Of a DNA stretch of 64,000 nt, positions 1-64,000 are shown piece by piece. A program made the translations under genes and the position numbers. The notes beneath the pieces were generated by a model that did not search any database, was not told the DNA's origin, and was given only the letters and a program-made list of their open reading frames with translations. Source of the DNA: Azolla caroliniana (Eukaryota; Plantae; Polypodiophyta); NCBI GenBank assembly GCA_043228905.1, contig JBHGNT010000014.1:14198001-14262000 (forward strand), given 5' to 3'. Position 1 is the first letter of the stretch. Each line of letters opens with the position of its first letter.

Positions 1-1040
1 GCTCCGAACCGGTGGCAACAACGCAAGATGAAAGTGGCCAAGCGTCCTACTACGGGGTGTTTCTCAGAAGTTGAGGACACCGGTACACAGAGAAGCAGCG
101 ATGCACGATTTGGCCGGGCAAGGGCCAACGCCGCGTGCATGGGAAGTAACTAGAGTTCGGCACAGGTAGTGCCGAACACGGGAAGGGGATGTGCGGCACA
201 CAGAGGTGCCTGAGTGGGAATACACGCGTGAAGATGGGTTGCCGGTCTAGGTGATCTCACGTACAAGACCGGAGAGGGATCCTCCACACTGGTTCCGGAG
301 ACCTTGGCAGTTCGGTCGTCGTGGCAACGTAAGACCAAGGAGAAGGTAGGTGGCGGCGAGGGGACGAAGGCAATGGAGATCAACGCGGAACGACAATTGG
401 GACGACGCGAAGGTCGACGGAGGCCAAGCAGGCCATCACAAGTGCGGGTGTGGTCTTTGGACGGGGGGCACCGCATATCCGAAGGAACAAGAAGCGTGCA
501 TGCGGTCGAAAGAAGGGCCAACAGGGAGGCACGCGCATTACGGGATTACAGCGAATGACCTATCGACGGGTCGAACGAGCCTACGGAGAGGCAAGCATGG
601 AGAAGGAACTGGAGTTGATGGTTCGGACTGGCAAGACCAACACGGCAACCGCAATGCGGATTACAGAAGACCGGTTCCTCACCGGCTAGAATCTCCCACA
701 CTCTCCGAGCTTGGCACGTACTGGTGGACGTGCGGTTTGGTAGGGGCAGATGTCGGCGGCTTGGCAGCAAGCTGTTGTTGTAACCTAACCTACCTTGGTC
801 TGAGTCAAAGCCGAGGTTGTATCTTACTCTTGTAATTATATATATATATAAGGTTGCGCATACTCGTGTCTCTGTTGGAGTCGGGGCGTTTCTTCCCTTT
901 TGTTTCCTGTACATAAGAGGTGTGTGTGGAGTCGGTGATGCGTGCCTGCTCTCTCTCTCTCTCTCCCTCTCTCTTCCTCTCTCATGTTCAGTAGCTTCCG
1001 GTACGCGACCAGAATCGTTCTGGTTTGCGCTGCATCCGAT
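1..1040 (+). mobile_element. 3' end of a gypsy-lineage LTR element (internal tail, PPT, start of 3' LTR); right boundary uncertain
   Basis: Bases 713-750 (ggcacgtactggtggacgtgcggtttggtaggggcaga) align with the pre-PPT/PPT segments of the elements at 14400-21347 and 32021-37400. They are followed by TGTCGG at 751, then a TATA-rich and CT-rich LTR-like tract. No matching CCGACA end was found. Confidence 0.6.
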
Positions 1041-1050
1041 GCAGCTGGAA

Positions 1051-2720
1051 CTAGAGAGAAGTCGGCTTCTCGAACTCTTTTATGTGCTTTGCTTGCCTCT
1101 GTTCGCATTCGTGGGTACTATCCATTTGGTGTTTCTGGAGCTCGTAAAAAAACCGGATGCGCTCGTTTTCAGCTTCTTCGTATTTTTGCAAAAATTGACT
1201 CAACCGTACCTGTATTTCCACAAGTTCTTTGTTCAGTGATGCGATTTGCGCAGCCGCAATGTCCTGTATGGACGTAATAGACTCGGTCGCTTTTTTTTCG
1301 GTCTCCTTGAGCTCAACCGTCTGTCCTTGTAGCGCCTTCGTAACTTCAGCTTCCTTGTCCACGACTTGCTCCTTGCTTTTGATGGCCTTTGCTTGTGCAT
1401 GCTCGAAGCGTCCTTTCGCTTTTTTTGCAATGGCTTTGTGCTAGGTGATCTCCTCTTCGTCGGTTTGCACGACCGTAGTCACTAGAGCGACAAGGTGAGG
1501 CGACATGGTCTGATCGGCCATGTTGGTCCATTCGCACGCACCAGGCCGGTCCGTTTGTGGCCTGTTTGCGTCTGACCTTCCATAGTTTCAGCTCATCATC
1601 TAAAGTCGGCTCATTGTCTATTGCCCCCTCTACAACCTACTGTTCAACGTGTTCCTGGCCCATGCGGGCTGCGACAACTACTTGGAGATGAGCCAAAAAG
1701 TCAATGAGTTCGTATGAGGTGCCGTGTTGCAAAATTGCTCCGAACTCAAATGCCTCGCCTGGAAGATTGCGGAAAGTTAAGACTTCATCCTCCGAAAATC
1801 GTGATTGCTAGCCTTGCTCAAAAGGTCTTTTGGGATCCAACATGGTGGTTGTCACGATCGCGAGAGCTTCCTTCGGGATGGTGACCAATTGTTTGTTGGC
1901 ATTGGTCGTTCCATCTTTACTCTGCGTGGTGCTGCTAGTGTTGGTGCGGCGGCCTTTTGCTGTTGGATCAAGTTCAAGTGATGCTTGTTTTGTACGCTCC
2001 TGTTATCGTTCGGTCTCCACTAACCGTGGGGCCTCTAGAATAGACTTTGGTTGTTCGACCTGTTTAGCTGGTTTCGAGGGTGGTGTCGGGCGGGGTGAGG
2101 GTATTACCCGTGCCAACTTATCATGATTGCGTATAGTGATGTGTCCCCATCTTCGGTCCTTTGCTCATCTTGGGTTGTAGAGAGGGCCTGGGTATCGTCA
2201 TCTTACTATTCTTCATGCAACAACTCCAACGTACATTGTCGTTTAGCGTTGGGGGTTGGACTAGGGACTACCAATGTCTGTCATGGCGGTTGTTCTTGCG
2301 GAGGGTACAACATGGCAGTGTATTGTGGTAGCACGGGTAAAAATCGTTTCCCCGATTGAAAAGAAGCGATGGCCAATCCTACACCTTCCCTGGTGATGAT
2401 CCGAGATGAAATGGGCTAGGTTCCCAAAGAATTCATTTAGACATCCATGCGTGCAATGAGCTTTTCTCGAGAGTGAAAAGTCTCTGAAATGTTGTTCCAA
2501 AGATGTGTTAATGTGGCACGTCGATATCATGCTCACCTGTCCTCTACAGATCACGCGTTGCTCGAATCATGTTGTTGGATATAGTGTTAGGGTGGATCCT
2601 TATGGCGATGGCATGAGCTTCTCGGTGGGTAGGTGCATCCAAGACGTTGAGATATCCTGAGAGGCCATTTCTGGACATCCAGGTGCTGAGTTCTTTAGAG
2701 ACTTTGAGTGGCATGGTGAG
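1051..2720 (-). pseudogene. Degraded ORF with a coiled-coil C-terminal part, probably a retroelement accessory ORF
   Basis: Fragmented minus-strand ORFs (1051-1362 is E/K/Q-rich and heptad-like; 2261-2554) with stops and frameshifts, in TE context. No recognisable domain. Confidence 0.3.
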
Positions 2721-3162
2721 GGTTGGAGACTTAGGTAAATAGGGAGAAGGTTGTGGAGAAGGAGACCAAGAGAAAGCTTGGTTAGCGAGAGTAGGTTGAG
2801 AGCAGTTCTACGTAGAAGGAGTGAAAGCTTGAGACTTCATGCAAGTGTGGCGGCTCTGGCTATTGGTGATGTTTTTGTGTGGGTGCCTCGGTTCTCGAGA
2901 CCTACCCTTGTGCCCTAGATTCACCATCTGGCCTGCCATGCTGATAGTTAAGGGCCACGCGTCATGTGATCAGTTTGCACTTGCTTTTCTCGAACATGGT
3001 TTGCAATGTAATCGATGCGTGATGCCATCGTGAGCCAGACTGGTAATTCGTTGTTCTACGAGTTCGAGCAATTGGACCAGACCCTAGTGTTCGGATTCTG
3101 ATTCCGGTAATCGTTTGACTTTTTGTATTGTAAGATAGGTACCTGGAATTCAATGGGCATTA

Positions 3163-3576
3163 TGTTGAGCGCAAGCTCAACTGGAGCCGGATCGGCTGAA
3201 TAAGCCTGAGCTAGCAAGTGAGACGGATCGGTAAGCTGTGAGCAACCAAACCGGCAAGCAACAAAGCTGATGAGTTGGATAGCCGATTAGCCGGATCCAA
3301 TCAATAACCATAAGCCTAGTATTACTGTAGACTACTAGGCAATTATAGTCTCGTAGTAAATGTCAGAGGCTCGTGTGAGCATTGAAGTACGCGGTACTTC
3401 TGTTAGTCCCACGAGGACTTGTATAAATAATGCTATTGAGCATAGTTGTAGATACAGAGTAATTATATCGTTTTTGGAATATAGCTTTTGCGTTCTGCTC
3501 TCTTTGTCTCTCCTGCGTACTCTCTGTATTCCCTACTTTCTCTATTCTCTAACGTTTCCAAAAGTAATCGTTTACA
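3163..3576 (+). repeat. 5' LTR of copia A (414 bp)
   Basis: TG..CA ends; homologous to 40353-40770 and 45498-45898. Confidence 0.95.
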
Positions 3577-3588
3577 TGGTATCAGAGC
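3577..3588 (+). promoter_or_regulatory. Primer binding site, tRNA-iMet
   Basis: TGGTATCAGAGC directly after the LTR. Confidence 0.95.
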
Positions 3589-5723
3589 GCGAGGGTTGAG
3601 AACCTCCTCTGCAACCAACAAACGCCTGAAAGCAAACCCTAATAGGTTGTAAAACAGCAGACAGGGAAGTGATGGATAGAGGGATGGCTAGCTCGCTCCC
3701 TGTGGAGAAACTCGACAGATCCAACTATGCATCTTGGTCGTATAAGATGCACCAGTACCTACTTGGGCATGGCTACTGGAGTTTCGTCAAAGGAGCCAAC
3801 GAAACAACACCTGATGCGACACATAAGGACTTCCCAGTGTGGGAACAATCGGCAAGCAGAGTGATGTATTGCTTCGCATCCAATGTCGGAGACCAGCTGC
3901 TGAGCCACATCCGAGACGCCAAGACGCCGAAGGAGGCTTGGGGGAACCTGAAGAAGGTTTTTGACACAAGCACTACAGCCCGGAAGCTGCAACTCCGACA
4001 AGAGTTGAGCGATGTATAACAGAAGGACATGTCAGTGGCGGATTACACGGCCTAGATCAAAGAGATCTGTGACTCGCTTGCTTCTATCAACGTTACCATA
4101 GAGGAAGACGAGATGGTACAGGTCTGTCTTGGGGGCCAAGCATCTAACTTCAGAGCGCTCCGAACGGCAGTGTGTACAAGGGAGAATACGCCGTCATTTT
4201 TCGACTTACATTCGATGCTCCTTGTAGGGGAGAAACACGCTGGTGCGTCAACTAGCTCACCCACTGACAACCGGATGTTGTACACGGAGGCAAATCGGTC
4301 CCGTGGGCATGTTGGACGAGCCGGGTCAGCACGCAATGGAGGCGGCCGACAAGAGCAAGAATGAAGGCACAAAGAATGTGTCGACAACAGTTCCGGGACT
4401 TCCACTAGCAGGGGGAGTTATGGCAACACCGGAAGACGACAAGAGAAGTCTGCAACGGAATGCTGGTACTGTGGCAAAAAGGGCCACAGAGAAAGCGAGT
4501 GCTGGAGAAAACGCGCCGATATGGACAAATCCGGATCCGGCAAGGCCGGCAAGGATGGCCGGAAAACCTCGCATTACGCGAAGGGATCGGGAAGATCCAA
4601 GAACGGTAACGGGCCAGCCTTGGTGATGAAGCACGAGGCGAACTCGATGAAGAACACCACTTCCAAATCACATGACGAGCCACAAAGAGTGGTTCTCCTT
4701 TTTGGAAAAACCGGATCAACCAGGAGTAGTCGAAACCGGAGACGACCCTCCTCACCCAATCGTGCACGTCGAAAAAGTTCCTTTGAGCCACGTCGGACAG
4801 AAGGGGAAGCTGATGAACGTATTACACGTTCCGACAATCACGACGAACCTGGTGTCGGTCGGACAGATCGTCGACCAGGGGATGCAGGTGCGGTTTACGC
4901 ACCTCGGGTGCTTCATCGAGGAAGAGGGCCATATTATTGCGCAAGGGCGCAGAGACGGGAGGATGTTTATTCTCGACACCAATGACGTTGGCACCTCTCT
5001 GTTTGCAAAAGGACAGAAGGCCGAATCGGACATCAACCTATGGCACAAGCGGATAGGCCACGTCAATTATCGGAGGCTTCAAGAGCTGCAAACGAAACAA
5101 GTTGTTTTCGGTTTGCCAAAGTTCAGCGGCCGGAAGGCGCAAGTATGTGAAGCCTGCCAACTCGGGAAGCAACACCGGCTTCCATTCCCTACCGAACGTA
5201 ACCGGAGCCGTAACAAGCTCGACCTAATCCATTCGGATGTGTGGGGACGGGCACAAAATGTTAGTCTTGGTGGGAGTCGATATTTCATCTCCTTCATCAA
5301 TGACTATACGCGACACACATGGATCTACCTCATTGAGCGGAAGAGTGAAGTCTTTGAGTGTTTCCGAAGTCTCCAAAGCATGGTGGAATGGGAATCGGAG
5401 AGGAAGATCAAATGCCTGCGGTTGGATGGCGGGAAAGAATACTTTTCCGGCCAATTCAACAGTTATTTGCAGCAAACGGGAATTCGGCGAGAGTTCAGTT
5501 GCAGATACACACCGCAACAGAACGGTGTCGTGAAGTACGAAAGCTTCACATTAAAAGTCTACAGTCAGATAAATACGTAACTAAAATAACATTTGATAAT
5601 GTTTTATATATAAAGATAATATTAACAACACATATGATAATATTATATATATGTAAAGAAAAATACTATATATATATATATATATATAGATAGATAAATA
5701 TATTATATTACACGAACAAGAGA

Positions 5724-5777
5724 GGACTTGAACCAATAACCCCACCCTATGACTTTCAAATCTTACCGTTTACTCTA
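5724..5777 (-). promoter_or_regulatory. tRNA-type Pol III internal promoter (A/B box) cassette 1 in solo LTR
   Basis: Minus strand: TAGAGTAAACGGT (5777-5765), 30 nt, GGTTCAAGTCC (5734-5724). Confidence 0.6.
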
Positions 5778-5859
5778 TACTAATAATATATATAAAATAA
5801 AGGATTTGCTTCATGATATAAAAATGACGTTACATGTTGTAAATTCAATAATGTTTGAG

Positions 5860-5913
5860 AGACTTGAACCCACAACCTCATATACCAAAGTCAACACACC
5901 TACCATTAGGCTA
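5860..5913 (-). promoter_or_regulatory. tRNA-type Pol III internal promoter (A/B box) cassette 2 in solo LTR
   Basis: Minus strand: TAGCCTAATGGT (5913-5902), 31 nt, GGTTCAAGTCT (5870-5860). Confidence 0.65.
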
Positions 5914-8900
5914 GGTCCTTTGTTTTTAAAACTATATTTTCATGTTATTCTTATGCCATATATTTTTTCATACATGAAAGCTCAAATGAGCGAGATGCCT
6001 ATCATGCATCACATGCATGACTTGTACCCTCCAATGCATCATATGCATGGGGGCACCTATTTAAATGGAAAAAGAGAAGATGAAAGGGGAAGAAGTATGA
6101 GATATCAATCAAATATATATTACATAAGAGATACCATAAAATAGAGAAAGAAAGGAAGAAGTTCAACTAAAAGGTGGAGCTCTAGCTTGGTGATCGTGGT
6201 GGTCAACTCTCAACAAGAGGGAGGCGGTTCGAGCCTTATCTTCATCAAAATATTGAAGTTAGATTGTTGTGGCTTGCTATCAAGAAAGAGAAGAGCAATT
6301 ATCTTGTGAGACCAAGTTTGAAGGATCAACGACGCTTATAACCACTTTTGTAACTCTTTTATCAGGAAAATTATAAATCTCTGTTATTCCTTCAAATATC
6401 ATTCAATATCCTATCTTGTCATATCTTGTTGATCTCTATTTACTTTATCTCTACTCTTTCGTCTCTTCCATCCATAATCCCAGTGATTCCTTCCTCACTT
6501 TCACGATATCTTTTCTCTACGCAATGCTACGCTTCTAGGCAAGCCACGCCACGACAACGGTGTTGCCGAGAGGAAGAACCGGTCACTTATCGATGCGGCC
6601 AAGGCAATCCTGGAGGAGAAGAGCATGCCCAAATTCTACTGGGCGGAGGCAGTTCGAATGGCTGTGTACATCCAGAACCGGATCGATGACAAGGTGTCAG
6701 CTCACGAGTTGTATTTCGGGCGGAAGCCGAATTTGAGACATCTTAAGATATTCGGTAGCATTGCATTTGTGCATGTACCAGATGAGAAGCGGAGGAAGCT
6801 AGATGAAAAATCAGTAAAATGCATCTTAGTCGGCTATGCTCAAAAGAAAAAGGGTTATAAGTGTTATAACCCCCGGAGAAAGCAGGTTCGAATTAGTCGA
6901 GATGTCGAGTTTGATGAATCAGCATCGTGGTACTCCTTACCGACTCCGACTTCCGAATCTAACCCAATGCTGGTGGATGAGGCTAGTGATCCTGAACCAG
7001 CCCAGGTAGAGGATGATGAAGCGTGGACTCAGGATGAGAGTCTGGAATCGTTCTGTTTGAGTGGGCCGAACGAGAGACTGAGTCAATTTGACCAGTCCGA
7101 TGAGGAACCGGCGAGTAGTGGAGACTCTGTCGTGCACTCCCCGCGCAAGGAACCGAGGAGATAACGGTTCATGCGCAAAGCAAAGGGGAAGAAGAAGATG
7201 CAGGAATTCGAATCTGGCAACGATGAGTCGGATCGGTGTACGTCTAACTCCAGCAAGGAGAAAGGCGGATCTTCGGCAATAAAGACTAAACTGGACAAGA
7301 AGGGCCTCAAACCGGGTAACAATGAGTTACGCCGGTCCACCCGCCAGAAGGATCCCGTCAAGCGGTACGGATACAATGAGTACATAGCGCATCACTATGC
7401 GTACATGACTAAGGTGGCGGAGGTGCGTGAGCCAAAGAGCTATGCAAAAGCAGCCAAGGACGCAAATTGGCGTGCCGCTATGGAGGAAGAAATGCGGGCA
7501 CTTGATTTCAACAAGACATGGGACCTGGTTGACCCTCCTCGTCACTGTAAACCAATCAGATACAAGTGGATATACAAAGTAAAGTACAACGACAACAGTT
7601 CAGTTAACTGGTACAAGGCCTGGTTAGTGGCGAAGGGGTATGCGCAGACCCACGGAATCGACTACAACGAGACCTTCGCTCCTGTAGCGAAGACGACGAC
7701 AGTTCGAGTGGTGTTGGCGGTTGCTGCGGCAAGGGGGTGGCATCATCATCAGATGGATGTGAAGAATGCATTTCTTCAAGGTGATCTTGAAGAAGAAGTC
7801 TTTATGACTCAGGCTCCCGGTTTTCAATCGGAGATGAACAAGTCAGCGGTATGCCGGCTGAAGAAGTTATTGTACGGCCTGAAGCAAACCCCTCGAGCTT
7901 GGAATGCGAAGATCACGCACCGGTTGCGTAAGATGGGGTTTGTAGCTTCCAAATCGGACTCTTCATTGTTCATCCAGAAAGGCTCAGCCGGTCCGGTATG
8001 TATACTGTTGTATGTTGATGATCTAGTCATCACCGGACCGGGTGTTCCAGAAATCAACCGCGTCAAGTCCCAGTTGTCGGACGCATTTGAGATGAAGGAT
8101 GTGGGGGGCCTTCATTATTTTCTAGGGATCGAGCTGATCCAAACCCCGGACGGCATATTGCTCTCACAACGACATTACGTCTTGAATATGTTGTACAAGT
8201 TCGGCATGATAGAATGCCGACCTGTATCCACACCCTTGGACCGGAACCAGAAGCTTCGTCCCAACTCTGGAACGGCCTGCAACGAGCAACGGTTCCAACA
8301 AATTGTCAGAAGATTTATTTACTTTACTATCACGCGACCCGACATCAATTATCCGGTCGGAATGATAAGTCCGTTCATGCAAAAGCCGACCGTGGAGCAC
8401 CTTTAGTGCGCGCAAAGGATATTGCGGTATGTCAACGGCACGAAGGACCAGGGACTGTTATACCGGCGTGGTATACCCGAAGAGCTCGTCGGTTACACGG
8501 ATGCTGATTGGGCCAGCGATGCATCAGATCGTTGATCAACCTCTGGTTACATGTTTTCCCTTGGTAGCGCGGTTGTTGTGTGGAGCAGCAAAAAGCAGCC
8601 AACAGTTGCTTTGTTGAGTATTGAGGTTGAGTATCAAGGTGCTACCATTGCCACCTATGAAGCCATTTGGCTTCGGCGACTGCTGCAAGACTTACGGATC
8701 GAGGTACCGACCCCAATTCCGGTCTACTACGACAACATAAGCAGCATGCAACTCACCAAGAACCCCATATTCCAAGCTCGCACAAAACACATAGAAGTGC
8801 ACTACCACTTCGTGCGTGAGCATGTCCTGAGCGGTGAGGTTGAACTTCGGTATGTTCACACGGATCGGCAAGTTGCCGACATCTTCACCAAACCACTCGC

Positions 8901-9832
8901 CTCGGACAAGTTGCAGCACTTCACCGAAATGCTTGGTGTTCAGCATCTCGACGTGCCACACTTGAGGGGGAGAACGGGCAAAGACACTGGAACGGGCAAA
9001 GGGAAAGAGACTGCCGATTGCGCCGGTGAGGGAAGAACGGAAGGCAGCAGAGTCAAGAAGGACAGAGCCGACCGAAGGAAGAAGGCCATGACCCAGACAT
9101 GGTCCGATGTGGTGAAGGGCTTGGAACCAAAAGAAGAATCGGGAGCAACCGATTCGGACAAGAGCTGGAATGAATCGGAGACAATCGATTCGGTTCAACA
9201 GACAGATTCGGAAGAACTGAATCAATTCAAGACCAAGCAGACACGGATGCGGCGGAAGTCGATGCCATCGTGGAGGAGCCGACGGATCGGCAAGCGCCGG
9301 AGTCATAGCAACGAAGGAGCTGAGAGGGGCCTATTGAGCAGACATACCAACCGAGAAGATCAAGGCGCGCAAAACAAGAGAGGTTACGGCAAACAGAACC
9401 AGACCGGACGAGGAGCGCGAGCAAGGCGGAGCAACACCAGGAGAAGTCGATTGGAAGAACCGAATGCCACAGAGACTGACACTAGGATCCAACCTCAAGT
9501 TGAGGCTTCAGGGGAAGTGTTGAGCGGCAAGCTCAACTGGAGCCGGATCGACTGAATAAGCCTGTGGCAAGGATCGTGAGCACGAGGTCGTTGCCTCCGT
9601 GAACTCACTGTTGTACATTCGAACATAGTGATAGTTTGCCGCCTGTGGGCTGCCGTGATTTTTCCCTTAGTTTGGGTTTTCCACGTAAACATCCTGCATA
9701 CTCGTCTCTTCTTCGTGTCGTTCATTATTTCCCGTTTTCTGTGTATGATTCTAAACTCGGTTGTGGCCGAGCGTTGCGTATACGGAGCGTGAAGTTCTTG
9801 TCAAGTGGTATGAGAGCGAAACGACACAGAAA

Positions 9833-12800
9833 ATGGACGAATCGTTTGGCAGCATGTTAAGGCTCACCGGCTCCAACTATTCGGTGTGGAAGTTGAAGAT
9901 GAGGGACATGCTCGTGGTTAAAGACCTCTGGCTGCCGATTCAGTTCGGGGACAAGAGACCGGACAAAATCGACACCACGATATGGGAGGTGATGCACATG
10001 AAGACAACGGCGTACATACGGTGCTTCATCGACATGAGCCTGTACAACAACGTCAATGAAGAGAGCAAGGCTCATGAGCTCTGGGAGAAGATCGGCATTA
10101 TGTTTCAAGACAAAAATGTTATTAATCAGGTTTCGGTATTTCGGAAGCTAGTACGACTCCGGTACCAAGATGGCTCTAGCATGGCGGAGCACATGAATGC
10201 CTTCCAGGGGCTGATCCACCAGGCAACATCATTGGAGGTACCTCTCGCCGATGAGGTACTAGCACTACTCCTGCTCGGTTCCCTCCCAGATAGCTGGGAG
10301 ACGTTGGTTGTCACCTTGGGCAACGCCGGGCAGGAAGGGAAACGGTTATCCCTAGCAAGAGTAAAGTCGAGCTTGCTAGATGAGAAGGCGCGTCGGAAAG
10401 ATAAAGATATGAGCTCCGACTCCAAAGCGCTACTTATTGAATTGGAACGCAGAAGACAAAGAAACCGTAGTCCCCAGAACCGGGAAAAGTCGGGGACACG
10501 GTCAAAGTCAAGGGGGAGACCTACTTGCTTCTATTGTGGCAAGCCGGGACACTTCCAGAAGAACTGTCGGCATTTCCGAAAGGACAAGGAAACCGACGGT
10601 ACCGATTCGAAGCGGATACCGGACCGGAACGGTAAAGACCGGAGGGGACCGGACCGAAAGGGGACCACGGAAATCGTGGCAAGTGAAGAAGAGTTGATGC
10701 TCATCACCGAGGAGAGTGAGATAAACCTTGCCGGCGACGAGATGACCTGGGTGGTAGACTCCGGAGCGTCGTTCCACCTTACCCCGGACCGGAAATGCTT
10801 CTCATCCTACTCAGTCGGTGATCACGGATGTGTCCGGATGGGGAATGAAGGTACATGCCGAATTGTCGGCATAGGAGACGTGTGGCTGACAACACCAACC
10901 GGATGCAAGTTGCTGTTGAAGGATGTCCGACACGTTCCGGAGCTTCGTCTGAACCTGATATCAGCCGGTCGGCTAGATGATGAAGGTTACACGGGTAGCA
11001 TCCGGAATGGTGTCATGAAGTTTAGCAAAGGGAGCTTGATTATGGCTCAGGCCCGGAAGGTCAACACATTGTACCTGATGAATGCCCAGTTATGTCCGGA
11101 AGAATTGAACGTAGCATCCGACACTGCCGGTGAGTTGTGCCACAAGAGGCTGTGTCATATGAGCAAGAAGGGGATGAAGAGGCTTGTAGAAGACAACCTC
11201 ATTCCAGTGAAGAACGTGCACTTGGAGAACTGCACTGATTGTCTGGCCGGTAAGCAAAACCGGACCTCCTTCCGACCAAGGCCACCGATGAGACGTAATG
11301 CACCACTGGAGTTGGTGCATACGGATGCGTGTCAAGTAGACACAAAGGCACATGCCGGAGCACAGTACTTAGTGACATTCATAGATGACCACAGCCGGAA
11401 GCTGTGGGCCACGCCGTTGAAGACGAAGGATCGGGTGTTATCCGTCTTCAAAGAGCTCCACGCGAGAGTGGAAAGAGAAACCGGCCAGAAGCTGAAGGCG
11501 GTTCGAGTAGATAACGGAGGAGAATACCGGGGGCAGTTCGAGGAGTACTGCCGCTCGAAGGGAATCCGGCTTGAATTTACCGTGCCGAAGACGCCGGAAC
11601 TAAACGGGTTGGCCGAGAGGATGAACCGGACCATAATGGAGAGGGTCCGGAGTATGCTAGCACATGCAAAACTACCCAAGAAGTTTTGGGCTGAGGCACT
11701 ATCGACAGCGACATACTTGATAAACAGATCACCCTCATTACCCTTGGACGGAGACACACCATAGAGAGTCTGGACCGGTAAGGAAGTATCCTACCGGCAT
11801 CTGAAGGTGTTCGGGTGTCTCGCGTACGTGCATGTAGCTAAGGACCGGCGAGGAAAGTTAGATCCAAAGACCCGGCCATGCATATTCCTCGGTTACGGTG
11901 ACGATGAGTTCGGCTACCGAGTGTGGGACCTGGTCGACAAGAAGGTATTCTAGAGTCGAGATATTATCTTCATGGAGGATAAGACGCTTGCCGACTGGGA
12001 GTCGGAGAAGAAGATAATGAACTCCGAGTCGACCGGTAAGGATAAACTCTACAATGAACAGACCCAACCGGCAAGAGACCGGTTAGCACTCGAGGACCCA
12101 GCCGGTTACGGTGAGGATATTGAACCGGCAAAAGAAGAAGTAGAGGAAGTTGAAACCGGAACCGGCCAAGACCCTGAATCGGATTCGGATGAAGAGCAAA
12201 TGGAGGAGCCGGTTGCCGAAGCCCGAAGACGGAGATATCCTCTCAGAGAGAGAAGGGCGCCCCGGAGATTTCCGGATGAAGAGCATGTTCTGCTGACCGA
12301 TGAGGGGGAGCCGGAAAGCTTCGAAGAAGCGAAGGATGACACCCACAGCCGCAAATGGTTAAGTGCCATGCAGGATGAGATGGATTCCCTGCATGAGAAT
12401 CATATGTACGAATTGGTGGAGTTGCCGAAAGGAAAGCGGGCACTCCGAAACAAGTGCTTGTACAAGTTGAAACCGGGAGATGCCGGCAACCCCCCGAGAT
12501 ACAAAGCCAGAATCGTGGTGAAGGGATTCCAGCAGAAAAAGGGCGTGGACTTTGACAAGATATTTGCCCCGGTAGTAAAGATGACCTCCATCCGGACGGT
12601 GCTGAGTATAGCGGCAAGCATGGACCTCGAGGTAGAACAGTTGAACGTGAAGACGACATTCCTTCACGGTGACCTCGAAGAGGAGATCTACATGCAGCAA
12701 CCGGAGGGATTTGTGGAGAAAGGGAAGGAGCACCTGGTATGCCGGCTCAAGAAGAGCCTGTACGAACTAAAGCAGGCTCCCCGGCAATGGTACCGGAAGT

Positions 12801-13878
12801 TTGACTCCTTCATGACCGATCAAGGGTACCACAAGACGCAGGCTGATCACTGCGTGTTTGTGAAGAAATTCGAAGGAGGCGACTTCCTGATACTCCTTCT
12901 ATACGTGGATGACATGTTGATCGTCGGTCGGGACCAAGTCAAAATACGAATGCTAAAGAAGGCTCTCAACCGAACCTTCTCAATGAAAGACTTGGGTCCG
13001 GCAAGACAGATGCTGGGGATGCATATCATCCGGAACCGGCCAATGAAGCAATTGTGGCTGTCACAGGAGAAGTACGTGACAAAGGTGCTTCACCGGTTCA
13101 ACATGTCAAAGGCGAAACCGGTCGGATCGACACTTCCGGCAAACTGCAGGCTATTCGGTAAGCAAAGCCCAAAGACGAAAGCAAAGAAGGCGGATATGAT
13201 GAAGATTCCATATGCCTCTGCCGTCGGGAGCTTGATGTACGCAATGGTGTGTAGCCGACCGGATATAGGATACGCAGTCGAAGTGGTGAGCCGGTTTATG
13301 AGCAATCCCGGCAAGGAGCACTGGAACGCGGTCAAATGGATACTCCGGTATTTGAAGGACACTTCAAATATGTGTCTCTGATTCGGCTCCGGAAGACCTC
13401 AACTTGACGGTTTCACCGACTCGGACATGTCGGCTGACATGGATACCAGCCTGTCTACATCCGGGTATGTAATGACATATGCAGGGGGAGCTGTCTCGTG
13501 GCAGTCGAGGCAACAGAAGATGGTTGCATTGTCAACCACGGAGGCGGAGTACATGGCGGTTGTGGAAGCCGGCAAGGAAATATTATGGATGAAGGACTTC
13601 ATCAGAGAGCTCGGTATCCGGCAAGATGAATACCGACTCTATTGCGACAGTCAATGTGCATCCATCTTGCTAAGAATGCGGCCTACCATTACCGGACGAA
13701 GCATATCCAGCGTAGATATCACTGGATCCGGGAAAGAGTAGATGACCAGGAGTTCGCACTGACGAAGATCCACACGACCGAGAACGGGTCAGATATGCAG
13801 ACCAAAGTGCTGATACCCGGCAAGCTGGATGCATGCCGGAAGAGGATCGGACTAGTAAGACATCCCATGCCAGAGTGA
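9833..13878 (+). pseudogene. Copia B gag-pol pseudogene
   Basis: Zn knuckle CFYCGKPGHFQKNC, protease WVVDSGAS, integrase (VRVDNGGEY, NGLAERMNRT), RT (LYVDDML, PYASAVGSLMYAM), RNase H (ALSTTEAEY). Several in-frame stops and a frameshift. Confidence 0.95.
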
Positions 13879-13948
13879 AGGGGGAGATTGTTGGGAGACA
13901 GGTCCCTCCGGATGGGAAGGGAAAAGAACAGTGCTGAAACCGTATGAT

Positions 13949-14152
13949 GAGTACCCGGCTATGGAGAGCCGGATGGTGCAGACCCGGTGAGAACCGGATA
14001 AGGAGTACCCCACTACGGAGAGCCGGATGGTGCAGACCCAATGAGAACCGGATGAGGAGTACCCGGCTACGGAGAGCCGGATGGTGCAGACCCGGTGAGA
14101 ACCGGATGAGGAGTACCCGGCTACGAAGAGCCGGATGGTGCAGACCCGGTGA
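13949..14152 (+). repeat. 54-bp tandem repeat (about 4 copies) in U3 of the copia B LTR
   Basis: Unit gagtacccggctacggagagccggatggtgcagacccggtgagaaccggatgag starting at 13949, 14003, 14057 and 14111. Confidence 0.9.
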
Positions 14153-15092
14153 GGAGTGCTCACCGGATGAAGAGACATATTCGTAAATATGTTTCTGAGA
14201 GTCCATCGAGGCTACATTTGTAAATAACCGAAAAGTCATATTAGTATAAATATGACTTAGGGCAAACTTTTAGTTTGTTGTTGTCATTCTTGTTGGTGCA
14301 AGAAGGAGAGAGCGCGTAACTGTGTACAAAGAGAGAGAGAGAGAAAGAGGTCGTTGCCTCTGTTGTAACCGCCGCCTGTGGTGAGGATCGTGAGCACGAT
14401 GTCGAGGTATTCCTCGCAGATGCGTGGAATGAGGCGGGACCTCGGGGGTCCTGTACCGAAGAGCAAGAGAGAAAGGAGAAGAGACCCACTACGTGCGAGA
14501 GTAGATTCACAGGGACACGGCCCTGCGACACAAAGAAGCGAGTGGGATAGCGACACAGAGAGACACGAATGTATGTATGTATTAACAAAGACAAACAACC
14601 AAAACACGAAGTCGGTTACAACCGAACAGGCCGGCGAATAGATGTTGGTACCTGTTCGTAAACGCACAGAGATGAAGGAGTAGGTTGGAGGTGCTGCCGG
14701 AAGCACTCTGGCATTCCTCAGAGCAGCGCGAGCCTCCCGAAACCTGCACAGAAGGAAGCTATGGAGTTTGCGAACCAGAGAGAGAGAAGCCTTCGCACCC
14801 AAACCGACAGCACTTCGTCCTCGACTCTCCGCGATCCCTTTCCCCTCCTCGTCTCACTCCTTTTATAGGCAAGGAAGGAGTCGTTTCCCCTTTACTTCCT
14901 ACCTACCGAATCTGCCCGCCTAGGATCTCCTATGTACAACATAAGGCGCACGTGCATGAAGAGCCGGTTCCTACGCTCCGGTGCACCGATTCCGCTTGTG
15001 GACGGTTTTCTTCACGACATCCGCCCCCACCTAACCGCGCATCCACCGGCATGCGCCAAATTGAGTTGGGACGGAGAAAACCGGTCCAGCCT

Positions 15093-18000
15093 TTATTCCC
15101 CACTCGTCGGTTCTTCTTCGGTTTCGGATCGTCCGTCGTCCCGGTCCAGGTTATCCGGATCCGGCTCGTCATCGTGACGCTTCTTGAACGTTTTGATCCG
15201 CTTCCCAACTACCGGTACCGCCATTCTCGTGCCGTCGAGTTCCGCCAGATGGTACGTCCCGTTGTCGTTGGCGCTTTGTACCACGTAAGGCCCGAACCAC
15301 CTTCTTGCAAACTTCCGTGTCGCTCGGTGCTGGTTGTCGAGGCTGCTGTCGTAGACTAGCACCCAATCGCCTTCCTCGATCTTCTTCGGTCGGAGCCGGT
15401 GCGTCCGGTCGAACCGGGCTTTGTTCCTCGTCCTGGCCACCCGAAGCTTTTCCGCAGCCTGCTCCACGTCCTCCGGTCTCCGCTCGAGCTATCGTATGCA
15501 CGCCGTCAACAGTTCCTCCCGGCTCATCTCGTCTCTCCAGTCCACGGTTGCCCGTGAGGAGATCGTATGTTCGATTGGCATGATCGGCTTCTGCCCAAAC
15601 ATGAGCTCTGCCGACATGAATCCAGTTACCGAATTGTGCGTAGTCCGGTCAGCCCACAACGCGTAAGGCAGTAGCCGCGGCCAGTTCCCGACTTGACCTC
15701 CGCATGCCCGAACTAACGCCTTGACAATCGGTCCGTGTCCACGCTCCACCTTTCCATTCGCCTCCGGATTGTACGCAGTGGTAAGCGAGAGCTTGACTCC
15801 TAGCCGGTCGAACAGCTCTTCGGCTTCTTCGGCGTCCAACTCCCCGCGATCAGCCACGATCTTCCCGACGCACCCGTACCGGCATATCACGTCCTCGATC
15901 AGGAACCGACATACGGCTGCGGTCGTTTTGTTCTGAAGGGCTCGGCCTTCTACCTGGTTCGTCAGATCTTCCCGGGCCAGGACTAGATACCGCATCTGTC
16001 CTACTCCCATCGGCATCGTCACCAGATCTACCATCCATTTGAAGTGGATGGTCGGAGGGTACGTAGGGTGAAGCTCGTCCCGATGTCGGACTAGGGAGTG
16101 CATCTGACAGCTCTCGCAAGTTGTCACGAACCGATGCACGTCCCGGTACAGTCCCGGCCACCAGTACTTCCCCTTTATCTTCTCGAACGTAGCCCACGTT
16201 CCACGGTGTCCAGCCCAAGGTCTGTCGTGGTAGGCCGTCAGCAGCTCCTCCTGTTCTTCCTTCATCGCCACCACCCGGAGCGGGACGCCGTTCCTCTTCT
16301 TTGGGTGCTTCCATAAATGTCCGTCCCGGAGGAAGAATCGGTATGCTTTCTTCCGGATCCGGTTAGCCTCGTCCCTCGTCCATGACGCATCCGGCGTCAT
16401 TGTCCTCAGAAACCCACCGATCTGCAGCCACTCGCCGTCGTACTTGCTCTCGTCGAACCCATTAAGTGCCGGAGTGCTCGCCCCATCGGTCGTCACGTAC
16501 GCCGCCTCGAAGAAGTCCACGCCGATTTCTTCGTCCTCCGAAACCATGCCGCCCTCGTCATCAAACCTCGCCCTCGAAAGCATGTCGGCCATGGCGTTGT
16601 CCTTTCCGGAAATGTGTCGTATCTCCGGGTCCAGGGACTTGATGTACGCTATCCACCTGAGCATCGCCAGGTCCGGTGTCGCACATCCGGAAACCATGCC
16701 GAGAATCGGCAAGCAATCCGTCTCGATAATCACTTCTGTCCCGATAAGGTAGTCTTTGTCCGCCTTTACCGCCGAAACGATACCCCAAAGTTCGCGTTTA
16801 ACCTGGGCGTACCCTCGCTGTCGCTCACTGAGGACCTTAGTGCCGAATCGGATCGGGAACCGGGTGCCGTCCTCATCTTCTTGGTTGACGACCCATCCGA
16901 TCCCGGTCGGGCTCGTATCCACTGATATGTATACCGGGGTACCCTTCTCGTAGACAGCCTTCCGGAGCGCCGGTGCTGCCGCAAGAGCTTCCTTCAGCTT
17001 CCGGACCGACTCCGTGTGCTCGTCTCGCCACTCGAATCTTTGCCCCTTCTTCAGCAACCCGTATAGTGGCTCCGCAAGGTGGGCGTAATGCGGGATCCAT
17101 ATGTGGTAGAACGCGCATGCCCCCAGGAACCTCCGAACTTCCGTAACCGAGCTACAGTCGGTCTTCATCGCGGAGATGGCTTCTACCTTTGCCGGAGACG
17201 GCTTCCGGCCATATGGTCCACATAGGTGCCCGACCACCAGGATTTCTGATTGCCCGAAGGCCGATTTCTCCCCGGAGAAGGTGAGCCTCGCATCCTCTAG
17301 CCTATGTAGCACCTTCTCGCAGTCGTCGATGTGTGTTGCTACGAATCGCCGGCATCCGTCCGGCCCGAGTGTCTCGTCCTTCTCTTCCACCGGGCACCCC
17401 TTGATAGGGATGTCGTCTAGAAACAGCATGGTGATGTCCGGGATGCAATCCCTCAGTACTTTGTTCATTGCATTCAGCATGTGGGCCACCGAGTTGGTCC
17501 CTCCTTGTGGCAGGGTACACATTCGCACTAGGCCGAGGGAAGTTCGCATCGTCGTAATGTCTCTGCTCTCCACGGCTAGCTGGAACTGGTCGTACCCCGA
17601 GTACAGATCACCGACCGAGTACATCAACCTTCCGGCGAAGGCCTCCGCGAACTCGTCTATGGTCGGTCCGATTCCTGCGTTCCGGATGGTCACTCTGTTG
17701 ACCGGCTGCAGGTCCTGAATGAAGCGCAATGTTCCGTTTTTCTTTGGTACAGTAAACCATCGGTTCGAGTATGGCGCGCTCGACTATTCGAGAATACCCA
17801 TATCGACTTTCTGCCTCAATAGCTCCATCAACTTCGGGATGTGAGCTCTCGGTACTGGAATCGGCTTGAGATTCCACGGTACATGCGGTACTATGAATAT
17901 CACCATCGGCTCCACGATCATCGGGTCTACGCACCCGATCTCTTCCGGTGAGAATGCGAAGGCTTTCCCGTGCCTTCCGACCATTCTCCGAAACCGGTCT

Positions 18001-20683
18001 TCCTCCGCCGGCAGTAGGAACCCGCCCCCACCGATTTTGAGCTCCCGGAGCGTTCCGTCGGTGAAGGTGTGTCCTATGCAGGCCGGATCTCGTAAACTGG
18101 GGTCCGACGCCACCCCTCTGATTCGGGACTCGCTGCCCTCCGGCAAGGGTGCCGCGACTGGCCTTACCTTCTGGTCCACAGTCTTGTACCTCGTGCTAAC
18201 TCGGGTCGTCCGATCCAGCCCGAGCCCCCGACTGAAGTTCGCGATGACTTCGTACATCTCTTCGGAACATACCGGTATCGTCCGGTCTTCGTTAAGGTCT
18301 TCTCCGGCTACCTTCCTCAACATTCCCAAGGTTTCGTCGAAGGAGACCGCCTCCACGGCTCCGCTGATTTCCTCGTCCGGGCCGAGAACTCCGCACGCTC
18401 GAAGTCGCACTTCCGCCCTTGTCTTTTCTCGGCCGACGATGCCGACTATCATACACCCTCCATTGTCGGAGAAGCAAAATCCCCTACCTATCGTACAGTC
18501 GTGGGGACTTTCCCAAGTGTCCGGACTGTCTCGGCCCCACGCCTTAGCAGCCCTCTCTAAAAATCCTCCCTGTTCTCGCCACCGAGGGATTCGCGGTTTC
18601 GCTCGTGGTTCGGTCGCACCGTCAGAAATTGGACCGAATGGCGCCCGTCCTGGCTTTTGACCCTCGCATAGGCCGAACCGTTGTCCAGCACCTTGGTCTC
18701 CATTCGCGCCGCCGTGATGTATGGTTCCCCTAATATGACCGGGTGCGAGGACGTCTCCTATACGAAGAAGTGTTGGTCAACCTCGACGTCGCCGATCTTG
18801 ACTCGCACGTTCGGGCAGGCCCCATGCAGTTCCTCGGTGGCGCACGTCGCCGCCCGTATCTTCCACCCGTGCTTGGTGTTGATCGGCCACTTCCCCTTCT
18901 TATAGAAGTCCATGGACATCAGGTTTATTTCCGAACCGTGGTCCACCAATGCCACCACCGGTTCCTGAACATCTCTGATCTTTACCGGGGTCTCCGTGGT
19001 CGCTCGGGCCCAGTGTGGCCTCGAATAGTGGCTCTCCGCCCACTCGTCTTCCATCGCCATGTCGTCGATGTGTGTTGTCCGCACCTCCACCGGTCTTTCC
19101 GGTTCCGTCTCCGTCGACAGCCTCTTCCGTTTCACCAGGTCCACAATGGAGTCGTGGAACTCCTTCTTGGCGATCCCTAGCACCTCTCGCAATGACAACT
19201 CCACATTGCTGTCAAGGATCCGTTCTTCTAGGACCTTTCGTAGGTTTGTAGTCCTTTCTATTTCCGTCCCCAGTCGGTATCCGCCCTTCCTGGGGTTATC
19301 TTGCGGGCTGGACCCACCGGCATCGTTCCGTCGTTGCCCGAATCGGGTCTCGTACCGTTGTGAGGGCCCATCCACTCCGGTTTTCCCCACCCGTTTTTCT
19401 TCAACCAGAGCCTCGTAGTTCCGGCAGGCGGCTTCTACAAAGCCCGTCTTCTCCTCGACCGGATCGCTCCACCCGGTTATTTCCCGGACCCGTCTCTCAG
19501 TGCGGTCCATTTCATCTTTCCTTAGCCGTGCGCCGGCAAGACCTTCCAGCATTGCCGACCAGAATCCGTCTTTGCCCTCCTTTCGGGCCTCGCTGCCCCC
19601 GACCCGAATGTTGGCCGACGCCGAGTAGTGGATGGCCTCCACGTGTCGAGCCGCTGCCTCTTCCATCAGTCTCTCCATTCCTCCTCGCCCGTCGTTTCGG
19701 TTCAGGGCCCTCCTGGTGTCGCCGGCGTGCACCCGGCCATCCCACAGGTACACCACCCGGTTCCTCAACGCCTCTGCAAAATCGCCGCAGTCCTTCCGAA
19801 TGTGGCCGACCTCGTCGCACCACATGCACTTGTTCCCCGCTGCCGGCCGTCGGTCACGAGCCGGTTCGCCGCCTTCCCTTCGAGTCTGGGCGATCTGGAG
19901 ATCCTTTATCGCCCGCGTCAACTCCTCCAGCGCTGCTCCTCCGGACGAGCCATTGACCATGCCGGTCGAAGCCGGACCGGTTTCGAGCCATTCCCGGGTT
20001 TCTTCCCTTCGCACTTGCGGCGCCGGTTCAAGCCTCCTTGCTGTGACAGAGCCCGCACCGGCCGCCCCGTTGTCAGCCCATTCTCGCCGTTTATCGAAAC
20101 GGCCATAGACTCTCTTAACCGCAGCCCAGTCGGTCGTCAACCCGTCTTTGGTTTCCAGCAAGGGGCCGACTTGATCCCGGTCCCGCTCGTCCACCGACTT
20201 GACGAACAGTAGGACCCGGCTCGTATCCAGAACGGTTCAGTCAAGCGTCGAAAGGCGCGCAAAGCGTTCTTCGAACTCCCGGAGGAGTGTCGTCGCATTT
20301 CTTCCGTTGCCGGGGGACTCCACCCATTCCATGAAGTCCCGTTTCGAAAGCCGGAGCGCGTCGTCCAGCCCGTATTTTTCTAGGAGTCGGCCTTCGAACT
20401 CCTCCCAGGTACGGCTCTCCGCCCGCACCTCGAGCACCTCCGCATGGATGCTCGGCATCGCCACTCAAGGAAACCCGGCAAGACGCCTCTCTTCCGGAAT
20501 GTCCCGCATCAGCATTTCTGCCCCGTAGGACGCCAAATACTTCGTGGCATCCTTTCCGCTGAACCGGCCGATCGTACCGACGACCGCCTCAATGGCTCTG
20601 TCGAGGGCACCGGAGCCCTCGCGTGCGCTCAATATCCGATCCACGGCCGAAGCCATGGCCTCCGCAAGATCCGACCCTTTCAT
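15093..20683 (-). pseudogene. Gypsy gag-pol pseudogene
   Basis: gag (GRFSGKDATKYL; Zn knuckle CMWCDEVGHIRKDC), protease ALVDHGSEINLM, RT (DLYSGYDQ, LPQGGTNS, FLDDIPIKG), RNase H (DTSPTGIG, ETDCLP), integrase (H-H-C-C, ADRGE, NGKVERGH, RWFGPY). Several premature stops. Confidence 0.94.
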
Positions 20684-20705
20684 CTTCTGCTCTTCTGCCG
20701 CCTCC

Positions 20706-20723
20706 TTCACGTCGGGTTCATCA
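20706..20723 (-). promoter_or_regulatory. Primer binding site, tRNA-Trp
   Basis: TGATGAACCCGACGTGAA, a 17/18 match to the complement of the plant tRNA-Trp 3' end (TTCACGTCGGGTTCACCA), 4 nt from the LTR. Confidence 0.85.
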
Positions 20724-22683
20724 AAGATGTCGAGGTATTCCTCGCGGATGCGTGGAATGAGGCGGGACCTCGGGGGTCCTGTACCGAAGAGCAAGAGAGA
20801 AAGGAGAAGAGACCCACTACGTGCGAGAGTAGATTCACAGGGACACGGCCCTTCGACACAAAAAAGCGAGTGGGACAGCAACACAGAGAGACACGAATGT
20901 ATGTATGTATTAACAAAGACAAACAACCAAAACACGAAGTCGGTTACAACCGAACAGGCCGGCGAACAGATGCCGGTACCTGTTCGTAAACGCACAGAGA
21001 TGAAGGAGTAGGTTGGAGGTGCTGCCGGAAGCACTCGGGCATTCCTCAGAGCAGCGCGAGCCTCCCGAAACCTGCACAGAAGGAAGCTATGGAGTTTGCG
21101 AACCAGAGAGAGAGAAGCTTTCGCACCCAAACCGATAGCAGTTCGTCCTCGACTCTCCGCAATCCCTTTCCCCTCCTCGTCTCCCTCCTTTTATAGGCAA
21201 GGAAGGAGCCGTTTCCCCTTTACTTCCTACCTACCGAATCTACCCGCCTAGGATCTCCTATGTACAACATAAGGCGCACGTGCATGAAGAGCCGGTTCCT
21301 ACGCTCCAGTGCACCGATTCCGCTTGTGGATGGTTTTCTTCATGACAACGAGGTCGTTGCCTCCGTGAACTCACTGTTGTACATTCTAACATAGTGATAG
21401 TTTGCAGCTTGTGGGCTGCCGTGGTTTTCCCTTAGTTTGGGTTTTCCACGTAAACATCCTGCGTACTCGTCTCTTCTTCGTGTCGTTCATTATTTCCCGT
21501 TTTCTGTGTATGATTCTAAACTCGGTTGTGGCCGAGCGTTGCGTATAGGGAGCGTGAAGTTCTTGTCATTGTATCAAAATCTGGGTTTTCCGAAAGGGCC
21601 GAGAACGGTGAGACTTCCGGAGAACTTGGAGGGGTAGCAATATCAGGACTGATATGTGACTGTGAGTCTAGGATTACTAATGGTGAGATTGGCGATTTCG
21701 GGGACGAATGCAGTGTGAGCACAGAATCGGCTGTCTCCTCGGCAGGCTCGGTGCGGCAAGATGATGGCTGAGAGCAAGTGCTTCTATTGGGCGTTGTACT
21801 GGCGATTGGGATTACCACCACGTGAGTTCGTTGTGCTACACAACGTGAACCGGGCATGCCAAATTGTGTTTCCTTCCTCTCCGAAGGCGACACCTTCAAT
21901 TCCTAACCGGAAGTGGACCAAAGGATTGTGGTACGTGGTGGTCAGATTGCTTTTACGAACGGGATGACATCATACAGATTATGTAAGAGTAAACTGCGAC
22001 TTATGCATACACGATAGCGAGAGATAGGTTACTTAACAACTATTAAAAGCGAACAATAACACAAAATAGACCCAACACTATTTAGATTACGAAATGAGTA
22101 ATGATTACAGTTACACGGCTATCTGCCGAAATGTATTAGATACACTGTTGTATGATTAATTATGTAATAACCTCAGACTTCGCTCCTATATAGCCCTTTT
22201 CCTTCCATCTGATGCTTCTTTATATAGATGTTCCTTGGTGCACTCCTCCTTCCACATTTTCGGCTGTGTTTATTTTGGTTTCTTCTGATTGCTTTCGGTT
22301 GTTTACTTACTGCTACCTAATTCCTATTACGATTATCATATGTTACTATTTTGGCCCATGGACAACACCTAGCATGCCCGTGGGACAGTGCCTTGGAACG
22401 TTGAACCCATCAAATCGAAATTTCCCATTCGTAAAGAGGTTGTTAAAATTAATTCAGTATATATTATAGTTAATCCTGGGTCAAAATGTGGAGGATTCCC
22501 TCTGTGTTTGATTGTCACATCCTTTGGAATGGTCGCGGGGTCGGGTCGTGGTGCGCTGGTGTTTTCGACCAAAATGTTTGTTGCAAGCTCCTTTTCGTCG
22601 TTGCTCAGGAATATCGGGGAGGTTGGGGTGTGGTTGTCTAGCTTCATCGGTCGTTCGTTGATTGCGGCAGGTTTTACATAGGA

Positions 22684-24180
22684 TGTGCTCAGTGAGCACT
22701 TCTATACAAGTCCATACGAACTAACACAAGTACTGACGCGTACTTCAATGCTCATAAGTGAGCTCTACACTAACTCCCAAAATGTATTCCTACGCGGAAT
22801 ATCTTCCCAACGGCCTCACGGTTTACGCACTGTTGCGGCTTCTCGTTGCGTACCAGTTTGCGCACCGGTTTACGCACCCAGTTTTCGCACCGGTCCGGCC
22901 TAACCGATCGGCCCCAACCGATCCGGTTCTCGGCTGCACAGCCGATCCGGCCAATGTTGAGCTTGTACCTCAACACTCCCCCTCAAGCTCAACTTGAGGT
23001 TCCATCTGCTCTTCCGGATCTATGCTCCGGTTCCTTCTGGCTTCACGCCTCGCTCGTGCTCCTCGACATGTTCGATTCCGCACGCCTCGACCCATACGGT
23101 CGATTTGTCTGCTCACACAGCCCTTCTCAGCTTCCTTGTTGTTGCGGTGTTGGCACCTCTTCTGCTGCCTTCTCTTCCGCTTAGACCTTGGTTGATTCAA
23201 CGTATCCGAATCAAACATCCGAACTGACTCGGCTTCCTTCGATTGGTTTTCACTCTCGTCCGAGTTGGCTGTCTCCAACTCATCCTTGGTCTTCTCGCCC
23301 TTGGTTTGCTTCGGGTCTTTCTTTCGACTACTCCCCTTATGTCTGCTTTCAGATTCTTCCGCGGGTCCGCCCTCGGCTTCTTCAACCGATCTGAAATCGA
23401 ATTCGTCATCCGACTCGTTGTCGCGGTCTTCATCTTCCGGAACTTCTCTCCCTCTTCCGTGGTCATTCAGGACGTCTCTCCCCCTCAAGTTTGGCACATC
23501 AAGGTGACGCAAACCAAGCGCACCCAAGAATTGTCGCGACTTGACCAAACCAAGAGGCTTGGTGAAGATGTCGGCGTTGTGCCAATCCGTCGGAACATAC
23601 TGAAGTTCGACTTCACCAGAGAGGACACACTCACGGACGAAATGGTAGTGCACCTCAATGTGCTTAGTCCGGGCATGGAAAATGGGGTTCTTTGCGAGCT
23701 GGATACTGTTGAGGTTGTCGTAGTAGATTGTCGTTGGATCGGATACCTCCACCTGCAGATCCTGAAGTAGCAGCTTCAACCAGATGGCTTCACATGTCGT
23801 GACAGCCGCTTCTCTATACTCGACTTCGATGCTCGACAGCGCAATTGTCGGCTGCTTCTTGCGAACGCGAAACCGGACGTAGATCGACGATCACCGGTGT
23901 TTCCGGCCCAATCAACATCGGTGTAACCGACCAGCGGCGCGGCAGTATCGGCCCGATATAATAGCCCCCGGTCCTTAGTGCCTCTGACGTATCGGAGTAC
24001 GCGTTGTGCGCACTGAAGGTGCTCCTCGGTCGGTCACGCCATGAACTGACTGATCACCCCGACCGAGCAGTTGAGATTTGGTCGGGTGATGGTCAAGTAT
24101 ATAAGGCTTCCGACTATTTGTCAAGACCTCGTTGGGTCGCATACCTTTCCGGAATCGGGGCGAAGCTTGACCATGGAAGC
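22684..24180 (-). mobile_element. Truncated copia C (RT end, RNase H, 3' tail, partial 3' LTR), related to family A/E
   Basis: KHIEVHYHFVRE and ADIFTKPL in ORF 22970-23779. PPT at 22976-22986. The LTR starts TGTTGAGG at 22975 (minus) and resembles the A LTR; its distal end is uncertain. Confidence 0.88.
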
Positions 24181-24235
24181 TACCTCGTTGGGTCGCATAC
24201 CTTTCCGGAACACTGGTTGTAGTATACAATATTGT

Positions 24236-24683
24236 GGAGCCCTGGAAGCTACAGAAGCTAGAGATAGAACAATGTTTGGATATCCAAGAAAATGAACATT
24301 TAGACAATATTGTATACTACAACCAATGTGAGGACTTGGCAATATTATTGGAAGTTGGAGATAATTTTGCGGTGCTCAAAACTCCTCAAAATGAAGATTT
24401 TGAAGACTACTACATTGTGGTGTGCAAGCAAGGAAATACAATATTGGAAGAAGTCCTGAGGGATGGCTGGGGCAACATGTGAAATGTTGGTGAGTCTATC
24501 GTGTATGGCAACTACTATGCAAAGTTGCCACAATGCAAGAACACATATGCATTGTTAAAAGATGCACCCACCGCAATAATCTATGTTGATGCCATTATCG
24601 CAATCAAGTTCAAAATGACTCAAGCAAAGCACAAGGTTAAGGGATACAACACTGTCTACAAAGTCCCCCAAAGGGGTACATGA
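24236..24683 (+). pseudogene. 3' fragment of a probable DNA-transposon ORF
   Basis: Two in-frame ORF pieces separated by one stop (GDNFAV..YYIVVC..DGWG..GNYY..KFKM..HKVKG..VYK), 5'-truncated at the junction with copia C. Family assignment is from recall only. Confidence 0.4.
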
Positions 24684-27269
24684 ACACATATTGGGGGAGG
24701 TCTCCCTCTTTAATGCTTACAATGGCAAGTGTTCCTTCATATGTAACTTTTGCATGTATTCAAACTCTGACTTACAAATCAAAGGAAATATATCATCTTG
24801 GGTTTTCATATTTATCTTGGGTTTTCTAACAATATCCCTCTTTGGTTTAGATATGTATGTTTCTTTTACATGAAGTATCTAGTTCTTGGTAAAAAATCTC
24901 ATTGCCTAGTACTTGAGCCTACGTTTAGGGTTTACTAACCTATCAATATCTAAGTTAGGAGTGTTCATTCCAAGTTTTACTCGCCTTGTCACTGTCACAC
25001 ACATGTTAAAAGTGTGTGCATATAACTCTTTAGGAGTTCATATGTATCAAAGTTAGTACAATGCATATCAAGTTAGTACTAAAATTGTGTTAAGATTTTG
25101 CTAATGTACAATGCATATCAAGTTAGTACTAAAACTATGTTAAGAGTTTGCTAACATAATCAATAACTTAACATTCCTATCAATTATAGACAACCACCCA
25201 GATACAATAAACTTAGTTAGGTACTGAGTGACACTTCATCATTAGAGGTAGTAGACTACTAAGTGGCACGAGGCAGTATGAAATTAGCTACAATGCATAT
25301 CAAGTTAGTACTTAAATTGTGTTAAGTGTTTACTAACCTACACATATCTAAGTTAGGAGTGTTCATTCCACTCATACCTTTACATTCTCATTGTCACATG
25401 TGTGCAAAACAAGTAAACCAAAATTGTGTCAAGATGAGGGTAATTAATAACTTTGCATCCAATTGACAATCTGGATAAGTAAACCAAAATAGTGTCAAGA
25501 AGCAGGTAATCAATAACTTTACATTCGGTAATCAACTACATACAACAATCAAAATACAATAAACTTTGGTTTTAGAACTTTGGTTTTAGTTTTTTTCACT
25601 CTTCTTAGATTTCACACCCTTCTTCATCTTAAAGCCACGAGGTAGTAAACTACTTAGTGGCAACTCGTCATTAGAGGGTGAAGCCAAGCTTGAGGGAACA
25701 GTGTGCTCTATTGCAACTGCCTGAGATGCACACAGTTCCAAGAAGATGCGGTCGATAGTCTTACCAGAAATCTCATGGAGGTCATTGGACACATCATTCT
25801 TCAATTTTCCCGACTCCTCTTCGTGGGTAGACACCACTACCACTTTATTAGGAGTACAAACATGTTCCTCATCTTGGGTGCTTGTCTTCATTGCAAACTC
25901 CCCGTTGTTGATGCTAGACACTTGCTCCAAGTGCAAGCTACTTGCAGTATTTTGGACATACACCTCATTCGTAGTACCACCCTCTCCTTCTTCTTGGGTA
26001 GTTGCTACAATCTCCTTAATGATACAATCTTTCCCTAGTTTAAGGTTGCGTGTGGTGTTTTGGACACACACCTCATTCTTTATACAACCATGATCCTCTC
26101 CTTGGGTCAAATTCACATTCCCTGCAAACTCCTTGTATAAGTTGCTTGTCCACTCCAGCTCCTCTTTTTGGGTGATTTCACATTCCTCATGTGTGGTAGC
26201 ATCTGAGCCTAAATAATCAAGATTGCTCCATAAACTACCTGAATCATCTAATGGTATTTATGAATCTCCATGCTCTTCTACTCCTAAATAAAATAGAGGG
26301 ATGCAAGAACAATATCAATTCACATTCTAAAAAAGTGAAGGCACCTAGCCAAATGTTTAAGGTTAAGGGACAAATTTTTACCTACTGTTACATCTTCATC
26401 CTGATCTTTTGTAGATGAGTCTTTGCATATGACTGTGTTTGTCACGTGCGCTGCAAGACGTGGTTTTCATTGGCATCAGAATCGTCATTGTTGCTTGGGA
26501 TGGTCCCAGTTTCAAGTTGGGGCTCTTGATCATGCCAATATTTCACAACACTAACTATATATTAATACACTTGTACATTATTGTCACGTGAAGTAATATG
26601 GTCAAAATAACTATTAGATGAGAGGGCTCCCAACATGTAGCTGGAAGTGAGATAAATTCTTCTTCATATTGTGGCTCTGAATCTGTATCTCCATTTTCAT
26701 TACTCTTTTCTTCCTTGTCTAAAAACAAAAGTACATAGTATTAGTCTAACTCATTAACTTTACAATAGCCACAAGTTTGTCAGAATTTGTATTACCTACC
26801 ACAACAATCAACTTTCCATTTCTTCCCCTTTCCATACAATTTCCTTGCAGCATTACGCTTCTTCGTACGCTCTTTGATAGAAACATAATAAATTAGTAGT
26901 ATACCAACATTTTAGAAATTAGAAGTGCAAACACAATTAGCATTACCATTCAGATAGTCAGGGCGTGCCGAGCTAGGCGATTTTTTTTCAAGCAACACAT
27001 CTTCAACTATTCCAATGGCCCTTCTCATACATTCATCTTCATCATAAATTTCATCAGGTACCACTAAGGAACGACCGTGGACTTTGGAATTTGCAACGGA
27101 CTCTATACGTAGTATCGCGGGGCCGGGTTTGTTAATTACCTTCCTTGGTATGGTGTTTTGCTAGATACTACAACATTCATCTTATAAGCATACATATTAT
27201 AAGAGTACATATTATAACATGAGTCCAAAATTATAAATATTATTAGTACTTATTCAACTAATCACGAAG

Positions 27270-28110
27270 CAATACAATGTAATCAGTAATGTTAGTACTT
27301 AATCAACAACTTAGGAACTTAAAGGAATATAGTATTGATCCACCTAAACATGCATATTTCATCTGGTAATGAACAATGTTAGTACTAAAAAGCCAACACA
27401 TTCATGTCTATTTGTTCGGTCATGCAAAGCCTAAGTTAAGTGGACACAAAAAGTACAATGCAATAAGCAATGTTAGTACTAATACAAGTTATACAACTAA
27501 ACATTTAAGACCCTCGGTACCAAATAATCAATATTGAATCAATTGATCACAAAGGAATACAATATAATTAGTATTGTTAGTACTTAATCAACAACTTAGG
27601 AACTTAAAGGAATAGTACTAATCCACCTAGACATGCATATTTCATCTAGTAATGAACAATGTTAGTACTAAAAAGCCAAGACCTTCATGCCTATTTGTTC
27701 AGTCATGCAAAGCCTAAGTCAAGTGGACTCAAAAAGTACAATGCAATTAACCAATGTTAGTACTAATACAAGTTATACAACTAAGCATTTAAGACCTTCC
27801 GTACTAAATAATCAGTATTGTTAGTACTTAATCACATCTTAGGAACTTAAAGGAATAGTACTGAACCACCTGGACATGCATATTTTATCTGGTAACAAAC
27901 AATGTTAGTACTAAACAGCCAACATCGACATGCCTATTTGTTCGATCATGCAAAGCCTAAGTCAAGTGGACACAAAAAGTACAATGCAATAAACAATGTT
28001 AGTACTAATACAAGTTATACAACTAAACATTTAAGACCTTTAGTACTAAATAATCTGCACTAAATCAATTGATCATCCTGGATTACAATGTAATCAATAA
28101 TGTTAGTATT
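27270..28110. repeat. Tandem repeat of about 245-285 bp (about 3 copies) built from an AATGTTAGTACT sub-motif
   Basis: gttagtacttaatc..ttaggaacttaaaggaata recurs near 27291, 27577 and 27820. A related motif (caatgcatatcaagttagtact) recurs at 25050-25320. Confidence 0.85.
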
Positions 28111-29221
28111 GAATCATGAAAAAAAGATCTTGAGGAAACAGTACTCATAGGTATAAGAACAGAACCAAAGGTAAAATTATAAAATCATAGTATACAAATT
28201 GCATAATGCTTAATCACAAACCATAGGAGTGTACTTTCAAACCCCAAGCTAGGTATCATTCGGCTCCAACTGTACTTTTACAGTCCAAACATATATTTTC
28301 TTTCTCGAAATGGTACTTAGCGCATAAAAAATGATATGTGTGCAAGAATGGTGTAATGATAAGCATCCATAGACTCAAGCTTGAATCCAAGGCCACAGAA
28401 TAAACACCTTCAATAACGAGACACAACATACACTATATTAGCACCAATGATATTTTATACCATAGAAGGTCAAAAAGGAGAAATATAAACCATTACCGTG
28501 ATATAATAATGTTTATAATTGTACTTTCCATGCAAGCGGGGTGTTCAACTAAGTCTGGACACGGAATATCTAAACCTTTTTCTTTTAGGCCCTTCATCAA
28601 ACATGTTAGGTTCTCTGAATGCAACTTTAAGATTGATAATTGCTCATCAATTTCAGAACGAGAAGACCACCATGTCTCTAGATCTTTCTTCTGTGCTTCT
28701 AGATGAGTACCCATAGTTGTGAGCTCCTTCAACTCCTCTTTTAACACATCGCTTTCAAAATTTTGGATTGTTGATGCCATCCATTCGTATGTATTCGACA
28801 TAGATGTGAATTGTTTCTCTGCTACCATCTCACCAGTTGAAACTTCTTCCAAATTGGTCAACAATGCTTGCATTTTTGTTTGCATGGAAGCTATACAGCA
28901 TAACAATCGCTCTTCTCAGTGTGGCTTTTTGTTTTGCAATTTGTTGAGTCAACACAGATGTCCGAGTTGGGATTTCAATATGAGAGGTACCCTCAAACTT
29001 CATGGTAGTGTTGGTACTTGAGGACCCTCTATAATGTGATGATCGATGATGAGCAAAATCTTCCCAATCAACTTCAATGCCACCATGGAGTTCACATACA
29101 AATGCACGTGCAAAGATAGATCCTACCTCATTGTTTAGGATATGTTTTGTATCATAAACTTATTCATATCGTGACTTTAGTTCAATGATATAATCCTTCT
29201 TCAATTGAGTGAGGTGGAAAT

Positions 29222-29835
29222 TGTTAGGAAACAGGTCCCTCCGGATGGGAAGTGAGAAGAACAGTGAATCTAGATGTGGAGTACCCGGCAATGGAAGACC
29301 CGGTGAGAACCGGATGTGGAGTACCCGGCAAGGAAGACCCGGTGAGAACCGGATGTTGCAGGCCCGGAGTGAACCTCTCATCGGATGGAAGGGACATATA
29401 TGTAAATATGTTCTAGAGAGCCCACTAGGGCTATATTTGCAAATAGCCCAAAAGTCACATTAGTATAAATATGACCTACGGCAAACTTAATAGCGATGAT
29501 GATAGAGTTATTGGTGTAACCTTTGTACAGTGCGTAAGAGAGAGAGAGAGCGATATACAGAGATTGTGTCTCTGTTGTAACCGCCGCTAGGCGAAGATTG
29601 TGAGCAAGAGGTCGTTGCCTTTGTGCTCCCTGTTGTATTACTTTACAGAGTGATAGGTTGGAGTGTGTGGACTCCCGTGGTTTTTCCCTCTCAGGGTTTT
29701 CCACATTAATATCCTGTGTATTCTCTTTCTGTTTTGTGTACTTACCTCCATTCCCATTTCGTCTGTGTTTTTTATTGTCATCAAGTGATCTACGCTTCGG
29801 TTGTGGCCGGAGATTAATCAGCGTATTCCACGTCA
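29222..29835 (+). mobile_element. Solo LTR related to copia B
   Basis: TGTTAGGAAACAGGTCCCTCCGGATGGGAAG..CGTCA, homologous to the LTR at 13889. TSD GAAAT/GAAAC with one mismatch. Confidence 0.85.
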
Positions 29836-30296
29836 GAAACCTCTCCTTGTCTCGGGTTGTGATGAGCCCCAAGTTTTCATCATCCACATGTCTAGGTCTT
29901 CATAAGTGTCAGATCGTGCACGAAAGAAATAACCCCATCCAAATTTTGTACCTCGAAGGATGTTTGTGTGAATCTTCTTATCGTGAGTTGTTGAAAACTT
30001 CGACCTCCCTCTGGTGGGGGTCATCTTACTTTCTTTGATGGGGGTCCTTTTTCTTTCCTTGCACGGTGTGTTGACATTTTCTTTGACCATTTTCTTCTTC
30101 GTGGGTGTCTTCCTTGTCATTAGAATCATCTCTCTCTTCTTTGCCTCACATGCACAACAATAGTAAATAACAGTAAATCATGCACAACAATAGTGAACAA
30201 TTGTAAAGAATTAGGTAAGTAATTAAGCAAGGGTTAATTAGTACCTAATTATGTGATTAGTTGATAAGCGAAAGATTAAGTGATATGTGTGTGAGA

Positions 30297-30344
<48 letters not shown>

Positions 30345-32133
30345 CACTTATGAACAACACAAGATGGGGGATGAGTAACTATATTAAATTAGCAGTATCA
30401 TTATCATCAAATACAAAAATACCATCAATGAGGTATATATAGATCTCATGTGCAAGGGTGCACATGTGTGAGGAGAATATAGGTACAACCGTGTAAGTTC
30501 TATATTAAATGACCTTGGGAGTGGAAGATCTAGAATATCCTACTTAAGTACAAGGTCCTATTTAAGTCGTTATAGTCAACACTTCTAACTAGATTCTATC
30601 TAGGTAACTACGAAGTTACATGGTTGACTAACTAACTAAACTAAGTTGAGCTTGATCTCTCAACACGCCCCCTCAAGCTCAAGTGTGAGGCGCCCGACAT
30701 CCGCTTTGGCTGCTTTTGTCGGCTTCGTGTGCTTTCGTCCAGCCTTCGACTTTCTTCGCCGTGGCAATCTCGGTTGCTCCCCCTCAAGACGGTGACGAAG
30801 GCTTGTAGTGTGTCGGCGAAGGTCCACTACTTCCACCAATCGTGGGTTATGAGCCATTTCGGTGCAGCTCTTGGGCTCTTGTTCTACTGCTACCTTCATC
30901 GTGATGGCATAATGATGGACCATGTACTTGTTGTAGTCGTGCTAAGTGATGGGGTTCTTAGCTCTAGATGAGCGTCGAAGTTTATCGCTCATCAATGTGA
31001 GTGCCTTCTTTACTCCCGATATCCGCATGATGGGTACACCGAACTCGTTGTCTAGTGAGGGAGTTGATCCATCCGAATCATTGTCGTCGGGGCGGTCAAC
31101 TTCATATTCGGGCATCTTACCTTTGCCTTTGTCCAAGTTCGTACTTGGCCGCGACGTGCTTGGGTCGTGTGGGGGCTCTTGTGGCCCACTAGGCTTTGAC
31201 GTAATCGGACTTTCTTCGAACATGTGTTCGAAGTGATCTCCATCTTCTACCTCTTGTTCGGTGGATTCCGGGTCAAGCGGAGTCGGAGTCGAAGTTGTCT
31301 CTGGTGCGTACCAAGATGCGGACTCGTCGAAGACTACGTCTCGACTTACCCAAACCGAGCGGGTAGAATGGTTGTAGCACTTGTATGCCTTCTTCTCAGA
31401 CGAGTATCCTATGAGGATACATTCCTTCGACTTCGCATTGGGCTTCTGCTGTTGTTCATTCAGGATGCGTACATTTGCAATGCTTCTGAACACCTTGAGG
31501 TGCGACAGGATCGGCTTCCTTTTGACGAGGAGCGCGTATGGAGTTAGCTCATGCACTCCATTAGTGGTGCATCGATTCATGAGATAGACGGTCGTGGATG
31601 TTGCTTCGGCCCAATAGAAATTTGGCATGTGCTTCTCATGCATCATGGCGTGTGCTACCTTGAGTATTTGCCGTTTCTTCCTTTCGGCTACTCCATTTTG
31701 TTGGGGTGTGTGTCGGCACGAGAATTCTCTCCGAATGCCTTCACTTTGGAGATAGGAGGTGAATTCGTCAGAGAAGTACTCCTTGCTGCCTCCATCCGAT
31801 TGTAGGCATCGAATGTGCCGACCAGTTTCTTTTTCGACTTGGCCCTTGAGCTTTTGGAAGTGGGAGAACACTTCGCTCTTCTTCTTCATCGGGCAGATCC
31901 ACGCGTAGCGCAAGTGGTCGTCGATAAAGGTGACATAGAATTGGCATTCGCCGATCGTCGGCATTTGAGCCGATCCCCATACATCCGAGTGTATGATGTC
32001 GAGGAGGCCTTTGCTCGCGTTGTCGTAGTGTATTTCGTACACTACGTGAAAAAAGTAAAAATAATATAACCGATTTAATTACATATAAATAAATAAAATA
32101 ATATATGAAGATATTTATCACGTGCATAGGGCA

Positions 32134-32187
32134 GGATTCGAACCCTGTACCTCCACGTAGCCAAACCTCAACTTTACCATTATGCTA
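32134..32187 (-). promoter_or_regulatory. tRNA-type Pol III A/B-box cassette in LTR (repeated at 34467-34520 and 36800-36853)
   Basis: Minus strand: TAGCATAATGGT (32187-32176), 31 nt, GGTTCGAATCC (32144-32134) inside a CAGG..CCTG T-arm-like stem. Downstream T runs at 32098-32095, 32061-32057 and 32054-32049. Confidence 0.72.
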
Positions 32188-32738
32188 CCTTATCTTTAGT
32201 GTTCTATAAATAGATTTAATAACTATAACTACTTTATTTGCACCTACCTTTATTAAAAGGTAAATCGTGCATTTTTAGAGTGCGTGAATATTTTATAGAA
32301 AACTAAAAAAGTGACTCATGCACATCTAGCGTGCATGAGCACTATATTTAGCAAATAAAAGCAAGGATTAAGAAAGCATCACATGCACATTTAGTGTGCA
32401 TGAACATATTAGAAAAAGCATGTAGCTATGTTTAGTCTCTCCCATCACTATATAAGGATGGGGAGCACATTGTAGTTTTTGTTGATTATTTTTCTATAAT
32501 GATCAATCAATCTAAAATATTCGTGGGATTCACGAATTTGCTAAAATAATTCTCTCTTACTACCTAAATATTGACTAAATATACTAAACTCGTGGGATTC
32601 ACGAGATTCTTATCTTATAACTCTTTATACCTATTCTATACTAGCCTTATTTGTATTTTTCTTTTCTCCTAGTCCAAAACCCCGGTGGTTCCCACCCGAC
32701 TCACGCAAACGATCCGGAGCCGAAAGGCACGACACAGT

Positions 32739-32756
32739 TGGTGAACCCGACGTGAA
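32739..32756 (+). promoter_or_regulatory. Primer binding site, tRNA-Trp (second copy 35072-35089)
   Basis: TGGTGAACCCGACGTGAA, an 18/18 complement of the plant tRNA-Trp 3' end, 4 nt after the LTR. Confidence 0.9.
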
Positions 32757-32772
32757 GGCGGGTGGCAAGGAG

Positions 32773-34425
32773 ATGGAGAATCAACAAGAGGCGATGAACA
32801 TGATGATGATGATGTTCGAGAGAATGCTACAAGAACAACGCGAGATGTCGGAGATCACGACAGTAGTACAACGGCTCGTGCAACAGAACGGGCAATTCGA
32901 TGGAAAGGACGTGTCACGCTATCTACGTGACTACAAAATGGAGATGTTGCGATATGGTATCTCAGAAAGATTGCAAGTGTTATCTTTCAACCGGGTGGCT
33001 ACGGATGAGCTTCAAGAGAGAATCCACGAGATACGACAACAAAGCCCGATGTGGGAGTCCTTTGAAGAAGCTATACGAGACACATATGACTATCTAAGAC
33101 CGAAGCGGACGAGGACATGGTCCACGAACGGCGGTCAACAGTGGGTGAAAAGCGGCCACCGACTACCACCGAAGGAGAGCTTGATGCGGAAGGGTTCGGA
33201 GATGCATGAAAAGTCGCAAGTCGACATTGAAGGGGAGCTTAAAACCGAACCAAAGTCGAGGCCAACAAAGGACGAGGAGGAGGAAGATCGAGGACGAAAG
33301 GGTATCCCCACACCGGTTCCAGAGACTTCGGCGGCTGTGCCCGTGCACCAACGTGAGACCGGAGAGACGGAATGTGTCGGTGGAAAAGTGGAGGACCGGA
33401 AGGGCAACGAGGAAGACAAAGTAAATGAGCACGAACGAAGGGATTCCTTCACCATTGTTTCGGAGACTTCGGTACTGGAGCCCGGGTGTCGACATAACAC
33501 CGAAGATAAGGAAAGTGGCGGCAACGAAACGAAGGTCGAAGCCGATGCATACGAAGGAGAGATAGCCAAGGAGAACATGGCTATGGGTGAAACAACGGAA
33601 GATGATAATACCGAGGATTCCTACCCACTAATTCTAGAGACTTCGGCGGTTGTGTCCGAGAACCAACGTGAGACCGGAGAGACGGGAGGTGGCAACAAGG
33701 AAGGTAAAGTCGGAAGCCGGTTCGGATGGAAGATGATCCGTCTGAAATTCCGATGTAAACAAAAGCATGACAACGCGAAGGTCGGGTCTACGATGGGAGA
33801 AGCATGTAATACGGAGCACGCACTACGGCACCAAAAGAAGCACGTGCTACGGCGTAAAGAGAAGCACACGCTACGGCGCAAAAAGAAGCACGCGCTACGG
33901 TGCAAAAATAAGCATGCACTACGGGGTAATACGGCGCATGCACTACGATGGAATACGAAGCATGCGCTACGGCCTAATACGACGCATGCGCAACATCGAG
34001 AAATAAAGCATGCATTAAAGCCGCACAAGGACCTAACAGCGAGCGCGTATTTGGAGGTCAACATCGACGCGTGGGTAGAACCTACGGAAGACAAGCGCGG
34101 AGTGGAGAGAGACAACACACCGAGATGCTCAAGAGTACCACAAGGGACCATGACAACCACTCATGGCAATGCAAAGAATGAACAAAGAATATGGTGGATC
34201 GGATGGCGACAATGGTTCGGGTGGAAAGAATGGGTCTACTCAAAATGGAGAGACAAAGTTGACATAGTGGGACAAACGGAGGATGAAGGGGAGACAACGA
34301 GCATCGGCAACTTCGGCACATACCGGAGGATGTGCGGGTTCGGAGGGGGCGAGTGTCGTAGTGTATTTCGTACACTACGTGAAAAAAGTAAAAATAATAT
34401 AACCGATTTAATTACATATAAATAA
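32773..34425 (+). CDS. Gag-derived protein of about 550 aa with an acidic middle region and KHALR repeats (copy 1)
   Basis: Uninterrupted ORF. The N-terminus (GQFDGKDVSRYLRDYKMEML..LQERIHEIRQQSPMWESFEEAI) aligns with the gag at ~20300-20600 (GRFSGKDATKYLASYGAEML..IHAEVLEVRAESRTWEEFEGRL). First ATG at 32773; the stop lies inside the next LTR. Confidence 0.75.
   Translation: MENQQEAMNMMMMMFERMLQEQREMSEITTVVQRLVQQNGQFDGKDVSRYLRDYKMEMLRYGISERLQVLSFNRVATDELQERIHEIRQQSPMWESFEEAIRDTYDYLRPKRTRTWSTNGGQQWVKSGHRLPPKESLMRKGSEMHEKSQVDIEGELKTEPKSRPTKDEEEEDRGRKGIPTPVPETSAAVPVHQRETGETECVGGKVEDRKGNEEDKVNEHERRDSFTIVSETSVLEPGCRHNTEDKESGGNETKVEADAYEGEIAKENMAMGETTEDDNTEDSYPLILETSAVVSENQRETGETGGGNKEGKVGSRFGWKMIRLKFRCKQKHDNAKVGSTMGEACNTEHALRHQKKHVLRRKEKHTLRRKKKHALRCKNKHALRGNTAHALRWNTKHALRPNTTHAQHREIKHALKPHKDLTASAYLEVNIDAWVEPTEDKRGVERDNTPRCSRVPQGTMTTTHGNAKNEQRIWWIGWRQWFGWKEWVYSKWRDKVDIVGQTEDEGETTSIGNFGTYRRMCGFGGGECRSVFRTLREKSKNNITDLITYK
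33814..34029 (+). repeat. 24-bp coding minisatellite, about 9 units (KHALRxxx); second copy 36147-36362
   Basis: Conserved core aagca(c/t)gc(a/g)ctacgg plus 9 variable nt per unit. Confidence 0.88.
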
Positions 34426-35105
34426 ATAAAATAATATATGAAGATATTTATCACGTGCATAGGGCAGGATTCGAACCCTGTACCTCCACGTAGCCAAACC
34501 TCAACTTTACCATTATGCTACCTTATCTTTAGTGTTCTATAAATAGATTTAATAACTATAACTACTTTATTTGCACCTACCTTTATTAAAAGGTAAATCG
34601 TGCATTTTTAGAGTGCGTGAATATTTTATAGAAAACTAAAAAAGTGACTCATGCACATCTAGCGTGCATGAGCACTATATTTAGCAAATAAAAGCAAGGA
34701 TTAAGAAAGCATCACATGCACATTTAGTGTGCATGAACATATTAGAAAAAGCATGTAGCTATGTTTAGTCTCTCCCATCACTATATAAGGATGGGGAGCA
34801 CATTGTAGTTTTTGTTGATTATTTTTCTATAATGATCAATCAATCTAAAATATTCGTGGGATTCACGAATTTGCTAAAATAATTCTCTCTTACTACCTAA
34901 ATATTGACTAAATATACTAAACTCGTGGGATTCACGAGATTCTTATCTTATAACTCTTTATACCTATTCTATACTAGCCTTATTTGTATTTTTCTTTTCT
35001 CCTAGTCCAAAACCCCGGTGGTTCCCACCCGACTCACGCAAACGATCCGGAGCCGAAAGGCACGACACAGTTGGTGAACCCGACGTGAAGGCGGGTGGCA
35101 AGGAG

Positions 35106-36758
35106 ATGGAGAATCAACAAGAGGCGATGAACATGATGATGATGATGTTCGAGAGAATGCTACAAGAACAACGCGAGATGTCGGAGATCACGACAGTAGT
35201 ACAACGGCTCGTGCAACAGAACGGGCAATTCGATGGAAAGGACGTGTCACGCTATCTACGTGACTACAAAATGGAGATGTTGCGATATGGTATCTCAGAA
35301 AGATTGCAAGTGTTATCTTTCAACCGGGTGGCTACGGATGAGCTTCAAGAGAGAATCCACGAGATACGACAACAAAGCCCGATGTGGGAGTCCTTTGAAG
35401 AAGCTATACGAGACACATATGACTATCTAAGACCGAAGCGGACGAGGACATGGTCCACGAACGGCGGTCAACAGTGGGTGAAAAGCGGCCACCGACTACC
35501 ACCGAAGGAGAGCTTGATGCGGAAGGGTTCGGAGATGCATGAAAAGTCGCAAGTCGACATTGAAGGGGAGCTTAAAACCGAACCAAAGTCGAGGCCAACA
35601 AAGGACGAGGAGGAGGAAGATCGAGGACGAAAGGGTATCCCCACACCGGTTCCAGAGACTTCGGCGGCTGTGCCCGTGCACCAACGTGAGACCGGAGAGA
35701 CGGAATGTGTCGGTGGAAAAGTGGAGGACCGGAAGGGCAACGAGGAAGACAAAGTAAATGAGCACGAACGAAGGGATTCCTTCACCATTGTTTCGGAGAC
35801 TTCGGTACTGGAGCCCGGGTGTCGACATAACACCGAAGATAAGGAAAGTGGCGGCAACGAAACGAAGGTCGAAGCCGATGCATACGAAGGAGAGATAGCC
35901 AAGGAGAACATGGCTATGGGTGAAACAACGGAAGATGATAATACCGAGGATTCCTACCCACTAATTCTAGAGACTTCGGCGGTTGTGTCCGAGAACCAAC
36001 GTGAGACCGGAGAGACGGGAGGTGGCAACAAGGAAGGTAAAGTCGGAAGCCGGTTCGGATGGAAGATGATCCGTCTGAAATTCCGATGTAAACAAAAGCA
36101 TGACAACGCGAAGGTCGGGTCTACGATGGGAGAAGCATGTAATACGGAGCACGCACTACGGCACCAAAAGAAGCACGTGCTACGGCGTAAAGAGAAGCAC
36201 ACGCTACGGCGCAAAAAGAAGCACGCGCTACGGTGCAAAAATAAGCATGCACTACGGGGTAATACGGCGCATGCACTACGATGGAATACGAAGCATGCGC
36301 TACGGCCTAATACGACGCATGCGCAACATCGAGAAATAAAGCATGCATTAAAGCCGCACAAGGACCTAACAGCGAGCGCGTATTTGGAGGTCAACATCGA
36401 CGCGTGGGTAGAACCTACGGAAGACAAGCGCGGAGTGGAGAGAGACAACACACCGAGATGCTCAAGAGTACCACAAGGGACCATGACAACCACTCATGGC
36501 AATGCAAAGAATGAACAAAGAATATGGTGGATCGGATGGCGACAATGGTTCGGGTGGAAAGAATGGGTCTACTCAAAATGGAGAGACAAAGTTGACATAG
36601 TGGGACAAACGGAGGATGAAGGGGAGACAACGAGCATCGGCAACTTCGGCACATACCGGAGGATGTGCGGGTTCGGAGGGGGCGAGTGTCGTAGTGTATT
36701 TCGTACACTACGTGAAAAAAGTAAAAATAATATAACCGATTTAATTACATATAAATAA
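35106..36758 (+). CDS. Gag-derived protein (copy 2, translation identical to copy 1)
   Basis: Same ORF shifted by 2333 bp. Confidence 0.75.
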   Translation: MENQQEAMNMMMMMFERMLQEQREMSEITTVVQRLVQQNGQFDGKDVSRYLRDYKMEMLRYGISERLQVLSFNRVATDELQERIHEIRQQSPMWESFEEAIRDTYDYLRPKRTRTWSTNGGQQWVKSGHRLPPKESLMRKGSEMHEKSQVDIEGELKTEPKSRPTKDEEEEDRGRKGIPTPVPETSAAVPVHQRETGETECVGGKVEDRKGNEEDKVNEHERRDSFTIVSETSVLEPGCRHNTEDKESGGNETKVEADAYEGEIAKENMAMGETTEDDNTEDSYPLILETSAVVSENQRETGETGGGNKEGKVGSRFGWKMIRLKFRCKQKHDNAKVGSTMGEACNTEHALRHQKKHVLRRKEKHTLRRKKKHALRCKNKHALRGNTAHALRWNTKHALRPNTTHAQHREIKHALKPHKDLTASAYLEVNIDAWVEPTEDKRGVERDNTPRCSRVPQGTMTTTHGNAKNEQRIWWIGWRQWFGWKEWVYSKWRDKVDIVGQTEDEGETTSIGNFGTYRRMCGFGGGECRSVFRTLREKSKNNITDLITYK

Positions 36759-39460
36759 ATAAAATAATATATGAAGATATTTATCACGTGCATAGGGCAG
36801 GATTCGAACCCTGTACCTCCACGTAGCCAAACCTCAACTTTACCATTATGCTACCTTATCTTTAGTGTTCTATAAATAGATTTAATAACTATAACTACTT
36901 TATTTGCACCTACCTTTATTAAAAGGTAAATCGTGCATTTTTAGAGTGCGTGAATATTTTATAGAAAACTAAAAAAGTGACTCATGCACATCTAGCGTGC
37001 ATGAGCACTATATTTAGCAAATAAAAGCAAGGATTAAGAAAGCATCACATGCACATTTAGTGTGCATGAACATATTAGAAAAAGCATGTAGCTATGTTTA
37101 GTCTCTCCCATCACTATATAAGGATGGGGAGCACATTGTAGTTTTTGTTGATTATTTTTCTATAATGATCAATCAATCTAAAATATTCGTGGGATTCACG
37201 AATTTGCTAAAATAATTCTCTCTTACTACCTAAATATTGACTAAATATACTAAACTCGTGGGATTCACGAGATTCTTATCTTATAACTCTTTATACCTAT
37301 TCTATACTAGCCTTATTTGTATTTTTCTTTTCTCCTAGTCCAAAACCCCGGTGGTTCCCACCCGACTCACGCAAACGATCCGGAGCCGAAAGGCACGACA
37401 GCGTGCCTCTCCTTCGGGAATGGGAGTCGATGTTGTTTGCCGAGTTGACACGCTTCGCATACTCGGTCGACTCGTTTCGACTCGAATGTCGAAAGTCCGA
37501 TGACAACTCCCTTTGTTTGCATAGCTCGGAGCTGTTGGAGGTTGATGTGGACGATTCTTTTGTGCCACAACTCAATGCTTGTCTCGGTTTTGAGACCTTT
37601 AGCATACATTGCCGATTTCACCTCGTTCAAATCGAGGATAAACATTCGACCATCTCTCCACCCCTTCGCTATGAGTCGGCCATCTTTCTTGATGAAACAA
37701 CCTTTGTTGTTGAAGCGGACTTCCATTCCTTGCTCCACGATTTGTCCTACCGACACCAAATTCTTCGTTATCGTGGGCACATGCAAGACATTCTTAATGC
37801 AATTGTTCTTGCCACCATTGTCGAATGGAACATTGCCGATGTGCCGAATGGGATGCGTGGTGTCGTCTCCTGTCTCTATGTAGCCGGGTCGATCCGGTGT
37901 ACGCAAGTCATTGAATTACTCCTTGTGGGATGTCATGTGATGTGAGGCACCGGAATCGACGAACCACGCGTCTTCCGAATTGGAGGTGCTTGCGGAGTTG
38001 GAGGTTGTCATAGAGTTCGCTCTATCACTCATTATGAACATTTCGCCACCGTCGCCGTAGTTGGAATTCGTGGTGCAATTTGTAAACATTTCACTATGAT
38101 CGTCGTAGTTGGAATTCGATGCGTGATTCATGAACATTCCGCTATGATTGACATAGTCGGAGTTCGATGCGTAGTTTGTGAGTTGTCGACTTGTTGAAGC
38201 CGACTCGCTTCTCTTTTTCCAACACTCCGCCTCGTAGTGGCCGATTTTGCCGCAATAATTGCAAGTTGCGGGCCTCGTTTGCCGACCATGTTCGACATGG
38301 AAGATCCCTTTCTTCCGAAGATTCCTTGATGGCTTCCATCTTGTTGTCGAAGGTTTGAGTTCCCTTAGTGTGATGTGTCAAATCGACCACTGCTACCGCC
38401 ATGACCTCGTCCTCGGCCACCGTCCGAATTGAGAAGAACATTTGTCCTTCTGACATCTTGCTTTTGGTTTGGACATGGTTCTCTTCGACCAATAGCATTA
38501 ATTGGAGGTCGAAGAATGAAGGAGGTTTTTCTCTCGCCAAGATTGTTGTTCGTAATGAATCGAATCGTTGTGCGAGGCCGCCCAAGCATACTTGAACCAT
38601 CTCGTCTTCGTCGACATGCCAAGTGAGTCGCAAATGCTCTTGATCTTGGTGGTATAGTCCAACACGGACATGTCTTTTTTGTCGAATGTTATTCAACTCT
38701 TGTTGGAGTTGAAGCTTGCGGGCAATCGTGTTGGCGGCGAACATCTTTTTCAAGTTCTCCCACACCTCTTTAGGCATCTTGGTGTCTCGAATGTGGCTAA
38801 GTATGTGGTCGTTGACACATGTTGCCAAGCAATACATGACTGGACTAGCCGCTTGCTCCCATGTTGAGTAGTCGGCGTTCTTTGGGTCGGGTCGATTTTC
38901 TTGAGCGTCGTTGATGTAGCTCCAATACCCTTGACTGACGAGGTATTGGGTCATCTTGTACTCCCAAGATGAATAATTTCTCCGGTTTAGCTTTTCACTA
39001 GGGAGCGAGCTACCCATTTGTGTATTCATGTTGATTGTAGTGTCTTCTCTTCTTTTGTTTTTCTTCCTTCGATCACGTACACATGCTACATAGTGGCACT
39101 ACCGTAGCCGATAGCTGGATTTTGTCGTCAGCATCTCGAACACACTATTATGAAGAGGCAGATGAGCTTAGTGGATGTGCTAAACCACACGCTTTGATAC
39201 CATGTAAAGAATTAGGTAAGTAATTAAGTAAGGGTTAATTAGTACCTATTTAAGTGATCAGTTGATAAGCGGAAGATTAAGTGATATGTGTGTGTATGTG
39301 TGTGAGAGGAAGACAGAGAAAGAGAGAGAGGCACTTATGAACAACACAAGATGGGGGATGAGTAACTATATTAAATTAGCATTATCATCATCATCAAATA
39401 CAAAAATATCATCAATGAAGTATATATAGATCTCATGTGCAAGGGTGCACATGTGTGAGG

Positions 39461-40112
39461 AGAATATAGGTACAACCGTGTAAGTCCTATATTAAATGAC
39501 CTTGGGAGTGGAGGATCTAGAATATCCTACGTAAGTACAAGGTCCTATTTAAGTCGTTATAGCCAACACTTCTAACTAGATTCTATCTAGGTAACTATGA
39601 AGTTACATGGTTGACTAACTAACTAAACTAAGTTAAGCTTGATCTCTCAACAACAATATTAAATAATATATAATTCAAGGAGATGTCAATATGAAACATA
39701 ATGTTAACTCCCGATACACAACATATACAAATGCATCATAACAGTTCTAAATCAGGTAGGAAAACAAGAATAATAAGGATGACAAGAATATAGGTACAAT
39801 CGTGTAAGTCCTATATTAAATGACCTTGGGAGTGGAGGATCTAGAATATCCTACGTAAGTACAAGGTCCTATTTAAGTCATTATAGTCAACACTTCTAAC
39901 TAGATTCTATCTAGGTAACTACGAAGTTACATGGTTGACTAACTAACTGAACTAAGTTGAGCTTGATCTCTCAACAACAATATTAAATAATATACAATTC
40001 AAGGAGATGTCGATATGAAACATAATGTTAACTCCCGATACACAACATATACACATGCATCATAACAATTCTAAATCAGGTTGGAAAACAAGAATAATAA
40101 GGACGACAAGAA
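39461..40112. repeat. 324-bp tandem duplication spanning the end of the copia D LTR and its flank
   Basis: agaatataggtacaa.. starts at 39461 and 39785. Each copy includes the LTR end, the ACAAT TSD and about 130 bp of flank. Confidence 0.9.
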
Positions 40113-40352
40113 CAACATGCTCAAAAAAAAGGACAAGAACAAGTACAAGATCAAGATCATTTAACGAGAACCCTCTTTCAATATATCAACATGTACAAAA
40201 TTCAAGAACCCTAAATGACAATAACACATAGAATCAAACATACATTAGAACATGTACCAAATGTCATTAGGGTTGGGGTTGTAGAAAATTCAAGCACCTA
40301 TAGAAAATGACATAAGCATGTTGACGGACTCTCAAATTCAAGCATATGCATG

Positions 40353-43300
40353 TGTTGAGCGGCAAGCTCAACTGGAGCCGGATCGGCTGAATAAGCCTGA
40401 GCCGGCAAGCGAGATGGATCGGTAAGCTGTGAGCAACCGAGCCGGCAAGCAGCAGAGCCGGTGAGCTAGGGAGCCAGTTAGCCGGATCCAATCAGTAATC
40501 GGAAGCCTAGTATTAGTGTAGACTACTAGGCAATTATAATCTCGTAGTAAGTGGCAGATGCTCATGTGAGCATTGAGGTATGTGGTACTACTATCAGTCC
40601 CACAAGGACTTATATAAATGATGCTACTGAGTATAGTTGTATGGACAGAGTGTTTTATATATTTTTCAATATAGCTTTTGCGTTCTGCTCTCTCTGTCTC
40701 TCCTGCGTACTCTGTGTATTCCCTACTTTCTCTGTTTTTTTTCTAACACTTCCGCAAGTAATCGTTTACATGGTATCAGAGTGCGAGGGTTGAGAACCTC
40801 TGCAGCCGACAAACGCTTGAAAGCAAACCCTAACAGGTCGTAAGAACAGCAGAAAAGAAGTGACGGATAGAGAGATGGCTAGCTCGCTCCCTGTGGAGAA
40901 ACTCGACAGATCCAACTATGCATCTTGGTCATATAAGATGCACCAGTACCTGCTTGGGCATGGCTATTGGAGTTTCATCGAAGGAGCCAACGAAACAGCA
41001 CTTGATGCAGCACATAAGGACTTCCCAGTGTGGGAACATTCGGCAAGTAAAGTGATGTACTGCTTCGCGTCCAGTGTCGGAGACCAGTTGCTGAGCCACA
41101 TCCGAGACGCCAAGACGCCGAAGGAGGCTTGGGGGAACATGAAGAAGGTGTTCGCTGCGAGCACAACAGCCCGGAAGCTGCAACTCCGATAGGAGTTGAC
41201 GAATGTCCGACAGAAGGACATGTCGGTGGCGGATAACACGGCCCGGATCAAAGAGATCTATGACTTGCTTGCCTCTATCAACGTTACCGTAGAGGAAGAT
41301 GAGATGGTACAGGTCTGTCTTGGGGGCCTGGCGTCGAAGTTCAAAGCGTTCCGAACGGCGGTGTGTACAAGGGAAAATACGCCGTCATTTTTCGACTTAC
41401 AATCGATGCTCCTTGTAGAGGAGAACCATGCCAGTGTGTCAACCAGCGCACCCACTGACAGCCGAATGTTGTACACAGAGGCGGATCGGTCCCGTGGGCA
41501 TGGTGGACGAGGCGGGTCGGCACGCAATGGAGGCGGCCGGCAAGAGCAAGAACGAAGGCATAGAGAACGTGCCGACAGCAGTTCCGGGACCTCCACAAGC
41601 AGGGGGAGTCAAGGCGGTGCCGGAGGCCGGCAAGACAAATCTGCAACGGAATGCTGGTACTGTGGCAAAAAGGGCCACAGAGAAAGCGAGTGCATGAGAA
41701 AACACGTCGATTCAAACAAATCCGGATCCAGCAAGGCCAGCAAGGATGGCCGGCAAAGCTCGCACTACGCGAAGGGATCGGGCGGATCCAAGAACGGTAA
41801 CAGGCCAGCCTTGGTGATGAAGCACGAGGCGAACTCGATGAAGAAGACCACTTCCAAATCAGAGGAAGTGTGGTATGTTGATTTTGGTGCGTCGAACCAC
41901 ATGACGAACCACAAAGAGTGGTTCTCCTTTTTGGAGAAACCGGATCAACCAGGAGCAATCGAAACCGGAGACGACACTCCTCACCCAATTGTGCACATCG
42001 GAGAAGTCCCTTTGAGCCACGTCGGACAGAAGGGGAAGCTGATGAACGTATTACACGTTCCGACGATCACGAAGAACCTGGTGTCGGTTGGGCAGATCGT
42101 CGACCAAGGGATGCAGGTGCGGTTTACACACCTCAGGTGCTTCATCGAGGAAGAGGGCCAGATTATTGCGCAAAGGCGTAGAGACGGGAGGATGTTTATC
42201 CTCGACAACAATGACGTCAGAACTGCTCTGTTTGCGAAAGGACAAAAGGTAGAATCAGACATCGACCTGTGGCACAAGCGGATAGGCCACGTCAATTACC
42301 GGAAGCTTCAAGACCTGCAAACGAAACAAGTTGTTTTCGGTTTGCCGAAGTTTAGCAGTCAGAAGGCCCAAGTATGTGAAGCCTGCCAAATCGGGAAGCA
42401 ACACCAGCTTCCATTCCCCATCGAACGTAACCGGCGCCGTAACAAGCTCGACCTTGTCCATTCGGATGTGTGGGGACCGACACAAAATGTTAGTCTTGGC
42501 GGGAGTCGATATTTCGTCTCCTTCATTGACGACTATACGCGGCACACATGGATCTACCTCATTGAGCGTAAGAGTGAAGTCTTCGAGTGTTTCCAAAGTC
42601 TCCAAAGCATGGTGGAATGGGAATCGGAGAGGAAGATCAAATGCCTGTGGTCGGATGGCGGAAAAGAGAACTTTTCCAGCCAATTCAACAGTTATCTGCA
42701 ACAAAAGGGAATTCGGCGAGAGTTCAGCTGCAGATACACACCACAACAGAACGGTGTTGCCGAAAGGAAGAACCGGTCGCTTATTGATACGCCAAGGGCA
42801 ATGTCGGAGGAGAAGAGCATGCCCAAATTCTACTGGGCGGAGGCAGTCCGAACAGCTGTCTACATCCAGAACCGGATCGATGACAAGGTGTCAGCTCACG
42901 AGCTGTATTTCGGACGCAAGCCGAATTTGAGACACCTTAAGATCTTCGGTAGCATTGCATATGTGCATGTACCAGAAGAGAAGCAGAGGAAGCTGGATGC
43001 AAAATCGGAAAAATGCATCCTAATTGGCTATGCTGAAGAGCAGAATGGTTATAAGTGTTATAACCCCGGACAAAGCAAGTCCGAGTTAGTCGAGATGTCG
43101 AGTTCGATGAATCGGCATCGTGGTACTCCTTACCGGCTCCGACTTCTGAATCTAACCCGGTGCCGGAGAATGAAACTAGTGAGCCTGATCCGGGCCAAGT
43201 AGAGAATGATGAAGCGTGCACTCAGGATGACAATCTGGAATCATTCCGGTTGAGCGGGCCAAATGAGAGACTGAGTCAATCTGACCAGTCCGATGATGAA

Positions 43301-45898
43301 CCGGCGAGTAGTGGAGACTCTGTCGTGCACTCCCCGCGCAAGGAACCGAGGCCACGGTTCACGCGCAAAGAGAAGTGGAAGAAAAAGATGCCGGAATTCG
43401 AAACCGGCAACGATGAGTCGGATCAGTGTGCATCCGACTCCGGCAAGGAGAAAGGCGGATCTTCGGCAATGAAGACCGAACCGGCCAAGAAGGGCCTCAA
43501 AGCGGGTAACAGTGAGTTACGTTGGCCTCAAACCGATCGGATGCAAGTGGGTGTACAAAGTAAAGTACAACGCCGACGGATCAGTTAACCGGTACAAGGC
43601 CCGGTTAGTGGCGAAGGGATATGCGCAGACCCACGGAATCGACTACGACGAGACCTTCGCTCCTGTAGCGAAGATGACGACGGTTTGTGTGGTGCTGGTG
43701 GTTGCTGCGGCAAGGGGGTGGCATCTTCATCAGATGGATGTGAAGAATGCATTTCTTCAAGGTGATCTTGAAGAAGAAGTCTTTATGACTCAGCCTCCTG
43801 ATTTTCAATCGAAGATGAACAAGTCAACGCTATGCCGGCTGAAGAAGTCGTTGTACGGCCTGAAGCAAGCGCCTCGAGTTTGGAATGCGAAGATCACGCA
43901 CCGGTTGCGTAAGATGGGGTTTGTGGCCTCCAAATTGGACTCTTCATTGTTCATCCGGCAAGGCTCAGCCGGTGCGGTATGTATACTACTGTATGTTGAT
44001 GATCTAGGCATCACCGGACCAAGAGTTCTAGAAATCAACCGCGTCAAGTCCCAGTTGTCAGACGTATTTGAGATGAAGAACCTGGGGGACCTTCATTATT
44101 TTCTAGGGATCCAGGTGATCCGAACCCCCGACGGCATATTACTCTCACAACGACATTACGTCTTGAATATGTTGTACAAGTTCGGCATGATAGAATGTCG
44201 ACCTGTCTCCACACCATTGGACCGGAACCAGAAGCTCCGTCCCAACACCGAACCGGCCTGCGATGAGAAACGGTTCCGACAAATCGTCGGAAGCCTTATT
44301 TACTTGACTATCACACGACCGGACATCAGCTATCTGGTTGGAATGATAAGTCAGTTCATGCAGAAGCCGACCGTGGAGCACCTTTAGTGCGCTCAAAGCA
44401 TATTGCGGTATGTCAGCGGCACGAAGGACCGGGGACTGTTATACCGGCGCGGTATACCCAAAGAACTCGTCGGTTACACGGATGCCGACTGGGCCGGCGA
44501 TGCATCAGATCGCCGATCAACCTCCGGTTACATGTTTTCCCTAGGTAGCGCGGTTGTTGCGTGGAGCAACAAAAAGCAGACAACAGTTGCTCTGTCGAGC
44601 ACTAAGGTTGAGTATCTGGGCACTACCATTACCACCTGTGAAGCCATTTGGCTTCAGCGACTGCTACAAGACCTACGGATCGAGGTACCGACCCCGATTC
44701 TGGTCTACTGCGACAACATAAGCAGCATGCAACTCGCCAAGAACCCCGTATTCCATGCTCGCACAAAGCACATAGAAGTGCACTATCACTTCGTGCGTGA
44801 GCGTGTCCTGAGCGGTGAGGTTGAACTTCGGTATGTTCACACGGATCGGCAAGTTGCCGACATCTTCACCAAACCACTCGGATCGGACAAGTTGCAGCAC
44901 TTCACTGAAATGCTTGGTGTTCAGCATCTCGACGTGCCACACTTGAGGGGGAGAACGGGCAAAGACACCGGAATGGGCAAAGGCAAAGAGACTGCCGATT
45001 GCGCCACTGAGGGAAGAACAGGGGGTGGCAGAGTCAAGAAGGACAGAGCCGACCGAAGGAAGAAGGCCAAGACTCGGACATGGTCTGATGTGGTGAAGGG
45101 CTTGGAACCAGAAGACGAATCGGGAGCAACCGATTCGGACAAGAGCTGGAATGAATCGGAGACAGTCGATTCGGTTCAAAAGACTGATTCGGAAGAACCA
45201 GATCAATTCAAGGCCATGCAAACACGGATGCAGCGGAAGTCGATGCCATCGGGGAGGAACCGACGGATCAGCAAGCGCCGGAGTCATAGTAGTGAAGGAG
45301 TTGAGAGGGGCCTATTGAGCAGACATACCGACCGAGAAGGTTGAGGCGCGCAAAACAAGAGGGGTCGCGGCAAATAGAACCGGACCGGACGAGGAGCGCA
45401 AGCAAGGCGGAGCGACGCCAGGAGAAGTTGGTTGGAAGAATTAACTGCCACAGAGACTGACACTAGGATCCAACCTCGAGTTGAGATTGAGGGGGAGTGT
45501 TGAGCGGCAAGCTCAACTGGAGCAGGATCGGCTGAATAAGCCTGAGCCGGCAAGCAAGACGGATCGGTAACCTGTGAGCAACCGAGCTGGTGAGTTGGGG
45601 AGCCGGTTAGCCGGATCCAATCAGTAACCGGAAGCGTAGTATTAGTGTAGACTACTAGGCAATTATAGTCTCATAGTAAGTGTCAGATGCTCGTGTGAGC
45701 ATTGAAGTACGCGGTACTTCTGTCAGTCCCACGAGGACTTGTATAAATGATACTACTGTGCATAGTTGTATGGATAGAGTGTTTTATATATTTTTGAATA
45801 TAGCTTTGAGGTTCTGCTCTCTCTGTCTTTCCTGCGTACTCTGTGTATTCCCTACTTTCTTTGTTTTTTTCTAATGCTTCCGCAAGTAATCGTTTACA
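40353..45898 (+). mobile_element. Ty1/copia element E, both LTRs present, same family as A
   Basis: LTRs at 40353-40770 and 45498-45898, PBS TGGTATCAGAG at 40771, PPT TTGAGGGGGAG at 45487-45497, TSD GCATG/ACATG with one mismatch. Confidence 0.96.
40860..45344 (+). pseudogene. Copia E gag-pol pseudogene
   Basis: CWYCGKKGHRESEC, WYVDFGAS, HSDVWGP, NGVAERKNR, LYVDDL, GYTDADWAG, ADIFTKPL. Contains stops, a frameshift near 43070 and an internal deletion near 43520 relative to A. Confidence 0.95.
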
Positions 45899-48800
45899 AC
45901 ATGTACAAAGCTCTCAAATGATCAAGGGAGAACAACAACAACAACAAAACCCTAAATGATAATAACATATAGAATCAAACATATAGATAAACATGTCCCA
46001 AACATTGTTATGGTTGTGGATGTACAAAATTCAAGCACCTATAGAAAATGACATAAGCATGTACAAGACTCTCAAATTCAAGCATATGCATTTACAAAGT
46101 ACTCAAATGAAAAAGGGAGAACAACAAAAAAACCCTAAATGACAAAAACAGATACAATCAAACATACAATAGAACATGTACCAAATGTCATTGTTGAAGT
46201 CTTTGAAGAGGGGACGCATTTGAAACACGGGTTGCAAGCAAACGAACACACCAAGTAGAGGGAACGCACTAGGTAGAGGGAACACTTGGAGGTAGAGGGA
46301 ACATGACCAGCAGAACAGAGACTAATGCAAAGGGGGCATGGTGAGCAGACCACACTTCAAAGAACGCCTGAGAGAGAGAACGCGGCCAGCAGAGGAAAGC
46401 TCGATGCAATGAGGACACAGTACAACTCTTGATAGAGAGAGGACGCGACGAGGACACAGTTGAACACTTGATGTCGATGCAGCGAGGACGCGGTAGGACA
46501 CTTGAGCGTACTATTGTTGCAAAGAGGACACGACGAGCAGGGAATGCTTGGAGTTTGCAGGGTGAGCAGAGAACGTGGAGAAACCTGTGCAGAAGTTGGA
46601 AGAGAGAGAGGGAGGGAGGGAGGGAGGGAGGGGGGTACGAATGTAGTGAATGTTATAATGAGTAGAAGGGGGAAGGAAAGAGTGAGAGAGAGAGGAGGTA
46701 CAAACCTAGGGAATCACCAAGTGTAGAGAGAGAGAGAGAGAGAGGAGGTACGAACCTAGGGAATCACCGAGTGTAGAGAGAGAGAGAGAGAGACTAACTG
46801 ACAATTTGAGATAAACCTTCGAGCCAAGAGAGACAGAGAGAAAGAGTGGAAGAGAGACTGACTGACTATCTTCATGATTGACTGACTACTCAAGATCTTA
46901 TATAGTTAACAGTCAAGACCTCCTTGCGAAATTACCTAGGATTTTAACACAAGTGATGTTTTTTCATATTTGAAATCTATTTTCATTGAATGTGACTTTT
47001 AATTTTAACACAAGTGATCAACTTTTTAAACCCAAATATTGGATTTATTTTTACATTTTTAAGTTTTTCTTCCACATGGAATTAGTAGTAAAGTTTTGGC
47101 CAAACGTTGGTACACTATAACGTGCTCTAACCGCAACCCTAGAATTTAATTGATAGAATATTCTTAGTAGTTTCATTGATCTTAGAATATTTTAATCTTA
47201 ACAAGGGCACTTATGTAGACAAAAGAAATCATGGAAAATATGGCATTGAGAGATGGATTTAGATGACAAACACGAGGGCATGGATGTGTGGACTTAGAGA
47301 GTAGCAACATTATTAGCATCAATATCATAATATTCATAGCCATTATCATCACTAACTATAGTTCATATGATTATGTTAGTAGTAATGCATTACAAATTAA
47401 ACTAATGACGAGCAAAAGAATAACAAATTAAGGAGAAGGATGAATTAATGGTGCTTTAAAACAATGATCACCCTTGAGGGAAGGACATGAAACAAACACA
47501 AAATATCACCGGTGTCCCATACCACCGAATATTACCTCGTGTTATACCTTGGATGTTGAATAATGGGTTTGAGGAAGAAAGCTTAGTCTCACCGTTAGAG
47601 TCTCATTAGCCTCTCAAGAGGTCGTAATGAAGGGGATAGTTAGTCCCCTTTCTATAGATCAACACTTACAACCTCACATTACCACATATCCATATGGATT
47701 TGTCCCAAGTCCTAGGATTCTTACCTATCCTACCCTTGACCCATTAAAATTAACTATAGAATCTATCCATATGGGTTAATTAACTCTAATGTAATGGATG
47801 AAAAAGAAGTTGAAGATGAAGAAAATTTGGGGAGATTTTGTAGCAAAGTTAAAAGAAGAAGAGCAAGGATGCAACAAGAAGAAGAAAAATGATAACAATA
47901 GATATATGAGATAGGAGAGTCGCCAAATTGATTGTGGAGTAGTTTCCTTTATGTAAACTATTCTTAAAACACCTTAATGGGTTTACTCGGCCATAAGATC
48001 ATGTCATGTTATTTTTAACATTCACACTACTTTTGTGGAGTAGGTGGGGGAGAGAGAAGAAGAAGAAAAGGAAAAAAAAAGGAATTTAGAAGAAGAACAA
48101 TACAAAAGCAAAGAATTAAAACAATTCATCTTATAGAAACTTAGGCCATTGTCTCGTACATAACATACATGGGACATGAATGAACATAAGATGACCCATC
48201 TTTACTAGCCATGACCAATATTAGGGTTCAATGTATAGCCATATAATTAAATGAGGGTTATCTAGGAGTTTTATAGGTATCTTTGAACAAGCTTAGTTTC
48301 AACTATTGGAAACACATACTAAATCTTTTCTCTATAGGAGATTGCACATCATGTTCTAGACATACTTGAGAATGAGAGGTATCAAATGACAATATGCCTT
48401 ACAAATTAGGTACTTTCACATATGCATCCAAATGTAGGTGTGTTGACCAACATAGAAATGTGTACTTAAGGTCCAAGGACACTTTCTTTACTGTACGATT
48501 TTTACCTTCTTAATTTAAATATATAACATCGACTCCCATGTAAAAGTCCTCAATCACATATTTATTAGCATTGTCTTTTCAAGGGCAGTATAATCGTTTT
48601 TTCAATTTGGACAGTGGAAATTTTGATGATATCAACAACTTTGGATGAAACGAGTCAAGGTGCATGATCACAAATTAAAATTATGAAAAGTTCCTCTACA
48701 AGTCCACTGGTTAAGGCTCAAACACACAAACTTAATTTATAAAGCACAAGATTTACTAGTACATCATCGTGTTGGTATATTTGAATGTTTCAACTTCATT

Positions 48801-51111
48801 TAGGTTATGTTGTAAATGTAAATTTTGTATCAAGATTCAAGGCATTTCTTTCATACATATTGTTCATTAGTTCATAAAGTCTGGTTGACAATTGGAAAGT
48901 AAGATCACATTCAAATAAGTTGTGATGGATTTACATACATATGTATCTAGTTGTCAACTAATTAAATAGTACTTTGTTGTCTAAACCGTATTTGTGAGAC
49001 TTAATTGGCTCACAATTTTTTTCAAGCAATGAATTTCTTGACCCTTTACAACAAATACATATGTTTACATGAGCTATTAAATTTCAAAATATCAAATGTT
49101 GACCAAAGTAGCAATAATACAGAAATTATGAAGTCTCATACATATTTCTTGGACTTCTATTCCATATAAGCATATTTTAGTAGTTTTCATACAATATGAT
49201 ATTTGTTAGTGTAACCGATATTTGTTATAAGTTTATGACATTGCATAACACTTTCGTCAAACGAACCCTCTGTAATTATATTTGTTAACAAATTTCAAGA
49301 TAACTTTACACATAAGAAAACAACATTGAAACTATATTATCAACCAATAATACAGAAATGTTTTAACATACCTCATCATTGGTGGTTGTTAGATTTGTTG
49401 TGTAAGATAGTTGCATATGTTTATACCATGATCTAAAAATACTCGTACTCTTTTTTTATGAAAATTACATGAGGTCAACTTCAAAAACATGGTTGGGAAT
49501 AATTTAATGATTATTCAAGAATTGTTGAGATAGTCCGGTGTTTAATATTCATTTCAATGAATTCAAGATCTACTTGCATTGCATGGTCCGGCGTTAACAT
49601 TGGCTTGAAAGTATTCAAATTTTAGGGAGCCGTATTTCCACATATAACCACATGCCCATGAGTTTGAAACTAGATACACAACAAATTTGAAAAGGAAAAG
49701 GAGAGTTATGAGATATAGCTCATCATTAAAGCAAGTGAAAATGTAAAACTAAAACTAAACACCATACTATACTATATCCCATGTTGAACAATTTGGAAAT
49801 CTCGAATCACATCATTACCATGCAAGATGTTACACTAGGATAAATGTAAGGAGATCCTCTTAACTTTTATCCTTGATATATGAGCATGCTCTCGAACATA
49901 ACACATAGTGACACTGAATAATGATTAATAAAATGTTGCATGTAAGTATTTTAAATATGTTGACTTCTTTATTAAAATGATGAGATATACATCAACATGT
50001 GCGGCTATTGATACCTCAATGCTATTATAAAAAGAATGCATGGGGGTGACATGAATAGCATGTTCATCTAACGGTAAAGGTGTTTGCCCTGCTCCTTTTA
50101 CATGTTATTGGAGATTGTTTCTTCTTGTTATTATTAGAGACATTAGATTCGCTTATTGTGTCCCTCCATTCCATGATAAATTTATAGGATTTGTTATTGC
50201 TATAAAGCATTATGACACTTAGGATTGGTGGAATGAGATTTCAAAGTCCAAACCTCTCAATTGTTGCACATATAATTGGTATGCAATTTGGTGGATGCCA
50301 CTAATGTGAATTCTTTTTCGTGATTGACTAAAGTAAGAGCATCTACAAACACTCATGGTGAGAAGACCTAGGAGGAGTACAAACACATTAATCAAGAAAG
50401 TAAGAATAACTAAAAGTAGGATTACACCCATTGATATTCACAAGTTTAATGAAAGTAACAATATTGAAAAGAGACTTATGCAAAACCAGTCTAGAAGGGC
50501 TAAATTGCCCAGAGTCCAGACACTACAAGTTTGAATTACGATAAAGCCAACGACCATTTTCTTTCTTGATTGTTTACTCTCTCATTGGGAGATAGGACAA
50601 GCTTTTCAAAGAGGAGAAGCATGTGTGTAACCCATCTAAAGTTTCAACATTACTCCCTTGGGGGTGTGAAGGATTCCTTTGAGGGATATAGTACAAAAAC
50701 AATCGAGTGATACAACTCAAGAAAAAAGAAAAAGGAACAAAAGAACGCAATCAATGCCTCTTTTTAGTTTTTCTCTATCAAGAGACAATACACATCATGA
50801 CACACTTTAGCTAAAGGTAAGCTTTTTTCACGTCACCAATTGCCCAAATTCCATGGGAGAGTACAAATGACGTGTGCCTTTTTTTGTCATATATGAGGGT
50901 GTGTGATGAAAAAGCCTAGCTTGGGTATGTGGGTGTCATATATGTGCGAACCCGCCCGATATCAATAGTATCATTGCTAGTCCATTTATACATAGGTAAC
51001 ATCTCATTATATGTAAGCCCTCCCTCGTACATTGTGCTCACTTGCTTGTGCACATCCATAATTTCTTAGAAAGGAACGCGGCGATGAAATGAGATCATCG
51101 GGGACCAAGGT

Positions 51112-53606
51112 ATGGAGCCGAGACATGGACATGACAACATGGTGATTATCGTCGTGATCATCATTTCGTTGGGCACATCGCTAGTGGCGATATCGTGTCT
51201 TCTAGCCACAGCATGGTGTTATTACTTCCATCGGGGGAGGAAGGAGGAGAAGGATCCCAAACCATGTCAAGTAGTGCATGGTGGTGGTAGCTATGGGGAT
51301 GTCAAAGAAATGCCCCAATGTAAGGAATGGATTGGATTGGATTAGACTAAATTGGATTGGATTGGATGTATGCAATTGCTAGGAAGGTATCGAATTTCTG
51401 TGACCAAAAGCTTGTGATGCAGGGGATGTTGAGAAGGTAGGTTCCTCTGCCTCTGCTTCAAATGGTGGACGGGATAAGGAGGAGGAGGAGGAGGTGGTGG
51501 CCAGCCGAGCCGAAGTGTTCACATTCAAGCAGTTGCAGTTGGCCACGTCTAATTTCGGCCCGGCCAACGTGATTGGGCAGGGCGGGTTTGGGCAGGTGTA
51601 CCGGGGAACCCTAAGGGATGGCCGGGAGGTGGCTGTCAAGCGGATGGTGATGATGAGTAGGAGGGGGAAGATGTTCAAGGAGGAAGAAGAGGGGATGGAG
51701 GACCATGACTTCCGAGGCGAGGTCACACACACACACTCTCTCTCTCTCTCTCTCTCATCCCATTTTGTTGTAAACCAATTGTCTCATGTGGTGGTCATGG
51801 TGATTTTTGCGGTTCATAGCTGGCTTTTGGTTTTTGTTGATTTTGTGCTCTTAGTGATGATGGGATTTCTTTTATTGGTTTTGTGGTGGCCATGGTGCTT
51901 TTAGCGGTTTACATAGAGCTTTTGGTTTTTGTTGATTTTGTGTTAGTGTTGATGGGATGTTTTCTTTAGTAGTTTTATGGTTATGGGTTGTTGATTGTTG
52001 TTGGCTCTTTAATGGTTATGGCTTTTGTTGATGATTGTTGTTCATAGATGGTTTATGTGTTTTAGGGCTAATGGATTTTGTGGCTATGGGGTTTTATAGA
52101 TTCTATGGCTATGGTTTTTAAAATTTTTTGATGTGATGATGATGGTTCTTTAGTGTTTTTGCATGGTTAACTTGTTTAGGATGTAAGTGGTTTAGGGCTC
52201 TTTACGGTTTAATGGTTTCAGGTTTAGGGTTTACAATGTACTAATTTAAGGGATAATCATGACTATGTTTTATATAGTGAATAAGGTAAATTAAAGGTTC
52301 ACGGTTTCACTATGGATCTTTCTTTAGGGCTTAGGTTTTAAGGGTGAGTTTCTCTTAGACATTACTAGTTTAGGACAAGATGTTTTCTTAGTTTGTTAAG
52401 TGTGCGTTTTCTCATTGTATTATTTTTAAAGGCAATCCTTTGTTTCTGGGGATACAGGTAGACCTTCTGAGCCACTTGCATTCGCCATATCTTCTCAAGT
52501 TGCTAGGCTATTGTGCTGATCAAGATCATAGATTGCTTGTTTATGAGCATATGTCTAATGGCAGCCTCCAAGAGCATCTCTATTCCGATGGTGAGGTTTC
52601 TCGTGTATGTTTATTCATACCCCAACAAGGTTTGGGTTTCATAGTATATAATTTTGAGTTGGGAGTCAAAATTGTCCACATCTAACTTTGCATGTAGGTA
52701 GTGTTGGTAATCCCCCCATTTTGGATTGGAAGAGTAGATTACGCATCGCGTACGATGCGGCTCGAGGGTTGGAGTACCTTCATGAGTTTAATAACCCACC
52801 TGTGATTCACCGTGATTTCAAAACAAGCAACATTTTACTTGATGCATGCTTCAATGCCAAAGTGTCTGACTTTGGTCTAGCAAGAATCGGTTCCAACAAG
52901 GTTGATGGTCAAGTGTCCACCCGAGTATTGGGTACCCATGGATATGTTGCTCCTGAGTAAGTTCCCATCTACTTGAAAACTGTGAAAAAATACTTTTAAT
53001 GTACTCCATCATTAATTTAATTCAAAAAGCTTGATGTTGTGCCCTTTTTGTTATCATGTAGGTATGCTTTGACAGGACACTTAACCATTAAGTCAGATGT
53101 GTATAGTTATGGGGTTGTCTTGTTAGAGCTTCTTACAGGGCGTGTTCCCGTAGACATGAAGCGACCTCCGGGTGAAGGGGTTCTAGTATCTTGGGTAATG
53201 CTCCCCCCCCCACCCCACATCTATCATTGTCTTGTTGTTTATGTACGCAATTGACATGGAATTTTTTATTAATAACAACGATAACCAAGCAGTATTAGTA
53301 ATTAATTACTTGATAGGCCTTACCGCAACTAACTGACAAGGTACAATTGGAAACATTGGTTGATCCAACATTGAAGGGACAATATTCCATCAAGGAACTG
53401 ATTCAGGTGGTTACATTATTGATACATGTATTTTGATGCAATTTGCATTGCTTACTAATTTGTGGTCAATTATATAGGTAGCTGCCATCGCAAAGATGTG
53501 TGTCCAATCCGAAGCTGATTATCGTCCTATTATGACAGACGTTGTGCAAACATTGGCACCCCTTGTGAAGAAACGAGGCAAGGGGTCAGATATCAAGTCA
53601 ACTTAG
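51112..53606 (+). CDS. Receptor-like Ser/Thr kinase (RLK/Pelle) with an N-terminal membrane anchor and no ectodomain, 7 exons
   Basis: Exons 51112-51319, 51423-51721 (51411 is an alternative in-phase acceptor), 52458-52590, 52698-52956, 53062-53194, 53317-53406 and 53478-53606, all GT-AG and phase-consistent. Motifs [37 protein letters not shown]; hydrophobic segment in exon 1. Confidence 0.93.
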
Positions 53607-55908
53607 GGATGCAATGTTATCACACAATGGCCATATCGAAAGTTGTCATCTCCATCATTGCTCACACTTCACAAGCAAAGTTGTTTATTTGAAAGGTTTT
53701 TGGCTAGCAATTTGTAGACATCACAAGCATCAAATATTGTTGTGTGAACTAAATGATCATGGGATCATGTGGCGTCCCAAATGCTTCATTCCAAAGAAAT
53801 TCCCAACAAAATGATCAAAGACCAAATACCTAGTAGCATCAAGATAACAAAATTGGGAAATGTGATCAAGTCCTTGTCAATGATGAGAGGATTGCCCGAT
53901 GTATTTCTATTATGTAAATATGTTGACTTCAAGTTGGGATGAAATTTCCAAGAATTGAGTTGAGGAATGGGAAATGGATCTCTTGTTTAATGTTAAACCT
54001 CCAATCAATACAATAATATCCTTTCCTTTATAACATCCCATTGTTGCAGTAATCATTTTCTATCTCTAGTAATGAATATTTTTTGTTGCTAAACAATAAA
54101 ATGAAACCTTTTGGGCCAATACACGTTTTGCCATTACAATCGATATATATTCAAATCAATTTCCATGTAAACTGTAGTCTATATGAGGTAAGGGCTAGTT
54201 TTGCATAATAATTGCTTGAAAGTAGTTCATTTGATGTAAAAGTACAATAAAAACCTTGGCCATTTTACCCAATACACAAAAATGGATCCAAATCGAGTCT
54301 TCACCTAGGGGTGAGACCTCCCTTGATATATCATATGAGGTTTTTATACATCCATGCTTTATTTGTGAATGGTCTCTATAATATCAAAAAAACACTACAA
54401 AAATCTTGCTTGGTATGACAAATAAATCTTTGCACTTCATATCTGAGATCTAATCCATTAAAACACAATTGATTAAATGGTCCAACCAAATTTGGCAATG
54501 AATTTAGGTATTTATTTCATCTTATCTTGTTTACTTGAGCCTTGCACCACTATACTATGTCTGGTTTCTTAAAATTGTTTTTTATTTCTCTCAAACTACC
54601 TCCTTGATGTGAGAGTCTAAACTTTACTTCAACACCCAAGGATGTGTTTATATGACCACACATTTCCAATATTATTTCGTATAATGGAAAAGTTTGCTCA
54701 TGGATATGTTGGAGAATTAAATATCAAATTCTCCATTCATTATTAGCATATTGTGATGCACGTATGCTTGATGTTTAAAAGCAATTCAGGCCTTATTTGG
54801 ACATTCTCAATTCATGTGTTTAGAAAAAAAAATCCATCTACTACATATTTTAGGAATAACTCATTTTGAGAATGAATTAACTTCATTTCTTCTTCTTGGT
54901 GAATGAGGTGAGTATCTTTCATTAATTGCAACACATCCATATGAACTCATGATGAGCCTAAATTCAAATCTTTGATGTAGTTCATTTCTTTTTTTAAACT
55001 ATCAATTTCAAACAACTTGAGCATCTTCAATTATTTCACCGGGTAGTTTCCAATCTCTCTTGAATATAACTCCAAAGTTTTCACTTTATCGTACTCAAGT
55101 ATCTTTGACTGAGTGCATTTATTTTTGGTAACAACCATATGAGAAATATTAGGAAACGTTATTGTTTCAACTATGGCAACAACATCAAATTTAGAAGGTC
55201 ACATCATTGTATTTCAAGCTCAAAGAGTACATTACTCAACATGAAAGCTACAAGATTTAAGAGCGTTATGTGAATATTCAAAGAGGTTCTATACATTGAT
55301 TGAAGGCCTTCCTTGACATCAACTTATTGCGTCATTTCAAATGAAAAAGTTAAAATGTTACCTCAAATGTTTTAAGGTGAGTGGATACATCAAAGTAGCT
55401 TTCATAGTAATCAAAACACTCATTTAAATTGCCATTTATATAGGCCCTTGTAGAAGAGCATTGGATGAGTACATTGAATGTTGCAACATCTAAGTTCATT
55501 TAAAAATCAATATTGTGTCACTCAATTAGAACCAAAACCATATATAAGCCCTTGTAGGAGAGCATTGTATGAGTACATCAAATGCTACAACCACTAGGTT
55601 CATTTGAAAACCAATACTTCATATCATTTGATCATTCCATGGAATATAGTTGTATGCAAAGCGTTACGTCAATTTAGACTCCTTTATTCATCAAGAATGA
55701 ATCGAAGAGTTTAATCTTTGTTGCCCTAGGGTAATCAATTGTAGTCTACAAATAACTACTTTGAAAGCTAAAGGGAGGGAGCGAATGACCTGATGAGAGG
55801 AGGAAGCCTCCCCAAAAACCAACTTTGTCACGAAAAGAGAGAAATAGAGATACAGAACAAAATCGACCACGAGAATCCAAAATACTTTTGAATTTTCCAT
55901 AATTTCCC

Positions 55909-56137
55909 CAAATGCCCCTAAGATTTCACTACTTCCCTAGATGCTTGCCTCCTATCTAGCAAAATGATATGGTCAATTCATCTCCTTTCTCACATGATCA
56001 CAATACCTTCGAATTTTCCATTATTCCTCCAAATGCCCCTAAGATTTCATTACTTCCCTAGATGCCTATATTCGGCAGCCCCCTCTCTAGCAAAATTATA
56101 TAGTCAATTTATCTCCTTTCTCAATCACATGATCACA
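55909..56137. repeat. Imperfect tandem duplication of about 120 bp
   Basis: ccaaatgcccctaagatttca..cacatgatcaca at 55909 and 56029. Confidence 0.8.
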
Positions 56138-56610
56138 TTATCTCCTCGTTGAGGGCTGTCCAAGGGCAATAGGGAAAATAATAAACAATCCAAGGCATTG
56201 GGGAAATAAAGTAAAGTGTGTTTCCGAGTTTTCATTATGAAATACAAATGAATGGATTCTGGTCCATAGAAAACCCATGGAATGGAATCTCTAGATAGAA
56301 TTCTACTTTGTTGATACATGAAAGAATAAATTACAGCTTTGTAGGCATTCCTAGATGAGGCTTCCTCAGTATTTGAGGAAGGCTCGATCTGACTGAAGGA
56401 GATCATCGAAGTGTGTTCGTCAAATCGTGGAGCTGAGAAGGAACCATTCACATTAGGTGAAAGAAAAGCTGCAGTTTTTTCTTGTTTTGTCTTCAGCTCT
56501 ACAATTTCATGTTTAATCCGGTGATAACCTTTACTTACCAAAAGAACATGCCTTGCAGATGGAGATTAGCACACATACCAGATATGTATACATACTGTTA
56601 ACCTCAACAT

Positions 56611-59600
56611 TCAGAACATATCTTGACAGGAGCATGAACCATCTCTAAAATGATGTATGCAGCAGTCATCTCTAAGAATGATCTCTCTTCTCTCAATCCT
56701 CGAAATGATCTTACTTGCATCATGGCAATCTATACACATCCTCAAGTTTTTGGAAACACGCAATGTTACTCCATCAGGTGTGTTTAGAAGACCGAATGCT
56801 ATGGCTACTTTCTCGGCATGTTCACATAACATTACTTCCTTCTCTTGATCAGAAATCGGCTTCAAAACCAGAGCTACATGAGGCCTATGCCCAGCATTCC
56901 TGAGTTGTGAATTCAAGGATACGAGCTTCTCAGTAATTTTCTTGCTATGCTCATGACCAGCTATAAATTCATGCAATTGGTCATTAAGCTCAATGAGAGC
57001 AGCCCCAGGTTTCTTCTTTGCACCAAAATGTCTCCTAATTCCTTCTATTCTATAAGCATTCTCCCATCTTCCAACATCTGCATAAATGTCTCCCATTAAC
57101 ACATACCATGCAGCGGCTTTTGAATTAATCTCGATTAATTTTTGAAAGCACCGTAGCCCTAATTCAGCTTCTCCATGAGTTCTACATCCAGTAAGAAGGG
57201 CTCCCCATGTTATTTCAGAATGTGGACAGATCATCTCAATAAACATCTCAGCTTCATACAAATGCCCTGATCTGGCAAGAATATTAACCATACTAGTAAG
57301 GTGATCTACTGTCGGTGAAATGTCATAATATTCTCTCATATTTCGAAGATAGTCTTGACCTTCACGCACAAGGCCTGAATGACTACATGCTGTTAAAAGT
57401 CTCGTGAATGTTATAGCATCTGGTTTAATGCCTTTCTCTCTCATGTTCTCAAAGCATTGCAAGACCCCATGTCCTTGATGATTGACACCATAGCCAATTA
57501 TCATTGAGCTCCATGCCACCACATCTTGCACTGCTATCATGTCAAACACATTTTGTGCCTCTAGAAGAGAGCCACATTTAAAGTACATGTTAATGATGCT
57601 GTTATTGACAGAAGACTCTTGCTCGAGACCCCTCTGTATGATCTCTTCATGTAATCTTCGTCCTTTCTCTATGGCACCAACATTTGCACAAACTTTCAAT
57701 ATGCATGAATATGTGACAACATCAGGAATCACACCCTCTACCTGCATTCGAGTAAACCATTGTATTCCTATATCGCCCGATAAATGTTCAGCATATGCAG
57801 ATAACAATGCATTCCACGGAACAACACTACGTGTTTGTAATGAATTCATAAGCTCCTCTGCCTCAGAAAGAAGGCCACATTTGGCATACATGCATACCAA
57901 GCTACCAGAAACTAGTTCATCTTTTTCATAACTGTTTTCAACAATCTCTCTATGTATTTCTTGGCCTGTGTCAATGTCTCCTACAGTACTGCAGGACTTC
58001 AATAATCCAGACAATGTTACAGCATTGGGGGAGATATGAGTTAATCGCATTTTCTTGAACATTTGAATTGCTGCATTGCCAGGATCATTATCAGCTAATC
58101 CAGTAATGAGCGTAGTCCATGAAATGACATCATGGAATGGCATTTCATCAAACACATCCCGTGCTTCTTTGAGTGAACCACATTTCACATACATTCCAAT
58201 TAAACTGTTCTGAATACGGATGTCTTTCACCAATCCATGGTATGCAATCTGTCTATGTATTTCTTTGCATCTATCTAGACATCCTACATTGCCACAAGCC
58301 TTTAAAATGCATATATAAGTAACAGCATCTGGAGAAATACCTTCTTGCTGCATTTCTTTGAATTTTTTCAGAGCTTCTGAATTAGCTCCATACTCAACAT
58401 ATCCAGCAATAAGTGCAGTCCAAGAAACGATGTCTCGATTTGGCATCCTCACAAAAACATTCTCGGACTCTGAAAACATAGTGAATTTGCTATACATGTC
58501 AACCAGACTGTTGGCAATAGAAAGATCATTTTCCATTCCCCTTTCTATAATTTCAACATGTACCTGACGTCCTTTATCCAAACATCCGATCTCACAACAA
58601 GCTTTCAATGTACCAGTATATATTGCAACGTTTGGACTGGTGCCCTCCACAGACATGTTTTTGAGCAAATTCAATACTTCTTCAGCTGGGCCGTGCTCAA
58701 CATATCCTGTAATCAATGCATTCCAGGAGAGAACATCTCTGATTGCAAGAGTATCAAAGACTTCTTGTGCATCTAACAGTGAGCCACACTTAGCATACAT
58801 CCCTATCACACTATTCCCAATACAAATATCACTTTCGAAACCATCCCATACAATCTCTGCATACAGTCTTCGTACTTTCTCAATATCTCCTACTCTTCCA
58901 CATGCTTTCAAGCAGCACGAATATGTTACAGCATTTGGAACAATCTCCTCCAACTGCATTTTCTGAATACATTTCAGAACTTCACTGAAAGGTCCATGTT
59001 CGGCGTATCCCGCAATCAATGCATTCCATGATACAACACCATGAACAGGCAGTCTTTCAAAAACACTTTGAGCCTCTAACATCATGCCACATTTTGCGTA
59101 TAAATCGACTAAAGCACTGCCAATGAAGATATGTTCTTCAAGCCCTATCTTTGTAATCCAAAGATGAGTTTCTATACCTTTTTTAACAACTCTTAATTTG
59201 GCATGGGCTTGCAAGAGGGCCACAATTGTGTAGCTACTAGCCTGCACATTATTCTCCAGCATTTCTTCATAGATATGAAATGCATGCTCTAATTTTCCAG
59301 AATGAAGGTAACCTAAAATCAAAGAAGTCCAGGAGAACTCATTGCGGTAAACCAACCTGTTAAATACATTTTGAGCACTAGACACACTTCCACATTCCAC
59401 AAACATAGGTACAATGTGATTCCCCACGATTTCATTGTCCTCCAAGCCATTAGAACATAGTTTTGTATGTACAAGCTTGGCGAGAAACAATGCTTTATTT
59501 TGTCTGGCCTTGTGCAAAATGTTAACAATGGTTTCGATCAAGAGCAGGTCACCTGATCGATCTAAGAGATAAACTGCTTCGTTTACGCTTATTGTTTCCC

Positions 59601-60276
59601 AATTAATACCATTTTCATTCTGATCTGGAAATGGATTATCGCCATTAACAAGAGCACATGATGCCTTCAGCTCTCCATTAGGTGCAGGAAAGTCACCATT
59701 GGAAGAGGCCTCTACTTGAAAGGAATGATCCCTCAAAGCCTTAATTGGCCCCTTGATATCATCCTTACCATCATTAATACTCCAATTCACCTATCATCGA
59801 ATATATATTCATTCAATGTGGTACATGCCATTGTGACTACTGTACTAACATTGTTTATTATAGCAATGCTTAAGGAGACGTTTTGCATATTTTTTTAGTT
59901 GATATGCTAAGATCAAAGGTTATAAGAGAACTTTTCAATTAGAAATCAGTGAATTTGATATTTCCTTACTTGGATCCGTTTGTTCTTGGATTCTACTTGA
60001 CTAGGAGGCTTCTTCAGTACTTTAAGTGGTTCATTGGCATCATCATTAATAGTCCAATTCGCCTGTCATAGAATAAATAACTCTGTTCATATTATTGCAA
60101 CTACTTTGGTGAGATAATTTAATACAAACAAAGATAATGGGATTTCTCGCATGTTTTCTCTGAAAGTTTATAAGAATCTTTCTATGAGAACTGTGTAAAT
60201 TTGACAGATTACTTACTTGGATTGTTTCATTTTTGAGACTACCACGAAGATGCCAGAACAGATCCATTTCTGACAT
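56611..60276 (-). CDS. PLS-class PPR protein with E domains and a DYW:KP-like deaminase domain (organellar RNA editing factor)
   Basis: Main exon 59790-56611 (1059 codons, AG acceptor at 59792-59791) with about seven P-L-S triplets, then KKPGAALIE, HAEK, CIDCH and the end CSCQDMF. Phase-0 upstream exons 60062-59970 and ~60276-60217. Start codon uncertain. Confidence 0.9.
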
Positions 60277-62365
60277 CAATAAGGAAGCTCTTCATACCTT
60301 CCGAGAATCCCAATACATATAATGGAAGAACTGAGGAAGATAGAATCAAACCTGTGCATATTCCTGATGTAGGGATCATAACTGCAGGATCCATTCCTGA
60401 CCGTAAACAAAGAACCTTCTCAAGGCAACTTAAATGTAGGAAAATGAAGGGAAACAACGAAAGACAGACGCAAGCCTGTGCTGTTTGATGAAGTAGGGCT
60501 CATAACTGCAAGATCCATTGATGAAATGAAAGCTGAAGCTGCTATAAGATGGCATAAAGGTAGAAATGATTAATAGCTTCATCTAATTGTATAAGAAGAA
60601 GCTTTATTTAGCTTTGTAACATGGCATAAAGAAAGAAGATTTCCATAGCTTTGCCTGAATTGCAATTAAGCAATTATCCTTCTCACTATTCAAAATCCAT
60701 CAATGCAAGAAATATGCAGCTTCTCTCTAACTTCAAACAACAGTTAATTCTATAATGTTACATGGGTATGCCACCTCACAATATCCTTTTATCTCTCACC
60801 TGTAGCCTTCTATGCCCGTTCTCTAATCCGGAACAGGCAATGTGATAGAAAATGTCCACTCTCATCCCCAACCAAAACCCTAACGCATTCTTCTTGACAA
60901 GCTCATTTGAGTCATAAATTTCCCAATTTCGCAGATTGGCATGAAGTTACACATAAGGCTTCAAACTGACAACACTGCTGTCGGTGATGCCAACATTCGA
61001 ATGTGGTTGTAATAAACGTATATAAATCAGATTCATCTCTTCAAAAACCTCCCACATGATAAGCGGGAATATCTCATGGATAAGTATGAGTACACTGATA
61101 TTCTGTCAAAGAAGCAGAAAATCTTGAACTTTTTGTTGGATGAGAAATATGCTTGATCAAGACCGAACTTTTTCTTGGATGAGGAATATTCTTGATCAAG
61201 AACTCACGGCTGACATTTGACTTCCACAGAAAGTAGGTCAATTAGTCCTGATACTCTGGCATCATTACATCCGAGTTTGGAAGCCATCATCACCACTTAA
61301 TCTACACAAGTTCATGAAACCTTGTGTCAATTCATCAATAAAATCCGTGAGGAACAAATCCTCTTCATGTCTGCACCCCACAACCATGGCCACATACATA
61401 CATTGCAAATGAATGGCCAGAGAGGCCTATCCAATTCACAAAGAAATCCAATCCCCCCTAATTGCAACACATTTCCTTTAATCGACAGAAAACATTTCAC
61501 AATCAGCCAGAGCATTGAAGGTACCAAACCAGTAATTACAAGCAAATGGCACAATGCAATCATTTCAAGTAACATTGCCTAACACACACACACACCACGT
61601 GAAACATCAGAAGAAGCAATGTTAACTCACTGAAAAATTCTCAAACACTCCAAACTTGATGTCCATCCATGTGGAATGGGGAGAGAGAGAGAGAGAGAGA
61701 GAGAGAAGCAAACCTGTGGATTGTGATGAAGCATAAACCGAGAGGCCGTTGGATGAAATGAGAGGTCGATCTGTAGTGAGATGCCATACCATGCCATGGT
61801 GATTGATACAGGAAGAGGAAGAGGAAGATTAGTTCTATCTAAATCATTACAAGGCTCCTGAAGAAAGGGCCTTTATCTAATCTATATATGTACATATAAA
61901 AAGATGTATGTATATAATAAATATAACCCATTTAATGTCCCTTCACATACATACATGCTTGTTTCTATTTGCAAACCAAAATCATAATGAAGCTTCCTGA
62001 GGAAATCGTGGTCGCAAGACACATTTCAAATTGCACGTGCGATCTACGCCGTCGGATCATTATCCGAAAAAAAAGCGCCACCCAAAAACCAACCTGGCTC
62101 TGACCATCAGCTCTGTCAAGTCTAACCCGGCTCTATCACGTCCAACTCGGCACAAAGTTTCTAACCCGAATGCTTTTTCTCTGACTTGGGACCAAATTTA
62201 CAACCTGGCTACCTACACCTACCCCAACTGAAATTTCTAAAGAGGCACCTTTTTTAAAATGAAAATCTAAGATTCCCCAAAAATACTCATTAACATTTTC
62301 AGAAAACAATATTTTGGAGTTTAGATGTAAAAACTCAGCAAAACCAAAACCAAAACTCATTGGAG

Positions 62366-63511
62366 GTATGGTGGCAGACACCAGGAACAAACAACTTGAA
62401 AAAGTTTTTTGAGTACAATACCAAGCTAGGAAGACGAATCATTGGATCCAAAACAGTGGGTGTTGCAATGATTCACAATAGTTGGAAGGATAAAGGCATT
62501 TCAGACGACGATTTGAAGTCATTTTGGAGGAGACTATGGGCATTGGATATGCCAAAAAAATTTAAGGCTTGGTTGTGGCTTCTTTGCCACAAGGCGGTAC
62601 CAGTAGGCGAGTGATTGAGTTCCCGTGGTGGTGAGGTTGGCTATAAGTTATGTGGACATGCTTTGGAATCAATCTCTCACTATTTTTGGAATTGTACAAA
62701 GGCGATTACCATTTGGAGTAGAAGCCTTTGAATCGTGGCAGCCTGTGGTGTGAAAGGGAACGTTGTGTGGGGCTCCATACAAGGACTGTCTCTAAAAGGG
62801 GAAAGCTAGGGTGAACAGTTAAAACCCACAAGGACATGGATTTATTTGTGCAGGGTGGTAGCGTGTTCCAATGTGATGGGGTGAGACCGGGCACAAATTC
62901 TGAATTTTTTGAGGAGATTTGGCTTATGGTGACGTGTTTAACAGTCTGGCACATTTGGATCAGGCACTGTAAGTTTGTTTTTCAGCAGCAAAAGCTCACA
63001 TGTGGGGAGGTGATGTTAAATATCTTGTTTGAGCTTATGGCTTGGTTGCGGGGTCGATATGATTCGATTCAGGGTGAATCAAAAGAAGCAAAAAGGGCAA
63101 GGTCAAAGTTCTTGCTGAAATGGAGTGGTTCTCCCATGATAGTCAAATCTTCGGCGAGGCCTAAGTGGAATTACCAGGCGCCTAGGTGGCTATTTCCATC
63201 GATGGCTCCCAATATTGTACATGGGTTGTAATTATGTATGTATAACTGAAGCAAAAGTGGATTAGTATAGTCATGTTACCCGGATAATGTTGCTAGAAAA
63301 GAGTTAGTTGGGAGATGTAGAGTCGGGGTAAATTGGGGTTTATTTCAATTTTGTTGGAGTTAAGGGTCAGGTGAGTTTTTGCTATTTTTATTTGATAGTT
63401 TTAGAGTTATTCCTCCAAGTTGTATATGTTGATCCCATTGTGGATTCGAGTAAACTCTGTTGTATTCTATTTGCTAACTAATGCAAAGTAGTGTTTTTTT
63501 GGAAAAAAAAA
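62366..63511 (+). mobile_element. 5'-truncated LINE (L1-like) remnant
   Basis: zf-RVT-like FWRRLWALDMPKKFKAWLWLLCH..C..ESISH.FWNC, then VWHIW..CKFVF, a 3' UTR and an A-tail at 63503-63511. Contains stops. Confidence 0.8.
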
Positions 63512-64000
63512 GCTCACCAAAACCTTGGCCCAGTAGTGAATTTATAAAAAATGTCAACAAGTTTAGCCACCAATTGGGCCATTCAAAAATAAAATTGTAA
63601 CCAACATAAAAATTTCAATCACCAATGTCTGCAACAAAAGACTAGAAAATCTTGAAAGGTCACAAATTTCTAGTCACGAGTCTAAACAAAGCATGAAAGA
63701 TGATTGAAAACACCTAGCCTTCTCATATTTAAATGAAAGTTAAAATTTTAGCCACTTCTAAATTTTCAGCCACTAGTTTTTTCAACATGACTAGACACTT
63801 CAAAGATCACATGTTGAAGTCGACATGTCATACATGTTCTGAGATCAAAATTTCAGAGTTGTACATATACAAACTCTAGACACTACAAACCTAAAAAATT
63901 ACAAGATGTAATGTAAACAAAAACTCAAAATTCATGGCTCTTGTTCAAATGATTGCAAGATACACCCATAATTTTTGCAACAATTTGCATTACAGTTTCT

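Follow-up and report, generated by a model that had tools for sequence, protein, structure and literature searches.

A short hairpin-forming sequence stands at a fixed distance upstream of the PPT throughout a lineage of Phygy-type Ty3/gypsy retrotransposons. Of 80 loci picked by integrase alone (77 from one series of assemblies), 69 extend as far as the 3′ junction and every one of them has the motif, three in remodelled form; the remaining 11 break off or are deleted short of it. A sequence-only reading of three elements in the 64-kb window (the whole stretch of DNA analysed) had proposed a lineage-wide cis element, and the larger set bears this out: hairpin identity (0.85) exceeds that of integrase DNA (0.67) and of the flanks (0.48 to 0.51), and stem changes are compensated on the integrase tree.

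The four hairpins of the window have the letters and coordinates first described (Table 1), reading GCACGT-actggtgg-ACGTGC in E1, GCGCAT-gccggtgg-ATGCGC in E2 and GCACAT-accggagg-ATGTGC in both units of E3. In each, GG follows the stem directly and the LTR's TGTCG starts 17 nt (E1, E2) or 18 nt (E3) 3′ of the hairpin. Because the hairpins at 34316 and 36649 lie in 100%-identical tandem units of one element, these are three independent cases rather than four. The GG and the interior RCYGGWGG, although common to all window hairpins, are not universal, being found in 37 and 47 of the 66 anchored relatives, respectively. Perfect 6-bp stems closing an 8-nt loop are by themselves common, with 49 matches in the window. 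The degenerate motif (≤3 mismatches) occurs only at the four known places against 0.06 expected, a count that measures specificity and is not independent support, since the pattern was built from these same matches. A covariance model finds the same four places at 56 to 71 bits, with the rest of the window at ≤11 bits.

Table 1. Features of the three elements in the 64-kb window
Feature	Position	Strand	Remarks
E1 hairpin	714..733	+	56 bits with the covariance model; pair 5 G-C, shared with the L007/L012 family
E1 PPT spacer, 17 nt	734..750	+	G-run ends 13 nt past the stem, then 4 nt to the LTR
E1 LTR start	751	+	LTR end not located
E2 3′ LTR, 622 bp	14398..15019	-	97% identical to E2 5′ LTR
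E2 PPT spacer, 17 nt	15020..15036	-	G-run ends 13 nt past the stem
E2 hairpin	15037..15056	-	71 bits with the covariance model; pair 3 G-C, shared with its 16-member clade
E2 gag, protease region, pol	15111..20700	-	interrupted by premature stops
E2 PBS, tRNA-Trp type, one substitution	20704..20721	-	4 nt past the 5′ LTR
E2 5′ LTR	20726..21347	-	
E3 TSD GCGT (NCGN)	32017-32020 and 37401-37404		
E3 first LTR, 714 bp	32021..32734	+	
E3 unit 1 open frame (stop to stop)	32575..34425	+	gag N-terminus and low-complexity tail, no pol; frame runs through the hairpin
E3 unit 1 PBS, tRNA-Trp type	32739..32756	+	
E3 unit 1 hairpin	34316..34335	+	68 bits with the covariance model; most frequent form in the lineage
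E3 unit 1 PPT spacer, 18 nt	34336..34353	+	G-run ends 14 nt past the stem
E3 middle LTR, common to both units	34354..35067	+	
E3 unit 2 PBS, tRNA-Trp type	35072..35089	+	
E3 unit 2 hairpin	36649..36668	+	identical tandem copy
E3 unit 2 PPT spacer, 18 nt	36669..36686	+	
E3 last LTR	36687..37400	+	

The three elements had been called otherwise dissimilar, which is true of their LTR DNA (no inter-LTR blastn match better than E 0.15) but not of their interiors. E2 gag has a homologue in the E3 ORF (30% over 123 aa, E 2.6e-12), and a 60-bp internal repeat is common to E1 and E3 at 65% identity; judged by their predicted gag proteins, which are homologous, E1, E2 and E3 are relatives. E2 shows the Ty3/gypsy order gag-protease-RT-RNase H-integrase, with the Pfam domains DUF4100 (gag), RVT_1, RT_RNaseH, Integrase_H2C2 and rve, a CCHC knuckle in the translated gag and an SH3/GPY-type tail at the end of pol; the protease gave a weak match in the gag-pro of a relative. 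Pfam scans of E2 and P0001 found a single RNase H and no chromodomain. The TSD of E2, TCGT, is of the NCGN type. E1, whose 5′ part lies outside the window, is decayed and probably non-autonomous, and the E3 open frame derives from the autonomous L038/L040/L041 family. An identical 18-nt PBS, which we take to be of the tRNA-Trp type, occurs twice in E3, with one substitution in E2, and in 23 of the 80 loci, namely those reaching the 5′ end.

We use "Phygy-type" for E1, E2 and E3 on structural features (PBS, TSD, domain content), not clade placement. The supplement of Neumann et al. 2019 (PMC6317226) gives a tRNA-Trp PBS for 81% of Phygy elements, and the Phygy traits listed by the same authors are a 4-bp NCGN TSD and a compact, gag-pol-filled interior with neither chromodomain nor extra ORF (PMC6317226). 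The window elements resemble Phygy in the PBS and TSD (both in E2 and E3) and in lacking a chromodomain, an additional archaeal RNase H and an extra ORF; in nearly all loci no more than about 65 nt separate the end of pol from the hairpin. At 6950 bp, E2 falls below the Phygy range of 7656-9968 bp because of its short LTRs, but that range comes from one moss species and size is rated a weak character in the same source (PMC6317226). Phygy is there described as Physcomitrella-specific, whereas relatives of the window elements include Riccia and Adiantum proteins, and the Phygy row of the supplement contains no non-autonomous tandem derivatives like E3. We found no pre-PPT hairpin described for Phygy, and none appears in the Phygy description of PMC6317226, although PPT-flanking stem-loops are already known in Sireviruses and HIV.

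Across the 66 anchored junctions the stem is perfect in 49 and has one G-U in 8 more. Frequent stem disruption in young copies had been named in advance as evidence against such an element; instead, broken or wobble stems concentrate in decayed copies, pol being lesion-free in 34 of 49 perfect-stem loci but in 4 of 14 imperfect-stem loci (Fisher p 0.011). Three loci (L039, L043, L051) have a stem mismatch despite lesion-free pol, the stem of L026/L027 is weak and remodelled, and the lesion-free L033 family has lost the loop sequence. Summed across the contigs of four DNA runs, depth is highest at the hairpin, the PPT and the start of the LTR, and 2-4 nt upstream of the stem many of these contigs diverge; among the 40 of 62 variants listed, one is at 15039 and none at its pair partner, 15054.

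Coding constraint was ruled out as the cause of this conservation, given that in 51 of the 64 loci scored pol terminates ahead of the hairpin and that the others read through in all three frames (5, 4 and 4). Read-through signatures were seen in P0015, P0018, P0048, P0121, P0122 and P0125, and a protein search for read-through tails in named hosts added nothing. Scans of viral contigs returned no matches, and Rfam 15 gave 0 matches at gathering score in the window, none over the hairpin at E up to 10, and nothing above chance level in L068. The hairpin is not coding and not an Rfam family. We give almost no credence to the reading, already largely refuted, that it is an inherited coding remnant or chance palindrome without a role of its own: shared sequence is expected by descent among relatives such as the window elements, and the E1 and E3 frames run through the hairpin in the same frame, but the early pol stops, the use of all three read-through frames, the excess of hairpin identity over the flanks, the enrichment of imperfect stems in decayed copies and a compensation far above the null all contradict it.

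That compensation had first been noticed as two stem pairs switching from A-T to G-C, and both switches recur, pair 5 of E1 and pair 3 of E2 each being G-C as in a family or clade of the lineage. The covariation holds in the larger alignment as well, read on the integrase tree of the wider set. Same-branch double changes number seven where 0.6-1.05 are expected, and six of the seven restore Watson-Crick pairing; leaving out the CpG-prone pair 2, there are four against 0.22 expected, and 0 of 20,000 simulations reached either count. The three stem doubles on inner branches are all compensatory. We discounted the pair-2 doubles in L010 and L018, since both bases are CpG sites and the changes fall on terminal branches leading to decayed copies; L052 has the third pair-2 double, which is non-compensatory. 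On a tree of total length 11.5, most stem and loop columns changed 0-2 times. Change is most frequent at the bulge position, with 11 changes, and in L043 and L056 the bulge has moved one base with the two C-G pairs kept.

That the sequence acts as DNA seems to us improbable. Once RNase H has degraded the RNA, the single-stranded minus strand could fold and in this way steer the initiation of the plus strand, re-use of the PPT or strand displacement; alternatively, a dimeric protein could recognise the dyad in the integrated copy, and template switching between the arms could make some of the matched changes. The minus-strand mirror hairpin is predicted at similar energy (−4.3 and −5.8 versus −5.0 and −7.0 kcal/mol), and Ty3 re-uses its PPT several times (PMC5371799), which would suit a DNA role. 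Imperfect pairs comprise 9 G-U at pair 1 versus 4 C-A at pair 2, both at CpG sites, so that CpG decay confounds the comparison and the strand cannot be fixed by these counts, leaving room for a minus-strand DNA fold. However, a dyad protein site predicts neither same-branch changes of both arms nor an asymmetric conserved loop; under template switching alone the stem would drift, yet it is conserved above integrase; and, since the site is outside the LTR, the hairpin is not in the 5′ promoter.

RNAalifold, unaided, predicts a stem of 6 bp, a bulged purine, two C-G pairs and a GGW triloop, under which 97.8% of cells are paired versus 16-61% for slid controls. Predicted stability is modest (−7 to −9 kcal/mol), 100-nt windows do not exceed shuffles in stability (z 0.52, −0.22, −1.60), and with 35-nt flanks the mean pairing probability of the stem is below 0.5 in 10 of 32 sequences. 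A longer lower stem sequestering the PPT was seen in single folds and is not lineage-wide: over 32 sequences its mean z was −0.29 against shuffled flanks (p 0.27) and its median rank 0.43 against swapped flanks (p 0.54).

As functions, priming, packaging and dimerisation had been listed without a choice among them; the cis element itself is supported, but dimerisation is weakened. A kissing loop, in which a CCGG palindrome in an open 8-nt loop would pair with a second RNA and then form an extended duplex, strikes us as highly improbable. CCGG lies in the loop of 47 of 66 junctions, its losses are mostly of CpG type on end branches, and predicted homodimers reach −21 to −28 kcal/mol, but in silico any hairpin gives an extended dimer that is stable. 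The palindrome spans just 4 nt, its absence from 19 of 66 junctions includes lesion-free families (L043 and L056, both with lesion-free pol, and the L033 clade lack it), and the conserved GG on the 3′ side of the loop, left unexplained by dimerisation, is explained by the triloop fold.

The distance from the stem base to the end of the G-run is 13-14 nt in 67 of 69 cases; that from integrase to hairpin varies from 59 to 326 nt. In Ty3 RT the active sites of polymerase and RNase H lie ~13 bp apart, a figure called preliminary in the review that gives it (PMC5371799), and RT pausing promotes polymerase-dependent RNase H cleavage (PMC3185654; PMC4439019). Our leading reading, held tentatively and at a little under an even chance, is that the hairpin folds in the element RNA and pauses RT, positioning RNase H to cut the plus-strand primer at its 3′ end. 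During minus-strand synthesis RT would copy U3, then the PPT, and then reach the stem base, where a Ty3-like active-site gap would place RNase H at the end of the G-run; the resulting primer would start DNA 4 nt before the LTR's TG, and the conserved bulge and loop Gs would offer RT or nucleocapsid an additional contact. An overhang of 4 nt fits this integrase, since the LTR-to-PBS overhang at the other end ranges from 1 to 7 nt. With a tract only 74% purine, a positional cue would matter more here, and because a pausing signal would act in cis, a non-autonomous unit would have to retain it if the RT of autonomous relatives is to copy that unit. The hairpin is kept in the non-autonomous E3, in the probably non-autonomous E1, and in a third non-autonomous unit in L002, in line with the earlier suggestion that non-autonomous members use the autonomous machinery, but simple deletion derivatives would show the same.

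In favour of pausing, the predicted stem of the L033 family still ends at the same place despite its lost loop. On the other side, the fixed distance could be just the length of a PPT abutting the hairpin, and with the usual overhang of 2 nt the distance would be 15-16 nt rather than 13-14; the modest hairpin energy, the mismatched but lesion-free loci and the weak L026/L027 stem also count against it. Furthermore, stem and loop sequences are conserved beyond what a pause needs, which points to protein recognition. The hairpin might instead be a Gag or nucleocapsid recognition element for packaging or replication-complex assembly, its site at the 3′ end of the internal region selecting full-length RNA and its adjacency to the PPT reflecting the sole non-coding spot of a compact element, an explanation we rate as somewhat unlikely. 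The loop Gs and apical C-G pairs are conserved in sequence, gag carries a CCHC knuckle, and non-autonomous units keep the hairpin. HIV-1 SL3 (GGAG) and SL2 (GGUG) are nucleocapsid-binding tetraloops in the 5′ leader, Psi, on similarly short stems, and the loop letters GGAG/GGUG recur here; our hairpin, by contrast, is at the 3′ end and the alignment favours a triloop over a GGAG tetraloop. Packaging would not call for a spacing held constant to one base, the GGW loop has been lost from the intact L033 and L026/L027 families, and no long-range partner in the 5′ leader exceeded shuffles in 16 loci (z −1.3 to 1.9).

Known systems offer partial parallels. Sireviruses and about half of classic Ty1/copia elements carry a conserved inverted repeat at the PPT, a proposed RNase H guide (Bousios et al. 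2010, PMC2829016), and share with our elements a precisely placed, conserved stem-loop adjoining the PPT. In the Sirevirus repeat, however, the left arm borders the PPT, the right arm is inside the LTR and the PPT is in the loop, with arms averaging 19-28 bp, whereas here, in Ty3/gypsy, both arms are upstream of the PPT and form 8 bp with a bulge and triloop (PMC2829016). A PPT-enclosing stem of the Sirevirus type, with the LTR side covered to 4 nt, was not supported in the lineage. The PPT and cPPT helices of HIV-1/SIV are likewise conserved RNA structures by an RNase H site with a proposed role in RT pausing, but that helix contains the PPT 3′ end and, per its authors, would not explain a precise cut, while the stem here is one Ty3-type active-site spacing upstream of the presumed cut (PMC4439019). 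Ty3 itself is of the same superfamily and the source of the ~13-bp spacing, and local geometry at or upstream of the PPT junction may position its RT, according to the review (PMC5371799). The 3′ signal of the bipartite Ty3 PBS differs in being a tRNA-pairing segment in U3 (PMC5371799): our hairpin has no useful complementarity to the 18 bases of the host tRNA-Trp readable from the PBS, Rfam shows no tRNA match over it, and the window contains no tRNA gene. The Conserved Hairpin Site of fungal GalEa (Copia) elements is likewise clade-wide, conserved above the LTRs, common to distant families and of unknown function, but it follows the 5′ LTR and replaces the PBS, whereas the Phygy-type hairpin comes before the PPT and its elements have an ordinary PBS (Donnart et al. 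2017, PMC5445492).

It is not settled how RNase H selects the precise end of the plus-strand primer; a part for structured RNA close to the PPT has been put forward for Sireviruses and HIV, though a geometrically clean example has been lacking. Possible, but to our minds doubtful, is that the hairpin is a structural ruler, placed exactly one polymerase-to-RNase H distance upstream of the G-run and stalling RT so that the primer is cut by geometry and not by purine content. If true, pause-coupled PPT definition in an LTR retroelement would have its first example that is natural, lineage-wide and supported by covariation, and the hairpin would be the cis signal needed by the non-autonomous parasites of the lineage. 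The 20-nt element, its 13-14-nt spacing, its natural compensatory variants and the remodelled L033 family make the pausing idea testable. With a 54-position covariance model, canonical sites score 36 bits and up and remodelled ones 30-39, against a background of 11 bits; since it separates true sites from background, the model can find Phygy-type 3′ ends, including those of non-autonomous members missed by protein-based classifiers.

The three Phygy-type Ty3/gypsy elements of the window, E1, E2 and E3, each carry a short hairpin just 5′ of the PPT, and the four hairpin positions proposed in the sequence-only reading were confirmed, each lying 17 to 18 nt ahead of the LTR start. They represent three independent cases, since two of the four belong to identical units of one tandem element (E3). 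Within the window, a degenerate motif, in a pattern search that is circular because the pattern was taken from these same hairpins, and a covariance model partly built from them both matched at these four places only, while a search of Rfam returned no family match.

Coordinates of hairpins, elements and accompanying features (window positions unless a metagenome locus is named)
Feature	Position	Strand	Remarks
E1 hairpin	714-733	+	
E2 hairpin	15056-15037	-	
E3 hairpins	34316-34335; 36649-36668	+	
TTG/CTG before stem (examples)	711-713; 15059-15057		
E2	14398-21347	-	decayed full-length Ty3/gypsy; 622-bp LTRs 97% identical; TSD TCGT
E3	32021-37400	+	non-autonomous tandem LTR-interior-LTR-interior-LTR; TSD GCGT; gag-derived frame
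24-bp tandem repeat in E3 frame	33767-34037; 36100-36370		
tRNA-like segment in E3 LTR	34456-34527	-	
RNA-editing factor gene	56611-59790	-	
Mixed tandem	L002:150-12351		
Remodelled hairpins	L026:8227-8274; L027:6200-6247; L033:6694-6742		

The hairpin is a real, selected, lineage-wide cis element. Metagenome loci were sampled by integrase alone (the best 80 of 137 confirmed, 77 of the 80 from one series of assemblies). A covariance model of 28 rows, 25 of which are sampled loci and so match by construction, found 71 sites in 69 of the 80 loci; the other 11 are either cut off, stopping at most 117 nt past the integrase match (six loci), or have the junction deleted (five), so that the earlier proposal of a lineage-wide element holds. 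Junctions were anchored on the G-run plus TG with the hairpin left unused, permitting 3 to 5 nt between the two, and three loci were re-anchored under a stricter rule. Among the resulting 66 anchored junctions, the stem was a perfect 6 bp in 49, had one G-U in eight and a mismatch in six, and was remodelled in three. When 220 offsets were scanned at 69 junctions (the 66 loci plus the three window elements, E1 being entered one base off), 63 had a stem of at least five Watson-Crick pairs whose end lay 17 or 18 nt ahead of the LTR, the next best offset reaching 13. Across 28 representatives, identity was 0.85 in the hairpin, 0.81 in the PPT spacer and 0.48 to 0.51 in the flanks; for integrase DNA it was 0.67 (14 of the 28). 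Such strong sequence conservation of the hairpin suggests protein contact as well, and a role in Gag/NC packaging, tentative as it is, therefore stays a close rival to the RT-pause reading given below.

Changes were mapped onto a 67-row integrase tree in which the three remodelled loci, L026, L027 and L033, were scored as unknown. Single branches with changes in both arms numbered seven against 0.6 to 1.05 expected (0 of 20,000 simulations), by a parsimony test, not R-scape, with a simple null of independent changes in proportion to branch length. Six of the seven restored Watson-Crick pairing (two at stem pair 3, one at pair 4, one at pair 5, two at pair 2), bearing out the covariation anticipated for a larger alignment, and the two compensated pair switches first noticed in the window are themselves among the double changes. 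The pair-2 doubles are suspect because they involve CpG on both arms and end branches; without pair 2, four double changes stand against 0.22 expected. Events are few because the hairpin sequence itself is so conserved. Most one-sided changes are end-branch C>T or G>A substitutions. Imperfect stems associate with broken pol genes (p 0.011), in line with the expectation that young copies escape frequent stem disruption, though three intact-pol loci carry a mismatch.

RNAalifold predicted a 6-bp stem with a bulged purine above it, then two C-G pairs closing a GGW triloop; the shuffle control against which pairs were counted takes no account of relatedness. The most changeable column is the bulge, which in two loci on long branches that may not be independent (L043 and L056) has moved by one base with both C-G pairs kept. 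The apical C-G pairs are predicted only, because they show no compensatory change. That the minus-strand DNA folds instead is unlikely in our view, and kissing-loop dimerisation, weaker again, we consider improbable. In the L026/L027/L033 clade, the loop sequence is lost and the L033 stem still ends at the same place; the clade offers a ready-made means of telling the function of the loop from that of the stem. The remodelled hairpins of this intact-pol clade have a different loop and a predicted additional lower stem. Tests gave no support to a longer stem over the PPT or to base pairing between the hairpin and the 5′ leader, nor did they support coding constraint or a tRNA origin of the hairpin. 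At 49 of 66 junctions the stem is preceded by TTG or CTG (3 nt upstream), which in the folds of L011, L055, L064, L036 and L069 pairs with loop CCGG as an alternative hairpin and could act as a switch.

In 67 of 69 junctions the G-run ends 13 or 14 nt from the stem base, and a further 4 nt lead to the TG. Passages of PMC5371799 place the active sites of Ty3 RT ~13 bp apart, and passages of PMC3185654 and PMC4439019 report that pausing increases polymerase-dependent RNase H cleavage. From these three observations we infer the function of the hairpin, namely that a pause of RT at the stem would set the RNase H primer cut. RT would stall at the stem, RNase H would then be placed on the G-run end, and the RNase H of the stalled enzyme would cut the primer end there; this takes the ~13-bp spacing over from Ty3 and presumes the cut site. 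A 4-nt overhang at the primer end is plausible given PBS-end overhangs of 1 to 7 nt. The PPT spacer is only 74% purine, and the constant distance could merely be the PPT length. Integrase and hairpin, by contrast, lie anywhere from 59 to 326 nt apart (57 loci scored).

Elements of this kind have already been proposed in other systems. PPT stem-loops are described in passages on Sireviruses and other Copia elements (PMC2829016) and on HIV/SIV (PMC4439019), while those on fungal GalEa elements (PMC5445492) describe a hairpin that occupies the PBS position throughout the clade; as described there, the geometry is in every case unlike that of the Phygy pre-PPT hairpin. No description of the latter was found in the open literature covered, including passages of PMC6317226, PMC6911290, PMC7466625 and PMC11899658, and it is apparently undescribed.

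The window is crowded with Copia and Gypsy elements and also holds an intact PPR-E-DYW gene (1059 aa), which marks it as land-plant DNA. Its hairpin-bearing elements are Phygy-type by structural features, namely the PBS type and NCGN TSD, visible in E2 and E3, that match the defining passages of Neumann et al. 2019 (PMC6317226); the pol protein has named relatives in Riccia and Adiantum. E1, truncated by the window start, is similar to a non-autonomous unit in locus L002, and also to the L007/L012 family at its 3′ end. The E2 gag-pol is without a chromodomain. The elements had been called otherwise dissimilar, which is true of their diverged LTRs but not of their kinship, the E3 frame being homologous to the E2 gag (E 2.6e-12). 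To E3, the autonomous L040/L041 family shows 76% LTR and 71% gag-start identity.

Tandem LTR elements of the E3 kind are common in plants according to passages of PMC11899658. The E3 units are 100% identical across 3047 bp, so either the duplication is very young or the assembly has produced it artificially. The 24-bp repeat corresponds to a basic repeat peptide, and 17 hits show that related non-autonomous proteins exist, so gag-only units of this sort make up families whose open frames are long. The L002 mixed tandem, which could be genuine or chimeric, comprises hairpin-PPT-LTR, an autonomous element, a shared LTR and a non-autonomous unit; this last unit has a frame of 1098 aa and its own hairpin-PPT, after which a different LTR begins. 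Every E3 LTR contains a tRNA-like segment that bears both an A-box and a B-box and scores 14.2 bits, under threshold, against the Rfam tRNA model. Of 40 Phygy-type LTRs, 13 have a B-box-like motif within their first 500 nt, versus 1 of 40 pol controls, and tRNA-derived pieces may be a recurring component of such LTRs.
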